DNA from: an uncultured Gammaproteobacteria bacterium
Lineage (GTDB): Bacteria; Patescibacteriota; Microgenomatia; Levybacterales; UBA12049
Length of the DNA stretch: 54,679 nt
Assembly (NCBI GenBank): GCA_964540925.1
Contig: CAZIOR010000002.1
Coordinates: forward strand, 1-54,679
Direction: 5' to 3'
Made by a program: the position numbers and the translations under genes
Notes under the pieces: generated by a model
Seen by the model: the letters and a program-made list of their open reading frames with translations, nothing else
What the model was told of the DNA's origin: nothing
Database searches by the model: none
Shown here: positions 1-54,679 of the stretch, piece by piece
How positions within the stretch are numbered: position 1 is the first letter of the stretch
Layout of the letters: each line of letters opens with the position of its first letter

Positions 1-10
1 TCTTGAATTT

Positions 11-946
11 TCACTCTGATTTATATTTTATTATTTCGTCTAAGCTTTGAGAAGTTTTATTTTTTTCTGATAAATTAATAATTAAATCAGCAGTAAATCC
101 AGCAAATAAAATTTGTAAACCAGCAAGAACCAAGAGCATTCCGAAGGTTAAAAGTGGTCTCGTACCAATAGATTGACCTAAGAAATGCAACAGAGTTAAA
201 TAGAAAAGAATAAAAAACCCAATAACACTAATTGCCCCACCTGCCATACCAAAAAAGTGCAATGGTCTTTTAGCATATTTTGTTAAAAACAAGATGGTGA
301 ACATGTCAGGCACATCTTTAAAAACTTTAGAAAAACCGTACTTGGATTTACCAAACTTCCTTGGTTCATGTATAACAGGTATTTCTGTTACCTCAAATCC
401 TTTTTCAGAAACTAAAAGCGGAATAAACCTGTGCATTCCACCATATAAATTAAGGCCCTTTGCAGCATCTTTTGTATATAATTTAAGTCCACAGTTATAA
501 TCATGTAGATGTACTCCCCAAAAAGCAGACATCATGAAGTTAAACAGTTTTGAAGGAAGCTTCATGTAAATAGCGTCTTTTCTATTTTTTCTCCAACCTG
601 AAACTAACTCAAACCCTTCTTTAGACTTATTTAATAAATTAACTATTTCCTCAGGCCTATCTTGCAAATCCGCGTCTAAAGTGACTATGTAGTCTCCTTT
701 TGCCATCTTAAAACCATAAGTTAAAGCCTCAGCTTTTCCTTGATTTTTCCTAAATGAAAAAATTCTAACTTTTTTATCTTCTTTATTTAGATTTTTAAGT
801 ATCTCTAAAGACCTATCTGAAGAACCATCATCAATAAAAATGATTTCATAATCCTTATCAATATCTTTTAATGCAGCCACTAAACGGGGATAAAATTTTT
901 CAAGACTTTCCTGCTCATTCATTACAGGAACTACTGCTGAAATCAT
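11..946 (-). CDS. GT2 polyprenyl-phosphate glycosyltransferase, GtrB/ArnC/DPM1-like, with two C-terminal TM helices
   Basis: 311-aa ORF with an ATG start. N-terminal ISAVVPVMNEQ...IFIDDGSSD fold. DADLQDRPEEI and SGWRKNRKD motifs are typical of DPM1/GtrB/ArnC-type enzymes. Two hydrophobic helices lie near the C-terminus (FFGMAGGAISVIGFFILFYL, LLTFGMLLVLAGLQILFAGF). Confidence 0.85.
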   Translation of the reverse strand: MISAVVPVMNEQESLEKFYPRLVAALKDIDKDYEIIFIDDGSSDRSLEILKNLNKEDKKVRIFSFRKNQGKAEALTYGFKMAKGDYIVTLDADLQDRPEEIVNLLNKSKEGFELVSGWRKNRKDAIYMKLPSKLFNFMMSAFWGVHLHDYNCGLKLYTKDAAKGLNLYGGMHRFIPLLVSEKGFEVTEIPVIHEPRKFGKSKYGFSKVFKDVPDMFTILFLTKYAKRPLHFFGMAGGAISVIGFFILFYLTLLHFLGQSIGTRPLLTFGMLLVLAGLQILFAGFTADLIINLSEKNKTSQSLDEIIKYKSE

Positions 947-952
947 AATTGT

Positions 953-961
953 ATTATAGCA
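953..961 (-). promoter_or_regulatory. Extended -10 promoter (TGcTATAAT) 6 nt upstream of the ATG at 946; predicts a leaderless mRNA
   Basis: The minus strand reads TGCTATAAT-ACAATT-ATG. There is no good -35 (ATTAAT at 17-nt spacing), but the TGn extension is present. Confidence 0.5.
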
Positions 962-1002
962 TTTACCAAGGCAAAATTAATAATAGAAATTTATTTTAAG
1001 AG

Positions 1003-1011
1003 TGTTATAAT
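1003..1011 (+). promoter_or_regulatory. Extended -10 promoter (TGtTATAAT) for the methyltransferase/YfhO-like pair
   Basis: The plus strand reads TGTTATAAT at 1003-1011, 13 nt before the ATG at 1025. A GGGTGA Shine-Dalgarno-like element lies at 1015-1020. The -35 is poor (ATAGAA). Confidence 0.35.
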
Positions 1012-1024
1012 ACTGGGTGAATTT

Positions 1025-1747
1025 ATGCTCTTATATCCTATTAAATATTTTTGGGACAGAAAAATTGTTCCAGGATTTAAAATAAAAAAGAATGATCTAG
1101 TCTTGGACATTGGATCTGGAGACAAGCCTTTCTGGAGAGGAAATGTATTTCTAGACAACTTAGAGCTCAAAAACCTACATAGACACACTGATACCCAAAC
1201 TATTAAAGATTTGGGATTGTTTGTTAATGGAGATATTACTAAAACAAAATTTAAGAATAAAGCTTTTGATTTCTCTTTCTGCACTCACCTATTAGAACAT
1301 GTAGATAGGCCTGATTTGGCAATAAAGGAGATAACTCGAATCTCAAAAAAGGGCTATATTGAAGTCCCAAATGGCATAATTGAATTTATAAGCCCCTTTC
1401 ATAGTCACATTTGGTTTATATTATTTGACGGAAAGAAGTTAACTTTTGTTAGAAAAGGAAAAAAACTACACGAATCCTTACTCAGAAATGCAGTTAATTA
1501 CCAAAATATTATTCCAAACCTAAAAAACCCTTTTATTAGATTATATTGGAAAAATAAAATTGAATACGAAATAATCGATTTAGAAAAAGAATCTGATAAG
1601 TATTTCCCACCTGAAACTACTCCCAAAACAAATAAAAACAAATCTTTATTAATATTAAGCACATATTTCTATATGACTTTAGTAAAAATATTAAGAATAA
1701 TTTACTCAGTAAACAATAAAGTTGAACTAAAGAAGATATCTAAATGA
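1025..1747 (+). CDS. Class I SAM-dependent methyltransferase with a C-terminal hydrophobic helix
   Basis: VLDIGSGDKP (motif I) and FDFSFCTHLLEHVDRPDLAIKEITRISKKGYIEVPN (Methyltransf_11-like). Hydrophobic tail LLILSTYFYMTLVKILRII. The stop overlaps the next ATG (ATGA at 1744-1747). Confidence 0.75.
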   Translation: MLLYPIKYFWDRKIVPGFKIKKNDLVLDIGSGDKPFWRGNVFLDNLELKNLHRHTDTQTIKDLGLFVNGDITKTKFKNKAFDFSFCTHLLEHVDRPDLAIKEITRISKKGYIEVPNGIIEFISPFHSHIWFILFDGKKLTFVRKGKKLHESLLRNAVNYQNIIPNLKNPFIRLYWKNKIEYEIIDLEKESDKYFPPETTPKTNKNKSLLILSTYFYMTLVKILRIIYSVNNKVELKKISK

Positions 1748-3633
1748 AAATAAAACTTATTTTGCTATTTATAGCTGCGAGTTTTATAATTTTATTTCAA
1801 TTCCTAAAATCACCAGATATAATCATAAAAAATGATCTTAATGGTAATATTGTTCCCCTGCAATACTTCAAAGAATCAATTACAAAAAACCACACTTTTC
1901 CCTTATGGAATCCTTATATTAATCAAGGCATACCGACAACTGCAGATCCTTTATATGGAATATATAATCCCATCATTTCCATACCAATCTTATTGTTTGA
2001 ATATAAGGATGCAATTAAAATAATTTATTTTGTTTCAATTCTACTAGCCATGATTACGATGTACTTATTGGTAAAAGAATACAAAATTAGAGATAGCATA
2101 TCTATTTTAATAGCTATTAACTATTGTTCTGGAACATATTTAATTTCAAAAATTACAGCTGGGCATTTAGAAAAGATCGTATCATTTGCATTCATGCCTC
2201 TTTTAATCCTTACAGTAATTAAATTAATACGCAGAAAAAAATTAAAATGGGCGGGCACTGTTGGCTTAATTTTATCTTTAATTTTATTTACAGGAGACAT
2301 TTATAATGCACTTTATTCATTGTATACGCTGCTAGCTATCTTAGTGTTTTATTTATTTAAGGATAAAAAAATTAGTCTTTTAATATTTATAAGTATAATT
2401 TCATTCTTACTTTTTTCCAGCATAAAGCTTTTTCCAATGATAGAACTCCAACAATATATAACTAAAATTAAAGAACCTTTTGTAGGTAATTTAAACTTTC
2501 TGTCAATTTTCTACTATTTATTCTTTCCGTTTAGTAGTTTCTATAAGACTTTTTTACCTACTGAGAATTTCCTCTCTAATGCATTTGGCTGGTGGGAAAA
2601 TTTTGCTTTTATAGGTCCGTTTTCGTTTTTAGGATTAGTTTATTTATTTACTAATAAGATTTCTAAATACAAGACTGAAAAAAAATTATTTATCTTATTA
2701 ATCGTTTTGTTCACCTTGATGTCCATGCCAGGAGAAAATTTAAATCCCTTAAAATTTATAATCTCAAATTTTAGCATCCTTCAATATTTCCATGTGCCGA
2801 GTAGAATATTGCTTTTATTTAGCATTGTGGTCTTATTATTTTTTGGCCTATATGCAGAAAAATTACATAATAAAAAATATATATTCTTCTTACTTTTAAT
2901 TAATTTAGTAATTACATTTTGTTTTTCACAATATATATTTAATAAAAACCAATTTGATAAATTAGATAAAAATTATTCAACTGTACTTAAACATATTAAG
3001 CAAAATAATCTAAATAATTACCCCACTGTTCATTATAATTCACAAGGAGACTTACCTCAGGACATAGCGTTAAATAATAAAATCTTATTACTTCAATCTA
3101 ATTACGGGTTATTTTTAAAAGGTAGCTTAGGTGAAAAATATAATTTTAAAGGTAATAATACTTATCAAGATATTTTACCCGGACTCATCATATCGGATTC
3201 GAAAATAGAACTTAAAAATTATGCATTAGAAAAGAACTTTAATAAAATATATCTATATAAAAATACAAATACTTTATCATTTGCTACCTTTGATAATAAA
3301 CCAACATCTTTTACTTTAAAACCCAACTCAATAATTATTAATGTTAATTCCAATAAACCAGGTATATTAAAACTTCTTGAAAGTAACTATCCTGGCTGGA
3401 AAGTATTTAAGAATGGACAGGAAATAAATTTGGAAAAAAGCAGATTTTTAACAATAACTACATCTCCAGGAGAAAATAAATACGAGTTTAAATTTATTTC
3501 TAAAAGCTTTTACTTAGGGTTAGCAATTTCCTTTATTAGCTTAATCTTATTTATTGCTTATCTAGCAAAAGTAAATAAGTTATTTCTTTACCTTAATAAC
3601 CGCCGCATTATAAGTAAAAAATGGTTTCAGTAA
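1744..3633 (+). CDS. YfhO-like GT-C-type polytopic membrane protein
   Basis: 629 aa with many TM helices. N-terminal loop PLWNPYINQGIPTTADPLYGIYNP resembles the YfhO signature. The C-terminal ectodomain carries SNYPGWKVFKNGQEI and is followed by a terminal TM helix. Confidence 0.6.
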   Translation: MKIKLILLFIAASFIILFQFLKSPDIIIKNDLNGNIVPLQYFKESITKNHTFPLWNPYINQGIPTTADPLYGIYNPIISIPILLFEYKDAIKIIYFVSILLAMITMYLLVKEYKIRDSISILIAINYCSGTYLISKITAGHLEKIVSFAFMPLLILTVIKLIRRKKLKWAGTVGLILSLILFTGDIYNALYSLYTLLAILVFYLFKDKKISLLIFISIISFLLFSSIKLFPMIELQQYITKIKEPFVGNLNFLSIFYYLFFPFSSFYKTFLPTENFLSNAFGWWENFAFIGPFSFLGLVYLFTNKISKYKTEKKLFILLIVLFTLMSMPGENLNPLKFIISNFSILQYFHVPSRILLLFSIVVLLFFGLYAEKLHNKKYIFFLLLINLVITFCFSQYIFNKNQFDKLDKNYSTVLKHIKQNNLNNYPTVHYNSQGDLPQDIALNNKILLLQSNYGLFLKGSLGEKYNFKGNNTYQDILPGLIISDSKIELKNYALEKNFNKIYLYKNTNTLSFATFDNKPTSFTLKPNSIIINVNSNKPGILKLLESNYPGWKVFKNGQEINLEKSRFLTITTSPGENKYEFKFISKSFYLGLAISFISLILFIAYLAKVNKLFLYLNNRRIISKKWFQ

Positions 3634-4230
3634 ATCCACTTTATTTGTTAATCTTTGGAAAAGTAAAACAAATCTATACATTTTTTCATTCAAAAAGAAA
3701 GGCGGATAAGCATCAAAATGCTTAAAATTAGCATTTGGAAAGTATTTTAATATTTTTTGTTTAAATTCATTTTGAGTAAAATGCTGATGATTCTTTAATT
3801 TAGTCACCAAAAAATAAAATAAAGGGTTATATCTATTTCCCTCTAAAATAACAACTGTTGCACCTTTTGCAGACACTCTTCTTACCTCTTCTAATGTTTT
3901 ATCTACATTGTCTACATGATGTAAAAGATCTTTCATATAAACAGCATTAAACTGATTTGTTTTAAAAGGTAATTTTTCTGAATATGTCTTAATAAATTTT
4001 ATCTTCTTACTTTTTATACTTAGCCATGATTTATAAGATATTGCATCTGCCGCAATAACAGTTTTTGCAAATTTAGCAAACTCAACACTATCTAGCGCGA
4101 AACCACAACCTAAATCTAGTAAGTTTTTATTTGAAAACAATCTAACAATTCCTAATTTTTTAAAATAATCCTCTCTAAAAATTGCTGATGGCTTACCAAA
4201 AACATCTCCGTAACTAAACTTTACTTTCAT
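3580..4230 (-). CDS. Class I SAM-dependent methyltransferase
   Basis: LLDLGCGFALDSVEF (motif I), FNAVYMKDLLHHVDNVDKTLEEVRRVSAKGATVVILE. The 3' end overlaps the convergent gene 1744..3633 by 54 nt. Confidence 0.8.
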   Translation of the reverse strand: MKVKFSYGDVFGKPSAIFREDYFKKLGIVRLFSNKNLLDLGCGFALDSVEFAKFAKTVIAADAISYKSWLSIKSKKIKFIKTYSEKLPFKTNQFNAVYMKDLLHHVDNVDKTLEEVRRVSAKGATVVILEGNRYNPLFYFLVTKLKNHQHFTQNEFKQKILKYFPNANFKHFDAYPPFFLNEKMYRFVLLFQRLTNKVDLLKPFFTYNAAVIKVKK

Positions 4231-5989
4231 AATAAAATAAACATAAATAAATAAAAATAAAAATTATCAAAGAAGCTAAGCTAACTATTGATCCAATCAA
4301 AAATTGAGTATTTGTATCTGAATCAATAGCTTGAGTCACAACATTATTACTGTAATGATTAATTTCATAAATTTTTAAACCACCAAAGCTTCTTACAACT
4401 TTTAAATCTGGTATTTTACTTATTAAATTACTCGTCTTTAAATATTCGTTGTGATCATATTTTCTATCTTTAATAAATATTTCTCCCCTATTATCAACTG
4501 GAATAATAATATATTGAACTGAATTGTTGGCCAAATCTTTTAGTTCTGTAGTATTTAATTTACCTACAATTGCCGATGCAGTACTAATTTTAAAATATTG
4601 ATCAGCGGCAACAGCGGGATGCATAGGAGACTGATATGAAAATCTTGAAGGGTGAGGAATCCATAAAGTTCTAGAAAAATTGTTTTGATTACTCATGAAT
4701 TTATCAAATTGAGTATATTCTGCGGGAACAACTGATTTTTGTAATGTACCCGGTAATTTACCTAAATATCCTGGAAGCATTAAGTAAATAAAATAAATCA
4801 TAAAAATTACAGGCAATACTTGGAATATTTTTTTAATCGTACTTAGCTTATATAATGCATAAGGAATCAACACCGAGAATGCTACAGCTGTTAACATGTA
4901 CCATTTTGTTGAATCTCTAAACAGAATAAAACCAGGAACATGGCTAAACATAAATAAATAAGCCGCTCCAAAAATTTCATTTGCACCTTTTCCCAAAAAT
5001 ATTCCCAATAAAGCGACTATTGAGAATAAGATGACATAAAATTTTTCTTTTTTTTCTTTAGTAAGTAATAAAGAACTAAATGCTAAGAGAGGAAGTAGTA
5101 AAAATTCAGGTCTTTGAAAATATATTTTCCCAAAAATATTCTCTGGCCAATTTGGATGAAGAAGACTAAATGAGTTTTCAAATGTTGCAAAGCTAAAAAA
5201 CTTAACTGATTCTAAAGAGGTATATGCATCGCCTAGACTGTTGAATGCGCTAACCCCAGTAAATAATGAAGGAAATATCCAAAATATATTTAAAAATATA
5301 TCTACAAAGATAGGAAATATAAATCCATAAATTATTAATTTATAATCAAATAATTTCTTTGTGGTTATTGTATTCAAAAGGTAAATAATTACCATTATCC
5401 AACCAGTCATATATGTAACTCTCATGTCCAATAGAGTTTGGAGACTTAAGATAAAACCTAGGGAAAGAGATAAGAATAATAATTTTCTAGCTTTTTCTTG
5501 AATTAACAATAAAATTAAGATAATTAAAGGAATTAGTCCATAAGCTATTCCAATCAATACTAATCCTCCAGAAACTAGCATTAAGATATAACTATTTAAA
5601 ACAAAAACTAATGGAGCAATAAAATATATTTTATTATCTGGGAATATTTTTCTAATCAAAGCGATAATCGATACAGTGGAGATTATTAGGAATGGAAACA
5701 GAATAAAAACTCTTTCTAAAAATTCCCAAGGAAGATTAAATATTTTTCCAAAACTTAAAGGAATTGCCATAATGAAATTTACTGCAGAATATAAAATTGA
5801 ACTTCCTCCAAAACCATTATTTGCCCCAAAAAACAAAGCATTCGGAATTAACGTGTGATTATTAAACATTGAAGGGAAAAAATACCATAAATCCCCACCG
5901 GTAATCACTCCTGGTAAAAACCAACTTTTATAAACCCATAATACAGACAATATAAAAAATCCAAATAATAATTTATTTATTTTTTCCAT
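4214..5989 (-). CDS. Polytopic membrane protein, GT-C-like; paralog of 6973..9294 (possibly AftD/DUF3367-like)
   Basis: 591 aa. Shares with 6973..9294 the motifs ITGGDLWYF / ISGDDTRLYY, VPGFILFRDSTKW / VPGFVMFRNFYDKF and PAEYTQFDKFMS / PNEYLDFMS. It has a C-terminal ectodomain plus a terminal TM helix. Confidence 0.5.
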   Translation of the reverse strand: MEKINKLLFGFFILSVLWVYKSWFLPGVITGGDLWYFFPSMFNNHTLIPNALFFGANNGFGGSSILYSAVNFIMAIPLSFGKIFNLPWEFLERVFILFPFLIISTVSIIALIRKIFPDNKIYFIAPLVFVLNSYILMLVSGGLVLIGIAYGLIPLIILILLLIQEKARKLLFLSLSLGFILSLQTLLDMRVTYMTGWIMVIIYLLNTITTKKLFDYKLIIYGFIFPIFVDIFLNIFWIFPSLFTGVSAFNSLGDAYTSLESVKFFSFATFENSFSLLHPNWPENIFGKIYFQRPEFLLLPLLAFSSLLLTKEKKEKFYVILFSIVALLGIFLGKGANEIFGAAYLFMFSHVPGFILFRDSTKWYMLTAVAFSVLIPYALYKLSTIKKIFQVLPVIFMIYFIYLMLPGYLGKLPGTLQKSVVPAEYTQFDKFMSNQNNFSRTLWIPHPSRFSYQSPMHPAVAADQYFKISTASAIVGKLNTTELKDLANNSVQYIIIPVDNRGEIFIKDRKYDHNEYLKTSNLISKIPDLKVVRSFGGLKIYEINHYSNNVVTQAIDSDTNTQFLIGSIVSLASLIIFIFIYLCLFYYESKV

Positions 5990-6989
5990 TATTAAAATTC
6001 CTTATTACATCTAGGTAATTAATTTTATCTTTTGGTTTTTTAGAGAAATCTAATATCAATTGCACTGCACTAATTATTAATATAAAGAATATATAGATAC
6101 TTAATTTATCTAATGCCGGGTCTAGCTTAGAATAACTCATAATCACCAATGCAGTAAACATTAAAATTATATTGATTAAAATACTCACGGAATAATCAAA
6201 TTTATACATAACTACATTAAATATCCAAAAGCCTAATAAGATAAATAATATGCCGGAATTATATTCAACAAAAAATACTGAATCAATAAGAATTAATGCT
6301 ACAGCTAAATATGCTAAATATTGTCTTTTAAATTTAAATTTACGATTTAATTTAATGATTAAAAAATAAAAAAATAAAGGCAAAAAGAAAATAATAGATG
6401 ATAGCAAGAAATCTATATTGATTAAATGTAAATAAATTTTAGTTACAAAGAATTTAACTGTTTTTATTGGACTGGATAAAATTTCTTGTTTTGAATATTT
6501 ATATACCAATGTTACTACGGGCTCATTATTACTAATCATTACTGAGTTTGTTTTCTTACCATCCTCAGATTTTATTTCAAATTCATAAATTTTACCTGCA
6601 GAATTTTCCTGCAACGGAAAGCCAAATGGCAATACAAATGATTTATCAAATTCGCTGATTGGATAAGTGGATGAATATGCAAAATTAGAATTTTTTTCTT
6701 TTATGGAAAAATACAGTCGATCATTTCCATTGTAATTTATTCCTCTATATTTATTAAACTTAACTTGTAAAATCCCTAGATTATTTTTTAAAGCAATAAA
6801 TTCACCTTTAACCGTATCACCCTTTACCATGAAATCTTGTGGAAAATGTTTTATAACATTTTTACTTAATGGATAAACTAATGCTGATACACTGTGAGAA
6901 TTAAATACAATCGCACCAATAAAGCAGACAAAAAACAAAAACAAAGGAATTAACCAATAAATGACAAGTTTGTTATTTTTTATTTTCAT
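5973..6989 (-). CDS. Membrane protein of unknown function (N-terminal TM, beta-rich ectodomain, C-terminal multi-TM block)
   Basis: I start it at the ATG at 6989 (MKIKNNKLVIYWLIPLFLFF). The longer track ORF starting at 7061 would overlap the upstream gene by 89 nt. I recognise no family motif. Confidence 0.5.
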   Translation of the reverse strand: MKIKNNKLVIYWLIPLFLFFVCFIGAIVFNSHSVSALVYPLSKNVIKHFPQDFMVKGDTVKGEFIALKNNLGILQVKFNKYRGINYNGNDRLYFSIKEKNSNFAYSSTYPISEFDKSFVLPFGFPLQENSAGKIYEFEIKSEDGKKTNSVMISNNEPVVTLVYKYSKQEILSSPIKTVKFFVTKIYLHLINIDFLLSSIIFFLPLFFYFLIIKLNRKFKFKRQYLAYLAVALILIDSVFFVEYNSGILFILLGFWIFNVVMYKFDYSVSILINIILMFTALVIMSYSKLDPALDKLSIYIFFILIISAVQLILDFSKKPKDKINYLDVIRNFNNGKNK

Positions 6990-9294
6990 AATATTTATAA
7001 CCCCTGTATAAAAGATAACCGACATTTCCTCCAATAATAAATAATGACAAGATTGTCCCAATATAAAAATAAACTTGAGGCACGAAATAAAGCACTAATC
7101 TTAGATTTACTGAACCATCTTTATTAACCGTATAAGATTCCTTGGTAAAATTATCTCTGACAAATTGTGCATCTATTTGCCACTTATTTATAAAAAAACT
7201 GGTATAGGGTTTGTGGGATTTTTCAAATACCGGTTTTTTAAATAAATAGCTAAGTTCATCTCCTAAAATATACTTATCCGCTTCTTTACATTCAGTAATA
7301 GAATTAATTTTTTCTACAACTCGACAATTTAACTTATTTGATTTGTTGATAAACAACTTCCAACCCGGATGAAATGAATCATAAAAAATAAGGTCTTGTT
7401 TACCGTTAACATTTTTAATTTCTAATTGAAAGTATGTTTCGTTTATTTTTTTAAATGTTAAATTTTTAGTACTAATTAATGTATTTAAATTCTTAAATTT
7501 ATACAATTTATAATTCCCATTTTTACTGGACAATAAAGGTTTTTCATCCACAAGGTAAGCCAACATTTCCTTGCCTTGTCCCTTATTCATCCTCCTGTCA
7601 AAAACCCAAGAATTTAAAACTGTTTGCGGAATATTAGTATTTAAGAAAAGATAGTTTACGTTATAAACATACAAAATTTTACTAAGACTTTTATAATCTT
7701 TATTTATTAGATAATATTCAATCATTCCCTTTGCATCTGAAAAGAAAAATGATAAAAATCCTGATATATCATTTACTCCTGAGAACAATTTAACTGGAGA
7801 TGTTCCTGTATATACACTATTAGAATTCGTATCTTTAATTACTGAATAAAGAGCCGTTCCGAAAGGTACAGTAAATATATTATTAGTTGAAGAAACGTTC
7901 TTTTTGACTTGCGACATAAAATCTAAATATTCGTTTGGAATTTCAATATTTCTATAAATATTTTTAGTCTGCCATAAAGGTGCATTAACAATATTACCTA
8001 CTTGAGTAAAATTAAAAATAATTAAAATTGACAATAAAACAAATATAATATTAAAAAGTTTTAAATTAAATTTCCTGACAGCTGTAAGAGATAAAGCAAG
8101 TAGGACTGAATAAAAAATAACGTATGCTAATGCGAATTTATCATAAAAATTTCTAAACATAACAAAACCAGGAACTTTACCCAACAATAAAAATAGTGGT
8201 TTTAGTGGCCCAATATTAACCGTTAATGCAAATAAGGCAAATAAAAATGCAATAAAAAAGACAATATAAATTCTTTTTTCTTTATTAGATAAGTATTTAT
8301 TTAAAAATAACAATCCTAAAAAAAGTGTGCCTATGAACAAAGAATTTAAAAAATATGTTTTGTCATAGAAGTTTACGAAAACGTTTTGTAAATCCCAACC
8401 AAAATCAAAAACTAAACGCCTATGGAATAGATTCATTAAAGGGTAAATGATGTTGCTATGCGCAGTGGCAAGAACAGTTGGAGTAAAAGTATCGGCCACT
8501 CCCTTTGATAAAATCTTTGAACCATAATTTATATCTGATTTACCAAAATATGTAATTACAAATGACAACAACCAAAAAGATTGAGAGATGGCAATTGAAA
8601 GTAAAAATATAAAAGATCTTACTAAATATTTTTTAACATCTTTAAATTTATCTAAAAAGGAAATTACTACAAAGCCAAGTATAATTGGGACAATAAATGC
8701 AACCCACCATGGAATCGAAAATAAAGCTAGCGAGAACACTATCCAACAAATTACTGCCAAGGAAACGTATTTATAATCATTAGTTTTAATAAATTTTACA
8801 AAAAGATATGAACTTAAAGGTAAGGCAGGAATCAACCAAATTGTTGATAAAAATATAAATAGTTGATTAATAGAAATTATCGGAGAACAAATAAAGAATA
8901 ATGAACTAAGTATTGATATGGAATTTGATTTTTTATTTGCTAATATTTCACTGATGAACATTTGTAAAAATAGAAAACCCAATATTAGGGGTAAACTAAA
9001 AGATAAATAATCTATAACTAACCTAGATTTAAATACTAATTCGAGCATTGTCCATATTAATAAAAAGGGTGTCATAAACTGAGTTGAAGAATAAAAACCT
9101 ACTGAAGAAAAATGATGCCAGGAAGAAAAAGTAAATTCTTTAAAATATTCGTATGGAAAAGCGTAATATAAACGCGTATCATCACCGCTTATATAAAATT
9201 TACCTTTAAAAAGAAAATAGGGTAAAGCCAAAAAAAAGATTGATATTAAGATATTTACAATTAAAATTCTGTGTTTTTTAAATAATCTAATCAT
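6973..9294 (-). CDS. Large polytopic membrane protein, GT-C-like (possibly AftD/DUF3367-like)
   Basis: 773 aa. Roughly 14 TM helices are followed by a ~300-aa ectodomain containing SFHPGWKLFINK and a terminal TM helix. Paralog of 4214..5989 (motifs listed there). Confidence 0.5.
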   Translation of the reverse strand: MIRLFKKHRILIVNILISIFFLALPYFLFKGKFYISGDDTRLYYAFPYEYFKEFTFSSWHHFSSVGFYSSTQFMTPFLLIWTMLELVFKSRLVIDYLSFSLPLILGFLFLQMFISEILANKKSNSISILSSLFFICSPIISINQLFIFLSTIWLIPALPLSSYLFVKFIKTNDYKYVSLAVICWIVFSLALFSIPWWVAFIVPIILGFVVISFLDKFKDVKKYLVRSFIFLLSIAISQSFWLLSFVITYFGKSDINYGSKILSKGVADTFTPTVLATAHSNIIYPLMNLFHRRLVFDFGWDLQNVFVNFYDKTYFLNSLFIGTLFLGLLFLNKYLSNKEKRIYIVFFIAFLFALFALTVNIGPLKPLFLLLGKVPGFVMFRNFYDKFALAYVIFYSVLLALSLTAVRKFNLKLFNIIFVLLSILIIFNFTQVGNIVNAPLWQTKNIYRNIEIPNEYLDFMSQVKKNVSSTNNIFTVPFGTALYSVIKDTNSNSVYTGTSPVKLFSGVNDISGFLSFFFSDAKGMIEYYLINKDYKSLSKILYVYNVNYLFLNTNIPQTVLNSWVFDRRMNKGQGKEMLAYLVDEKPLLSSKNGNYKLYKFKNLNTLISTKNLTFKKINETYFQLEIKNVNGKQDLIFYDSFHPGWKLFINKSNKLNCRVVEKINSITECKEADKYILGDELSYLFKKPVFEKSHKPYTSFFINKWQIDAQFVRDNFTKESYTVNKDGSVNLRLVLYFVPQVYFYIGTILSLFIIGGNVGYLLYRGYKYYENKK

Positions 9295-10087
9295 TCTTCT
9301 TTGACCAAAAACTATTATACGTACTTAACTTATCTAAGAAAACAAAATCTTTTTGTACTTCTTTAACAATTTTCCTATCGACAAAATCTTCTATTAAAAG
9401 AGTTATAGCTTTGGTTTTTTTAATAAATCTTTTTGCCCCTAATAAAGCTGGTAACTCATATCCATCAATGTCTAATTTAACAAATACATGGTCAAATTTA
9501 TTAAGGTATTTTTCTGATAGTAGACTATCTAATGTTTTAACATTAATATCTAAATCATTTTTGCCATTTTTATTACTTAATCCGATTTTCTTTGTTTGAA
9601 CATTTTTAATTTTATTTAATTTTAAATTTTTCAAAAGAAGTTTATATCTTGTTGTTTCCGGCTCAAGAGCAAGAATAGTTAAATTTTTAGGATTTCTTAA
9701 TTTTTTAGAAACTTTGATTGTAAAATCTCCAAAATATGCTCCTACATCTATAAACAAAACTTTTTGCTTTTTGGCTATTTCTTTTTTAATTAGAGAGCTT
9801 ATTTTTTCTATATCCAGTCTTTCAAAAGAAGGAGAAACAACTATTAAACCTTCAAGATTATTCTGAATATAATACTTTCCAAATTTTGTTTCAAAATAAT
9901 CACGTTCAACAATGTTATCGAGTTTAAAACTTTTTTTTCTAAGAACGATAGATAACCATAAGATTTCTGCGTAAATAATTTCCCATTTTCCAACATTTAC
10001 TTCAAAAGGTAATCTTAATAAATTAAACAAATAAAAAAATATAAATCTTATTTTGCCGTATGTTGAAAACGTAAATTTATTATTCAA
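9287..10087 (-). CDS. FkbM-family SAM-dependent methyltransferase
   Basis: FIDVGAYFGDFTIKVSKK...ILALEPETTRYKLLLKNLKLNKIKNVQTKKIGLSNKNG is typical of FkbM/Methyltransf_21. The first codon is TTG (plus-strand caa at 10085-10087) and there is no in-frame ATG before the SAM motif. Confidence 0.75.
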   Translation of the reverse strand: MNNKFTFSTYGKIRFIFFYLFNLLRLPFEVNVGKWEIIYAEILWLSIVLRKKSFKLDNIVERDYFETKFGKYYIQNNLEGLIVVSPSFERLDIEKISSLIKKEIAKKQKVLFIDVGAYFGDFTIKVSKKLRNPKNLTILALEPETTRYKLLLKNLKLNKIKNVQTKKIGLSNKNGKNDLDINVKTLDSLLSEKYLNKFDHVFVKLDIDGYELPALLGAKRFIKKTKAITLLIEDFVDRKIVKEVQKDFVFLDKLSTYNSFWSKKND

Positions 10088-11006
10088 AAGAAACTCCTTT
10101 CAAGGTAAGAAAAATACCTGTTAAATTACCCTTAATATAATTAAAAGCTAATGTCACTTTCGTATTCCATGAAATTTCTGCAGACTCTTTACTTCTAAAA
10201 ATACTATTAATGTAATATGCCGCAAAAAACCAACTCCAAACAAATGCAACAGATAAGAATTGAAAAATATTTTTTGAAAACAATTTATGGAAAATTATTC
10301 TATTTCTAGCAAATACAAATGGTCTTCTAGGATCTAAAATAAAATTTCTATCTTCTAAGTCGTGATAAATCTTTGCTTTTTGGGCAACAAAAATTTCATA
10401 ACCCTGCTTTTTAATTCTATAGGCAACATCACTCTCTTCATACATAATCCCATAAAATTTTCTAAAATTAATCTTGCCTTTATCTAAAACACTTTTTCTT
10501 AACATATACGCATTTGGAATATCCACAGTATCTAATAAATTGAGTTTTGTTTTTAACTTATTATCATGATATGTTTTACTTGTCCACATATTTCGCCTTG
10601 CTCTTTGCCATAAAGCTCTATTTTTATTTTTTATTGAATAAATTGCAGGACCAATCTCCCCGATCTTAGGATTGTTGTCCATTTCATTTACTAATATTTC
10701 AATTGTATTTTTTTCTAAAACATTATCATCATCTATAAAAAATACATATTTACCCTTTGCAATTTTTAGACCTGCATTCCTTGAGCCAGCAGCAAATAAA
10801 TTTTTTGGATTGTTAATTACTTTTAAATTTTTAATTTTAAGCTTTTTTAAAAAATCAGCAGTATTATCAGGAGATGCATCATTGACTACAATTATTTCTA
10901 AGTTCTTATACGTACTAGCGACAATACTTTTAAGTAGCCTTTCGAGCATGGGTTTTCGATTATATGTAGGAATAACTATAGAAAGTAATGATAATTGATT
11001 TTTCAT
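10080..11006 (-). CDS. GT2 family glycosyltransferase
   Basis: LSIVIPTYNRKPMLERLL...LEIIVVNDASPDNT, FFIDDDN, YEESDVAYRIKKQGYEI. Confidence 0.85.
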   Translation of the reverse strand: MKNQLSLLSIVIPTYNRKPMLERLLKSIVASTYKNLEIIVVNDASPDNTADFLKKLKIKNLKVINNPKNLFAAGSRNAGLKIAKGKYVFFIDDDNVLEKNTIEILVNEMDNNPKIGEIGPAIYSIKNKNRALWQRARRNMWTSKTYHDNKLKTKLNLLDTVDIPNAYMLRKSVLDKGKINFRKFYGIMYEESDVAYRIKKQGYEIFVAQKAKIYHDLEDRNFILDPRRPFVFARNRIIFHKLFSKNIFQFLSVAFVWSWFFAAYYINSIFRSKESAEISWNTKVTLAFNYIKGNLTGIFLTLKGVSFE

Positions 11007-11008
11007 AT

Positions 11009-11860
11009 TTAACGAATAAATCTAGCAAAAATTATACCTAAAAATCCAGCTGTATATTCAGACAACCTCATCGTTATAAAAGCAAGAGTATCTACTGGTC
11101 TTTTAGCAAACATTCTCCAATGGGTAAAGAATGATTTACGAAAAGGAAAAAAGCTGACTAAACCTTGTTTTGGTCGTTTAGAAACATATTTGAGAGCTTC
11201 TCTTCCATACATAAATCTTTTTTTAATCAGCTTCATCAATTTTAGGTCTCCTTCATTATGTAAGATATAATTTTTTGTTCTTAATACTTTATATCCCATC
11301 TCCAATGTCTTTTGATATAAATCCCAATCATTTCCACCAGCACCTAAGCTTAAATCAAATCCTCCAACTGCTTTCCATACGGATTTTTTATAGAATCTTG
11401 GTGACTCAACTGTGTCGTCCCCCCAATAGCATCGTCTTTCAAGTTGTTTAGCATTAGCCCAAATTCCTTTACCAAATGATTCTTCTTTAATAATGACTGC
11501 GTCTGCTCCCCTTTTTGCTAATTCAACGCATTCTGATAAAACATTTTTTGTCATTTCCATATCTGTATCTAGCCAATAAATATACTTTCCTTTTGCCTTA
11601 TTTGCTCCATAATTTATTTTGTGTGGTGCATCAAAAAGTCCTTTTTTAATTCTAGGAACATAGGTAAAGAATTTAGCTTTATATTTCAATGCTATTTCCT
11701 TTGCGTTATCTGTTGAGTTTCCATCAACAATTATTATTTCTAAATTTTTGTAAGGCTGACTCCTGAGCTTATTTAAACAGACTTCTAATAGAACAGCTGC
11801 GTTTCTAGTTGGAATTACCACAGAAATAAGTTCTTGTTTTAAAGTTAATTTGGCTTTCAT
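11009..11860 (-). CDS. GT2 family glycosyltransferase
   Basis: ISVVIPTRNAAVLLEVCL...LEIIIVDGNSTDN, YWLDTDMEM, GGNDWDLYQKTLEMGYKV. Confidence 0.85.
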   Translation of the reverse strand: MKAKLTLKQELISVVIPTRNAAVLLEVCLNKLRSQPYKNLEIIIVDGNSTDNAKEIALKYKAKFFTYVPRIKKGLFDAPHKINYGANKAKGKYIYWLDTDMEMTKNVLSECVELAKRGADAVIIKEESFGKGIWANAKQLERRCYWGDDTVESPRFYKKSVWKAVGGFDLSLGAGGNDWDLYQKTLEMGYKVLRTKNYILHNEGDLKLMKLIKKRFMYGREALKYVSKRPKQGLVSFFPFRKSFFTHWRMFAKRPVDTLAFITMRLSEYTAGFLGIIFARFIR

Positions 11861-12711
11861 AATTTTGCTATTTTTAAAAAGCTTTCTAAAGATTTATTCC
11901 ATTTTGGCAAAACTATTCCTAATTTCTTAGCTTTAGCAGAATTTAAAGGAGTAAATAATGGTGGCTTTGATAATCTATTAAAATCTTTTAATTTTTTAGA
12001 AATAATTTTTACTTTTTTAATTCTTAATATTTTAAATGCTTCTTTAGCAAAATTAAGTCTAGAAACAGTACCGAAATTTGCTAAATGATAAAGTCCATAT
12101 TTATGAGTATTAATTAATTTTTGTAAAGCAATCGCTAGATCCAAAGAATATGTTGGAGAGCTTACCTCATCACTTACTAACTCAAGTTGGCCGTCTTTTT
12201 TTGCCCTACCAACTACGACATGCAAAAAATTTGAACTCCAATCGCTATATAACCATGAGGTTCTTACTATAAAATATTTTTTTAATGATTTAGCGATAAG
12301 CTTTTCAGCTTCCAACTTAGTTTGCCCAACCACAGTAATAGGATTTGGTTTATCTTTTTCTGTATATCTTGATTTCTTTTTACCATCAAAGACCTCGTTG
12401 GTACTAACAAATAATAATTCTGCACCAATCTTTTGACACGCTTCAATTATATTTTGTGTTCCTTTAACGTTGATCGCAAAAGCTTTCTCTGGATCCCTGG
12501 CGCATTCATCACCCCTAGTCAGTGATGCAAAGTGAAAAATTATATCAGGCTTAAATTTAGTGACCAATGAAAGAACCTTTTTCTTGTCAGTAATATCCAA
12601 GGTCTTTCTATCTGCCAAAAACAAATCTTCTTCTTGATAAAGACTTATTATTGATTTAGCCAATTGACCATTTGCTCCGGTAATAAAAATTCTCATTTTA
12701 CTATTGCTCAT
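11857..12711 (-). CDS. rmlD: RmlD-like NAD(P)-dependent sugar reductase (dTDP-4-dehydrorhamnose reductase family)
   Basis: MRIFITGANGQLAKSI Rossmann motif, STNEVFDG, YGQTKLEAE (YxxxK), VRTSWLYS, SPTYSLDLA. The ATG at 12711 has an AAAGGA Shine-Dalgarno element 4-5 nt upstream. No rmlA, rmlB or rmlC is present in the window, so the true substrate is uncertain. Confidence 0.7.
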   Translation of the reverse strand: MSNSKMRIFITGANGQLAKSIISLYQEEDLFLADRKTLDITDKKKVLSLVTKFKPDIIFHFASLTRGDECARDPEKAFAINVKGTQNIIEACQKIGAELLFVSTNEVFDGKKKSRYTEKDKPNPITVVGQTKLEAEKLIAKSLKKYFIVRTSWLYSDWSSNFLHVVVGRAKKDGQLELVSDEVSSPTYSLDLAIALQKLINTHKYGLYHLANFGTVSRLNFAKEAFKILRIKKVKIISKKLKDFNRLSKPPLFTPLNSAKAKKLGIVLPKWNKSLESFLKIAKL

Positions 12712-14020
12712 TATATCCTTTAATTGCCCAGATGTTTAGACATATTATTATAATCAAAGATAGATAGTTAATTACACTAGATATTTTACTTGTCTTAGGA
12801 AAAAATACTGGCAATAAAGAGAAGCTAAACATCGCCAAAAACCCTCTAAACACAATAAACGAAAACCCGATGGCTTGACCCCAAGTTAGTTGAAGCAGAG
12901 AAAGACCTGTGAATATTAAGAACATAAAAGTTAAAAAATGATTTTTATTAAAATATTCTTTTATAAAAATTGCCGTTGAAATAATTAAGAATGGATAAAA
13001 TGGATACCTATACCATCCATGTTGGGGCTCATTGGGAATTGCAAACACAAAAATTGCAAAATATGCCAAAAAAGGAAATATAACAAACAGATTATTTTTA
13101 TAATCTTTAATTCCTAATAAGATTAGAGTAAACCATCCAAAATAAATCCACCCGTCTAATAAAAATCTATCTATTAAGTATGGAGATGTAAAAAGAGCAA
13201 ATATACTATTATAAGCAAGATCATAACGTTGCAGTTGAAGTTGCCAAAGTTTAACAAATAAATTTGGGTCCCAATATAAACCATAGGCTATAAAAATTAA
13301 AAATATAGGAATTACGATTAAAAGAAATTTATATATATCCTTGTATTTCTTATAATAAAGTAGGATTAAGACGATGGCTAAAGCAGCTGTAATCCAAGGA
13401 ATTTTGGCCAAAATAAGTAGTCCACAAATTAAAGCCGCAATATTTCTAAAGACTGATCTTTTTGATTTAATAAATTTACTAGTTAAGTATAAAGATAAAA
13501 GAAAAAAGGGTATAAAAAAGTTTTCGTTTTCAACAATTCTTGATCCTATAACCACAGTAGGAACTGTTGCATAAATTAAAGAAGAAATAAGCCCTAACTT
13601 TATTCCATAAATTTCTGCAGCGAAAATATAGACCATAAAAATACTCAAAACTCCTAATAATAAAGCTAAACTTCTTATTTGCTGTAAATTCGTATGTAAA
13701 ATATCCGAAGCTCCGTTGGCAATTGCCCAACCTCCTGCAATTAAACCAAACAAAGGTGGGTGCTCTAAATAAGGCTTTACAAGAGTAAAGTAGGCGCCTT
13801 GATACTTAATTACCTTCCTATTCTCATATTGTAAATGTGGAGACCAAGAAATTGGCGTATGATTTTGAATTAAGTTAATACCTAACCAAGTCCAAGCATA
13901 TTCATCGAATGTTGCTCCAAGCCTAGGCCAAGTATAAATATTATTGTGTCTTAAATATAAACCCAGAATTAAAATTAGGCCTAAAATAATAAACCTAAAT
14001 TTAACAATAAATTCATTCAT
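12701..14020 (-). CDS. PMT/GT39-like GT-C glycosyltransferase (phospholipid-carrier-dependent)
   Basis: 439 aa, polytopic. The first loop carries TFDEYAWTWLG (DE motif) and YLEHPPLFGLIAGGW (HPPL motif of the PMT/ArnT clan). Confidence 0.7.
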   Translation of the reverse strand: MNEFIVKFRFIILGLILILGLYLRHNNIYTWPRLGATFDEYAWTWLGINLIQNHTPISWSPHLQYENRKVIKYQGAYFTLVKPYLEHPPLFGLIAGGWAIANGASDILHTNLQQIRSLALLLGVLSIFMVYIFAAEIYGIKLGLISSLIYATVPTVVIGSRIVENENFFIPFFLLSLYLTSKFIKSKRSVFRNIAALICGLLILAKIPWITAALAIVLILLYYKKYKDIYKFLLIVIPIFLIFIAYGLYWDPNLFVKLWQLQLQRYDLAYNSIFALFTSPYLIDRFLLDGWIYFGWFTLILLGIKDYKNNLFVIFPFLAYFAIFVFAIPNEPQHGWYRYPFYPFLIISTAIFIKEYFNKNHFLTFMFLIFTGLSLLQLTWGQAIGFSFIVFRGFLAMFSFSLLPVFFPKTSKISSVINYLSLIIIICLNIWAIKGYNEQ

Positions 14021-14023
14021 TAT

Positions 14024-15121
14024 TTACAAAACGCTTTCGATTAAATTTGTACTCTGTTTAACGGCAGCTTGCCACTTTAAATTTTTAGCTCTCTTTAATC
14101 CATTTTTTTGATATCTTAAATATAATTCCTTATTGTTAATTAAATCAATTGCCTCCCTTGCCATTTCTTGAGGGGTATTTTTTTTAATTACAACTCCTGT
14201 TTCACCATTAATTACTGAATCCCTAAGTCCTCCAACGTTATAGACTACTGATGGGGTACCTTGACTTGCTGCTTCGATAACAACCAATCCCCAACCTTCC
14301 TTAACTGATGCATGGAGCAAAACATTTGCTTTTCTCATTAACTCAAGTTTTTTAGCATTGGAAATATGACCAAAAAATTTAACCTTTGAAGCAATTGAAT
14401 AGGATTTCATCATTTTTTTTAAAGAATTAACATACTTCACGTCACCATCTCCAACAATCCACAAATTGGCATTTTTTATCTCTTTTAAAATATGAAAGAA
14501 GGTTCTTACAACCTCTTCTATTCCCTTCATCTTTACAACTCTGCTTACAAAAATAAAAGTGGGTACGATCTCTTTTTTGGGTAATTTTGTAACTGGCTTA
14601 TCCATTAACCCACTTATAACAACTGTAATATTTGATCTCTTAATACCTGCTTTTTCTAAAGATAATTTTGTTGACTCAGACGCTGTCATAAATTTAATAT
14701 TTTTGTAAAACATGAATATTAGATATTCAATTTTTTTACCAATAAAACTGATTGGAAAAGGAAACATATAATCCCAAATCTCATCAGCTATTTCATGGAT
14801 AAAGGCAATCTTTGGTTTTCTTACATATAAAGGGGTGAAAAATGGCAATCCATGAATTTCATCGACTACTAAATCAAATTTATTTCCTGAAAATAAATAA
14901 TAAAAAAATGCATATAAATAAACTGTTAAAAAATTACCTCTTCTGACTACCTTAACACCATTGATTGACTCAGTAGGAGCACAGCCTGCAAACTCAGAAG
15001 AAAACCAAGTAACAGTATGTTTATTTTTTATCCATCCTTTTGCATGTTCGAGGGTAACTATTTCTGCTCCTCCTCCTTTTGGATTTTTTGGATCTCTCCA
15101 ATTAAGTATTAATATATTCAT
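14024..15121 (-). CDS. GT4 (GT-B fold) glycosyltransferase
   Basis: The C-terminal EGWGLVVIEAASQGTPSVVYNVGGLRDSVINGETG matches the EX7E Glycos_transf_1 signature. Confidence 0.85.
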   Translation of the reverse strand: MNILILNWRDPKNPKGGGAEIVTLEHAKGWIKNKHTVTWFSSEFAGCAPTESINGVKVVRRGNFLTVYLYAFFYYLFSGNKFDLVVDEIHGLPFFTPLYVRKPKIAFIHEIADEIWDYMFPFPISFIGKKIEYLIFMFYKNIKFMTASESTKLSLEKAGIKRSNITVVISGLMDKPVTKLPKKEIVPTFIFVSRVVKMKGIEEVVRTFFHILKEIKNANLWIVGDGDVKYVNSLKKMMKSYSIASKVKFFGHISNAKKLELMRKANVLLHASVKEGWGLVVIEAASQGTPSVVYNVGGLRDSVINGETGVVIKKNTPQEMAREAIDLINNKELYLRYQKNGLKRAKNLKWQAAVKQSTNLIESVL

Positions 15122-15858
15122 TTATCGTAATAACGAAGAATTTTTACTCTATAAAATACTGCTATAGTATCCCACATCATCCAAAAAATTACTTTCCAAA
15201 AATTAGATGAAGAAATTGAACTTGCGCCATTAAAATTAAGCTTAATTGGTGATTCAAATATTCGTGTATAACCCAATTTATGCGCCACAGCTAAAACCTC
15301 TATATCAAATGCAAATCTTTTAACAATTATTTTTGAAAAAACATCTTTAGCGACTTTTCTTTTATAAATCTTTAGTCCTACTTGAGTATCTTTTACATTA
15401 AAACCAAACAAAAGATGAGTTAATGTTCTATATCCCCATGAAAACACTTTTCTAATTGGAGGATATTTTACTTTTGATTCGGGATGAAGCTTACTACCAA
15501 CGACTATATCAGCATTATTCCAATCCATAATATCCAACATTATTGATATCTCAGTTGGATCAATATCCATTCCTGCGTCTATAAAGCCGATTATGTCACC
15601 ACTTGCTCGCTCTACGCCATATTTAATAGCAAAACCTTTTCCAATATTCTTTTCATAACCTAATGCCTTGATATCAATATTTTTAACGCTTTTTATTTTT
15701 TGAAGTGTCTTGTCTAAATAGCCGTCAACTACTACGATTATTTCATGTTTTATAGACAAGGAGGATAAAACTTTATCAAGATTTTTTACATCTTTTTCGA
15801 TAGTTTTTTCTTGTTTATATGCCGGTATAATAAGAGTTAATAATTTCGTTTTTTCCAT
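15118..15858 (-). CDS. GT2 glycosyltransferase, DPM1/DPG-synthase-like (probable polyprenyl-phosphate-sugar synthase)
   Basis: LTLIIPAYKQEKTIEKDV...IIVVVDGYLDKT, FIDAGMDIDPTEI, VVGSKLHPESKV, DTQVGLKIYKRK. Confidence 0.75.
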   Translation of the reverse strand: MEKTKLLTLIIPAYKQEKTIEKDVKNLDKVLSSLSIKHEIIVVVDGYLDKTLQKIKSVKNIDIKALGYEKNIGKGFAIKYGVERASGDIIGFIDAGMDIDPTEISIMLDIMDWNNADIVVGSKLHPESKVKYPPIRKVFSWGYRTLTHLLFGFNVKDTQVGLKIYKRKVAKDVFSKIIVKRFAFDIEVLAVAHKLGYTRIFESPIKLNFNGASSISSSNFWKVIFWMMWDTIAVFYRVKILRYYDK

Positions 15859-15892
15859 TTACAGGAAATGCTCCTCTATTTGTATTTATTGC

Positions 15893-15921
15893 AGTATACC
15901 ACAGAAAATAAGACTATTTAA
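15893..15921 (-). promoter_or_regulatory. Internal promoter TTAAAT-17-TGgTATACT with a leadered transcript (AGAGGAG Shine-Dalgarno)
   Basis: The 55-nt gap between the Wzx stop (15914) and the ATG at 15858 reads, on the minus strand, TGGTATACT (15901-15893), then AGAGGAG about 12 nt before the ATG. Confidence 0.35.
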
Positions 15922-17191
15922 TAGGGGTTTGAGCTTTAATATAATTTAAATAAATTAGGATAAACAAAACTGCTAATAATATCGATGAACTGATTAAAGA
16001 TACCCAGATAACCTCTAAAAAGTTATTGTGATAAATATAAATCAAAACTATTTGCATAACCGCTGCTACAACAACTGGGACATACACTTTTGTATAGTTA
16101 AGTGAAAGAAAAAAATTAACACATACATTCACTAAGCTAAAGATAGTTAAATATAAACCAAAAATTCCTAAATACTTAGATAAATAAAGATAATCTCTGC
16201 CTCCTAAGAAAATATTTATCACTAGATTTGGAAATAAAAAGTAAAAGATTGTAATTAAGATAGATGGAACAATAACTAATACTAAGGACAAGTAAAAAAG
16301 ATTCATAAACCTCTTCCCCATCGCTTTTCTCTTAACAAGCAAGGGAAACATCGCGAGTGGTATTGGAAATGTAAAATAAAAAATTACTTTTCCAATTAAA
16401 GACATTCCTGCATAAAAACCAGCTACATGTGGCTCAAAGAAATGCTTAACTAAAATAACATCTGTTGAGGTAAATGAAGTCATAAACAAAACAGCTATAA
16501 AAGCTGGAACAGCATATTTAAGTAATTTTTTTGTTTGATTAGGAATTTTTTCTCCTGAATCATGCGCTGACAATATTTTTCTAAGAGGCATAAAAGCTAC
16601 TAGAAACATACCAAAAGTCATAAAAAACACAGCCCAAAGTCCCCCAAACGCCCTGTATCCTAAAACAACCAACACAATGCCAAATAGTAATTTAAAAATT
16701 CCTCCAGATATATTTAAAAATGAAATAAAGTTAAACTTCAGAAGTCCTTGAAGAAAACCCATATTTAATGTGTTTAAGTAAAATGTTGCAATCGCAATCG
16801 CAGAAATTAAGATATATAGAGAATTATTTAAATTTAAATACCTAGCTAAAGGATTTGCTAAAACAACACCTAACCCTACTATCAATACGCAGATAAATAA
16901 AATTGATTTAAAAAAATATGCATATAAATGCTTCAGCTTGCCCATTTGATTTGTAACGAAATAGTCTGTGGCAAATTTAACAATTATTGTGTTTATGGAA
17001 TTTGCAGGAATTGCAGCCAATGTGATCAAAGACAACAAAGATGCAAAAATTGCATAATCTGCATAGGATAAATTTCTGGCTAAAAACCAATTTAAAATAA
17101 AAGCAAGAAAGTTTGCGATTATTGAACCTAAAAATAAATAAAAACTACCAGATACTAGCTCGTGAGTGGCTATTTTTTTGATAAATTCCAT
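15914..17191 (-). CDS. MOP-superfamily oligosaccharide/polysaccharide flippase (Wzx-like)
   Basis: About 12-14 TM helices. The N-terminus SGSFYLFLGSIIANFLAFILNWFLARNLSYADYAIFASLLSL resembles Polysacc_synt proteins. The track start at 17200 is a TTG; I use the ATG at 17191 (MEFIKK), which leaves 1 nt after the upstream stop. Confidence 0.75.
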   Translation of the reverse strand: MEFIKKIATHELVSGSFYLFLGSIIANFLAFILNWFLARNLSYADYAIFASLLSLITLAAIPANSINTIIVKFATDYFVTNQMGKLKHLYAYFFKSILFICVLIVGLGVVLANPLARYLNLNNSLYILISAIAIATFYLNTLNMGFLQGLLKFNFISFLNISGGIFKLLFGIVLVVLGYRAFGGLWAVFFMTFGMFLVAFMPLRKILSAHDSGEKIPNQTKKLLKYAVPAFIAVLFMTSFTSTDVILVKHFFEPHVAGFYAGMSLIGKVIFYFTFPIPLAMFPLLVKRKAMGKRFMNLFYLSLVLVIVPSILITIFYFLFPNLVINIFLGGRDYLYLSKYLGIFGLYLTIFSLVNVCVNFFLSLNYTKVYVPVVVAAVMQIVLIYIYHNNFLEVIWVSLISSSILLAVLFILIYLNYIKAQTPIK

Positions 17192-17192
17192 A

Positions 17193-18242
17193 TTAACCAA
17201 TTACTTTTTTATATGTCTCGATCGTTTCTTCCGCGGTTTTCTTCCAAGAATACTTTTTTACATTTGCATAACCTTTGTTCACTAATTCTTCTTGTAACTT
17301 TTTATCTTCTAATACTTGCCGAATTCCCCTTGCAATATCTTCCAGATCAAAAGCATCAACAATATATCCACTACTTGCAACAACTTCCTTTAAAGATCCC
17401 TCAGCGGTAGTAATAACAGGACAACCACAAGCCTGTGCCTCTAACGCCGGTAAACCAAAACCTTCGTAAAATGAGGGTAGAATTGCAGCATCAGCTACAT
17501 TATATAAATTAACTAAATCATCACTATCAACAAACCCTAACCTAATAACATTTGGGTTATCCTTGGCTAACTCATGCACTCTGTTTAAATCATGATTCCA
17601 AGGATTTATTTTATCGTAATTTTCATTAACTAAACTTTTGCCAACCATTACTAAATTTACTTTTGCAGAATTTACAGCGTTTATAAGCCTTGGTAGGTTT
17701 TTATTCGCTGTAACATCACCAACATATAAAATAAACTTTTCAGGAAGATTAAACTTCTTTTTTATTTTATTTTTTTCTTCATTGGATAAGTTTAAATTTT
17801 TAAACTGCTTTCCTGCAGCTAAATACACGACATCGATCTTTCCTTCTTTAATTTTTGTAAATTTAATAATATCTTCCTTAGAATTATTTGAATCAGTAAT
17901 TATCCTTCGAGTTTTTCTAAGAGAAAATCTTTGCATCTGCCATTTCAATTCACCCTTAAAACCTCTAGGAAATAGATCTTTAAAAACAATCGGAGTTAAA
18001 TCATGAATCGTAACAACAGTTTTATATCTTTTATAAAGTGGTAGCGCTAAAAAGAAAGGCTCAAAATAAGGAAAATGTACTAAATCGACATTTTTTGGAA
18101 TTGGTTGTCCAGCTTCAAAAAATATATATTCATTTTCAGGAAAATATTCTAAAAGCGCAGATTTTAAATTCTCTAAATAAAATCCTACTCCTCTAATTTT
18201 ATGCCCACTTGATAACGGTGAAATATCGATAGCAATCTTCAT
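17193..18242 (-). CDS. GT4 (GT-B fold) glycosyltransferase
   Basis: EGFGLPALEAQACGCPVITTAEGSLKEVV (EX7E motif); N-terminal MKIAIDISPL. Confidence 0.85.
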   Translation of the reverse strand: MKIAIDISPLSSGHKIRGVGFYLENLKSALLEYFPENEYIFFEAGQPIPKNVDLVHFPYFEPFFLALPLYKRYKTVVTIHDLTPIVFKDLFPRGFKGELKWQMQRFSLRKTRRIITDSNNSKEDIIKFTKIKEGKIDVVYLAAGKQFKNLNLSNEEKNKIKKKFNLPEKFILYVGDVTANKNLPRLINAVNSAKVNLVMVGKSLVNENYDKINPWNHDLNRVHELAKDNPNVIRLGFVDSDDLVNLYNVADAAILPSFYEGFGLPALEAQACGCPVITTAEGSLKEVVASSGYIVDAFDLEDIARGIRQVLEDKKLQEELVNKGYANVKKYSWKKTAEETIETYKKVIG

Positions 18243-19408
18243 ATTTTCTTATTTATTAATTTAACACAATTAACGATTCCGTATATAAGAATTATATATA
18301 ATATTGGAATTAAAATCACAAAATACCTAGAAAAAACCTGACCAGTGCTTAAAAATGCTAAATAAACAAAAACCCAAGTAAGTAAAATATTTAAGTTTGT
18401 CTTATGGGGAATTAATTTAAGCAAATACATACAAGTAATTATTACATAGCCTATTGTTAAAATTGGCCAAGTAATAGACCATTGCGGATCAGAAATTACA
18501 GGTTTATTACCAAACCAAACATACCATTTGTTTAGCAGTAATAGGGGCCAGACTGATAATGGCAGGATTAGAAAACTTTTATGATAATCAAAGACCCATT
18601 TCTGAATTCCTAAAAATTTAGAAAAAGTATACCCAAAAGCAAAAACCCTTACATAGCTTAGAAGTAAAACAAACAAAGATATAGGCAGGGTGAAAGTTAA
18701 ATGGATTAGTCTTTTTTTGTCACGCATAAAAAGCAGAACTAAATACCAAGCCGCAATTATTGTAAATCCTGATATAAAAAACTTTGTAGCAATAAAAAAT
18801 CCTAAAAATAGATTAGCAATTGAGAAATTTAGTATAGATCTTTTAGCTAAACCTTTATTAAAAAAGTAAAATGTCCCAATGAGGAAACAAAGTTGGAATA
18901 TGTCCATAAGCGGCGTATAGATGAATTGATTTTTAAAAATAGCCTCAAAACTAAGCAAAGTTACCGGAATTAAAGCTAGAGTTGTATCTACTAATACTTG
19001 TTTACTAAGAAAATAGAAAAAAATTAGAGTAATTATTCCAAAAATTAAAACAGACATTGCGTCATTATCAAAAATTAAAGTTGATAATCCTATTATGTAT
19101 TTACCTAGAGGCGGAGCGTCTGGTACAACTAAAACTGGGCTTGTACCTTTAATTAATTTACCTCCAGAATAAGAAAACGCAGTTTCATCAGGAATAAAAC
19201 CCTTCGCATGCTTGTTAACATATTGAGAATCAAGAAAAATTTTTTCTAAAGATTTAAAATTTTCCCAATATTTATAATCAAAATATCTTGATTTATGTTC
19301 GTAAATATTGAAACTAAAGTTTAAGCAGATTACTATTATAAAAATTAAATTAATTAATTTTTTATACTTGGAGAGTTTTTCTAAGAATTTTGTTGTTTTG
19401 AATGCCAT
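18239..19408 (-). CDS. PMT/GT39-like GT-C glycosyltransferase
   Basis: FIPDETAFSYSGG (DE loop) followed by VVPDAPPLGKYIIGLSTLIF, which matches the PMT HPPLGK motif. Polytopic. The track start at 19414 is a TTG; I use the ATG at 19408. It overlaps the galE 3' end by 28 nt. Confidence 0.6.
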   Translation of the reverse strand: MAFKTTKFLEKLSKYKKLINLIFIIVICLNFSFNIYEHKSRYFDYKYWENFKSLEKIFLDSQYVNKHAKGFIPDETAFSYSGGKLIKGTSPVLVVPDAPPLGKYIIGLSTLIFDNDAMSVLIFGIITLIFFYFLSKQVLVDTTLALIPVTLLSFEAIFKNQFIYTPLMDIFQLCFLIGTFYFFNKGLAKRSILNFSIANLFLGFFIATKFFISGFTIIAAWYLVLLFMRDKKRLIHLTFTLPISLFVLLLSYVRVFAFGYTFSKFLGIQKWVFDYHKSFLILPLSVWPLLLLNKWYVWFGNKPVISDPQWSITWPILTIGYVIITCMYLLKLIPHKTNLNILLTWVFVYLAFLSTGQVFSRYFVILIPILYIILIYGIVNCVKLINKKI

Positions 19409-20358
19409 TTCCAAGCTGATTCAATTATATTTTTTAAATCAGAATATTTTGGAGAAAAGCCTAGTTCTTTGCCAATTTTAGAACAATCTGCAATTAGCTC
19501 ATTTGCATCCCCTGGCCTACGAGGATGTATTTCTACTGGGAAATCTTTTCCACTTACTTCTTTTACCATTGAAACAACTTCCTTATTTGAAAAGCCGTTA
19601 CCAGTGCCCACATTGTAATCAAAATAACCTTGATCTGTACTTAGCTTTTCCAGAGCGCGTAAATGCGCCTCAGCTAAATCTAAAACATGAACATAATCTC
19701 TAACACAGCTACCATCTTTAGTTTTATAATCATCTCCAAACAGTTTAAATGTTGAACCAGATATTGCTGCTTTCATAACATTAGGAATTAAATGCGTTTC
19801 TGGGTCATGATTTTCTCCCATAGAACCATCTAATGCAGCTCCTGCAGCATTAAAATATCTTAAAGCTACGCTACTGATGCCTCTTTGCTTTGAAAACCAA
19901 TACAAAAGCCTCTCTACCATCCATTTACTTTCTCCATATGGATTTTCTGGATTTTTTGGATGATCTTCTGGAATTGGAACAGTTTGTGGATTTCCATATA
20001 CCCCAGCGGTAGAAGAAAATATTATTTTTGTAACATTGTGTTTTAACATTGCTTCCAATAAATTCAAGGTAACAAATACATTGTTGTGGAAGTAAATCTC
20101 TGGTTTTTCCATAGACTCAGCCATAGAAATATATGCTGCAAAATGAATTACTGCATCAAAACTATGATCAGAAAAAGCTTTATCTAAAAATTCTTGATCT
20201 AAAATATTTCCTTGTAAAAATATCGCTCTCGAATCTAAATTTTCTGTATGACCTTTTTCTAGACTATCAATAACAACAACCTCAGATCCTTTATCTAAAA
20301 GGGCTTTTACCATAAAACTACCAATATATCCTGCTCCACCTGTTACAAGTATTTTCAT
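19381..20358 (-). CDS. galE: UDP-glucose 4-epimerase
   Basis: MKILVTGGAGYIGSFMVKALL, SSTAGVYG, YGESKWMVE (YxxxK), ALRYFNAAGA, VRDYVHVLDLAEAH are canonical GalE motifs. Confidence 0.9.
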   Translation of the reverse strand: MKILVTGGAGYIGSFMVKALLDKGSEVVVIDSLEKGHTENLDSRAIFLQGNILDQEFLDKAFSDHSFDAVIHFAAYISMAESMEKPEIYFHNNVFVTLNLLEAMLKHNVTKIIFSSTAGVYGNPQTVPIPEDHPKNPENPYGESKWMVERLLYWFSKQRGISSVALRYFNAAGAALDGSMGENHDPETHLIPNVMKAAISGSTFKLFGDDYKTKDGSCVRDYVHVLDLAEAHLRALEKLSTDQGYFDYNVGTGNGFSNKEVVSMVKEVSGKDFPVEIHPRRPGDANELIADCSKIGKELGFSPKYSDLKNIIESAWKWHSKQQNS

Positions 20359-22637
20359 ATCTTCTCTAGTATATATTTTTTAACATCAAAATTCGACTTT
20401 AAATTATGCTTATTTAACCACCCGATTAAATCGTCGTATGCATTTACCTGATTAATATTAATCCATACCCTATTTTTAGGATCTAAATCTGCTGGGTCAA
20501 CATTGCTTAAATTATTTAAACGTAAATAATCATTTTTAATATAATTTTTATCTAAAGAGCAATCTTTGCCCCAACAATTTAATCCAACCTTTACACCATC
20601 ACTCGACTGTCTACCATCAAAAGCCAATAACAAACTAAATCCCATACTCGTGTCATATTTTTTATATTTATAATCATATACTGAAAAATTTGAATTTGGA
20701 TATTTTGCGTATAATTGACCTTTAGCTTTCTCAAGAGTTGCTACGGGACTCGTCCAAGTTATGATATTTACTACATATACTAAATTACAAACTGTAATGA
20801 ATCCTATACCCAAGACCACTAACCATTTAATATATTTATTTTTCATTTCTAATAAAAATGAAAATACATTTGCTGTTAACAATAAAACTAATGGGACAAG
20901 GTACAATAAGTAACCCTCTGATCTTTCTCCGTGATAATATCTATTTATAAAAATAAAGATAAACAAGAGTATTCCTAAAGCAGCGAAAACGCCTGAAATT
21001 TTCCTTTTTAACAGTAAGTATAGGAACACCAAAACAGATAAAGTAGCTAAAATCATTCCAACCCAGAAATAATTTCCTACAATAAAACTCCAGAAAGTTG
21101 GCACAAATTGAGAAATAAATAACTTCCAGCTATTAGGCACAAATATTCGGTATTGCCCAATAAGGAAATAATCTAGAATATTTCTGATATTTGCAAAACT
21201 TTGCAATGAATCCCAATATAAAAGCGGTGACATAGGAATAATAAAACCAAGTATGGCTGAAATAAGAGCAATAATTCTTTTCTTAATTCCTACACTTAAT
21301 ACAAACAAAAGCGCAGGCAATAAAATTAATAAATTTATTGCTTGATAATGAAATGATAAAGCCATTCCTACCCAGAAACCTACCAACAAACCATGAATTA
21401 CTTTCTTTTTTTGCCAAAACAAAACAAAACTAATCAATGCAAGTGTTGAAAAAGTTGCGATAAAAGTATGCTGACCTAAAGATAATGATCTTACAACTAA
21501 TTGAGGAGAGGTCATTGCAAGTAACCCAACTATTAAAGAGAATTTATGCCCTTTAACTAAATTTCCTAAATAAAGTAATAAGCCAAGAGTTAAAATACTG
21601 ACCAACTCAAGCATTAACCATGGAGCATTTACTAAAAATGGGAGAATTAAATAAGAAAGCATGATAAAACAATAAAATAGTCCACCAAAAACAAAAGGAC
21701 CTGCGCTACTAAATGAGCCAACCAGGGGTATTTCGTGACGTCTTAATGCCTCTAAAGCAATCATTGCATCTCTTCCATCATCTCCACCAAGACCCCAACG
21801 ATTTGGAAAATTCCAAAACCTAATAACTGCTCCAACAATAATTATTAGTGCTGCAAAAAATTTATATGGACCTATGTATTTAATATAAGAAACTGGAAAT
21901 CTTAAGGCAGAAAACAAAGAAAACGTAAAACCTTGCCAACTATCTACAAATCCTTTGTGTCTAATAAATGTAGTTAATAACCAATGCGTTGGTCTAATGA
22001 ATAAATACATCAACATGTAAAAGAATTTTTGAAATAAATTTTTAGTTGCTTGCTCTTCCTTTATTTGATTTGCGTAGAAATTATTATAAAAATCCCATTT
22101 CTTCACATAATGCTTAAAGCTTGCATAGGGATAATGTAAGAGTGCAGTTTTTAAGTAACCTACTTCCCCATCTATTTCTGCTTGCTCATGAACATCTTTT
22201 TGCGGAAGCCTTCCCTTACCTGTTCTATACAACCTAATTGTATAGTCAGGATATTGGCCACCTTTCATTAAGAACCTACCTAAAAACCAATTTTTTCTAG
22301 GAATCCAATAGCCATTAAAATCTTTTGGGTTTTTTTCGAGTATTTCTTTAATTTCTGTTTTTAACTCTGAGCTGACGTGCTCATCTGCATCCATTTGTAA
22401 AATCCAGTCTTTTGTAGCCATATCAATTGCCATTTGTTTATTAATGTGGAAATTTGGCTTATTCGTAGTTACTTTTACTTTTGCCCCAAAACTCTTAGCA
22501 ATCTCTACTGTTTTATCTGAGGATGTTCCATCTACAATTATTATTTCATCAGCTATATCCTTAAGACTTTCTAAGCAAGAAGGTAAATTCTTTTCTTCAT
22601 TAAAGGTAGCAAGTACAACAGATAAAGTTTGTCGCAT
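20355..22637 (-). CDS. Fusion protein: N-terminal GT2 module plus C-terminal GT-C (PMT_2/ArnT-like) membrane domain
   Basis: Residues 1-255: LSVVLATFNEEKNL...EIIIVDGTSSDKT, QMDADEHV, GQYPDYTIRLYRTGKG. This is the same subtype as the stand-alone GT2s at 36993 and 38659, including the post-catalytic helices. Residues ~256-760: polytopic domain with GGDDGRDAMIALEALRRHEIPLVGSFSSAGPFVFGGLFY, like 24293..25573. It is one uninterrupted ORF. Confidence 0.8.
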   Translation of the reverse strand: MRQTLSVVLATFNEEKNLPSCLESLKDIADEIIIVDGTSSDKTVEIAKSFGAKVKVTTNKPNFHINKQMAIDMATKDWILQMDADEHVSSELKTEIKEILEKNPKDFNGYWIPRKNWFLGRFLMKGGQYPDYTIRLYRTGKGRLPQKDVHEQAEIDGEVGYLKTALLHYPYASFKHYVKKWDFYNNFYANQIKEEQATKNLFQKFFYMLMYLFIRPTHWLLTTFIRHKGFVDSWQGFTFSLFSALRFPVSYIKYIGPYKFFAALIIIVGAVIRFWNFPNRWGLGGDDGRDAMIALEALRRHEIPLVGSFSSAGPFVFGGLFYCFIMLSYLILPFLVNAPWLMLELVSILTLGLLLYLGNLVKGHKFSLIVGLLAMTSPQLVVRSLSLGQHTFIATFSTLALISFVLFWQKKKVIHGLLVGFWVGMALSFHYQAINLLILLPALLFVLSVGIKKRIIALISAILGFIIPMSPLLYWDSLQSFANIRNILDYFLIGQYRIFVPNSWKLFISQFVPTFWSFIVGNYFWVGMILATLSVLVFLYLLLKRKISGVFAALGILLFIFIFINRYYHGERSEGYLLYLVPLVLLLTANVFSFLLEMKNKYIKWLVVLGIGFITVCNLVYVVNIITWTSPVATLEKAKGQLYAKYPNSNFSVYDYKYKKYDTSMGFSLLLAFDGRQSSDGVKVGLNCWGKDCSLDKNYIKNDYLRLNNLSNVDPADLDPKNRVWININQVNAYDDLIGWLNKHNLKSNFDVKKYILEKI

Positions 22638-22643
22638 AAATTG

Positions 22644-22672
22644 ATAATACTAATTAATCTTTCTTTTTACAA
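22644..22672 (-). promoter_or_regulatory. Candidate promoter TTGTAA-17-TATTAT, 6 nt before the ATG at 22637
   Basis: The minus strand reads TTGTAA (22672-22667), a 17-nt spacer, TATTAT (22649-22644), CAATTT, then ATG. The -35 lies inside the 3' end of the upstream gene. Confidence 0.4.
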
Positions 22673-24290
22673 ATAGATTAATGCTAAAAATTAGAATTAA
22701 TACTCCAATTGCCAATACAGAAAGAGTATCAGAAATAAGTCTTAGTTTTGTTTCTCCAAAAACAACTTTAACCACATATTCACCCCTAGGCAAATTAAAA
22801 AGCATAATTCCCCTATATTCTGGATTTTGAAACTGCACGTCCACAGCTTGTCCATTTGCATAAATTTTCCAGCCTGGAAAAAATAAAGTATTCTCGAGTA
22901 ACTGAGCATCTTCTGAAACTGTAACTTTATACTCATGCAAATTTGCTTTACGCTGTAATTCTTTTATACTTGCGCTTCCCGAAACAACTTCTATATGTGC
23001 CTTGGGTCTCTTTTCCATAAACCTAACAGACCAAATTGGAGCACTTTCTCCAGTATCAGTAGTGCTGTTATAAATTCCTGTATAAAAATCTGCATTTTTA
23101 TATTGATATCCTTTGGGTATGAAATATTGGATACTTACCACTAATACGACTGCAACAACAATTGCGGTAATTAATTTAATATTAATTTTTTTAGCTAAAA
23201 TTTCTACTACATAAACTGATAAAACTGCGGTTGTAAAAACAATTAATGCTAAAAATCTCCATGGAAATTGAAAGTTTTGTAGGAGAATTATTTTGTCCCA
23301 AATAAAATTAGAATAAGGAAGCATAATAAAAATCGAGAGCAGCGTAAAGATAATTAAAAGTAGAATCAAAATAAACTTAACCCTATCTTTTCTAAAGATA
23401 TATGCAGCAATAAATGATGCTAACAGTGCTACCCACTGAACTACACCTAGCTGAACTGTAAACGCTCCAGATCCACCAAAACTCCATGGACCATAAATTA
23501 ACTTAGGTATATTTACAAAATTATTAACATACCCACCTTTAGTTACGATATTTCTTAACGTAAACTTTCCTTCTAGAAGAGCAGGAATCCAGAAAAATGC
23601 AGAAAGCATAAAACCCAAAGAAAAACTTATTAGAAATTTAATTAAATAATCCTTTTTATTTTTTATATCAAAACTTAAAATCAAACCATATAAAAATATA
23701 AAAGGAATACTTATTAAGCTAATTGCATTGTGGGCCAAAATCAAAAATGCGAGAGAAACAGCAATAAAAATAAAATTATTAACCGTCTGTTTTTTTGAAA
23801 ATTTATAAATAAAGAATAAAGTAAGTGGAATAAATGCAAAAGCTAAATTTTCTCCTATATCTCCCCTAACATATAGCTCAACAAACCTGTATGGCGCATA
23901 GGTAAAGAGAAATGCTCCAATTAAAGAAGCATATTTTGAAGAAAATTGAGACAACCATAAATACATAAATACAAATGACAAAATCATTCCCATTCCTAAA
24001 ACTATCTTTACGGAATCAACTAAGGAAAAACCAACAAAATGAAATGCTGAAGCAATATATGAAGGTAGAGGATATAAAAACTGCAAGACTGGGTGCCCAT
24101 ATCCCCAATTTAAATTTTCAGCCCATCTTGGAATTATAACTCCATCTGATAACGCTGCATAGAAATTAGCTATTCTAGCAACATGATCCTGACCATCATG
24201 CGTAATCGGTAAACCTTGATGAAACAAAGAAATAACGGGAATTAGCATAAGAATTATAAATAATATTGTAAAAATCTTTTTAGTTAACAT
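22650..24290 (-). CDS. PTPS-related-type polytopic membrane protein (GT-C-like)
   Basis: HDGQDHVARIANFYAALSDGVIIPRWAENLNWGYGHPVLQFLYPLPSY matches what I remember of the membrane-protein family annotated as 6-pyruvoyl-tetrahydropterin-synthase-related. C-terminal LFFPGWKIYANGQAV plus a terminal TM helix. Confidence 0.6.
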   Translation of the reverse strand: MLTKKIFTILFIILMLIPVISLFHQGLPITHDGQDHVARIANFYAALSDGVIIPRWAENLNWGYGHPVLQFLYPLPSYIASAFHFVGFSLVDSVKIVLGMGMILSFVFMYLWLSQFSSKYASLIGAFLFTYAPYRFVELYVRGDIGENLAFAFIPLTLFFIYKFSKKQTVNNFIFIAVSLAFLILAHNAISLISIPFIFLYGLILSFDIKNKKDYLIKFLISFSLGFMLSAFFWIPALLEGKFTLRNIVTKGGYVNNFVNIPKLIYGPWSFGGSGAFTVQLGVVQWVALLASFIAAYIFRKDRVKFILILLLIIFTLLSIFIMLPYSNFIWDKIILLQNFQFPWRFLALIVFTTAVLSVYVVEILAKKINIKLITAIVVAVVLVVSIQYFIPKGYQYKNADFYTGIYNSTTDTGESAPIWSVRFMEKRPKAHIEVVSGSASIKELQRKANLHEYKVTVSEDAQLLENTLFFPGWKIYANGQAVDVQFQNPEYRGIMLFNLPRGEYVVKVVFGETKLRLISDTLSVLAIGVLILIFSINLFVKRKIN

Positions 24291-24292
24291 AT

Positions 24293-25573
24293 TTAATTGT
24301 TCCTCTTTGCCTTTTCAATTTCTTCATTTTTCTTTGTTAAATAATAAAAGATGTATACTTCTGAAACCCCTTGCTGCCATTCCATAGTTCTTTTTTCCAT
24401 AATTGCTTTTTCCGCTGTGGGAGTTAAAAACTTTAATGCATTAAGTTCTTTGTAATTAACATAATTGGTAATATTGGTGTAAGCAATTATTAATAGAGAT
24501 AAAATAATTAATATTTTGATTAAAATATTCTTAAAACTAAAAACAAAATCTAAAACGTAAGCTATCATGATTAAGGCAATAAAACGATTAATAGAGTAGT
24601 AATAGTCCGTTAATTCACCATTGTAGGTAGTAAAAACAAACCAAGGAACCATAAACCATAATAAAATTAAATAACAAAATATTATTTCATTTCTTGATCT
24701 TGATTTAAAAAACCGTATTGCAAAAAAAGCAGGAAATATTAAAAATCTAAGAAAAAATAATTTATCCCAAGCAAGGTATGGCTTAAATTCAATTAATGCA
24801 TCTCCCGCTAGTTGCATTAATCTTCGCAAATGAAATCCATGATAACTTTGACTTAAATATCCAAATGAATTTCCTGATTTTTGCTGTAATTGATAAACAA
24901 TATTAGGAATTAGCCAAATTATAAAAAATGGTAAAGAAAGTAATCCATACTTTACCATTTCTTTTGTTCTAGGAAAAAATGGTAAAGATAACAAAATTAT
25001 TATTGGAAAAAAAATGGCTGTAAAATGAATATTAAAAGCTAACCCAACAATAAATGCCAAAGGAATAACTTTTTTAACATCTCCTTGCAATAACCTATAA
25101 AGACAATAAAAGATTAAAAGTGAAATTGAAGGAATAAAAGCAACGGGCCACTGAACCCTATCAAAAAATATTGCCGCGGTAGTAAATGTATTTATAAATA
25201 TCGCAAATAGTGCGACCCTTTCTGAGAATAATTTTTTTGCAATAAAATATATAACCCAAAATGTAAATATACTTGTGACACCAGCTATTATTGGGGATGC
25301 AATTGGATTGAGATTAGTTAAGAAATAAAATAAAGCAACAAAGTAATAATAAGCAGGGCCAATAAATATTCCAGTATTTGCCTTTGCAACCATACCAACT
25401 AATGGGTATTTATGGTCAACTAACATGGTCTTCGCTGCCCAGGCATTATCAACCTGATCATATCCAAATCCATTTTTAATATCTAGCTGGTAAAAACGCA
25501 GAAATAGTTCAAATAAAAATATTAAAATTACAAAAAGTAAGTATTTATTTTTAAATAAATTCTTTAATTTCAT
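24293..25573 (-). CDS. GT-C glycosyltransferase, PMT_2/ArnT-like
   Basis: 426 aa, polytopic. The first loop FGYDQVDNAWAAKTMLVDHKYPLVGMVAKANTGIFIGPAYYYF is the same subtype as the C-terminal domain of 20355..22637. Confidence 0.6.
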   Translation of the reverse strand: MKLKNLFKNKYLLFVILIFLFELFLRFYQLDIKNGFGYDQVDNAWAAKTMLVDHKYPLVGMVAKANTGIFIGPAYYYFVALFYFLTNLNPIASPIIAGVTSIFTFWVIYFIAKKLFSERVALFAIFINTFTTAAIFFDRVQWPVAFIPSISLLIFYCLYRLLQGDVKKVIPLAFIVGLAFNIHFTAIFFPIIILLSLPFFPRTKEMVKYGLLSLPFFIIWLIPNIVYQLQQKSGNSFGYLSQSYHGFHLRRLMQLAGDALIEFKPYLAWDKLFFLRFLIFPAFFAIRFFKSRSRNEIIFCYLILLWFMVPWFVFTTYNGELTDYYYSINRFIALIMIAYVLDFVFSFKNILIKILIILSLLIIAYTNITNYVNYKELNALKFLTPTAEKAIMEKRTMEWQQGVSEVYIFYYLTKKNEEIEKAKRNN

Positions 25574-27219
25574 TTTTCAACAATTACAATTGCTGGACTT
25601 CCGTTTAAATTCTTTATTACTTTAGTCGCAAATTTTGGAGCAATTTCTTGAGCCGTGGCAACGATCATCGTATCTCGTAATTTATAATCCTTTTCCCAAT
25701 CAATATTTCTAAAAATAAATTTATCAAATTTATGATGATAATCAAATTGTCCACTACTATTAATTCCAACTTTTTGATATTCAGCTGGTGGATACTTTAA
25801 GTAAAATAAAAAGAACATATATGATTTATCCATTGGTTCCCTATCGGAAATAATAATTTTGTCATATTTATCATATTTACTTACAACTTCAGCTACGGCT
25901 TGCTTGTATCCATACTGCCAATCTTGACTTGTGTAGTAATTTAACTGAACGAAATATTGATTGAGATAATAAACAACATTAAATGTAGAAAGTAAAAGAA
26001 AAACAGAAATGGCAAAATACTTTATTCTTTTATATTGCAAAATAAAATACAAACTACTTATAAGTCCAACAGCTGACAATATTTGCCAAGTTGGTAAAAA
26101 ATTTAATGTTCTAACAGCATGCGGCACGCCAGTTGTTATTGACGCCGGAACGGGTGCAAGCAAAAACCATCCTAAAATAGTTAATTTGGCTTTCCTATCG
26201 ATATCTGAATATAACAATTTATAGATACCAATTAAAATAAATGGTAATTCAAATAAATATATAATTCCAACATTTGGAGCATGGTGTCTTAAAATATCAC
26301 CTGAGGTAAACAGCCAATTAAGATCAAAATGAGAGATGTATCCATAAACGATTGTTTTAGCATATACAACTCTTCTATTGTCCAAAACTAATCCCAGATA
26401 ATCTTTATTTGCCTTATCTCTTTCGAGTTTTTGAATATTATTTTTAAGAATCTCTGTTTGATAGTTAAAAATGCTGGTTCCTTTAACTCTAAGAAGCGCT
26501 GATTTATCAGTTAAGATATAAAATATCATTGGCGAAATAACAATTAAACCAACAATAACTGCTAACACAAGGTACTTCTTTTTTAATGCAAACAAAGCTT
26601 TGCGGAAAACAAAAACCAACAATAATGCAAGTAATGGTGTAAAAACCTTGTCGCTTTGGTATGTATAAATACTAAATGCACCCATTGCTGCAGACAAGCC
26701 TAATAATAATGGTTTTTTTAAACCTTTTACAAAAAATAGAGCCATTAAAATATTAAATGCATCACCTACATTAGACTCAAAACCAATTCTCGAAAATTGT
26801 AATGACCAAGGCGAAATTGCAAATAAGAATGACGAGATTAAGGCGAGCTGATCTTTATATTTGTATTTCTCAAATATTTCTCTTATTAAGAAAAATAAAG
26901 CAATTGTCGCAATAACGCCAAAAACCGCAGACGGAAGCCTAACTGCAAAAGTATTTAAACCAAATATGGCAACGCTTGGAATAGCTAAGTATGCATACAT
27001 TGCAGGCTTGTAATCATTAAATGATCTTAAAACTACTGGTAGGAATTTTCCATACTCATCTCGTCCAGTATGTAAAATTGAATATGCATCGTAACCTAAA
27101 GCCACCTCGTCCCAATCAGGAGATGGAGGGGTATTTCCAAGTTGCCATAATCTAAGAACTACTGACAAAATAATTATGCCAATAAAAAGTATTCCAATAA
27201 TTTTTTTATTTATATTCAT
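25570..27219 (-). CDS. GT39/ArnT-like GT-C glycosyltransferase (paralog family A)
   Basis: PPSPDWDEVALGYDAYSILHTGRDEYGKFLPVVLRSFNDYKPAMYAYL, RLPSAVFG, VPHAVRT. The track start at 27225 is a TTG; I use the ATG at 27219. Confidence 0.75.
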   Translation of the reverse strand: MNINKKIIGILFIGIIILSVVLRLWQLGNTPPSPDWDEVALGYDAYSILHTGRDEYGKFLPVVLRSFNDYKPAMYAYLAIPSVAIFGLNTFAVRLPSAVFGVIATIALFFLIREIFEKYKYKDQLALISSFLFAISPWSLQFSRIGFESNVGDAFNILMALFFVKGLKKPLLLGLSAAMGAFSIYTYQSDKVFTPLLALLLVFVFRKALFALKKKYLVLAVIVGLIVISPMIFYILTDKSALLRVKGTSIFNYQTEILKNNIQKLERDKANKDYLGLVLDNRRVVYAKTIVYGYISHFDLNWLFTSGDILRHHAPNVGIIYLFELPFILIGIYKLLYSDIDRKAKLTILGWFLLAPVPASITTGVPHAVRTLNFLPTWQILSAVGLISSLYFILQYKRIKYFAISVFLLLSTFNVVYYLNQYFVQLNYYTSQDWQYGYKQAVAEVVSKYDKYDKIIISDREPMDKSYMFFLFYLKYPPAEYQKVGINSSGQFDYHHKFDKFIFRNIDWEKDYKLRDTMIVATAQEIAPKFATKVIKNLNGSPAIVIVEK

Positions 27220-28837
27220 AAGCAACTAATACTGTTTTACCATTTAACAAAGTGAATGTCTTTTTAATAATAATGTTTTCAGGCAATGTATATGGTGTAT
27301 TTATATATAAAACATTTTTTTTACTAGACAAACTGTAATCAAATTTACCAGGAAAAAGATATTTACCAACTCTTTGTACTGTAACAAAGCCAAACGGGTC
27401 ACGCTCTACATCAGAATTTTTTCTGAAGTATTCTGGCGAAATCTTGTTATAAAACAAGTGATAAGCATAAGGCCTACCAAGCGCAGTGGTCATGACTATA
27501 TTGTCATAATTTCCCTCAACAGATTTTGCATACGCAAGCGACTCTTTGTACCCATATTGCCATTCTCCTGAGTAATCAATTGCATAATGCTTATCTAGAG
27601 AATGATAGAAATAAATAAAGTTACCAAGTAAAAGAACCAATAACCCAGTCATAATTAAATTTTGTCTTTTCTTAAATTGATTAAGAAAATTGACAAAACC
27701 ATAAGCAACAAGAATTTGAAAAGTTGGAAGAGTAGTTTCAATTCTTAAAGCATGGGGAGTTTCTCTGGCCAGTCCTGCTGGCACTATTCCAAATAGAAGC
27801 CAAGCAGGGATAAGCCACCAGGCTCCTTCTCTCTTCTTAAACAGTAAAAATGCACCACCCACAAAAAATACAATATCCCAAATATACATTTGTCCTACAT
27901 CTTGAATAGAAAACTTTGGATTACCATCACCTCTAATAAATAAGAAATTCGGTGATAAATTATCAAAATAATGTTTGAAAAATTCTAAAGTATACAAAAC
28001 CCTTCTGTTATGAATTATTTTAGACCAAGCTGCGTTATTATCATTTGCCACTTGTTGGTTTGCTGAGGATATGACTGTTGAATCAGAAAAAATATTTACC
28101 TCTTTATACCTAAGTCCTGCTTGAGGAGAAAGTAAAAATGGAAATAACGGTAAAAATACTATTAAACCTAAAATTAAAGCAAAAAACGTTTGAGTTTTAA
28201 TTTGAATAAGTTTTTTCCAATAAAAAAGACTCAAAATAATTACTAAAAATGGCGAAACGATTCTTGCCGTGTTAAAAACATACATCGAAGCTGCAAAAAA
28301 GAAAGCAGAAATAAGTAAATACCACTTTCTATTCCCTACACCCGCTAAAAATGCCCAAACTCCAGTTATTATAAAAAAAGTCGCAACGTTAGCTTCAAAT
28401 GCTGCTCGAGAAAGCATAATATGCCAAGGAGAAATTGCTAAAAATAGACTTGTAAATAATGCATATTTTTCTTTATTTTCTGAGTTCTCAAATAATCTTT
28501 TAACTAAAAAATAAGCTATCAAAACAGTCAAAACACCAAACATGGCAGAAGGAAATCTAGTAGCAAATTCTGTTAACCCAAAAATTTTTACGGGGATAAT
28601 AGCTAAGTATGCATAAAGTGGTGGTTTAAAATCTCCAAATGATTCAAGGAAATTAAATGGTAAAAATCTACCAAACTCATCCTTACCATCTATACCCAAT
28701 GAGTATGCGTTATATCCCCAGGCTGTCTCATCCCAAGTGAGACTCGGTGGATTAGTTGAAATCTGGTTAAATCTTAAAAAAGCAGCAATAAGTAGGATTA
28801 GAAGAAGTAAAATAATGTTTTTATATTTTCTGATCAT
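27206..28837 (-). CDS. GT39/ArnT-like GT-C glycosyltransferase (paralog family A)
   Basis: PPSLTWDETAWGYNAYSLGIDGKDEFGRFLPFNFLESFGDFKPPLYAYL, RFPSAMFG, TPHALRI. The track start at 28855 is a GTG; the ATG at 28837 forms an ATGA overlap with the upstream methyltransferase stop. Confidence 0.75.
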   Translation of the reverse strand: MIRKYKNIILLLLILLIAAFLRFNQISTNPPSLTWDETAWGYNAYSLGIDGKDEFGRFLPFNFLESFGDFKPPLYAYLAIIPVKIFGLTEFATRFPSAMFGVLTVLIAYFLVKRLFENSENKEKYALFTSLFLAISPWHIMLSRAAFEANVATFFIITGVWAFLAGVGNRKWYLLISAFFFAASMYVFNTARIVSPFLVIILSLFYWKKLIQIKTQTFFALILGLIVFLPLFPFLLSPQAGLRYKEVNIFSDSTVISSANQQVANDNNAAWSKIIHNRRVLYTLEFFKHYFDNLSPNFLFIRGDGNPKFSIQDVGQMYIWDIVFFVGGAFLLFKKREGAWWLIPAWLLFGIVPAGLARETPHALRIETTLPTFQILVAYGFVNFLNQFKKRQNLIMTGLLVLLLGNFIYFYHSLDKHYAIDYSGEWQYGYKESLAYAKSVEGNYDNIVMTTALGRPYAYHLFYNKISPEYFRKNSDVERDPFGFVTVQRVGKYLFPGKFDYSLSSKKNVLYINTPYTLPENIIIKKTFTLLNGKTVLVAYEYK

Positions 28838-29418
28838 TTTTCTACAACAAACCACATATTTAAATAAGCTTCAAAATAACCTCTTTTAATTTTGCCTCTA
28901 TTAAAGTTACTACTTTCAATTATATCTAATATTTTACTCTGATTGTAATGGCTTTTATGATCATGTATTTCCTCTGAGCTAATAAGCCCGAAACGTGCCA
29001 TATGATGTAAAAGCTTATCTGACCAAGGCGAAGGAGTTGTAATAATTAGTTTTCCTTTTGGCTTTAAAACTCTATTTATTTCTTTTAAAGCAAATATAAG
29101 CCTATCTTTCTCTATATGCTCAAAAACAGCCAGCATCGTAACCACTTCAAAAGAATTATTTTTAAAAGGAAGTTTTTCCTTTGCTATATCTATTTTTTGC
29201 AATTTAATACCCTTTATTTGAACATTAACAGCAGGGTCTATGCCAAATTTGTTTTTAAATTTTGTAGATACTAAAAAATGAGGATAAAAACCACAGCCAA
29301 TATCCAAAATGCTCCCCATTCTTGATGAATTTGAAATAAATTCATTAGCTTTTTGGGCTCTTTTTTCTGAAAGTAATTTTTCTAATAAACCTGCCCCGCG
29401 GGTGAAATTGGTAGTCAT
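28834..29418 (-). CDS. Class I SAM-dependent methyltransferase
   Basis: ILDIGCGFYPHFL (motif I), FEVVTMLAVFEHIEKDRLIFALKEINRVLKPKGKLIITTP. Confidence 0.8.
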   Translation of the reverse strand: MTTNFTRGAGLLEKLLSEKRAQKANEFISNSSRMGSILDIGCGFYPHFLVSTKFKNKFGIDPAVNVQIKGIKLQKIDIAKEKLPFKNNSFEVVTMLAVFEHIEKDRLIFALKEINRVLKPKGKLIITTPSPWSDKLLHHMARFGLISSEEIHDHKSHYNQSKILDIIESSNFNRGKIKRGYFEAYLNMWFVVEK

Positions 29419-29420
29419 AA

Positions 29421-30131
29421 TTAATTGGTGAATCTATATTTGAAAAGATTCCAAATAGCTTTACTCCCATCTCTAAAGGTATTCAATTTTTTACCCTCAT
29501 CATAGCCTCTTGGAGTTACTTCAATTGGTACTTCTAAAATCTTAAATTTCTTTTTCATTAATTTAGCTGTTATCTCAGGTTCAAACTCAAATCCTCTTGC
29601 ATTCAACTTAATTCCATTTAATGCATTTGCAGGAAACAGCTTGTAGCAAGTTTCCATATCTGTAATCCACTGTCCATACAAAATGCTGGTACATAAACTT
29701 AAAAACCTATTGCCTAAAAAATGTAATAAAAATCTAAAGGTTTTTTCTTCTTTTTTTAGATTAGGTTTTCTTTTAAGTCTTGTTCCATAAACAACTTCAG
29801 CTTTTTTAGCTAAAATTGGCTCCATCAAACTATTAATGAATTTAGGATCATATTCTAAGTCTGCATCCTGAATGATAATATAGTCTCCAGTTGCCTCTTT
29901 GATACCTCTAATAACTGCAGCGCCTTTGCCTTGATTTTTAGGTTGAAAAAATATTTTTAAATCTCTTGCTTTAAATTTGTTAAGTTTTTCTTTTGTAGAG
30001 TCAGTAGAACCATCATCAACCACAATTATTTCTTTAGTTACATTATTAATTTTCTGATCAATAACTCTATCTAAAACCTGAGTTATGGTTTTTTCTTCAT
30101 TAAAAACTGGAACAACAATAGATAATTTCAT
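29421..30131 (-). CDS. GT2 glycosyltransferase, DPM1-like polyprenyl-phosphate-sugar synthase
   Basis: [14 protein letters not shown]...[44 protein letters not shown]. 236 aa with no TM helix. Confidence 0.8.
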
Positions 30132-31051
30132 TTTGAATAAATGCTGGTAACTTCTTTATCTGTTTTACTAAACAGCTTGGTATTATTATATCTATAATGT
30201 AATACTTTTGGAATATTTAATATAGCCTTAATAAGACCTAAATAAAATGCATACTCTCCTTTTAATAATGTATTTAGAAAATGATAGGGAAGCCAAATAA
30301 AATGACTTAGTATTAAATTTAAATCAGTTACATTTGTCCAGACAAAATAAAACATATTTCTATATACAATTGACTGTACGTATGATTTTTTAAATTGTTT
30401 TTTAATAACTCCTTTTTCATGCTCATGATAAACCACACTTTTGGGTTCAAAAATTAATTTATAACCTGATTTTAACGCTCTATAAGATAAATCAATGTCT
30501 TCCCAATAAAATGGGCTAAAAAGTGGATCTAAACCTCCTAGTTTATCCCAAATTGATTTTCTAAATGCACCACTTCCACCACTAACCCATAATGTATCTT
30601 TCGCATCCACTTCTCCACGTGAATGCACTAAGAAGCCTCTTTTCCATGAACCAATACCTCTTCCACGCAAAATATACCCATCTTTTTCAACACTTTTATC
30701 CATACAGCCAACAGCAAATACCTCATTGTCATTAAAATTTGCAACTAAAGGCTCTAAGAATCCTGATTCAGGATAAACATCAGTGTTTAGCAAAAGAATA
30801 ATTTCGCCTGATGCTTTTGCTACTCCATAATTGACTGTTTTTGAGAAACCAACATTTTTAGGGTTTTGTAGAAACTGTATATTCGCAAGAGACTGAAGAT
30901 AAGTTACTGAATTATCAATAGAAGCATCATCAACAACAATAATTTCGTATTTCCCTTTTTTATATTTATTTAACTCTTGAATAAGCTTAGGAAGATTCTT
31001 TTTTAAAAGATCTTCCCCATTATAATTTGGTATAACAACACTAATATTCAT
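30128..31051 (-). CDS. GT2 family glycosyltransferase
   Basis: [14 protein letters not shown]...[38 protein letters not shown]. Confidence 0.85.
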
Positions 31052-31053
31052 CT

Positions 31054-33312
31054 TTAAAACAAAGTATTATAAAAAACAACTTTATGATTTCCAGCTGGAA
31101 TAATTAAGCCTCTAAAATTATAGTCTGTTAAATAAATATTTGCATCTTTGCCGTCAACACTTGCCTTCCAAGTTGGATAATAACTATCAGTTAAAATTAA
31201 AAAACCTTCTTTTTCATTTTCTGTATTTATTTCTACTTTGTTTGCAGCGTAATCTACTATTTTTACCTCTCCAACATTCCAAGATCTATCCCAACTATTA
31301 TCATTCGACGCCACAACAGCTCTTTGATTTAATGGAATATTTTCATAAAGTTTGCTTATTTCCTCCTGCTTTGTCGCAGCATTAATCGTTCTTTGAATAA
31401 AGAAAGCTCTTGGTATTGCACCATTATTTTCATAAATCATTGTTTTTCCTTCTGTTAGCACTTTTACATATTTACCATCATTAATTTGTTCAGAAGTTAA
31501 AATATATTTAACACCTAACAAATCAATAAGTGGAGATTTATAATTTTCAATCTTTATGATCCTATTAAATCCAAATGGTGGATCTATATCTGGACCGTTT
31601 CTACCAATACTTGCCATTAACTCTCCATATCTTTGCAAATATAATGGGTCATAACCATCAATGCTTTGCAGTTTATACATGATTGAAAAATTGGGAGGGA
31701 AAATTTCTCCATTTGTTTCCATCACTCTCCATAGTCCAGCATTTTTTTGCAGATATGAAAGTGTTTTAGTAGTTGGATATAGATATTCTTGCTTTGAAAA
31801 AGTTAAATATTTCCAACCCATTCTAAATAAATCAAAAGTATTAACAACAACAAGTAGCATAATTAAATATTTAATTATGTTTTGTTTGTTTTTTAAAACC
31901 AATAGATAGTTAACAATAAGAAGAATCGTAAGTATTATAAAAATTACTGATGGAAAAATTAAATTTCTTTTACTTACAAGTATATTTTCTAAAGAAATAC
32001 TTCCCAATCCATTAAGTAATACAAATATCCAAAGACTGACAAATATTAAAATGAAAATAAATAAATTAATAAATACTTTTTTATCTTTTTTCTTTTCAAT
32101 AAACTCGTTGAGTCCATAGGCTGCAAGAATTACTAAGCAAAAATCGATAATTGCCAAAAGTCTTGTTGGTTGAGATGTAGATATAAAAGGAATTTGTAAG
32201 TAAAAAGGAAGTTTGGAAATAAAATTAGGAAATACTAGGACAATTGAAGTAAATAAAGTAAATATAAAAAATACCTTTTCTTTATTTACTTTAAACAAAG
32301 AATATATGGCAAAAAATAGTGCAACTATTCCAATGTAACCGATAAATTCTCCATAATTCCATTCACCAAAATAATTCAATGTGGTTGGATTTCCAAAAAA
32401 ATCAGGAGCAATAAACTGAATTATGTTTTGCAAAGGAATAAACCAGCCCTTAGTAAGCCAATCTACTTGATCAGAATTTCTAGCAGATAAATTAATTAAT
32501 TGAAAAACCGAATAAATACTTGGAAAAGCTAAAACAACAAAAATTGTATTTGTAAATAAAAATGCCAGAAAACCTTTAAGCAAACGTTTATTTAAAAATA
32601 ATTTATAAATAAAATATAATGAAGAAATTAAAAATACATAAAAAAAGATTTGCAAATGTCCTGCAAAAAAAGACGTCATTAGAGAAATTGAATATATTCC
32701 TAACCAAAATATTAAATTTTTAAATTTATTTAAATTCCCTAAAATTTTATCTATTGCTAAAAACAATAATGGTGTCCAAAGATAAACACTCACTACATTG
32801 CCCCACTCCATCCAAGAAATTGCAAAACCACAAAATGCAAAAGACAATGAACCAAAAACAACAGCCTTTATATCTAGCTTTAAATTTCTTAGAAACAAAA
32901 ACATAAATAAAGCTGCAAGAATTGGCTGCGAAACGATCAATAAGCTCCAGGCAAAACTAAATGGAAATATAAAAAATAGAATATTTAAAGGATAAAAGGC
33001 CGCTGACTGAAAATTTGCTAAAAGTGGAGTACCAGAAAATGAATAAGGATTCCAAAGTGGCAATTGAAACTTTTTCTCTGCTTCAATAATTAAATTTTTC
33101 CAGGGATATTGTTGTCTCACCGGATCTGTAGTTAAAAAATTTTTAAACGGAACTCCATTAGGGTATAGATTTGCGTAACTATCTCGATATGGATGATATA
33201 GGCCAACAATTGTATCCGAGGGAATAGGCAATAAATTTTTTACAAAAATATCCTTAAAGAAAATTGATATTAAAATTATATAAATTGAGAGTAGAATAAT
33301 TTTTATTTTCAT
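31054..33312 (-). CDS. YfhO-family GT-C-type membrane glycosyltransferase
   Basis: LWNPYSFSGTPLLANFQSAAFYPLNILFF (YfhO signature). Polytopic core, with a C-terminal ectodomain containing SYYPTWKASVDGKDANIY. Confidence 0.8.
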   Translation of the reverse strand: MKIKIILLSIYIILISIFFKDIFVKNLLPIPSDTIVGLYHPYRDSYANLYPNGVPFKNFLTTDPVRQQYPWKNLIIEAEKKFQLPLWNPYSFSGTPLLANFQSAAFYPLNILFFIFPFSFAWSLLIVSQPILAALFMFLFLRNLKLDIKAVVFGSLSFAFCGFAISWMEWGNVVSVYLWTPLLFLAIDKILGNLNKFKNLIFWLGIYSISLMTSFFAGHLQIFFYVFLISSLYFIYKLFLNKRLLKGFLAFLFTNTIFVVLAFPSIYSVFQLINLSARNSDQVDWLTKGWFIPLQNIIQFIAPDFFGNPTTLNYFGEWNYGEFIGYIGIVALFFAIYSLFKVNKEKVFFIFTLFTSIVLVFPNFISKLPFYLQIPFISTSQPTRLLAIIDFCLVILAAYGLNEFIEKKKDKKVFINLFIFILIFVSLWIFVLLNGLGSISLENILVSKRNLIFPSVIFIILTILLIVNYLLVLKNKQNIIKYLIMLLVVVNTFDLFRMGWKYLTFSKQEYLYPTTKTLSYLQKNAGLWRVMETNGEIFPPNFSIMYKLQSIDGYDPLYLQRYGELMASIGRNGPDIDPPFGFNRIIKIENYKSPLIDLLGVKYILTSEQINDGKYVKVLTEGKTMIYENNGAIPRAFFIQRTINAATKQEEISKLYENIPLNQRAVVASNDNSWDRSWNVGEVKIVDYAANKVEINTENEKEGFLILTDSYYPTWKASVDGKDANIYLTDYNFRGLIIPAGNHKVVFYNTLF

Positions 33313-34388
33313 TCGTTAATAAAAACTTTTTTAATTTTTTCGCAAAATATATCTGAGGTAAATAGTTTTGACCTTTGCTGAGCTGCAGTAGACATTTCAA
33401 TGAATTTTCCATTATCTTCTGAAAGTAAAATTGTTTTTAACATTAATTCTTCTTCATCTAACCATAAGAATCCGCTTATTCCATCCTCTACAATCTCTAC
33501 TTGCCCTCCAACTCCAACAACGATTGGTACTGCCCCATTTGCCATTGCCTCGACTGTGGTTATGCCGAAATGCTCTGCTCTTTCTGGGTTAATATTTAAA
33601 TCTTCTCCATACCCTGATGCATGCCAATAAATTTTTGCTTTAGCATATTCTTCTTGTAATTTTTCGTTTGTAACGTTCTCAAGAATTTCTATTGGGTAAT
33701 CTTTTATAGACTTTTTAATTTCATCAATATGTAGCTTATCTTTCGAAAAATAACTTATAACCAAATGCAGCTTCCAACCTTTAAAACCTTTATCAACCAT
33801 CTTTTTAAATGTAGCAATTAGAAACTCTTGTTTTTTAAATGAACTATTATTCTCAAGCCTTTCATATCTACCAATATTTAGAACAATATTTTCTTTCTCT
33901 TTTAAATCAACCTTAATTAAATCTTTGGTAAAAAAGGTAGGAGGATAAATAACTTTACTATCTACATTAAATTCTTTATCTATAAACTGCTTAGTAAAAT
34001 TTGAGTTACAGATTATCTCACTTATTCTTTTAAGCTTAACCTTATCTAACATATCTAGCTTCTTATTTTTAATGGGGAATTGAAAATGAACAATGAGTTT
34101 TGAACTAACTAAAGGGAGGCTTCCGTCACTCAAAGCAAAAATATAATCATATTTTTTGGTTAAAAACAAACGATTAATCAATGAGGTCTCTGATGTAAAA
34201 ATATTTTTGACCACTTTTACTCTTTTTAGATCTATACCCAATTTTTCTTCTGCCTTAGTCAAAATCAAAGAATCATCCCAAAATACTTCTACTTCCGCAA
34301 ATGTAGATAAAAAGGATGCTGCAAGGAGCATATACTTCTCCCCTCCACTTAGAGTATCCAAATAAGGAGAATAAATTCCAATCTTCAC
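33309..34388 (-). CDS. GT4 (GT-B fold) glycosyltransferase
   Basis: EHFGITTVEAMANGAVPIVVGVGGQVEIVEDGISG (EX7E). GTG start (plus-strand cac at 34386-34388) directly at the conserved MKIGIYSPY N-terminus. Confidence 0.8.
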   Translation of the reverse strand: MKIGIYSPYLDTLSGGEKYMLLAASFLSTFAEVEVFWDDSLILTKAEEKLGIDLKRVKVVKNIFTSETSLINRLFLTKKYDYIFALSDGSLPLVSSKLIVHFQFPIKNKKLDMLDKVKLKRISEIICNSNFTKQFIDKEFNVDSKVIYPPTFFTKDLIKVDLKEKENIVLNIGRYERLENNSSFKKQEFLIATFKKMVDKGFKGWKLHLVISYFSKDKLHIDEIKKSIKDYPIEILENVTNEKLQEEYAKAKIYWHASGYGEDLNINPERAEHFGITTVEAMANGAVPIVVGVGGQVEIVEDGISGFLWLDEEELMLKTILLSEDNGKFIEMSTAAQQRSKLFTSDIFCEKIKKVFINE

Positions 34389-34394
34389 ATTCTT

Positions 34395-34423
34395 ATTTTA
34401 GCAATTTTTAGGTTGCATTGCAT
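34395..34423 (-). promoter_or_regulatory. Promoter ATGCAA-17-TGcTAAAAT, 6 nt before the GTG at 34388; head of a ~30-kb minus-strand gene run
   Basis: The minus strand reads TGCTAAAAT (34403-34395), AAGAAT, then GTG. The -35 position (34418-34423) is the same hexamer used by the divergent plus-strand promoter. Confidence 0.5.
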
Positions 34424-34446
34424 ATTAAAATTATTAATACTATAAT
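34418..34446 (+). promoter_or_regulatory. Promoter TTGCAT-17-TATAAT, 6 nt before the ATG at 34453 (leaderless)
   Basis: The plus strand reads TTGCAT (34418-34423), a 17-nt spacer, TATAAT (34441-34446), AAAGTT, then ATG. Confidence 0.55.
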
Positions 34447-34452
34447 AAAGTT

Positions 34453-34686
34453 ATGAATTTATTAGATTTGAACCAATCTTCAACACTTCTTTTCTTTGGC
34501 GCCTTTCTTTGGTCAATTTTCTGGAAAGGATTAGCTCTATGGAGATCTGCAAATTTAAAACAGAAAAATTGGTTCGTAGCTCTTCTTATTCTTAATACAA
34601 TTGGAATCGCAGAAATTGCCTATCTTTTCTTTTTTGCAAAAAAGAAAATGGCAATCTCAGAGCTCAAATTCTGGGAAGCAAAATAA
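34453..34686 (+). CDS. Small two-helix membrane protein (resembles DUF5652-type proteins)
   Basis: 77 aa. Two hydrophobic helices flank WKGLALWRSANLKQKNWFVALLILNTIGIAEIAYLFFF. Its own promoter is directly upstream. The family assignment is from memory only. Confidence 0.55.
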   Translation: MNLLDLNQSSTLLFFGAFLWSIFWKGLALWRSANLKQKNWFVALLILNTIGIAEIAYLFFFAKKKMAISELKFWEAK

Positions 34687-37000
34687 TTTTTCCTCTTAAA
34701 ACAAATACTAGTACCATTAAAATTATCCCAACCACTGCTATTGCTATGCCCCAGATAAAAGAGATTGGTTGAAAAACCAAATCAATCTTGTGTACTCCTT
34801 GAGGCAGAACTATAGCTTGAAAAGCATAGTTTGCTCTATATATTTTAACTTTAGAACCATCAATATAGGCATTCCAACCCTTTGCAAAAGGATTAGAGAT
34901 AAATAACATGGTTTTTCCATCTGAATCTGACTCTAAAGACAATGAGTTTGCTGTGAATTTTGTTAATATTGTATTAACCCTCTTAGCATTTAAGCTTATA
35001 CCAGGATTTTCTTCTAAATATAAATTTTCTTTTAAATTTTTGTCAGCAAAAATTTGTCTTAACTCAGCTTTTGCATCATTTACTACAAAATACTTATTAA
35101 CCGTAAATACACGAGGTAATGCATCATTATTCTCAAAGATTTGATAAACACCATCATCATAAATCAATTTATATGAATTTGGGTATTTCCAGAAAGGATA
35201 AACCCAAACATTTCTTCCATCAGCAATTTTATGAACTATATACTTAACTCCTAAAAAATCCAGGGTTTGCTTGGCGTATTTACCGTTTTTGGGAAACAAA
35301 ACTACTGATCTAAATCCCTCATGTAAATTACCATCCTCAGCTGCTGAGATAAACTCGCCATATCTTTTTAAGTAAACCGCATCATAACCCTCAATGGATT
35401 GAAGTTTGTTTACTAAAGCTTCTTCAGTGCCCATATTTCCAAAAAATCGATTTAATCGAAACAGTTTTTGATATTCATTTGTAATTGGGGTACTAGGATA
35501 AAATAGTGATTTTGGACCAAACTCTTGCCATTTATTAGCAAATCTTAACATCTCGAATGCAACAACAAAAATTAAAAGCAATGAGAGAACCGTTATATAC
35601 TTTAATTTATTAAATCTATTAAAAAAATACCAAAGCATTACCCAACCAACTAATAATAAGAACATAACTGTAGGTAGTATAAAGTTTTGCTTTGCAATAA
35701 TAACCTTGTCTACTGGAATAAAAAGCTTAAGTAAAATCACAATCCAAATAAAACCAAAGAAGCTAGTTAATCCACCTAACCAGACTAAAACTTTAACAAA
35801 ATTTTTCTTTAAATCCTTATTTAAATATTCGAATCCATATGCTCCTAATACTGCTAAGCTAAAACTAGCTAAGACAATAATTCTACTTAAGGCACTTGTG
35901 GAAATTACGGGAATTTTTAAAGAAACAATTAAATCTACAAATGGTGTATTGATGCATAAAGCTAAAGAAACAAAAACTGATATAACGAAAAAGAGTATTT
36001 TTTTATATTTCAAATAAAAGACGCTGAAAAAAGATAGAAGCAAAACTAATGTTCCAACGTATCCATTCCATTCAGCATAATGACCAAACCAATCATTTCT
36101 AGTTACTGGATTACCCAAAAAATCAGGGGCTAAAACCGTAATTAAATATCCAAATGGGATTGCTTCATTCTTTTGAAAAATTGTACTTCTTAATGATTGC
36201 GAATAAATTTCAATTGAAGGAAGAACTTGAGGTAAAGCTAAAAACATACCGAAAATAGAATAAAGCAGAGTATAAAGAAATTGTCTCACGTTTTTTTCTT
36301 CCCATAATTTAAAGAGGAGATAGAAAAAGACGAACATTAAAAAATAAACACTAATTTGAAAATGTCCACTGAAAAAAGATAATGGGAATGTAAATGCTAA
36401 TAAAAATAAATATTTAAAATTTTGTGTTGAATAAAATTTCTCTACTGAAAAAAGTGCAAGAGGTAGAAATAAAATCGCATACCCTAATGTTGCGTAATCC
36501 ATCCAAGTTGTTAAAAAACCACAAAACATAAAAGAAACTGCACCTAATACGGCTGGTATTTTTTGTAAGTTTATTGCTCGTAAGAAAAGCAACATAAATA
36601 TCCCTGCTAAAAGCGGTTGGAGTAAAACGAGAATACTCCATGCATCAACGAATTTGAAAACGAAAAACAGTAAATTAAATGGACTTAAGACTGCTGATTG
36701 ATAATTTGCTAAATGATTTGTTCCCGAAAAACTATAAGGATTCCAAAATGGGATCTCTCCAGATTTCAAAGTATCGATTGTAAACATTTTCCACGGTATG
36801 ATTTGCGAAATAACATCCGGCATCGCGTTGTTTTTGACTGGACCAACATATGTTGAGTATGCACTCCAAGGAGTAAAAAAATTAGTTAAATAAGTTGAAG
36901 AAAAAGGAATTTTACTACCTGTAAAAACAGGTAATGCAAATACAAACCAAATCAAAACGATAAATAAATAAGGCCAGATTTTTACTAATATTTTAGACAT
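34664..37000 (-). CDS. YfhO-family GT-C-type membrane glycosyltransferase
   Basis: FWNPYSFSGTNHLANYQSAVLSPFNLLFF; C-terminal PFAKGWNAYIDGSKVKIY plus a terminal TM helix. I start it at the ATG at 37000 (MSKILVKIWPYLFIV). The track ORF starting at 37135 would overlap the upstream GT2 by 143 nt. Confidence 0.8.
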   Translation of the reverse strand: MSKILVKIWPYLFIVLIWFVFALPVFTGSKIPFSSTYLTNFFTPWSAYSTYVGPVKNNAMPDVISQIIPWKMFTIDTLKSGEIPFWNPYSFSGTNHLANYQSAVLSPFNLLFFVFKFVDAWSILVLLQPLLAGIFMLLFLRAINLQKIPAVLGAVSFMFCGFLTTWMDYATLGYAILFLPLALFSVEKFYSTQNFKYLFLLAFTFPLSFFSGHFQISVYFLMFVFFYLLFKLWEEKNVRQFLYTLLYSIFGMFLALPQVLPSIEIYSQSLRSTIFQKNEAIPFGYLITVLAPDFLGNPVTRNDWFGHYAEWNGYVGTLVLLLSFFSVFYLKYKKILFFVISVFVSLALCINTPFVDLIVSLKIPVISTSALSRIIVLASFSLAVLGAYGFEYLNKDLKKNFVKVLVWLGGLTSFFGFIWIVILLKLFIPVDKVIIAKQNFILPTVMFLLLVGWVMLWYFFNRFNKLKYITVLSLLLIFVVAFEMLRFANKWQEFGPKSLFYPSTPITNEYQKLFRLNRFFGNMGTEEALVNKLQSIEGYDAVYLKRYGEFISAAEDGNLHEGFRSVVLFPKNGKYAKQTLDFLGVKYIVHKIADGRNVWVYPFWKYPNSYKLIYDDGVYQIFENNDALPRVFTVNKYFVVNDAKAELRQIFADKNLKENLYLEENPGISLNAKRVNTILTKFTANSLSLESDSDGKTMLFISNPFAKGWNAYIDGSKVKIYRANYAFQAIVLPQGVHKIDLVFQPISFIWGIAIAVVGIILMVLVFVLRGKIILLPRI

Positions 37001-37751
37001 TTCTTTTACTTTTTTCTTTTTGCTGTAATTCCCATAATTTTGCATAAGTAATAAAAATACTAAAAGCTTGATACATACTTTCAATAAGTCCTGCTGTTTT
37101 TGCTTTATATCCTTGTTGCTTAAAATACGAATCAATAAATGCTCCCAACATTACTCTAGGAAATCTCCACCACGTCATTTTAGGATGATTCTGGTTATAT
37201 CTTAAAACAGCTTCCGTTGTAGACCACCTTAGAGTTTTATTTACCATTGACTCTAAATCTCTATGAGTAAAATGTAAAATAAAACCTTCTAAAACTATAC
37301 CCTCTCCACTTACTTCAGGCGTTTCATGTAACTCACCCTTCCAGCCTCTTAAATCCTTTTTCCTAAATAGTCTTTCCATTTTTTCAACCTTAGGCCAAGG
37401 ATTTTTACCTAAATAATAATTTTGACGTTTTAAATAATAAAATGAATATTTATCTTCTGATGCTGCATTAAGGATTGAATTTTTTAATTCCCCATCGATT
37501 CTTTCATCTGCATCTAAGTATAAAAGGTATTCATGTGTAGCTTTCTGTAATCCTAAATTTCTTAATTCAGAAAAATTATTTGTATCAATTGAAAAAACTT
37601 TTGCCCCAAACTTTTCCGCAATCTCCTTAGTCTTGTCTATCGAGGAATTATCAATTACTATTATTTCATCACAAAAGGATAAGCTATCTAGACAATCACC
37701 TAGCATTTGCTCTTCGTTTTTTGCAATAACTACTGCTGAAATTTTATTCAT
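36993..37751 (-). CDS. GT2 family glycosyltransferase (WaaE/beta-1,4-glucosyltransferase-like subtype)
   Basis: ISAVVIAKNEEQML...EIIVIDNSSIDKTKEIAEKFGAKV, LDADERI, LFRKKDLRGWKGELHE. Confidence 0.8.
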   Translation of the reverse strand: MNKISAVVIAKNEEQMLGDCLDSLSFCDEIIVIDNSSIDKTKEIAEKFGAKVFSIDTNNFSELRNLGLQKATHEYLLYLDADERIDGELKNSILNAASEDKYSFYYLKRQNYYLGKNPWPKVEKMERLFRKKDLRGWKGELHETPEVSGEGIVLEGFILHFTHRDLESMVNKTLRWSTTEAVLRYNQNHPKMTWWRFPRVMLGAFIDSYFKQQGYKAKTAGLIESMYQAFSIFITYAKLWELQQKEKSKRNV

Positions 37752-38662
37752 TATTTATGAAAAGAACCTTTACCAAAAATATTTAAGTAAAAATCTCTAA
37801 CTCCAACTTTTTGCCATTTCCTACCCTTTAATAGAATCAACATACTTTCTTTAATTAAGGCTAACTTAACTCTAAAATTTACATACTTAAACCCAAACAG
37901 CATTCTGTTTCTAGAAATATAATAATCCTGTAAGCTTGAACCAGAACCACCAGTTGCAGCAGCATTTAAATGCCACAAAATGGCATTTGGATTTAGTAAA
38001 ACCTTGTAACCTAGCTTTTTAATTCTCATTCCTAAATCTGCGTCCTCATAATACAAAAAGAATCTTTCATCAAAAAAATTAGATTTTTCTAAAACTTCCC
38101 TACTTAACATCATGCAGCAACCAGTTGGTATTTCAGTTTCTTTTACTTCTGCAAATTGACCATTATCAACCTCATCAACTCCAAAATGTTTTCCAATAAC
38201 ATTATTCCAATCCATAATTCCACCTGCATACCAAATTACCTTCCCCAATTCTGATTCCTTATATCTATCTTTATGATATTCATGACCTTTAGCAAAGTAT
38301 ATTTTTGGAACAGTTATGCCAACTTTATCGTCTGCAAAAGGCTTCAATAATTCTTCAATTACATCTTTATCCAATATAGTGTCATTATTTAAAACCATAA
38401 TAAAATCTGCTCCGTTTCGAATTGAAAACTCAATTCCCGTATTTTGACCTCCTGAGAAACCTAAATTTTCTTCATTTCTTAAAACCACTAATTCAAAATT
38501 TTTATATTTAACTTCAGATGTAAATTGATTTTCAGAAGCATTATCCACTACGACAACCGTTAGTTTAAAATTATTTGCAGTTACTTTTTCTAAACTGCTT
38601 AAGCAATTTAGTGTTGAGTCATTATCATTAAATGTGAGAATAGAAATAAAAACATTTTTCAT
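37751..38662 (-). CDS. GT2 family glycosyltransferase
   Basis: FISILTFNDNDSTLNCL...VVVVDNASEN, MVLNNDT, LYYEDADLGMRIKKLGYKV. Confidence 0.85.
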   Translation of the reverse strand: MKNVFISILTFNDNDSTLNCLSSLEKVTANNFKLTVVVVDNASENQFTSEVKYKNFELVVLRNEENLGFSGGQNTGIEFSIRNGADFIMVLNNDTILDKDVIEELLKPFADDKVGITVPKIYFAKGHEYHKDRYKESELGKVIWYAGGIMDWNNVIGKHFGVDEVDNGQFAEVKETEIPTGCCMMLSREVLEKSNFFDERFFLYYEDADLGMRIKKLGYKVLLNPNAILWHLNAAATGGSGSSLQDYYISRNRMLFGFKYVNFRVKLALIKESMLILLKGRKWQKVGVRDFYLNIFGKGSFHK

Positions 38663-39576
38663 AAGGGTAACTTAGATGTGATTTTTACAAGTGTTTTTTT
38701 AATTGGATTTTTTACTTGTTCTAATTTTTCTTTAGCAAGCCAAAACATTATATCTTTACCAGCCTTCTTAAATTCTCTTTCAGTTTCTTGTAAGAAATCT
38801 TTATTGTTATATTCTTTAAATCCTTTTTTCTCCCAGATTAATGTAAAAATTATGAAGTGATAAAAAGCCATAAGAAGAGACAAAATTAACCCATGAAATC
38901 CATCTCTATAGCCTTTTCTAGCAAAAAATCTACTTAAAAATTCAGCTACAGGAAACTTAATAGCATCAAAATAATTAAAATCATAACCTTTTTCTAAAAT
39001 ATTATCTGCTTCATTTTGGGCATAATTTAATGTCTTAGTTGTAAACTGAAAAATTGATTCATAATTATTGTGAATCAAATGCTCTTTTAATTTGGCTGTT
39101 TGCCCCTCAATTTGAAGATGTTCATGAACATGTTTTGCGCTGTATTTTCCCTTACCTTTCCTAAATAGTCTTAATTGATAATCGGGATACCAACCCGTAT
39201 TTTCAATCCATTTACCAAAGATCATATTTTTCCTTGGAATCCAAAAACCATCAATATATTCTATTTGTGAAGGTTCGCTTAAAATTTTCTTAATTTCTAA
39301 AGCTAACTCTTCAGGAACTATTTCATCTGCATCAATACTTAAAATAAAATCACTGGTAGCTTTTTCAAAACCGAAGTTTTTTTGTATATCAATGTTTTGA
39401 GGATTATTTTTTTGCGTAAATACTTTATCAGTATATTTTTTAGCAATGTCTTCAGTTTTATCTGTTGAAGAATTATTAACAACTATTATTTCATCACAAA
39501 ATGCTAGTGACTTAAGAGTTTTTTCAATATTTTTTTCCTCATTATAAGCACTAATTACGGCAGAAATTTTATACAT
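38659..39576 (-). CDS. GT2 family glycosyltransferase (WaaE/beta-1,4-glucosyltransferase-like subtype)
   Basis: ISAVISAYNEEKNI...EIIVVNNSSTDKTEDIAKKY, IDADEIV, GWYPDYQLRLFRKGKGKY..HVHE. C-terminal amphipathic helices as in the fusion protein. Confidence 0.8.
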   Translation of the reverse strand: MYKISAVISAYNEEKNIEKTLKSLAFCDEIIVVNNSSTDKTEDIAKKYTDKVFTQKNNPQNIDIQKNFGFEKATSDFILSIDADEIVPEELALEIKKILSEPSQIEYIDGFWIPRKNMIFGKWIENTGWYPDYQLRLFRKGKGKYSAKHVHEHLQIEGQTAKLKEHLIHNNYESIFQFTTKTLNYAQNEADNILEKGYDFNYFDAIKFPVAEFLSRFFARKGYRDGFHGLILSLLMAFYHFIIFTLIWEKKGFKEYNNKDFLQETEREFKKAGKDIMFWLAKEKLEQVKNPIKKTLVKITSKLPL

Positions 39577-39579
39577 AAT

Positions 39580-41034
39580 TTATTTTCTCAAGCTTTGCTT
39601 AATAAGTAAAATATCAGCTTTAATTTGCTCTCTACCAATCATAAAATTAACTGCAAAATAAACAATCATTCCAACGATTATACATGCCAATACACCCAAT
39701 AAACTTCCCCCTAAAACTCTAGCCAATGCAAAAACTAAAAGCCCCATAACCACAGAACTAACTGTAGGATACAACACTGAGCTTATTACGCTGAATTTCA
39801 AGTATCTTTTAACAAGTAACACTACTATAACAACGGACAAAGAAATTAATGCAGAAGCCATTGCAACTCCATTAAAACCAAATGTAACAATCATGAGTGG
39901 GGTAAGTACCCAGGTAGCAATTGTCCAAAATACCATTAAATATAGAGTGGTTTTAATTTTTCCAATTGCGTTTAAAGCATTTGTTAAAGGAGTTGAAACA
40001 GAAGACAAAGCCGAACTAATAGAAAAGAAAAGAAGCGACATTAAAGCTGGCTCCCATTTAATATATTTGGGTATTAAATTAACAAAATAAGGTCCTAAGA
40101 TTACTAAACCAACTAATGATGGAAAAATAAGAAAACAAGCTGCAAAGATTGACTTCTCGATTGCTTTGACCAAAACATCTTTTTCATCCTGTAAGCGTGA
40201 GAATGAAGGAAATGTAATCCTAATTACATTATCCATAATTAGCCTTAATGGCATAAGTGCCCATTTCTGTGCAAAGCCAATATAACCAACTTGAGCAATA
40301 GGTAATACTTTACCTAAATAAGCGATAAATAAATCGTCTTTAACTAAAGCTAAAAAACTATTTAACTGAAATGGAATTCCAAACGATAAAAGTTGCTTTG
40401 CGGAATTTCTGGAAATTCCCAAACTAACTCTCCATGGTTTAATCAAGTAAATTGTAATAAGTCCTGAGATACCCCTCGCTAAAACAGCATAGCTAAAACT
40501 CGCAATACCAAATCCCTTAATTGCTAAAACAACTACGATTACGTTGAAAAAAATTGTCTCAACAATTTGAGGAATGACTAATTTTTCAAAATTTAAATTC
40601 CTTTCAAGAATAATTGACGGGATTGTTTTTAATGAAGAAAGGAAAAAAGAAATCGCTAAAGCCTGAAACAAAAACACTCCATCAGATCCTAAATCATAAA
40701 ATTTACCAACAAAGCCAGATAATAATAAAGCAATAATTACGATAGTTAAAACTAATATCTGCTGCAATGTAAAAGTAGTTTTTAGATCGTCTTCTGTTAG
40801 TTCTTCTTTTTTTTGAATTAATGCAGCAGCAAGTCCAATATCAGAAAAATATGATAAAAAGGCAATTGCAGCTGAAACAACAAAGAAAATACCAAATGTT
40901 GCAGGGGATAAGAAAATAGTTAAAATAAAATTAGCTGAAAAGCTAACTAACTGGATAAAAAATGTCCTGGAGGTTAACGCAAAAATTCCATGAATGGATT
41001 TTTTTGTTATCAGGGCTATATCAGTTTCTTCCAT
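39580..41034 (-). CDS. MOP-superfamily oligosaccharide/polysaccharide flippase (Wzx-like)
   Basis: 484 aa, about 14 TM helices. LSPATFGIFFVVSAAIAFLSYFSDIGLAAALIQKKE is typical of Wzx/Polysacc_synt proteins. The start overlaps the upstream DPM1-like GT2 by 14 nt. Confidence 0.8.
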   Translation of the reverse strand: MEETDIALITKKSIHGIFALTSRTFFIQLVSFSANFILTIFLSPATFGIFFVVSAAIAFLSYFSDIGLAAALIQKKEELTEDDLKTTFTLQQILVLTIVIIALLLSGFVGKFYDLGSDGVFLFQALAISFFLSSLKTIPSIILERNLNFEKLVIPQIVETIFFNVIVVVLAIKGFGIASFSYAVLARGISGLITIYLIKPWRVSLGISRNSAKQLLSFGIPFQLNSFLALVKDDLFIAYLGKVLPIAQVGYIGFAQKWALMPLRLIMDNVIRITFPSFSRLQDEKDVLVKAIEKSIFAACFLIFPSLVGLVILGPYFVNLIPKYIKWEPALMSLLFFSISSALSSVSTPLTNALNAIGKIKTTLYLMVFWTIATWVLTPLMIVTFGFNGVAMASALISLSVVIVVLLVKRYLKFSVISSVLYPTVSSVVMGLLVFALARVLGGSLLGVLACIIVGMIVYFAVNFMIGREQIKADILLIKQSLRK

Positions 41035-41737
41035 ATTTTAGGTTGAGATCTTTCCAGAGATATAAACTTTCCTTAACTGCTCTAAGTATTACCCTAATAT
41101 TTCCACCGCTTTGATCTCCAAAAATTCTTGGGTAATGATTAACCTCAACTTGACTAATTTTTAAATGGTTTTTCTTAAGTTTAGCTAGAATTTCGGTTGT
41201 TATCATTGCTCCCTCTGATTTTAAAGGCAATATTTTTTCGACTGCTTCTTTCTTAAAGAGCTTGAAGCCACAATCAATGTCTTTAAAATAAAAATTGAAG
41301 AAAATTAAATCCCAGACTTTCAACATATTCATTAAGATATGTCTAAAAGGATTATCAAGTCTTTTCTTTCTAAAACCAATTACTACGTCTGAATTATCAA
41401 TTTTTTCCATAAAACGATCTATCTCAGCAAAGTCAAATTGTCCATCTCCATCATTGAAGACAATATATTTATATTGTGCATTTTCAAAACCTGTCTTTAA
41501 TGCTGCACCGTAGCCTCTGTTTTTCTTGTGTGAAACAGAAACTAACCTTTTATCTTTTTTAGATAATTGCTGCATTTTTTCTAAAGTAGAATCAGAAGAA
41601 CCATCATCAACCATTATAATCTCCCACTTATCAGCTATTTTACTAATAACTGGAATCGCCTTTTCAACAGTATTAGTTACATTCTGTTCTTCGTTCCAGA
41701 AAGGAAAAAATAAACTCAATTCGTCAAATTTTTTCAT
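41021..41737 (-). CDS. GT2 glycosyltransferase, DPM1/DPG-synthase-like polyprenyl-phosphate-sugar synthase
   Basis: WEIIMVDDGSSDST, VFNDGDGQFDFAEI, VIGFRKKRLDN, DIDCGFKLFKKE. Confidence 0.8.
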   Translation of the reverse strand: MKKFDELSLFFPFWNEEQNVTNTVEKAIPVISKIADKWEIIMVDDGSSDSTLEKMQQLSKKDKRLVSVSHKKNRGYGAALKTGFENAQYKYIVFNDGDGQFDFAEIDRFMEKIDNSDVVIGFRKKRLDNPFRHILMNMLKVWDLIFFNFYFKDIDCGFKLFKKEAVEKILPLKSEGAMITTEILAKLKKNHLKISQVEVNHYPRIFGDQSGGNIRVILRAVKESLYLWKDLNLKYGRN

Positions 41738-43407
41738 CTTTTAAACCTAAAATAGATTATACCAATAATAAGTAGTATTAATCCAGATAGAGACATTATA
41801 CTAGAAATTAATTCAATTTGCGTTTGTTTAAAATCAAAGATTACTTCATGACTGCCTTTTTCTAAAAATAAATCCATCCCTTTTCTTGATTCGCTTATTT
41901 TCACCTCTTTACCATCAACATATGCTCTCCAAGCTGGGAAAAAAGCTATGGGAAATGTGACTTTTGAATTTTTTTCTAAACTAATCATAAACACAATATG
42001 TCCTGTCTTCTTCGTAACTGAGTTAACCCTTATATCTTTAATCTTCTTAAGGTTTGCAACTTGACCTGAAGATGAGGGCAAAATAAACTTCTTTGGCATA
42101 TATTCTTTAGAAATTTTAGAAATTTCCCATTCAATATTTTTTATTAAAGTATAATCTGCAGATGTTTTGTAATTAACAAATTGGGGTTGAAAGAATTTCA
42201 AATTTAACATAATTACAGCGCCACAAATAAAAATTGCTACAAGATAATAATTATTATTTTTAAGAAACTTTGAAATTAACCAAAGAAGTGATGCTCCAAT
42301 AAATGACAGGCCGAAAGTTGTAATAATTAAGAATCTCCAAGGATACTGAAAATATTCCATGGGTTTTAGCACCGCCCACCAAGAGCTAGAAATATCTAGC
42401 ATGAAGAATACAGAAACTAAGGTAAAAAAACCAAAAACCAATATTAAACTTATCTTCCCCAAATCTTTTAACCCATCTAGCTTTCTAAAAACTCCAAAGA
42501 AAAGAATCAAGATTATACTTAAAGCTGAGAAAATAAGATGATATTTCCCAACCATAAATGAGATTCCATCATAACAACCCTTGACTGATCCACCGAATCC
42601 CCATGAGCTAGACCAAATCTGACTTAAACAAACAAAATGATCTTTATAATCTGCTCCTCCACCTACCTGAGAAATTACATTTGTATAATTAATTTCTGCA
42701 AGCGCTGGTACAAAATAAAAAGCAGACAAAAGTAAGCCAAAAACAAATACCAAAATAAAATTTAACAACGTTTGTTTTTTAATAATGATTAAATAGAATG
42801 AGAATAAAAGCGCAAATGGAAATACCATTAAAGCAGTCAAATTATGAGACAAAGTAATTCCAGCTAAAGCAAGTGCAGGTATTATTATGTTATTGAATTT
42901 ATTATCTAAGTATAATTTGTATAATCCATAAAAAAGTAAGGGTATAAAAGCATAAGCATAAAATTCAGTTACATCTCCTCTTACATAAACATCAATTGCA
43001 TGATAAGGAGCATATAAATATAGTAAACCAGCTAAAATTCCAGGAAACTTACCAAAAACCTCTTTTACAAATAAGTACATAAAAAGTCCCGACATTACTA
43101 TTCCCATGATCATCATTAATTTGGTTGCTAATAAAACATCAAACCCTAGCAGATTGAATCCAGCGCCTACGTAGTAAGAAAGAGGCGCGTAATAGTTAAA
43201 TATTGGATATCCAAATCCAAAACCTAAATCCCTTGTCCATCGAACTGGTATCTGTGAATCTTTTAATGCCTGCGACATCTCAAAAACTCTGGTAGGCTGA
43301 GTGTCATCATGCATTGTAAAAAATCCAGTATTAAGTAAGGGTAAGATTGTAAAAACTGATAATATTAATACTAATAAATAAGGCGTAAATTTTTTCAAAA
43401 GTTTCAT
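41734..43407 (-). CDS. PTPS-related-type polytopic membrane protein (GT-C-like)
   Basis: MHDDTQPTRVFEMSQALKDSQIPVRWTRDLGFGFGYPIFNYYAPLSYY; C-terminal AFFPAWRAYVDGKEVKI plus a terminal TM helix. Paralog of 22650 and 43404. Confidence 0.6.
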   Translation of the reverse strand: MKLLKKFTPYLLVLILSVFTILPLLNTGFFTMHDDTQPTRVFEMSQALKDSQIPVRWTRDLGFGFGYPIFNYYAPLSYYVGAGFNLLGFDVLLATKLMMIMGIVMSGLFMYLFVKEVFGKFPGILAGLLYLYAPYHAIDVYVRGDVTEFYAYAFIPLLFYGLYKLYLDNKFNNIIIPALALAGITLSHNLTALMVFPFALLFSFYLIIIKKQTLLNFILVFVFGLLLSAFYFVPALAEINYTNVISQVGGGADYKDHFVCLSQIWSSSWGFGGSVKGCYDGISFMVGKYHLIFSALSIILILFFGVFRKLDGLKDLGKISLILVFGFFTLVSVFFMLDISSSWWAVLKPMEYFQYPWRFLIITTFGLSFIGASLLWLISKFLKNNNYYLVAIFICGAVIMLNLKFFQPQFVNYKTSADYTLIKNIEWEISKISKEYMPKKFILPSSSGQVANLKKIKDIRVNSVTKKTGHIVFMISLEKNSKVTFPIAFFPAWRAYVDGKEVKISESRKGMDLFLEKGSHEVIFDFKQTQIELISSIMSLSGLILLIIGIIYFRFKR

Positions 43408-44960
43408 GATTTTAATTTACCTTTTTTAATTATAAGAAATAAATACACTATTAATAAACCCCCGCTTAAAAGTGAAATTAAATCTGCAGTAACTCTTAAA
43501 GGAGTTTCTTTAAATTTTAAAATAACATTATTTTCTCCTGAGTTTAAATTTAAAGTTATTATTCCATTATTATCTAAATAATTTATTTCTTTTTTACTTC
43601 CGTTTACTATTGCTTCCCAACCAGGAAAATAAACAGTATTAACTTTTATTTTTACAGGCTCTAAATTATTAATTTCAAAAATTATTTGATTTGGTTTATT
43701 TTTTAATATTTCAATTGGTTCTTTACTGGTTAAGTTCTCAATTTTTTGTGGATTATAATTTTCTATATTTTTTACCCATTTAGGCATATATTCATTTTTT
43801 ACAGTCGTGGTATCTTGATTTGTTGAAAAGAAAGAATCCGGATTATTTTGATAAGAAGTATTTGTCAAAAATGGAATTGCTGAAAGAATAAATATTCCTG
43901 AAATTAAAATCGCTAAAATATATTTTACATTTTTTTTAAATTGGCTTGTTAATACTGCAGATAAGAAGGCAACAGAAACAATTAAAACGGATAAAACTCT
44001 AAATGGAAATTGAATAAATGAAACTGGTAAAAGATTCCATAATACTCTACTTATTGGTAATGACATAAAGATAATAACTACTGATAAAGCTACAAAAAAT
44101 AAAACACTTTTATTTTCAAATAATTTTAGTTTTCTTTTTATGAATAAAAGAACAACGGCCACAATAATTGCGATACTAAAATTGCCGATTAAATTAATAT
44201 CAGCAAAATAGTTAACGTAATCAGAAATCTTTACGCTGGAAAAAACAGTATATTGTAAATCAAAAACTGCAGGTATCCAGAAGAAGCTTGATAAACCAAG
44301 TCCTAATAATCCACTAAGAATATAAATTCGCAATTCTTTTAATTTACTCTTCGCATTTAAATTCTCAATTAATACATAAGGAACAATAAATAATAAAAAT
44401 AAAATTGCTAGCGTGTTATGTGCCAAAATTAACAAACTAACACCAACTGAAATTCCCAATATGCTTTTTCTTTTTATTTGCCAAAGCAAAAAAGGAAGCA
44501 CTACTAACGCTAGAACTTCTCCTACAGATCCTCTTTTGTATACATCATATATATGGTACGGAAAATAAACATAGACTATTGAACCAACAAATGCAGAAAC
44601 ATCATCAAAATATTTCTTGAGCCAAAAAAATGTAAATACTCCAGAAAAAATAATACTTAAAATAAGAATAACTTTTATTGTTTCAACAAAACTTATTCCC
44701 AATAAATGAATTGGGCTTCCAAGATACATAAATAAGGGATACAAAAAATTTGCTACAGGATAACCAAAACCATTATTTAACTGACCTAAAAATCTTACAG
44801 GTAATTCACCAGCGCTAAGTGCGCTATAAAAAGCAGAAAATCTAATAATCATCCAATTTCCGTCATCTGTTAAAGGAAAACCGGGAAGTAACAAATTGAA
44901 TATTGCGGGTATACTACTTAATATAACTAAAAAAATAATAAAAAAACTTTTTTTAAACAT
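43404..44960 (-). CDS. PTPS-related-type polytopic membrane protein (GT-C-like)
   Basis: TDDGNWMIIRFSAFYSALSAGELPVRFLGQLNNGFGYPVANFLYPLFMY; C-terminal VYFPGWEAIVNGSKKEI plus a terminal TM helix. The track start at 45011 is a TTG; I use the ATG at 44960 (MFKKSFFIIFLV). Confidence 0.6.
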   Translation of the reverse strand: MFKKSFFIIFLVILSSIPAIFNLLLPGFPLTDDGNWMIIRFSAFYSALSAGELPVRFLGQLNNGFGYPVANFLYPLFMYLGSPIHLLGISFVETIKVILILSIIFSGVFTFFWLKKYFDDVSAFVGSIVYVYFPYHIYDVYKRGSVGEVLALVVLPFLLWQIKRKSILGISVGVSLLILAHNTLAILFLLFIVPYVLIENLNAKSKLKELRIYILSGLLGLGLSSFFWIPAVFDLQYTVFSSVKISDYVNYFADINLIGNFSIAIIVAVVLLFIKRKLKLFENKSVLFFVALSVVIIFMSLPISRVLWNLLPVSFIQFPFRVLSVLIVSVAFLSAVLTSQFKKNVKYILAILISGIFILSAIPFLTNTSYQNNPDSFFSTNQDTTTVKNEYMPKWVKNIENYNPQKIENLTSKEPIEILKNKPNQIIFEINNLEPVKIKVNTVYFPGWEAIVNGSKKEINYLDNNGIITLNLNSGENNVILKFKETPLRVTADLISLLSGGLLIVYLFLIIKKGKLKS

Positions 44961-44982
44961 GAAAAATCTGAAGTTTAAGCAT

Positions 44983-45011
44983 AGTTTACAGGAATAAATA
45001 AGTTTATTCAA
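44983..45011 (-). promoter_or_regulatory. Candidate promoter TTGAAT-17-TAAACT (22-nt leader) with an inverted repeat across the -35 and spacer
   Basis: The minus strand reads TTGAAT (45011-45006), a 17-nt spacer, then TAAACT (44988-44983). The inverted repeat GAATAAA-taag-TTTATTC lies at 44992-45009. Confidence 0.3.
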
Positions 45012-45065
45012 ATATTCGTCTGATACTTTATTTTATAGTTAATTTCATATACTATTAAGCTAACA

Positions 45066-46736
45066 ATGAATTTATTCAATTTCATTAAGGCTAATTTAAT
45101 ATTAATCTTAATATTTATAGCCGCACTCTTTTTAAGAACCTATCAGCTCGCAGAATTTCCCGTTGGATTACATGGAGACGAAGCCAGTATTGGATATAAT
45201 GCTTTTTCTATTTCTCAAACACTTAAAGACCAAGATGGTAAAAATTCCTTAGCAATTGACCAATTCGGGGATTTTAGACCAGCAGGGTACCATTATATAG
45301 ATGCTCCTTTCATTAAGCTCTTTGGCGTAAACGAAACCGCAGTCAGACTACCAGCAGCATTATTTGGATCCTTAAATGTACTACTTGTTTATTTATTGGT
45401 AAATTTACTCTTTAAAAGAAAACAAGTCTCACTATTAAGCGCTGGTCTACTTGCGATTCTTCCTTGGGATGTTAATATATCAAGAGCCACATCAGAAAGC
45501 GTAATAGCAGCATTTTTTGTTACCTTAGGCGTTATCCTACTCCTGCTTGGAGTTGAAAAAAAAGGAAAAAATTTTATTTATTTTATACTCAGCACTGTTT
45601 TTGTCTTAACAAGTTTTCTTTTCTATCATGCAGCCAGATATTTTGCGATTTTAATTATTCCTTCAATAACAGTAATTACATTTCTAAATGATAGAAAAAA
45701 AGCAATTGCACCCTTAATAATGACTGTTTGTGTTTTTATTGGATTAGTATTCTTCCTTAGTGTTGGCAAAGGAACAGGTAGGGTTTCAGAAGTAAGCTTA
45801 TTATCTATTCCAGGTGGAACAACTGCTTTAAAACACGCAATGGATCAAGAAGGAACAGCGAATCCGCTTATTACTCGTTTCTATAGCAATAAATTGCTTT
45901 ATTATGGAAGATTCTTTATCACTTTTTACTCTCAACATCTATCAGGAGATTTCTTATTTGTTAATACAGGTCTTCCAATTAGATATCTTATTCCACAAAC
46001 AGGCAATCTCTACCTAGTTCAAGCACCATTTCTTATTTTAGGACTCGCCTTTTTAATCTATGAGGGATTAAAAAATAAAAAATATAATTATTTGATACCA
46101 ATTGTCTGGTTATTTTTGGCACCAATTCCAGCAGGACTTACTTGGGAAGATTTACCCAACATACAAAGATCAATGTTTATGATTATACCCTTAGTAATCA
46201 TTTCAGCATTTGGATTTTATGAATTTGTAATCATGTTAAATAAAAAAATTAGATATCCAGTTATTATTTTTTGCGCACTTCTACTTACTTATGGTTTCTT
46301 GATTTTCTATCATAATTATTTCTGGAGAATGAAAATTGAAGAACCTTGGCACAGAGGTTATGCTGCAAAGGAATTAGATGTAACTATTCAAATCATCACT
46401 CAACAAAATCCAAAAGCTAAATTTATCATGACTGCACAAAATTATAATAACTTTATCTTCTATCTTTTCTTCTCAAAATTTGATCCAAAAAGATTTCAAG
46501 AATTAGGTTCGCCAAAAGAACACGATGGATTACAATTTGAAAACTTAACATATTTAAATGATAGTTGTCCTTTGAAACCAACCATGGACGACAAACAGAT
46601 GAAAGATCCTAATTTGTATTTTGTAAATAAACCAGACTGTCCATTACCAGGCAATGCTGAGGTCTTAAATGTTATTAGAACTTCAGATGGCATACCTGCT
46701 CTAAATGTAATAAAGATCCGACAAGATGAGAAGTAA
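45066..46736 (+). CDS. GT39/ArnT-like GT-C glycosyltransferase (paralog family A)
   Basis: FPVGLHGDEASIGYNAFSISQTLKDQDGKNSLAIDQFGDFRPAGYHYI, RLPAALFG. Polytopic, with a C-terminal soluble domain. Confidence 0.75.
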   Translation: MNLFNFIKANLILILIFIAALFLRTYQLAEFPVGLHGDEASIGYNAFSISQTLKDQDGKNSLAIDQFGDFRPAGYHYIDAPFIKLFGVNETAVRLPAALFGSLNVLLVYLLVNLLFKRKQVSLLSAGLLAILPWDVNISRATSESVIAAFFVTLGVILLLLGVEKKGKNFIYFILSTVFVLTSFLFYHAARYFAILIIPSITVITFLNDRKKAIAPLIMTVCVFIGLVFFLSVGKGTGRVSEVSLLSIPGGTTALKHAMDQEGTANPLITRFYSNKLLYYGRFFITFYSQHLSGDFLFVNTGLPIRYLIPQTGNLYLVQAPFLILGLAFLIYEGLKNKKYNYLIPIVWLFLAPIPAGLTWEDLPNIQRSMFMIIPLVIISAFGFYEFVIMLNKKIRYPVIIFCALLLTYGFLIFYHNYFWRMKIEEPWHRGYAAKELDVTIQIITQQNPKAKFIMTAQNYNNFIFYLFFSKFDPKRFQELGSPKEHDGLQFENLTYLNDSCPLKPTMDDKQMKDPNLYFVNKPDCPLPGNAEVLNVIRTSDGIPALNVIKIRQDEK

Positions 46737-49074
46737 TTGGATAAAATCTCCATTTTTTATCTTTACGCTAATTGTTTTATTTTTCTTCTTTAAATTTTTT
46801 GTATTAGGTAAAATACCACTAGCTACTGATCTTCTAATTTCCGAATATAATCCTTGGAAACAATATTCTTTTTTAGGCTATAATCCAGGAAGTTTTCCCT
46901 CAAAGTTTCAGTACGGAGATGTAATTCACCAATTGTACCCTTGGAAAACATTCACCATCGATTCACTGAAGAATTTTACTATTCCCCTATGGAATCCTTA
47001 TAATTTTTCTGGCCATCCATTTTTAGCTGATATCCAATCAGCAGTATTCCAACCATTAAATCTTTTGTACTTAATACTAGCACAGCCAATTGCTTGGGGA
47101 CTCACAGTTGCGCTGCAACCTTTTATAGCTTTAATAGGAACTTATTTGTTTGCAAAGAAAATTGGACTTAAAAAAGAAACAGCAATTTTTTCTTCAATTG
47201 GTTACGCATTTTCTTTATATATGTCAACTTTCCTTGAGTACAATACGATGGGACATGTAATTGCAGTTTTACCAATTACTCTTTATGGAGTTGAGCTAAT
47301 ACTAGAGAAAAATAAATTTAAAGGAGTTTTAATTTTCTCTCTTTCAATTGCATATGCGATATTCGCAGGACACATTCAACTTGCAGGATTTAATATTCTA
47401 TTTACAATTATTTATTCTCTGTTTAGATTAAGCAGTATTAAAGAAAAATTTAAAAACAGCTTATTACTTTTTATAACTTTTATTACTTCCCTGCTAATTG
47501 CTTCCATTCAGCTTCTTCCTACTCTTGAATTACTTAACCTAGCTGCCAGAGCAAATCAAAACTATCAATTCTTAATAGAAAAATTATTATTACAACCTTT
47601 TCAATCTATACTTTTTTTCTCCCCAGATTTTTTTGGAAATCCTGCTACAGGAAATTACAAAATATTAGATTCTTATCCTGGGAATTCAATTTACATTGGT
47701 TTAGCAACTATTTTATTTGCCATCAGCTCCATCACATTAATTAGAAAAAATATATTTATTAAATTCTTTGTATTTGTCTCAACGTTATTCATAATTTTAT
47801 TTTTCAGAAACCCATTATCAGAACTATTTTTCAAAATTAATATTCCTTTTTTCTCAACTGGATCGCCCACTAATGCGATTTATCTATTAAGTTTTAGCAT
47901 TTCTATTCTTGCAGGGTTTGGTATTGAAAATATAAAAAACAAAAATAAAATATTAATTTTAATTTCTCTTTCAATCATAGCCTACCTCAGCATAAACACA
48001 ATTATTTTTAAAGATTTAGTGAATATGAAAAATGTATTATTGTCTCTTTTATTATCAATCGGATTACTTGTTCTTTTGATAATTAATTATTTTCAAAAAC
48101 TTAAACATTCCTTACTAATATTAATTTTTTGTTTAATTACAATTGCTGACCTATTCTTTTATTTTCAAAAGTTTAATTCTTTTGTTCCTAAAGAATTGGT
48201 TTTCCCAGATACAAAAATATTTAGCTATATAAAAGAAAACTCTGGAATAAACAGAGTTTGGGGTTATCAAGAAGCAATTCTTGAACCAAATTTTAATACA
48301 CAATTTAATATATATTCAGCTGAAGGAACAGATCCACTTTATCCTAAAGCTTACGGACAACTTATCACCGCTTCGCATAATGGTCAAATCAGCAAGGATT
48401 TTTCAAATCTAAATAGATCAGATGCGATTATCTCTCAGCGCAATATAGGCTTTACTAACCCCTATAGAGAAAAAATCCTACAGCTAACTGGAACAAAATA
48501 TATTTTAGATGTTAAAAACAGTACACCTGATAACTTCCCTATTAAAGAATATAATATTACTTACGAAGAAGACTTATGGAGAGTTATTAAAGACTCAAAG
48601 GCAGCAGACAGAATATTTTTTGCTAAAAAATTGAATTACTATTCAACCTCCGAAGATTTTGCTAAAAAATTCTTTAACCCAAACTTTAATCCACAACAAG
48701 ATATATTAGTAGAAAATAATGCATATTCTAAAGATTATTTAAATCAAATTGATAACAATGCGATAATTAAACTTGTAAATTATTCACCAAATAAAATAAT
48801 AATTGATACCAAAAGCAACACTAATCAAATCCTATTTATTTCAGATACATATTATCCAGGTTGGAAGGCTACTATTGATAATAAAAACACAAAGATAATA
48901 AAAACTAATTTTACCTTTAGATCAATTGCTATACCTAAAGGCCAACATAGAGTAGTAATGTCCTATGAGCCAGATTCATTTAAACTTGGTTTTTATCTTT
49001 CTCTCTTAGGATTTGCAGGGTTATTTATTTTATGTATACTTTACATTAGAGATGAATATCTTAAAAAGAACTAA
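46726..49074 (+). CDS. YfhO-family GT-C-type membrane glycosyltransferase
   Basis: LWNPYNFSGHPFLADIQSAVFQPLNLLYL; C-terminal TYYPGWKATIDNKNTKI plus a terminal TM helix. Confidence 0.8.
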   Translation: MRSNWIKSPFFIFTLIVLFFFFKFFVLGKIPLATDLLISEYNPWKQYSFLGYNPGSFPSKFQYGDVIHQLYPWKTFTIDSLKNFTIPLWNPYNFSGHPFLADIQSAVFQPLNLLYLILAQPIAWGLTVALQPFIALIGTYLFAKKIGLKKETAIFSSIGYAFSLYMSTFLEYNTMGHVIAVLPITLYGVELILEKNKFKGVLIFSLSIAYAIFAGHIQLAGFNILFTIIYSLFRLSSIKEKFKNSLLLFITFITSLLIASIQLLPTLELLNLAARANQNYQFLIEKLLLQPFQSILFFSPDFFGNPATGNYKILDSYPGNSIYIGLATILFAISSITLIRKNIFIKFFVFVSTLFIILFFRNPLSELFFKINIPFFSTGSPTNAIYLLSFSISILAGFGIENIKNKNKILILISLSIIAYLSINTIIFKDLVNMKNVLLSLLLSIGLLVLLIINYFQKLKHSLLILIFCLITIADLFFYFQKFNSFVPKELVFPDTKIFSYIKENSGINRVWGYQEAILEPNFNTQFNIYSAEGTDPLYPKAYGQLITASHNGQISKDFSNLNRSDAIISQRNIGFTNPYREKILQLTGTKYILDVKNSTPDNFPIKEYNITYEEDLWRVIKDSKAADRIFFAKKLNYYSTSEDFAKKFFNPNFNPQQDILVENNAYSKDYLNQIDNNAIIKLVNYSPNKIIIDTKSNTNQILFISDTYYPGWKATIDNKNTKIIKTNFTFRSIAIPKGQHRVVMSYEPDSFKLGFYLSLLGFAGLFILCILYIRDEYLKKN

Positions 49075-50758
49075 TTTATTATTTATTGTTTTTACGATTC
49101 TTATTTTAGGAATAGGATTATTTTTCAGATTTTACAAATTAGACACTATTCCACCAGGACTTTACCAAGATGAAACTGCAATAGGATACAACGCCTACTC
49201 AATTCTTAAAACTGGAGCAGATGAGTATGGCAAAAGTTTTCCTTTATATTTTAAATCTTTTGGAGACTACAAGTTACCGGTTTATATCTATTCAACAATT
49301 CCATCTATAGCCCTATTCGGGCTAAACGCATTTGCAGTCAGATTTCCTTCTGCCTTGTTTGGATTCCTAACTCTTCCCATAGTTGGTCTTTTAATGCTTA
49401 GATTTACTAAAAATAAATATTTTGCACTACTTTCCATGGGGCTTTTATCCATACTTCCTTGGCATTTGCATTATAATCGTGCAACCTTTGAAGTTAGTAT
49501 TTCACTTTTCTTATTTACCCTAGGACTTTATCTTTTACACAAAGCGTTTTTAGATCAAAAACCAAAAGGCTTATTTTTATTAGGAACCCTTTCTTTTATA
49601 TTGGGACTTTATACATATAATTTAACAAGATTACTTGCTCCATTAATTTACATTTTGATTTTAGTCTTCTTCAGAAAAAAAATTAGCCAAGTAAATAAAA
49701 CAGAAATAATAATCACATCTGTAACAGGATTTGTTTTTCTTATTCCTCTTGTATTAACACTTTTTCAAAATGGAGGCTCCTCTTCTGCATCTGGAACTCT
49801 CATTTTTTCAAGCGCTGCAGTACAAGCTCCTTTTCTTGAATTTAGATCTTTTCTAGTTAATACTCACATTCCACTAGTAAGCATTCTTTTTAATAAAATA
49901 TTTATGACTAGTTGGCAATATTTAAATAATATTGCCGCCTATTTCTCGGTCGACTTCTTTTTCTTAAAAGGATCTTTACATGGTAATCATGGTATTGGCA
50001 ATTTTGGTGAATTTTACTTAATACAACTTCCCTTTCTTATCTATGGCTTAATTACGATAATTAGGAAAAAACTTGAATGGGGATACTTACTAATTGGCTG
50101 GGCAATATTAACTATTTTAACCGCTGCCTTAACTAGAGATGTTCCCCATGCTACACGAAGCTTTTTCTTAATTCTTCCATGCGTTGGATTCATAACCCTA
50201 GGTATTGTTGAGGCATATAATTTTTTAAAGACTCAAAATAAATCATTACAATATTTGGTTGTTTTTATAGTTATTGCACTCTCAATATATAACGTTATTT
50301 ATTATTTTAGCTCTTACTATTTTAGATTCCCTATTATTTACGCAAAAGCTTGGAGTTATTCAGATAAAGAATTAGTTAACTATATAAAACCCATGATAAA
50401 CAGTTATGATCAAATCATTGTTGATACTAGTGGGCCAAAATATACATCGTTTCTTTTTTATCTAGGATATCCTCCTGAAAATTTTCAAGTAACCTCAGCA
50501 AGAGCTCGTGACGACTCAGAAGGATTTAGTGAAGTAAAATCTTTTGGTAGTTTTCAATTTAGAGACATTGATTGGAATAATGATTTAAATTTACCAAATA
50601 CTTTAATAATAGTAGGCGCAGATAAGGTACCTCCAACAGCTAAAGTAATTAAGACATTTACATTACCAGAAAGACCAGTTGTTTTATCAAAAGGACAAGA
50701 GATACTTAGCTTCCCAACTACTGACATAAACTACGCATTAATTGAAACTTCAAAGTAA
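49052..50758 (+). CDS. GT39/ArnT-like GT-C glycosyltransferase (paralog family A)
   Basis: PPGLYQDETAIGYNAYSILKTGADEYGKSFPLYFKSFGDYKLPVYIY, RFPSALFG, VPHATRS. The track start at 49013 is a TTG; I use the ATG at 49052 (MNILKRTNLLFIVF). Confidence 0.75.
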   Translation: MNILKRTNLLFIVFTILILGIGLFFRFYKLDTIPPGLYQDETAIGYNAYSILKTGADEYGKSFPLYFKSFGDYKLPVYIYSTIPSIALFGLNAFAVRFPSALFGFLTLPIVGLLMLRFTKNKYFALLSMGLLSILPWHLHYNRATFEVSISLFLFTLGLYLLHKAFLDQKPKGLFLLGTLSFILGLYTYNLTRLLAPLIYILILVFFRKKISQVNKTEIIITSVTGFVFLIPLVLTLFQNGGSSSASGTLIFSSAAVQAPFLEFRSFLVNTHIPLVSILFNKIFMTSWQYLNNIAAYFSVDFFFLKGSLHGNHGIGNFGEFYLIQLPFLIYGLITIIRKKLEWGYLLIGWAILTILTAALTRDVPHATRSFFLILPCVGFITLGIVEAYNFLKTQNKSLQYLVVFIVIALSIYNVIYYFSSYYFRFPIIYAKAWSYSDKELVNYIKPMINSYDQIIVDTSGPKYTSFLFYLGYPPENFQVTSARARDDSEGFSEVKSFGSFQFRDIDWNNDLNLPNTLIIVGADKVPPTAKVIKTFTLPERPVVLSKGQEILSFPTTDINYALIETSK

Positions 50759-50759
50759 C

Positions 50760-52283
50760 TTATTGAGGAATAACTTTATAAAGCTGGTAGTAAAAATCCG
50801 TATTTCCTTGTCTAACCTGAAAAACTAATTTTAAAGGATATTTAGGTGTATTTTCTCTGTTTGCATCTTGATAGAAAACAAAATATGTTGGCATTTCTTT
50901 TGCCATTTCCAAAACTTCCTGAGGAAATTTATCTACAGGCCAGTAACCTTTGACCATGATGTTTTTATTTTTTACCAAGTACATCTCAAGCCCTGCGGGC
51001 ATTAAGCCAAATGTCCCTTCGGTTGCAACAAAAATCTTACCATTTTGCGCTTGTTGTTTAAAGTAATTTACGCTTTCTTTAAGCCCCCACCCTGCAGCCC
51101 AACTATTAATATATTGATTGTTATCTGCCTTAGCTATCCTTGAGTTAACGGGATCAACTGCAAATTGTAAAGATACAAAGGCTGAATAAATTACAAATAA
51201 AGTTACTAAACTTACAGTCAAAATTATATTTGATTTATTAAACCTTACTTTCTTTTCAATGAAATCAATTAAATAATTAAGTCCGTATGCGCAAAGTGGC
51301 AAAAGCATTACGGTCATGAAAAATATAAAACGAGGAAAAATTACTTTTCCAAAAAGCGCCAGGGCAAGAAAAGGAAGCAGGAAATAAACTGTTAAAATAA
51401 TTTTTTCTTTAAAATATTTAAAGATTGTTAGATACGCAATAGCAAGAAGAATTAAATAAGGAAGTTTTAAATACTGCACAAACCAACTAACTAACCCATT
51501 GAAATTCCCTACGAAAAAGGTAAACGGATGCATTAGCCATTCTGAAAATGGATAAACAAAAACAGCATTCTTTGCTTGAATCATTTGAAATAAAGGAGAA
51601 AGTCTTAAAAGATTGTACATTCCATAAGCAATGACAACTGAAAAACCCAGATACAAAACTGTTTTAATAAGTCTTTGAATAGAATTTTTTTCCTTGAAAT
51701 TAATTAAAATAAGAAGAATTGGTAAAAGATAAATATTAAAAAAGTTTGTAGACTTTGTAAGTACTCCTGCTCCAATTAATATTCCAAGAGTATAGGCTAA
51801 ATCAATTCTCAACTTTCTAACCAAAAGCACTGAAAAATAGACAGACCAGGTAAAGAAAGCCGCTACCAAGCTATCATATAAAGCCATTCTGTCTAATACT
51901 TGAGCGAAAGGATAAAATACATAAAGTATGGAAGACATAAAAGCAATTTTCTTACTCTTAAATAGCTCATATGTTAAAAACCATAATCCAATTAATGTAA
52001 ACAGGCCACTTACTACAGATACTAACCTACCTGCAATTAAAGGATCTGTAACAAGTTTTAGAAAAAACATTGCAAACCAAACATACATTGGCTGCTTGCC
52101 ATCTGTTAAAGAAATAAATCTCCAAGAAGAATCCTGCAAAGCAATTTGCGACCATCTAATATAGATTGCCTCATCTGTAAAAAGAGGCATACGATCAAGA
52201 AAAATAAGTCTAAGTAAAAAATAAATAATACCTATACCTAGAAAAAGTGCGATTTCTTTTTTGTACTTTAAAAATAACTGCAT
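50760..52283 (-). CDS. ArnT/PMT_2-like GT-C glycosyltransferase
   Basis: 507 aa, polytopic. The first loop DRMPLFTDEAIYIRWSQIAL (DEA.Y motif) resembles ArnT-type enzymes. C-terminal soluble domain. Confidence 0.7.
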   Translation of the reverse strand: MQLFLKYKKEIALFLGIGIIYFLLRLIFLDRMPLFTDEAIYIRWSQIALQDSSWRFISLTDGKQPMYVWFAMFFLKLVTDPLIAGRLVSVVSGLFTLIGLWFLTYELFKSKKIAFMSSILYVFYPFAQVLDRMALYDSLVAAFFTWSVYFSVLLVRKLRIDLAYTLGILIGAGVLTKSTNFFNIYLLPILLILINFKEKNSIQRLIKTVLYLGFSVVIAYGMYNLLRLSPLFQMIQAKNAVFVYPFSEWLMHPFTFFVGNFNGLVSWFVQYLKLPYLILLAIAYLTIFKYFKEKIILTVYFLLPFLALALFGKVIFPRFIFFMTVMLLPLCAYGLNYLIDFIEKKVRFNKSNIILTVSLVTLFVIYSAFVSLQFAVDPVNSRIAKADNNQYINSWAAGWGLKESVNYFKQQAQNGKIFVATEGTFGLMPAGLEMYLVKNKNIMVKGYWPVDKFPQEVLEMAKEMPTYFVFYQDANRENTPKYPLKLVFQVRQGNTDFYYQLYKVIPQ

Positions 52284-52289
52284 AAAAAA

Positions 52290-52318
52290 ATTATATTAAA
52301 ATCTAACTACTTGATCAA
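52290..52318 (-). promoter_or_regulatory. Candidate internal promoter TTGATC-17-TATAAT, 6 nt before the ATG at 52283
   Basis: The minus strand reads TTGATC (52318-52313), a 17-nt spacer, TATAAT (52295-52290), TTTTTT, then ATG. The -35 lies in the 3' end of the upstream gene. Confidence 0.45.
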
Positions 52319-53482
52319 TCTTGTCTTTACAAAACATGAGATAGTCAAAATAACCAACGCGCCTAATCCATATAATTCAATTTGCCCAATAAGCTCAGGA
52401 TAACCAATCGAATAATCAGTCAAAAGAACATATGCAATGTAAATAATTGAACATATTATTGAAGAAACGAGCACAGGAATAAAAACATAATATTTTCTAG
52501 AAACAAAAGCAGCTAAAGAAAATGGAAACATTAAGTACCATGGTTGAAACGTTGTCCTGTAGCTTGCAAATATTATTGCAGACAAGCTAATTACCGCAGA
52601 TATTAAAAACACATATTCATAATTAATATTCTTTTTAAGTCGTTCATAAACAAAAAGACCAAGAAAAACAGGAATTAAAATGACAGATGCATATTTAATA
52701 CCTATTGAGAAAAAAAGTGATAAAAAAGATCCAATTTTTCTTTTCTTAAAATAAAGATAAAATGCCAAAAGAGCAAAAAATATTAAAGGAAAATCATTAT
52801 GGACAGAAACTAAACCCTCAAATAAAACTAAAGGATTTAAGGCAAAAAAGAGTGTATTAAAAACTTTGTCTTTAGGAAAAATAATCTCAGAAATTTTATA
52901 AATTAAATAACAACTCCCTAAAAATGTTAAAGCAATAAGTCCTTTAAAAAGAAAGAAATTAACTATGAATATATTTAAGGACACAAATGATAATGGCAAA
53001 GTTAAAATTAACCAGCTTGGTCCATATGGATAAAATCTATGTGTCCATCTCATAAAATTAAGCATTGGATCCCCAGTGAAATCTATTGGAGCATGAAAAT
53101 ATGGATTTTGATGATAAAAAGTAATTATCTTTGCGTCAAAAATATAATTAAATAAATCATACGAAAATGCGTTATAAGAAAGTCCTAGAATTATAACGAC
53201 AATCGGAATTATTAATTTTAAATGAAAGTACTTAATCACTCCCTTTCTGGAAAGATATAAAAATAGTAGATAATAAATAAAAAGAATGGCTGTGATAATT
53301 CCAAAGATTGCCGCTGACAAAGGTCTTTGGAAAAATCCAATATTTTGCATGAATTTCTCAGCTGTTTGAAAAATAGAACTCTGTGAGAAAGTTAAACTTA
53401 AATCAACTTGGGTGAATGTATAGAGAAACAAAGCAACAATTACTGCTATGTAGCTTAAAATAAGCAGTTTAATTTTTGTCAT
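52307..53482 (-). CDS. Polytopic membrane protein, possibly DUF2029/GT87-like GT-C glycosyltransferase
   Basis: 391 aa, about 11 TM helices. The loop SYDLFNYIFDAKIITFYHQNPYFHAPIDF...RFYPYGPSW resembles the D..Y...G.nPY...YpP pattern of PimE/DUF2029 proteins. This assignment is weak. Confidence 0.4.
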   Translation of the reverse strand: MTKIKLLILSYIAVIVALFLYTFTQVDLSLTFSQSSIFQTAEKFMQNIGFFQRPLSAAIFGIITAILFIYYLLFLYLSRKGVIKYFHLKLIIPIVVIILGLSYNAFSYDLFNYIFDAKIITFYHQNPYFHAPIDFTGDPMLNFMRWTHRFYPYGPSWLILTLPLSFVSLNIFIVNFFLFKGLIALTFLGSCYLIYKISEIIFPKDKVFNTLFFALNPLVLFEGLVSVHNDFPLIFFALLAFYLYFKKRKIGSFLSLFFSIGIKYASVILIPVFLGLFVYERLKKNINYEYVFLISAVISLSAIIFASYRTTFQPWYLMFPFSLAAFVSRKYYVFIPVLVSSIICSIIYIAYVLLTDYSIGYPELIGQIELYGLGALVILTISCFVKTRLIK

Positions 53483-54237
53483 AAATTCTTATATTTACCT
53501 GAGAGTTCGTTAAGTCTAATTCTAACTAAATCTTCTAATGCTTCTACTGAATCTTTGATAGGACTCACTCTTCTAGTTTCTACATATAACCAATTTACTC
53601 CTACTTCTTTAATCTTATATCCTCTCTTGGCGGCTAAAAACAAAAGCTCAACATCAAAACCTGCTTTTACTGATGATCCAGAAATTTGCTTATACCCATG
53701 ATGGAATTTTTCTAATTTAGAAAAAAGATCATAAGCTACGTTTTTCTTAAATAGTTTAAAACCACACTGAGTGTCATTTAATCCAGAAAGACCTACTATT
53801 AGAGATCTTAACATTATCATTCCCTTTGCCATTAATGTTCTGGTCCAGGGAGCACCTTTTCGGATTGAACTTCGACTACCAATAACAATGTCGTAATTTT
53901 TAGTAAATTCTAATAATTTCTCTACTTCTTCTATTGGAGTTGCTTGATCCATATCAGTAAAAAGAACCCACTGTCCCTTTGATTCCAAAATTCCCTTTGT
54001 TACAGCTCCAGCCTTGCCACTGTGTGTTCCGTGAACTAATCTAAAATTTTTATCTTCTTTAATAAATTTCTCAACAAATTCAAAGCTTCCATCATTTGAT
54101 CCATCATCAACGACAATAACTTCAAAAGAATATTTTTGTTTAGATAAATAATGGGCAACCTTATCTAAAACGCCCTTTTGCAGGTTGCTCATCTCATTAT
54201 ATGAGGGAATTACTACGGATAAGAAAATTGTATCCAC
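53479..54237 (-). CDS. GT2 glycosyltransferase, dolichyl/polyprenyl-phosphate beta-glucosyltransferase (Alg5/DPG-synthase)-like
   Basis: LSVVIPSYNEMSNL...EVIVVDDGSNDGS, FTDMDQATPIEEV, VIGSRSS, DTQCGFKLFKK. GTG start (plus-strand cac at 54235-54237), the first start codon after an in-frame stop. Confidence 0.8.
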   Translation of the reverse strand: MDTIFLSVVIPSYNEMSNLQKGVLDKVAHYLSKQKYSFEVIVVDDGSNDGSFEFVEKFIKEDKNFRLVHGTHSGKAGAVTKGILESKGQWVLFTDMDQATPIEEVEKLLEFTKNYDIVIGSRSSIRKGAPWTRTLMAKGMIMLRSLIVGLSGLNDTQCGFKLFKKNVAYDLFSKLEKFHHGYKQISGSSVKAGFDVELLFLAAKRGYKIKEVGVNWLYVETRRVSPIKDSVEALEDLVRIRLNELSGKYKNL

Positions 54238-54243
54238 GAATAG

Positions 54244-54272
54244 ATTATAGCTGAAAAATAAAGGGTAAACAA
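54244..54272 (-). promoter_or_regulatory. Promoter TTGTTT-17-TATAAT, 6 nt before the GTG at 54237
   Basis: The minus strand reads TTGTTT (54272-54267), a 17-nt spacer, TATAAT (54249-54244), CTATTC, then GTG. Confidence 0.5.
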
Positions 54273-54276
54273 ATAT

Positions 54277-54305
54277 TTGTCTATGAGCTCATTTTAAGGT
54301 AAAAT
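54277..54305 (+). promoter_or_regulatory. Promoter TTGTCT-17-TAAAAT for tRNA-Glu
   Basis: The plus strand reads TTGTCT (54277-54282), a 17-nt spacer, then TAAAAT (54300-54305), 9 nt before tRNA position 1. Confidence 0.5.
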
Positions 54306-54314
54306 ATACACCAT

Positions 54315-54388
54315 GCCGCCATCGTCTAGTGGCCTAGGACGTCGGATTCTCATTCCGAAAATCAGGGGTTCAACTCCCCTTGGCGGTA
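54315..54388 (+). tRNA. tRNA-Glu (anticodon CUC)
   Basis: Hand-folded cloverleaf. Acceptor GCCGCCA/TGGCGGT (G1-U72 wobble). D arm GTCT-AGTGGCCTA-GGAC. Anticodon arm TCGGA-TTCTCAT-TCCGA with CTC at positions 34-36. 5-nt variable loop. T arm AGGGG-TTCAACT-CCCCT. Discriminator A, no encoded CCA. Confidence 0.9.
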
Positions 54389-54679
54389 CTAAAAAATATT
54401 AAATAGAGGATAGATCTTCCACAGGCTTGTAATATATATACAATTAAATAACACTCCTACAACAATAAACAATAAATCGTTCTTAGATAACTTTGGTGAA
54501 AGTGAAGGAATAAGAATAAGTAGTAAGAATGGTAAAAAATCCAATACATACCTATACCCATATTGAGAAAAGCCAATACTATAATAAACTAGAACTGGAA
54601 TAAGCAAGGCAACTACAGTAGCAACTGCTGACAAGGAATAAATTCCTTTCCTAAAATTAAATAATAGTTTTAAAAATAA
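54389..54679 (-). CDS. 3' part of a membrane protein gene running off the right edge (probable GT-C C-terminus)
   Basis: The track start at 54634 is a TTG. The frame stays open through 54679 (LFLKLLFNFRKGIYS precedes it), so the gene is truncated by the window. The hydrophobic tail carries GFSQYGYRYVLDFLPFLLL, which resembles C-termini of ArnT-like proteins. Its stop codon abuts the tRNA 3' end. Confidence 0.5.
   Translation of the reverse strand, partial: LFLKLLFNFRKGIYSLSAVATVVALLIPVLVYYSIGFSQYGYRYVLDFLPFLLLILIPSLSPKLSKNDLLFIVVGVLFNCIYITSLWKIYPLFNIF

Follow-up and report, generated by a model that had tools for sequence, protein, structure and literature searches.

The stretch of DNA analysed here (the window, 54,679 nt) holds 42 complete ORFs, one edge-cut ORF and one tRNA, with a coding density of 98.8%, a uniform GC content (25–32%) and 34 successive genes on one strand whose junctions are tiny or overlapping. 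Nineteen complete ORFs encode polytopic proteins of GT-C type and together amount to 11,139 codons, or 61.6% of the window bases, close to the ~10,800 codons and ~60% estimated in a first-pass annotation. The tally proposed there, 19 complete GT-C ORFs plus one partial, was borne out by Pfam, profile, BLASTP and structure evidence, the partial ORF at the edge being probable only. Fourteen of the 19 score above Pfam gathering scores (eight PMT/PMT_2, three YfhO and three PTPS_related). The other five (a GT2–PMT_2 fusion, a YfhO-like protein, an MptA_B protein and two proteins with no Pfam match) fall below or lack a gathering score and were assigned through BLASTP to paralogs, hhalign, a precomputed Pfam match or structure. 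All 19 have 7–13 predicted TM segments. PMT, PMT_2, PTPS_related and GT87 are members of the GT-C clan, with PTPS_related placed in Pfam clan CL0111 (PMC7801869), and YfhO is a GT-C enzyme working with a C55-P-sugar synthase (PMC5836110). Pfam and Foldseek comparisons showed these ORFs to be of GT-C type and not transporters, and sequence matches supported each of the class counts put forward for nine PMT/ArnT-type, four YfhO-like, three PTPS_related and one GT87-like proteins.

Eight of the nine PMT/ArnT-type ORFs exceed the PMT_2 or PMT gathering score. On the minus strand, these are the PMT_2-type ORFs at 12701–14020 (439 aa, Pfam PMT_2 1.7e-13, 10 TM segments, first-loop motif FDEY), 18239–19414 (391 aa, 3.9e-10) and 50760–52283 (507 aa, 4.7e-14), and a tandem of three PMT_2/PMT-type ORFs at 24293–25573 (PMT_2 1.1e-8), 25570–27225 (2.8e-13) and 27206–28855 (6.2e-14), of which the last two share 34% identity; on the plus strand, Pfam identified a PMT/PMT_2 ORF at 45066–46736 and a PMT ORF at 49013–50758. 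The ninth, at 20355–22637 (minus strand, 760 aa), fuses an N-terminal GT2 module (Pfam GT2 4.8e-22) to a C-terminal PMT_2-like GT-C module with 10 TM segments beyond residue 250; its PMT_2 match of 23.2 bits lies below the 26.1-bit gathering cutoff, and its C-terminal 520 aa matched the profile of the PMT_2 paralogs in the window (hhalign 95.5%, E 1.4e-8). A probable tenth, and thus the twentieth GT-C overall, is the edge-cut ORF at 54392–54679 (minus strand), which encodes the last 96 aa of a membrane protein: its relatives are ~410 aa in full length with no Pfam match, and their family profile matched the window PMT_2 profile (hhalign 93.9%, E 1.5e-7), suggesting a PMT_2-like GT-C.

Pfam YfhO matches were found for minus-strand ORFs 31054–33312 (752 aa, 1.2e-23, 13 TM segments) and 34664–37135 (up to 823 aa, 1e-27), the latter with a TTG start that is probably over-extended and a 143-nt overlap with the GT2 gene upstream, and for plus-strand ORF 46726–49074. 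The fourth YfhO-like protein, encoded at 1744–3633 (plus strand, 629 aa, nine TM segments), is divergent and gave no match in a Pfam search, and was assigned through BLASTP to the three Pfam-YfhO paralogs (E 3e-12, 2e-9 and 1e-8). The three PTPS_related ORFs, all on the minus strand, lie at 22650–24290 (546 aa, 8.4e-12), 41734–43407 (2.2e-13) and 43404–45011 (7.8e-17). The GT87-like protein (52307–53482, minus strand, 391 aa, 10 TM segments) belongs to the MptA/MptB family, with PF26314 (MptA_B_family) being a precomputed match on the exact protein and present as well on an 85%-identical ortholog.

Two minus-strand ORFs, 4214–5989 (591 aa) and 6973–9294 (773 aa), have no Pfam match, DUF3367 included, and define two Patescibacteria-associated families that we call A2 and A1 respectively. 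A2 has more than 454 homologs, hardly any with a Pfam match, and A1 has 108, none with one; the few A1 homologs that bear organism names are all from Patescibacteria but one, labelled Limnocylindrales. In Foldseek searches with AF2 models (pLDDT 88 for A2 and 90 for A1), the top PDB match of the A2 protein was AftD (6w98, E 2.8e-7, TMq 0.63) and its best 19 matches were all GT-C enzymes, while AftD likewise headed the A1 matches (E 1.5e-6), followed by STT3, DPY19, AftA and PglB. Profile comparison linked A1 to A2 (hhalign 99.9%, E 3e-34) and A2 to the YfhO paralogs of the window (99.0%, E 3e-18). The label 'AftD/DUF3367-like' initially given to both proteins therefore holds for the fold but not for the sequence, which is nearer to the YfhO paralogs and without a DUF3367 match; moreover, unlike AftD, both proteins lack its C-terminal half. 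Between them, and overlapping both, lies a minus-strand ORF (5973–7061) for a membrane protein with an N-terminal TM segment, a ~170-aa extracytoplasmic domain and five C-terminal TM segments. We rejected it as a GT-C since it was negative in every test, and the earlier count had omitted it too. It has no match in Pfam or NCBIfam and eight detected homologs, none annotated, and proteins of its type are conserved upstream partners of A2-type GT-C genes, adjoining A2 homologs in many loci.

A GT-C fold alone is no proof of transferase activity, and a substantial share of these proteins could instead be scaffolds, flippases or lipid-delivery proteins, with 'flippase activity-associated' proteins of the Agl23 type and MmpA as precedents. 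MmpA, a membrane protein related to AftD, has been implicated in lipid transport and has no recognisable catalytic domain (PMC8698533), and the A2 protein weakly matches NCBIfam MmpA (4e-9), just as ORF 27206–28855 matches TIGR03663 Agl23 (1.5e-9); by Pfam, the window also lacks a GtrA-type flippase for lipid-phosphate monosaccharides. We nevertheless consider this reading very unlikely, because the two matches reach only 35.5 bits against a cutoff of 210 for MmpA and 37.4 against 126 for Agl23, and because the acidic residue that typifies the first loop of catalytic GT-Cs is invariant in families A1 and A2 (D33 among A2 homologs; G37-D38 in A1, where D39 is nearly so), with an acidic motif (DE, DD, GGDD or HDD) soon after TM1 in every GT-C paralog of the window.

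The accessory genes, all on the minus strand save one, correspond in kind and number to those listed in the first-pass annotation, as judged from Pfam and NCBIfam: 12 GT2 modules (five of polyprenyl-phosphate-sugar-synthase type), three GT4, four methyltransferases, two MOP flippases and the GalE-like and RmlD genes. The best NCBIfam matches of the five GT2s are polyprenyl-phosphate sugar synthases (ArnC, PgfS, AglJ and PpgS). They comprise a GtrB/ArnC-type enzyme at 11–946 (Pfam Glycos_transf_2 8.8e-33), with near full-length matches to ArnC (9e-55) and PgfS (9e-40) below the equivalog cutoffs and two C-terminal TM helices at ~238 and ~265; a soluble synthase-like enzyme at 15118–15858 (Pfam GT2; PgfS 3.5e-14, PpgS 2.9e-13); an AglJ/PpgS-like one at 29421–30131 (Pfam GT2; AglJ 4.5e-38, PpgS 1.1e-16); and two further synthase-like ones at 41021–41737 (ArnC 1.7e-21, PgfS 6.6e-21, PpgS 2.8e-13) and 53479–54237 (Pfam GT2 2.1e-26; PgfS 6e-18, ArnC 1e-12, Dol-P-hexose transferase 3e-11). 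Because all GT2 NCBIfam matches stay below equivalog cutoffs, sugar identities are not readable from them. Besides the fusion, the other GT2s are two EpsD/WcaA-like (Pfam and NCBIfam) cytoplasmic enzymes at 10080–11006 (Glycos_transf_2 1.3e-38) and 11009–11860 (3e-26), and those at 30128–31051 (Pfam GT2 2.9e-26), 36993–37751 (Pfam GT2), 37751–38662 (Pfam GT2; NCBIfam rhamnosyltransferase subfamily 8e-17) and 38659–39576 (Pfam GT2). GT4 enzymes are encoded at 14024–15121 (Glycos_transf_1 4.4e-37), 17193–18242 (1e-32) and 33309–34388 (5.6e-14). The methyltransferases are a class I SAM enzyme with one C-terminal TM helix at 1025–1747 (the plus-strand exception; Methyltransf_11 4.5e-9), SAM enzymes at 3580–4230 (Methyltransf_11 2.5e-13) and 28834–29418 (4.2e-12), and an FkbM-family enzyme at 9287–10087 (Methyltransf_21 4.2e-11). 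An RmlD (dTDP-4-dehydrorhamnose reductase-like) gene at 11857–12711 (RmlD_sub_bind 1.1e-71), a GalE-like NAD-dependent epimerase/dehydratase gene at 19381–20358 (Epimerase 1.8e-61) and MOP/Wzx-type flippase genes at 15914–17200 (Polysacc_synt 8.4e-12, 12 TM segments) and 39580–41034 (Polysacc_synt_3 3.5e-46) complete the set. Pfam searches of the window detected neither a phosphoglycosyl transferase for initiation (WecA/WbaP type) nor a Wzy polymerase nor an O-antigen/LCP-type ligase; with these and GtrA undetected, the pathway is incomplete within the window.

This inventory could also be read as serving mainly protein O-glycosylation, with the PMT/PMT_2-like enzymes, and maybe other GT-Cs, attaching sugars to Ser/Thr residues in secreted proteins (S-layer, pilin or adhesin) and extending them, as known for Pmt of actinobacteria and for the Pgf system of Streptococcus mutans. 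Such a reading would account for the nine or ten ORFs matching PMT/PMT_2, five of them the PMT model itself, for the recurrence among the GT2 best matches of PgfS, which is the GtrB-like member of the protein-glycosylating Pgf system, and for the GalE-like epimerase, which Pgf also has. We judge it rather unlikely, however, as Pfam found neither a MIR domain nor another canonical GT39 mark in the window ORFs and the window encodes no candidate glycoprotein substrate. The PMT_2 family, moreover, includes ArnT-type lipid glycosyltransferases, and relatives of MptA/B and AftD act on polymers in the cases known, in LM/LAM and arabinan synthesis. Known YfhO enzymes act on polymers as well (PMC5836110).

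The same locus occurs in a sister genome (GCA_964521295.1, 936-kb contig) with identical gene order, ~81% nucleotide identity and ~85% protein identity between orthologs; in BLASTN, gene order and content were shared over more than 28 kb. Synteny stops at tRNA-Glu(CTC) (54315–54389, plus strand; ARAGORN, Rfam tRNA 61.6 bits), with BLASTN similarity ending at 54393. Although the window is part of a 60,049-bp metagenome-derived contig, which could in principle be chimeric or misassembled and join GT-C genes of several organisms, the sister locus in an independent assembly means that the cluster is not an assembly artefact; identical pieces in independent Logan assemblies of other runs and the uniform GC content point the same way, and we regard this explanation as effectively refuted.

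Conservation also bears on whether the paralogs act in sequence or are alternatives that strains swap or switch to vary their surface against phages or to match hosts. Consistent with the latter, the sister locus contains one additional PMT_2 gene, its DNA similarity to the window falls from ~81% to 66–72% towards window positions 11–16 kb, the sister genome has a recombinase-bearing mobile element at the bordering tRNA-Glu, and GT-C family mix and number vary among related loci, which contain 1–4 GT-C genes per 20 kb (4–8 in the window). On the other hand, order and content are kept over more than 28 kb despite ~19% DNA difference between the two genomes, and in an unsystematic look neither invertible promoters nor repeats nor pseudogenes came to light. 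The paralogs are intact and share only 24–34% identity pairwise (BLASTP within the window), compared with ~85% between orthologs in the same order, so that they must have arisen long ago and been retained, an argument for separate functions. Interchangeable alternatives thus appear distinctly unlikely.

We propose that the window, almost all of which would serve to coat the cell surface with sugars, is probably a conserved island for glycosylation of the cell envelope in a Patescibacteria-like bacterium, combining two glycan-building routes. The families and folds assigned, the order of the genes and their conservation in the sister genome are observations; from these we infer, as follows, which donors and acceptors are used, on which membrane face the enzymes act and what they make. 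In the dominant route, the five GtrB/ArnC/DPM1-type GT2s would load single sugars onto polyprenyl phosphate at the cytoplasmic face and, once these were flipped across the membrane, ~20 diverged GT-C enzymes (9–10 PMT/ArnT-like, four YfhO, three PTPS_related, two AftD-like and one MptA/B-like) would pass them singly to outer-face acceptors, each enzyme probably being specific for a particular donor, acceptor or linkage. Outer-face transfer from lipid-phosphate sugars had been suggested at the outset, and the resemblance of the five GT2s to polyprenyl-phosphate-sugar synthases fits it. In the second route, seven GT2 and three GT4 enzymes in the cytoplasm would assemble lipid-linked oligosaccharides, with RmlD and the GalE-like enzyme supplying sugars, the four SAM methyltransferases methylating and the two MOP/Wzx flippases exporting them. 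The product would most likely be a glycopolymer associated with the wall, or a lipoglycan, of complex, branched and partly methylated structure; glycosylated S-layer or pilus proteins at the surface are also possible.

Some 20 GT-C transferases in 55 kb are far above any characterised gene cluster that we found, and our literature search retrieved no paper describing comparably GT-C-dense loci in such bacteria. The suspected Patescibacteria-like source is supported by the organism names of homologs, which are labelled 'Patescibacteria group' or 'Levyibacteriota', with Candidatus Levybacteria as the nearest correctly labelled RmlD (58% identity); judged by these names, the source is probably a Microgenomates/Levybacteria-related bacterium. 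The expectation that the locus takes up a sizeable part of a small genome also stands, given that the contig bearing the sister locus measures 936 kb and that, in a genome of such length, ~54 kb would amount to ~6%.

The window (54,679 bp, with a G+C content of 25–32% throughout) contains 42 complete ORFs, one ORF cut by its right edge and one tRNA-Glu(CTC) gene, at a coding density of 98.8%. Thirty-four consecutive genes with overlapping or near-abutting junctions occupy the minus strand from 3580 to 45011; three genes of the plus strand (45066–50758) then form a short divergent arm, and three more minus-strand genes follow. The sole non-coding gap longer than 151 nt (34389–34663; 275 nt) sits within the 41-kb co-directional block and may hold an internal promoter or terminator. 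We found that 19 complete ORFs encode GT-C glycosyltransferase-like proteins, which together amount to 11,139 codons, or 61.6% of window bases, close to the ~10,800 codons and ~60% estimated in the first-pass annotation, whose count of 19 complete polytopic GT-C-like ORFs was borne out by Pfam, BLASTP, hhalign, Foldseek and checks of transmembrane (TM) segments and acidic motifs. All 19 have 7–13 TM segments predicted by hydropathy scan and, 25–45 residues from the start and after TM1, an acidic motif (DE, DD, GGDD or HDD) that the predicted orientation would place in the first extracytoplasmic loop. Fourteen of the 19 score above Pfam gathering thresholds (eight PMT_2/PMT, three YfhO and three PTPS_related), the other five being assigned by a precomputed PF26314 match (one), by Foldseek (two), or by BLASTP or hhalign to window paralogs (two). 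The Pfam GT-C clan CL0111 includes PMT, PMT_2, PTPS_related and GT87 (PMC7801869). Transporters were also considered as an identity for the polytopic ORFs and rejected: with the two AlphaFold models described below, MFS and GPCR matches in Foldseek rank below all GT-C matches, with probability <0.15.

Among the PMT-type ORFs, four match PMT (PF02366; cutoff 22.7 bits), namely 27206–28855 (minus strand, 38.5 bits), 45066–46736 (plus, 36.6 bits), 49013–50758 (plus, 34.0 bits) and 50760–52283 (minus, which reaches the cutoff at 22.7 bits), and the remaining ones match PMT_2 only. No window ORF has a MIR or PMT_4TMC match (Pfam, E ≤1e-3), and these proteins are better called PMT_2/ArnT-like than canonical GT39. 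A ninth PMT-type ORF, 20355–22637 (minus), is a fusion of a GT2 to a ten-TM PMT_2-like domain that falls just under the PMT_2 cutoff at 23.2 bits, but whose C-terminal 520 residues align to the profile of the window PMT_2 paralogs (hhalign 95.5%, E 1.4e-8). This fusion, the GT2 part of which is 39% identical to the stand-alone GT2 38659–39576, might couple lipid-linked sugar synthesis with transfer. At the right edge, the truncated ORF 54392–54679 (minus) encodes the C-terminal 96 residues of a protein with relatives of ~410 aa. It has no Pfam match, nor do ten of its full-length relatives, and their profile matches that of the window PMT_2 paralogs in the core region (hhalign 93.9%, E 1.5e-7), suggesting that this ORF is a probable PMT_2-like GT-C.

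YfhO, proposed to act as the extracellular GT-C in the glycosylation of lipoteichoic acid (PMC5836110), is represented above the gathering score (PF09586; cutoff 28.5 bits) by 31054–33312 (minus, 84 bits), 34664–37135 (minus, 97 bits) and 46726–49074 (plus, 79 bits). Read from its TTG start, 34664–37135, which lies upstream of the 275-nt gap, overlaps the upstream GT2 gene 36993–37751 by 143 nt, and the true start is probably an internal ATG ~46 codons downstream. The PF09586 gathering score is not reached by 1744–3633, 4214–5989 or 6973–9294, and their kinship with YfhO emerges only from BLASTP or profile comparison; 1744–3633, for which Pfam gave nothing at E up to 5, is matched by BLASTP to each of the three YfhO paralogs (E 3e-12 to 1e-8). 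ORF 52307–53482 is, by Pfam match, a member of the MptA/MptB family (GT87-like) with putative mannosyltransferase activity: an identical public protein has a precomputed match to PF26314 (MptA_B_family, E ≤1e-5), and an 85%-identical ortholog has a PF26314 match too. A separate Pfam search (E up to 5) was blank for this ORF despite the precomputed match, evidently because of different Pfam versions.

The two remaining GT-C proteins, encoded by 6973–9294 (773 aa; family A1) and 4214–5989 (591 aa; family A2), matched no Pfam family, DUF3367 included, at E up to 5, other than a weak, sub-threshold TgpA_N match of 6973–9294 that we regard as spurious TM similarity. We found 108 unannotated homologs for A1 and >454 for A2, the few named ones being labelled 'Patescibacteria group' or 'Levyibacteriota', together with two labelled Limnocylindrales, both on one contig. 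By profile comparison, A1 is homologous to A2 (hhalign 99.9%, E 3e-34), and both are homologous to the window YfhO paralogs (99.0%, E 3e-18). Sequence searches of the PDB with unassigned ORFs and family profiles gave nothing meaningful and no AftD match, and structure comparison alone was successful. AlphaFold models built from the family alignments, with mean pLDDT of 90.0 (6973–9294) and 88.2 (4214–5989) and pTM of 0.89, both consist of a multi-helix core and a C-terminal beta domain. For both, mycobacterial AftD (6w98_A) was the best Foldseek match in the PDB, with E 1.5e-6 and a query-normalised TM-score of 0.46 for 6973–9294, and E 2.8e-7 and 0.63 for 4214–5989, followed by STT3, DPY19, ArnT, AftA, PglB and AglB, the top 19 matches all being GT-C. 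Normalised to AftD, however, the TM-scores of both models are just 0.29–0.31: with 591 and 773 residues against ~1,300–1,400 in AftD, these proteins have one small beta domain and a single final TM, and the C-terminal half of AftD (carbohydrate-binding modules and extra TM helices) is absent from both. As modelled, then, they resemble the N-terminal module of AftD and are not AftD family members, so that the 'AftD/DUF3367-like' label of the first-pass annotation holds for the fold but not for the family.

In both families, the loop past the first helix contains a GGD(D) motif with an invariant Asp (D38 in A1, where D39 is nearly invariant, and D33 in A2). A weak NCBIfam match of 4214–5989 to MmpA fits the AftD-like fold, since MmpA is reportedly homologous in part to the N-terminal region of AftD (PMC8698533). 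With this MmpA match on one side, and the invariant Asp and the acidic motifs of all 19 ORFs on the other, we consider it very unlikely that the GT-C-fold proteins are in part non-catalytic, MmpA- or Agl23-like factors.

Next to the A2 gene lies 5973–7061 (minus), which encodes an unannotated membrane protein with an N-terminal TM, a ~170-aa extracytoplasmic domain and five C-terminal TMs, and which has no match in Pfam (E up to 5) or NCBIfam. It was rejected as a GT-C, having only ~6 TM segments, no acidic motif in the first loop and no match to any profile. Proteins of this type adjoin A2 genes in many related loci, with counterparts in the comparison loci L091 (9001–10014), L115 (8946–9986), L110 (8902–9942), L003 (15729–16823) and L004 (15356–16447). 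The partner is directly upstream of the A2 gene in the window and in metagenomic loci, and directly downstream in L002–L004, and in some loci its domain is fused within far larger proteins (757–1,260 aa). The pair thus looks like a conserved two-gene module.

The accessory genes read from motifs in the first-pass annotation were all recovered by Pfam: 12 GT2 modules, three GT4, four methyltransferases (one of the FkbM family), RmlD, a GalE-like epimerase and two MOP/Wzx flippases, 15914–17200 (minus, Polysacc_synt) and 39580–41034 (minus, Polysacc_synt_3). Five of the GT2s, those of the synthase type, group together by BLASTP (11–946, 15118–15858, 29421–30131, 41021–41737 and 53479–54237), their best NCBIfam matches being ArnC, PgfS, AglJ, PpgS and Dol-P-hexose transferase, all under equivalog cutoffs; 11–946 has two C-terminal TM helices as in GtrB/ArnC. 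The presence of these five polyprenyl-phosphate sugar synthase-like GT2s in the locus indirectly supports outer-face lipid-phosphate sugars as putative donors for the window GT-C proteins. No Pfam match was found in the window for an initiating phosphoglycosyl transferase (Glycos_transf_4, Bac_transf), Wzy_C, O-antigen polymerase, Wzz, LytR_cpsA_psr, O-antigen ligase or STT3, nor for GtrA (PF04138) among window ORFs ≥100 aa. An initiating transferase, Wzy, chain-length regulator or ligase may be encoded elsewhere in the genome.

The best-supported reading of this gene set, as far as mechanism can be deduced from it, combines two routes. In the first, following GtrB/CsbB-YfhO or mycobacterial logic, cytoplasmic GT2s would load single sugars onto polyprenyl phosphate, and the lipid-linked sugars would be flipped and then transferred by GT-C enzymes to acceptors outside the membrane. 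Such outer-face transfer from lipid-phosphate sugars is established for ArnT, Pmt, MptA/B, Emb and Aft enzymes, and five synthases serving ~20 transferases suggest a handful of donor sugars and many positions or linkages. In the second, Wzx-type route, GT2 and GT4 enzymes would build lipid-linked oligosaccharides from rhamnose-pathway and GalE-type sugars, with SAM-dependent methylation in the cytoplasm and export by the two MOP flippases. Candidate acceptors are a wall glycopolymer, a lipoglycan or surface proteins.

This scheme has partial counterparts. Three-component extracytoplasmic glycosylation is known from GtrA/GtrB/GtrC of enterobacteria and phages and from CsbB-YfhO and GtlA-GtlB of Firmicutes (PMC5836110). 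These systems and the window have in common a GtrB-like GT2 that makes C55-P-sugar and a polytopic GT-C for sugar transfer outside the membrane; the window has five such GT2s, three YfhO proteins at gathering score and one YfhO-like by similarity. However, known systems of this type use a single GT2, a single GT-C and a single GtrA-type flippase to decorate a polymer made elsewhere, whereas in the window ~20 GT-C genes share five synthases, no GtrA was found and GT-C genes outnumber all else. In mycobacterial and corynebacterial arabinogalactan and LM/LAM synthesis (EmbA/B/C, AftA-D, MptA/B/C, PimE, Ppm1), many different GT-Cs use polyprenyl-phosphate sugars to lengthen a polymer outside the membrane, and the window resembles this set in its MptA_B member, two AftD-fold proteins and a GT2 fused to a polytopic domain, M. 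tuberculosis Ppm1 being a comparable GT2-polytopic fusion. Mycobacterial GT-C genes, though, are scattered across 4.4 Mb of genome, with no known cluster holding more than a handful, as against 20 in 55 kb of a roughly 1-Mb genome; moreover, no decaprenyl-phosphate-arabinose pathway genes were seen in the window, and its AftD-like proteins have no C-terminal carbohydrate-binding half. Wzx/Wzy O-antigen, capsule and EPS loci have GT2, GT4, MOP/Wzx flippases, RmlD, GalE and methyltransferases in common with the window, but they contain none to two GT-C genes, compared with a 62% GT-C share here, where no initiating transferase, Wzy, chain-length regulator or ligase was detected.

A system devoted mainly to protein O-glycosylation would find its closest parallel in Streptococcus mutans Pgf (PgfS, PgfM1, PgfE, PgfM2) and actinobacterial Pmt, which share with the window a GtrB-like GT2, PMT_2-type GT-C and a GalE-like epimerase, PgfS moreover being a recurrent top match among the window GT2s. 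In Pgf, however, there are two GT-C genes and the adhesin substrate is known, whereas the window has further GT-C families and no evident substrate protein, and we consider this explanation unlikely.

We then compared GT-C density across loci whose ORFs were classified by phmmer with the window GT-C proteins as queries, so that counts are lower bounds, GT-C families not in the window being missed. In 36 A2-anchored metagenomic or genomic loci of ≥15 kb, there were 1–4 GT-C genes per ~20 kb (9–51% of bases), and the same search found none in RmlD-anchored loci of ≥15 kb from other phyla. Every 20-kb sub-window of the window contains 4–8 complete GT-C genes, with the syntenic locus of a sister genome equally dense. 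Small GT-C clusters are thus common in the lineage, of which the window is an extreme case.

This sister genome (GCA_964521295.1, contig CAZFRF010000001.1, 935,984 bp) has the same locus in the same gene order, spanning at least ~53 kb, which excludes misassembly; window proteins were also found on a 60,049-bp NCBI contig and piecewise in independent Logan assemblies. DNA identity between the two is ~81% over 16110–31134 and 40760–54393, and 66–72% towards 11–16 kb. Window GT-C paralogs are 24–34% identical to each other and ~85% identical to their sister orthologs, and recognisable orthologs are present in the more distant L001 genome (RmlD 59% identical). The paralogs are therefore old and maintained, which argues for distinct specificities; recent tandem amplification was rejected because of their low identity. 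Gene content nevertheless varies even between close relatives, since the sister has an extra PMT_2-type gene (L133 6819–8351, 510 aa) between the orthologs of 24293–25573 and 22650–24290 that the window has not. Such variation is what a variable surface-glycan 'wardrobe' would produce, but given old paralogs in a shared gene order we judge that explanation quite unlikely and retain the two-route reading.

As for the source, homolog names ('Patescibacteria group', 'Levyibacteriota') and composition agree with the CPR/Patescibacteria-like origin proposed in the first-pass annotation, and we regard it as a Microgenomates/Levybacteria-related member of the Patescibacteria. The nearest RmlD relatives (58–63% identity) belong to a Candidatus Levybacteria MAG and three low-GC MAGs. 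The latter, L001, L003 and L004 (CAZFNO010000001.1, CAZDOJ010000001.1 and CAZCYO010000001.1; 32–33% G+C), are titled 'uncultured Gammaproteobacteria', but have Patescibacteria-type gene content, L001 being partly syntenic with the window; these titles are probably mislabels, because homolog names and composition point to Patescibacteria.

No component of the locus is new in kind, and the proposed mechanism belongs to a familiar class. We found no characterised counterpart for the organisation itself, in which one conserved locus of a ~1-Mb genome unites ~20 GT-C genes of six or seven sequence families, or for GT-C genes outnumbering GT-A and GT-B enzymes. Families A1 and A2, the edge-ORF family and the 5973–7061 partner have no Pfam model. 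The literature searched, mostly outside subscription journals, had nothing on GT-C enzymes or glycosylation in CPR, Patescibacteria or Levybacteria, which is weak evidence. Patescibacteria (CPR) make up a large share of bacterial diversity, have ~1-Mb genomes and are thought to depend on other cells; to our knowledge, their envelope chemistry is essentially unknown. A conserved locus of this size (~54 kb, or some 6% if the genome is as long as the sister's 936-kb contig), with 62% of its bases in GT-C genes, implies a large, strongly selected investment in extracytoplasmic glycan. A bolder proposal, tentative and on balance unlikely, is that the lineage-specific product of Microgenomates-type Patescibacteria is an extracytoplasmic heteroglycan like mycobacterial LAM, or else a surface layer with very heavy glycosylation, made almost wholly by GT-C enzymes, with A1, A2 and the 5973–7061 protein as a new polymerising module. 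If so, these ultra-small bacteria would have a major envelope component that has so far gone unrecognised, and the glycan might mediate host attachment or phage evasion.

These observations raise a question about the bacterial envelope that is open to testing, and for glycomics, cryo-ET and enrichment cultures the locus is a concrete target. GT-C enzymes are difficult to predict (PMC5836110), and the locus supplies 19 complete and one partial sequence from six or seven families for specificity studies, including two families with hundreds of members and no Pfam model that are candidates for Pfam or CAZy. GT-C gene density could also flag envelope-glycan islands in metagenomes.

Similarity to the sister genome ends exactly at tRNA-Glu(CTC) (54315–54389, plus strand). 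Past it, the sister (L050 2390–7968) encodes a TraG/VirD4-like ATPase, a Replic_Relax protein and a large serine recombinase, the last from a gene whose 3' end runs into the tRNA gene; together these have the look of an integrated mobile element. In the same position, the window instead has one more GT-C-like gene.

Follow-up and report, generated by a model that had tools for sequence, protein, structure and literature searches.

Genes of the window

The window, the whole stretch of 54,679 nucleotides analysed here, is an island for glycan synthesis in the genome of a Levybacteria-like member of the Patescibacteria. On combined evidence from Pfam, TM helices, paralogy and fold, 18 of its 42 genes are GT-C-like, and it also codes for two MOP-family proteins (Wzx-type flippases, 15914-17200 and 39580-41034), GT4 and GT2 enzymes that build lipid-linked oligosaccharides, and two polytopic proteins without family assignment (5973-7061 and 52307-53482). 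ORF calling and TM counts were crude, and clade labels were taken from MAG titles. The ORF coordinates, gene order, overlaps and family calls of a previous sequence-only reading were all confirmed, and the genes around the four methyltransferases are collected in Table 1.

Table 1. Genes at the left edge and in the central part of the window
Position	Strand	Assignment	Basis
11..946	-	ArnC/GtrB-like polyprenyl-phosphate sugar synthase	NCBIfam ArnC 186 bits, full-length, below cutoff
1025..1747	+	Class I methyltransferase MT1, C-terminal TM anchor	Methyltransf_11; TM helix near residue 208
1744..3633	+	YfhO-related polytopic protein, 629 aa	phmmer E 3e-15 to YfhO protein 46726-49074
3580..4230	-	Class I methyltransferase MT3	Methyltransf_11
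4214..5989	-	GT-C-fold protein, Patescibacteria family without Pfam model	AF2 model and Foldseek
6973..9294	-	GT-C by inference	Homologue of 4214-5989 family
9287..10087	-	FkbM-family methyltransferase	Pfam PF05050, TIGR01444
22650..24290	-	GT-C, PTPS_related; array downstream of central unit	Pfam
24293..25573	-	GT-C, PMT_2; array downstream of central unit	Pfam
25570..27219	-	Second PMT_2 GT-C	Pfam PMT_2 (match on 25570-27225)
27206..28837	-	GT-C glycosyltransferase (PMT/PMT_2, GT39-like)	Pfam PF02366, PF13231 (match on 27206-28855)
28834..29418	-	Class I SAM methyltransferase MT2, 194 aa, soluble	Pfam Methyltransf_11/23
29421..30131	-	DPM1-like polyprenyl-phosphate sugar synthase (GT2, 236 aa, no TM helix)	Pfam GT2
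30128..31051	-	GT2 glycosyltransferase, 307 aa	Pfam
31054..33312	-	YfhO-type GT-C, head of conserved block	Pfam YfhO, E 1e-23

In the central unit a 2-nt gap (29419-29420) separates the synthase from MT2, an ATGA overlap that can be read in the sequence (28834-28837) couples MT2 translationally to the first PMT/PMT_2 gene, and a 14-nt overlap (27206-27219) joins that gene to its paralogue (262 bits). These two GT-Cs and the YfhO-type protein have 7-13 predicted TM helices each, and at related loci arrays of 4-5 GT-C genes follow MT2. The synthase covers the whole catalytic domain of the P. furiosus Dol-P-Man synthase (PfDPMS, 5mlz; E 2e-22, residues 1-231), in which Arg117, Arg131 and Ser135 bind the Dol-P phosphate (PMC5526996). 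Its DADLE motif is aligned to DADLQH of PfDPMS and the equivalent of Arg117 is kept (TR to SR); around Arg131 and Ser135 the alignment is poor and unreliable. The AglJ and PpgS models of NCBIfam match it full-length, below cutoff. By homology it is predicted to be a GT2 enzyme that charges polyprenyl phosphate with a monosaccharide, the part played by the synthase of three-component glycosylation systems.

At the left edge the ArnC/GtrB-like synthase, with two C-terminal TM helices, is divergent from MT1, which is ATGA-coupled (4-nt overlap, 1744-1747) to the gene for the 629-aa protein (9 TM helices, no Pfam match). MT3 overlaps its GT-C neighbour by 17 nt (4214-4230) and the FkbM gene overlaps 6973-9294 by 8 nt (9287-9294). 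The FkbM assignment is above both family cutoffs (43.7 bits against 22.7 for PF05050, 61.1 against 37.7 for TIGR01444). The AF2 model of 4214-5989 (pLDDT 83), a protein whose family has an invariant G32-D33 near the N-terminus (GT-C enzymes keep an acidic residue in the first external loop), matched AftD in Foldseek (E 1e-6, TM-score on query 0.58) as well as STT3, DPY19 and ArnT, and 6973-9294 aligned to this family over 514 columns (hhalign probability 98.3%, E 2.5e-14). By predicted fold both would belong to the GT-C superfamily.

Methyltransferase/GT-C contact expected by chance

The sequence-only reading had made a rule of the coupling of every methyltransferase in the window to a GT-C gene. 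When the gene order was randomised, the four methyltransferases all touched a GT-C gene in about 21% of trials (P = 0.21), and in 12% when the randomisation was restricted to the 15 Pfam-supported GT-Cs. Overlap is routine here, being present at 27 of the 37 junctions between same-strand genes and exactly 4 nt long at 13 of those. At this density of GT-C-like genes the window-wide pattern is therefore uninformative, and the rule is not supported. Two synthase/methyltransferase/GT-C triads appeared in about 3.6% of random trials, a figure that assumes four synthase-like GT2 genes where the window has about five.

Gene-neighbourhood comparison with relatives bore out the adjacency for the unit around 28834-29418 and not for the triad at the left edge, so that of the two triads the central one is conserved and the other is not. 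Neither the GtrB-like synthase nor the gene for the 629-aa protein was found at the loci of MT1 relatives, and a counterpart of 1744-3633 is missing even from L091, the closest MT1 locus. Neighbours of the MT1 family are nucleotide-sugar epimerases/dehydratases, GT4 and GT2 enzymes, acetyltransferases and other methyltransferases, often with A2-family GT-Cs one to three genes away. The block of MT3 (MT3-595-337-772) and FkbM is kept only in one close relative, again L091, with no synthase attached. MT1, MT3 and FkbM are probably ordinary glycan-tailoring enzymes whose contact with GT-C genes is what gene density predicts; by the comparative data, only the central synthase/methyltransferase/GT-C unit goes beyond chance.

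Distribution, neighbourhood and fusions of the MT2 family

The family of MT2 (about 195 aa, no family name) has 280 representatives at E<=1e-30. Its hosts include Patescibacteria, DPANN archaea, Geobacter, Acidobacteria, Planctomycetes and Spirochaetes, and besides CPR and DPANN archaea at least 10 further phyla are represented. Geobacter hydrogenophilus is among the hosts, and its strain DSM 13691 is a culturable carrier of the family.

An orthologue of the DPM1-like synthase adjoins the methyltransferase in 39 of 68 genome loci (binomial P 6e-17 against uniform placement) and lies at most five genes away in 53; in about 40% of the loci it does not adjoin, and in 15 of the 68 it is not found within five genes. 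Counted over 80 loci, adjacency was seen in 40. The adjacent synthases scored a median of 205 bits, where paralogues within the window reach 69-81 bits, and stood upstream on the same strand in 22 cases, downstream on the same strand in 3, divergently in 7 and convergently in 8. Either a synthase or a GT-C gene adjoins the methyltransferase at all 30 CPR-like loci and at 19 of 29 other bacterial loci.

The order in Patescibacteria is YfhO, GT2, synthase, zero to three GT-Cs, methyltransferase and GT-C array, with methyltransferase/GT-C overlaps of 4 nt. The YfhO-type GT-C holds its position in loci L001-L014, a GT2 of 305-322 aa lies directly upstream of the synthase in L001, L004, L005 and L007-L016, and orthologues of 27206-28837 (700-1130 bits) lie directly downstream of the methyltransferase, with 4-nt overlaps, in L001, L004, L005, L006, L009, L012 and L016. 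Outside CPR the neighbours include PMT_2 and PTPS_related proteins, LPG_synthase_TM flippase-like proteins and a protein that combines nine TM helices with TPR repeats.

The methyltransferase is also found fused to these partners. Fusions with the synthase take the forms GT2+MT (P0405), GT2+GtrA_DPMS_TM+MT (P0414) and MT+GT2 (P0423), and their GT2 domains are orthologues of 29421-30131, with which they score 153-171 bits, and 58-72 bits with its paralogues. GtrA_DPMS_TM is joined to the methyltransferase in either order (P0479, P0384, P0431), LPG_synthase_TM, an MprF-type flippase-like domain, in P0365, and YfhO in P0380, a fusion seen in two independent assemblies, in each of which the orthologous synthase follows. 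TM counts are even in those fusions that look complete, which would keep the methyltransferase on the cytoplasmic side. Given its fusion to synthase, flippase-like domains and YfhO, the most fitting reading of MT2 is that of a fourth, cytoplasmic component in a three-component glycosylation system; linkage and fusions of this kind are what one would expect of a cytoplasmic step on a lipid-linked sugar pathway.

The MT2 protein

MT2 has no predicted TM helix. The family keeps DIGCG, MLAVFEH, TTPxPW and EEIHxHK invariant, along with D61; the intact SAM motif I (DIGCG), this acidic residue after strand 2 and the predicted Rossmann-like fold mark MT2 as a class I enzyme. The AF2 model (pLDDT 86) shows a generic class I fold, which Foldseek matched with probability 1.0 to numerous methyltransferases of class I. 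Top matches include the lipid head-group methyltransferases PmtA (8ys9) and PfPMT, at the generic level of TM-scores of 0.6-0.7 and 10-20% identity. The sequence-only reading had named homology to quinone methyltransferases as an outcome that would refute it; UbiE, UbiG and similar models gave sub-threshold matches only, with 18-30 bits for MT2 against UbiE/UbiG/MenG cutoffs of 103-420. The same models gave MT3 19-43 bits, likewise a likeness at fold level only. As comparison returns only generic class I methyltransferases, the substrate of MT2 cannot be read from homology.

Proposed function of MT2

Methylation of a lipid-linked sugar, earlier proposed for all the methyltransferases of the window, is retained for 28834-29418 alone, on the strength of cross-phylum linkage and fusions, and is not supported for the other three. 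Judged from sequence, MT2 probably supplies a lipid-linked sugar donor that carries a methyl group; the mechanism with the best support, though unproven, is that the polyprenyl-phosphate sugar is methylated before it is flipped. We regard as evenly balanced the more specific proposal that MT2 serves polyprenyl-phosphate-sugar glycosylation as a dedicated fourth component in the cytoplasm, where it methylates the lipid-linked monosaccharide ahead of flipping. The synthase would place a hexose on polyprenyl phosphate at the inner membrane face, MT2 would O-methylate the lipid-linked monosaccharide with SAM, the methyl-sugar-P-polyprenol would be flipped, and the coupled GT-C (27206-28837), probably with its paralogues, would move the methyl-sugar to an extracytoplasmic acceptor. 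What the data show is the linkage of the genes, the fusions and the soluble nature of MT2; the substrate, the methylated position, the sugar and the acceptor are inferred.

The main rival, which we think unlikely, is that the family methylates a nucleotide sugar (e.g. GDP- or UDP-hexose) before the synthase acts, the GT-C donor still being methyl-sugar-P-polyprenol. The synthase adjacency and the GT2+MT fusions fit substrate channelling in either order equally well, and the soluble nature of MT2 agrees with such a substrate, but the GtrA-type, MprF-type and YfhO fusions put the methyltransferase at the membrane beside the flipping and transfer machinery. O-methylation of NDP-sugars is, moreover, rare, C- and N-methylation being the common reactions there, and the strongly basic N-terminal 32 residues of the family (+4.5 on average) fit, weakly, an anionic membrane or phosphate surface.

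More doubtful still is action elsewhere in the envelope pathway, on the cytoplasmic Und-PP-linked acceptor glycan, the polyprenyl carrier, a glycolipid or phospholipid head group, or as a transient translocation signal that is no part of the finished glycan. The matches to PmtA and PfPMT, the flippase-like fusion partners and the presence in the window of Wzx-type flippases with enzymes for lipid-linked oligosaccharides would suit it, and there is a precedent in Halobacterium, where dolichyl oligosaccharides are reported to be methylated transiently (Lechner et al. 1985). Those structural likenesses are generic, however, and the commonest partner of MT2, fusions included, is a monosaccharide synthase and not the oligosaccharide-building glycosyltransferases. 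That there is no specific coupling at all, the contacts arising from a GT-C-packed island with routine overlaps, is the preferred reading for MT1, MT3 and FkbM, in keeping with the chance frequency and the unconserved left-edge triad, but is scarcely credible for MT2, where cross-phylum adjacency and multiple independent fusions rule out chance.

Comparison with known systems

Pre-flip methylation by MT2 would extend a familiar arrangement. Like the GtrA/GtrB/Gtr-type systems (O-antigen) and CsbB/GtcA/YfhO (teichoic acids), the unit has a GT2 synthase and GT-Cs (PMT_2, YfhO) in one operon, and relatives of the window also carry GtrA-type or other flippase-like domains. Unlike these three-component systems, it adds a conserved SAM methyltransferase, its DPM1-like synthase lacks TM helices, no GtrA-like or other flippase gene was found adjoining the triad in the window, and 4-6 GT-C paralogues take the place of a single GT-C. 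The Arn pathway shares the logic of synthase, tailoring enzyme, flippase and GT-C: a GT2 synthase (ArnC) is followed by cytoplasmic deformylation of the Und-P-linked sugar (ArnD), a flippase (ArnE/F) and a GT-C (ArnT) with lipid A as acceptor. Its tailoring enzyme is a deformylase, and 11-946 resembles ArnC below the family cutoff only.

Sugar O-methylation usually comes after glycosyl transfer, as with the macrolide sugar O-methyltransferases, the GPL Rmt enzymes, WbdD and AglP. The target of AglP is a hexuronic acid of a Dol-P-bound tetrasaccharide, where that proposed for MT2 is the separately flipped monosaccharide donor. AglP is a SAM-dependent methyltransferase of Haloferax volcanii N-glycosylation, which is based on dolichol phosphate and further employs a synthase for Dol-P-mannose, a flippase factor and a transferase that depends on Dol-P-Man (AglD/AglR/AglS; PMC3871713).

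In Citrobacter youngae O2 the SDR epimerase ORF13 turns undP-Ribf into undP-Xylf before export, and in the mycobacterial DPA pathway DprE1/E2 and the phosphatase Rv3807c edit a polyprenyl-phosphate monosaccharide in the cytoplasm (PMC11127046). Both follow the same four-component logic, a cytoplasmic edit and then export to a GT-C, but their chemistry is epimerisation or dephosphorylation where MT2 would methylate, and they start from PRPP with a synthase of another family. In the methylthioxylose capping of mycobacterial LAM by MtxS/MtxT (mentioned in PMC11127046), a decaprenyl-P-linked, methyl-bearing sugar is the GT-C donor, as proposed here; there the methyl(thio) group arrives ready-made from 5'-methylthioadenosine and no methyltransferase acts on the lipid-linked sugar. 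The earlier statement that no system with such logic is described thus does not hold for the pre-export editing of lipid-linked monosaccharides as such; a methylated monosaccharide donor was not found described in the literature searched, whose coverage was incomplete.

Implications

The prevailing view is that extracytoplasmic glycosylation works with plain polyprenyl-phosphate sugars, and epimerisation, deformylation and dephosphorylation are, to our knowledge, the only changes made to these donors in the cytoplasm. Tentatively, and a little short of an even judgement, we suggest that a widespread bacterial and archaeal family methylates polyprenyl-phosphate monosaccharides in the cytoplasm to give methyl-hexose-P-polyprenol, a new class of GT-C donor made by an undescribed fourth component, in which the methyl group may be a chain-terminating cap or a tag for selectivity or flipping as glycans are assembled on the outer side of the membrane. 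If this is true, methylated donors would join the known edits, and it would become clear how O-methyl sugars can get into glycans made on the far side of the membrane, where there is no SAM. A family without a name, with hundreds of members spread over CPR bacteria, DPANN archaea and numerous phyla that have been cultured, would also gain a function, and the envelope loci of Patescibacteria, unusually rich in GT-C genes, would become more accessible to study.

Gene content of the window and chance expectation

The 42 ORFs of the window (GC content ~29%; minimum ORF length 120 aa) are tightly packed, and we classified them with Pfam and NCBIfam models, phmmer, hhalign, TM counting, and predicted structures. 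GT-C-like polytopic proteins (PMT/PMT_2, YfhO, PTPS_related, and a family without a Pfam model) account for 18 of these genes in 54.7 kb and fall into at least four subfamilies, an extreme density of extracytoplasmic glycosyltransferases. About 12 further genes encode GT2 proteins, of which some five resemble synthases of polyprenyl-phosphate sugars, and the remainder include three GT4 genes, two Wzx-like MOP proteins, RmlD, an epimerase, and four methyltransferases (MT1, MT2, MT3, and FkbM). The closest genome locus, L005, has the same gene order as the window and a methyltransferase of 87% identity; it and most other close matches come from Patescibacteria/Levybacteria MAGs. Patescibacteria gene content and order are also found in contigs entitled "uncultured Gammaproteobacteria bacterium" (loci L005, L006, L008, L013, L014, L028, and L032), and these titles are probably taxonomic mislabels of MAGs.

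Every coordinate and junction of the sequence-only reading was checked in the sequence and all were correct, including those of the central triad of DPM1-like synthase, MT2, and PMT-type GT-C (ATGA overlap at 28834-28837, 14-nt overlap at 27206-27219, 2-nt gap at 29419-29420). Its family labels were borne out by alignment, TM, phmmer, and AF2 evidence. The central synthase aligns full-length to the catalytic domain of the P. furiosus Dol-P-Man synthase and retains both the DAD motif and an equivalent of Arg117. The 4214-5989 protein gave no Pfam match and no PDB sequence match; its AF2 model (pLDDT 83) matches AftD, STT3, DPY19, and ArnT, and the 6973-9294 protein is a homologue, so that a GT-C fold resembling AftD, STT3, and DPY19 is predicted for the family. 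This family of ~680-aa proteins is Patescibacteria-wide and has neither a Pfam nor an NCBIfam model. It is also carried by locus L091, and in loci L085-L088 its member is 1336-1364 aa long and gives matches to GDSL lipase domains.

Features of the window and proteins in which an MT2 domain is fused to other domains
Feature	Coordinates or representative	Strand	Description
GtrB-like synthase	11-946		ArnC/GtrB-like, two TM helices
MT1	1025-1747	+	predicted C-terminal TM anchor
629-aa gene	1744-3633		YfhO-related
MT3	3580-4230	-	methyltransferase
Pfam-less family	4214-5989	-	predicted GT-C fold
Polytopic protein	5973-7061	-	362 aa, 6 TM helices, no Pfam match
Pfam-less family	6973-9294	-	predicted GT-C fold
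FkbM	9287-10087	-	methyltransferase
GT2 + PMT_2 fusion	20355-22637	-	single 760-aa ORF; N-terminal GT2 residues 6-126; GT-C part with 10 TM helices
GT-C	27206-28837		PMT/PMT_2
MT2	28834-29418	-	class I SAM methyltransferase
DPM1-like synthase	29421-30131		polyprenyl-phosphate sugar synthase
Polytopic protein	52307-53482	-	391 aa, 10 TM helices, no Pfam match
GT2+MT	P0405		Pfam architecture
GT2+GtrA_DPMS_TM+MT	P0414		Pfam architecture
MT+GT2	P0423		Pfam architecture
GtrA_DPMS_TM joined to MT, either order	P0479, P0384, P0431		Pfam architecture
LPG_synthase_TM+MT	P0365		Pfam architecture
YfhO+MT	P0380		Pfam architecture

The GT2 part of the GT2 + PMT_2 fusion is not DPM1-like by phmmer. The two polytopic proteins without a Pfam match are candidates for the missing flippase function. 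Mechanically called ORFs with TTG starts overlap their upstream neighbors (34664-37135 and 36993-37751 by 143 nt; 5973-7061 and 6973-9294 by 89 nt), and their true starts probably lie further downstream.

A rule that every methyltransferase of the window is coupled to a GT-C gene had also been proposed. In a permutation test with 18 GT-C among 42 genes, all four methyltransferases touched a GT-C gene in 21% of random gene orders, and the ORF coordinates show that 27 of the 37 same-strand junctions overlap, 13 of them by exactly 4 nt. The contacts are therefore at chance expectation, and we rejected the rule. The presence of two synthase-methyltransferase-GT-C triads is mildly unusual: its frequency in the trials was 0.8% if two synthases were assumed and 3.6% if four were. 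The window has about five, and the pattern was picked after seeing the data.

MT2 is a conserved neighbor of DPM1-like synthases

The MT2 family consists of closely similar proteins of 190-200 aa, with a mean column identity of 69% in a 24-sequence alignment and the invariant motifs TRGxG, DIGCG, MLAVFEH, TTPxPW, EEIHxHK, and NMWF. Comparison of gene neighborhoods showed that the order of the central triad is kept across Patescibacteria loci and runs YfhO, GT2 (~310 aa), DPM1-like synthase (~235 aa), zero to three GT-C genes, the methyltransferase, and a PMT-type GT-C array. The methyltransferase stop overlaps the start of the following GT-C gene, which in seven loci is a clear orthologue of 27206-28837. 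A tblastn search found no annotated relatives on plasmids.

A scan of one genome per species located the family outside CPR, at 40-55% identity, in DPANN archaea, in Acidobacteria and Deltaproteobacteria (among the latter Geobacter hydrogenophilus DSM 13691, Syntrophus, and Syntrophorhabdus), and in Planctomycetota, Nitrospirota, Spirochaetota, Chloroflexi, Actinomycetota, and Dormibacterota. In Geobacter hydrogenophilus (locus L074), the synthase (9257-9952) and the methyltransferase (9971-10588) have polytopic proteins of 534 and 542 aa on their flanks. ORFs were called in 80 loci and classified against the proteins of the window. In 39 of the 68 loci having both MT2 neighbors present, MT2 has as its immediate neighbor a synthase that, among the window proteins, matches 29421-30131 best; in 53, such a synthase is no more than five genes away. 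These synthases score a median of 205 bits, compared with 69-81 bits for the window's own paralogues, and the adjacency has P = 6e-17, given a synthase within five genes. The synthase is upstream on the same strand in 22 cases, downstream on the same strand in 3, divergent in 7, and convergent in 8; the occurrence of all four orientations speaks for selection that keeps the genes close together and against a frozen operon. Either a synthase or a GT-C-like protein adjoins MT2 in 30/30 CPR-like loci and 19/29 other bacterial loci, and other neighbors are short PMT_2 proteins, PTPS_related, a 9-TM protein with TPR repeats, and the MprF-flippase-like LPG_synthase_TM.

MT2 and the synthase are common to CPR and DPANN-labelled archaeal MAGs at 50-55% identity (loci L019, L023, L024, L026, L033-L036, L044, and L066), which suggests lateral transfer of the pair between two ultra-small-cell groups, or binning errors. 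In a Spirochaetota MAG (locus L056, 10690-17820), the synthase-methyltransferase pair is followed by four tandem 565-583-aa paralogues with 13-14 TM helices, the first of which has no Pfam match.

MT2 is fused to each component of a three-component system

A profile search of 1.84 billion representatives (E ≤ 1e-30) recovered 280 members of the MT2 family, several of which are longer proteins with the Pfam architectures listed in the table. The GT2 domains in these fusions are orthologous to the synthase of the window (153-171 bits over residues 1-233), and two independent assemblies carry the YfhO-MT fusion, followed by an orthologous synthase. With fusions to GT2, flippase-like, and YfhO domains, MT2 is thus fused, in different lineages, to each component of a three-component system. 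TM counts are even in the fusions that look complete, which leaves the methyltransferase, like the GT2 domain, on the cytoplasmic side.

The other methyltransferases of the window

The left-edge triad of GtrB-like synthase, MT1, and YfhO-like gene did not prove to be conserved. MT1 belongs to a Patescibacteria family, and the five distinct neighborhoods compared contain epimerases/dehydratases, GT4/GT2, other methyltransferases, and a hexapeptide acetyltransferase; in four of the five, GT-Cs of the Pfam-less family lie 1-3 genes away. A GtrB-like synthase was never found beside an MT1 homologue in these neighborhoods, and the 629-aa gene is absent from L091, the locus of the closest MT1 relative (65% identity). 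As both partner genes are missing, we rejected a conserved left-edge triad. The block MT3-595-337-772 is common to the window and L091 only. Given these MT1 neighborhoods and the restricted MT3 block, MT1, MT3, and FkbM are treated as ordinary glycan-tailoring enzymes with no demonstrated specific link to GT-C donors.

Proposed role of MT2

MT2 is genetically tied to GT-C enzymes and flippase-like domains as well as to a polyprenyl-phosphate sugar synthase. It is soluble, its SAM motifs are intact, and we infer that it would O-methylate the monosaccharide already on the lipid, at the cytoplasmic face, after which GT-C enzymes would take methyl-sugar-P-polyprenol as donor. The main rival, in which MT2 methylates the nucleotide sugar before lipid transfer, fits the linkage data too, but we rank it lower because some of the MT2 fusions are to membrane proteins, flippase-like or GT-C, and because sugar O-methylation generally comes after glycosyl transfer. 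A UbiE/UbiG identity was rejected, with scores far below the family cutoffs. Searches for the MT2 substrate by homology or fold (NCBIfam, PDB sequence search, and Foldseek of the AF2 model) returned only generic class I methyltransferases. The N-terminal segment is basic (+4.5 net charge), which hints weakly at contact with the membrane or with phosphate. The idea of a methylated lipid-linked donor, put forward for the methyltransferases of the window at large, is thus supported, by linkage and fusions, for MT2 alone of the four.

Three-component systems and cytoplasmic editing of a lipid-linked monosaccharide before export are both already known. ArnD is one such editor. Others are the ORF13 epimerase, which converts undP-Ribf to undP-Xylf, as well as DprE1/E2 and the Rv3807c phosphatase (PMC11127046). 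As for methylation, AglP is a SAM-dependent methyltransferase of the Haloferax dolichol-phosphate N-glycosylation pathway (PMC3871713). The mycobacterial MTX cap involves a methyl-bearing decaprenyl-P sugar, although its methyl is inherited from methylthioadenosine (PMC11127046), unlike that of the MT2 proposal. The Actinoplanes gsf cluster has a GtrA system with a methyltransferase nearby, for which a methylated donor was not proposed (PMC13390465). We found no literature on methylated monosaccharide donors carried by Und-P or Dol-P, or on GT-C clusters of CPR, in a search whose coverage excluded most subscription journals, nor a description of a methyltransferase making a methylated polyprenyl-phosphate monosaccharide donor, an absence that is not proof. 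Taken as a whole, the analysis points to an unnamed methyltransferase family, that of MT2, whose partnership with DPM1-like synthases is conserved in both bacteria and archaea; this partnership is broader than the sequence-only reading saw and suggestive of a four-component lipid-linked monosaccharide pathway.
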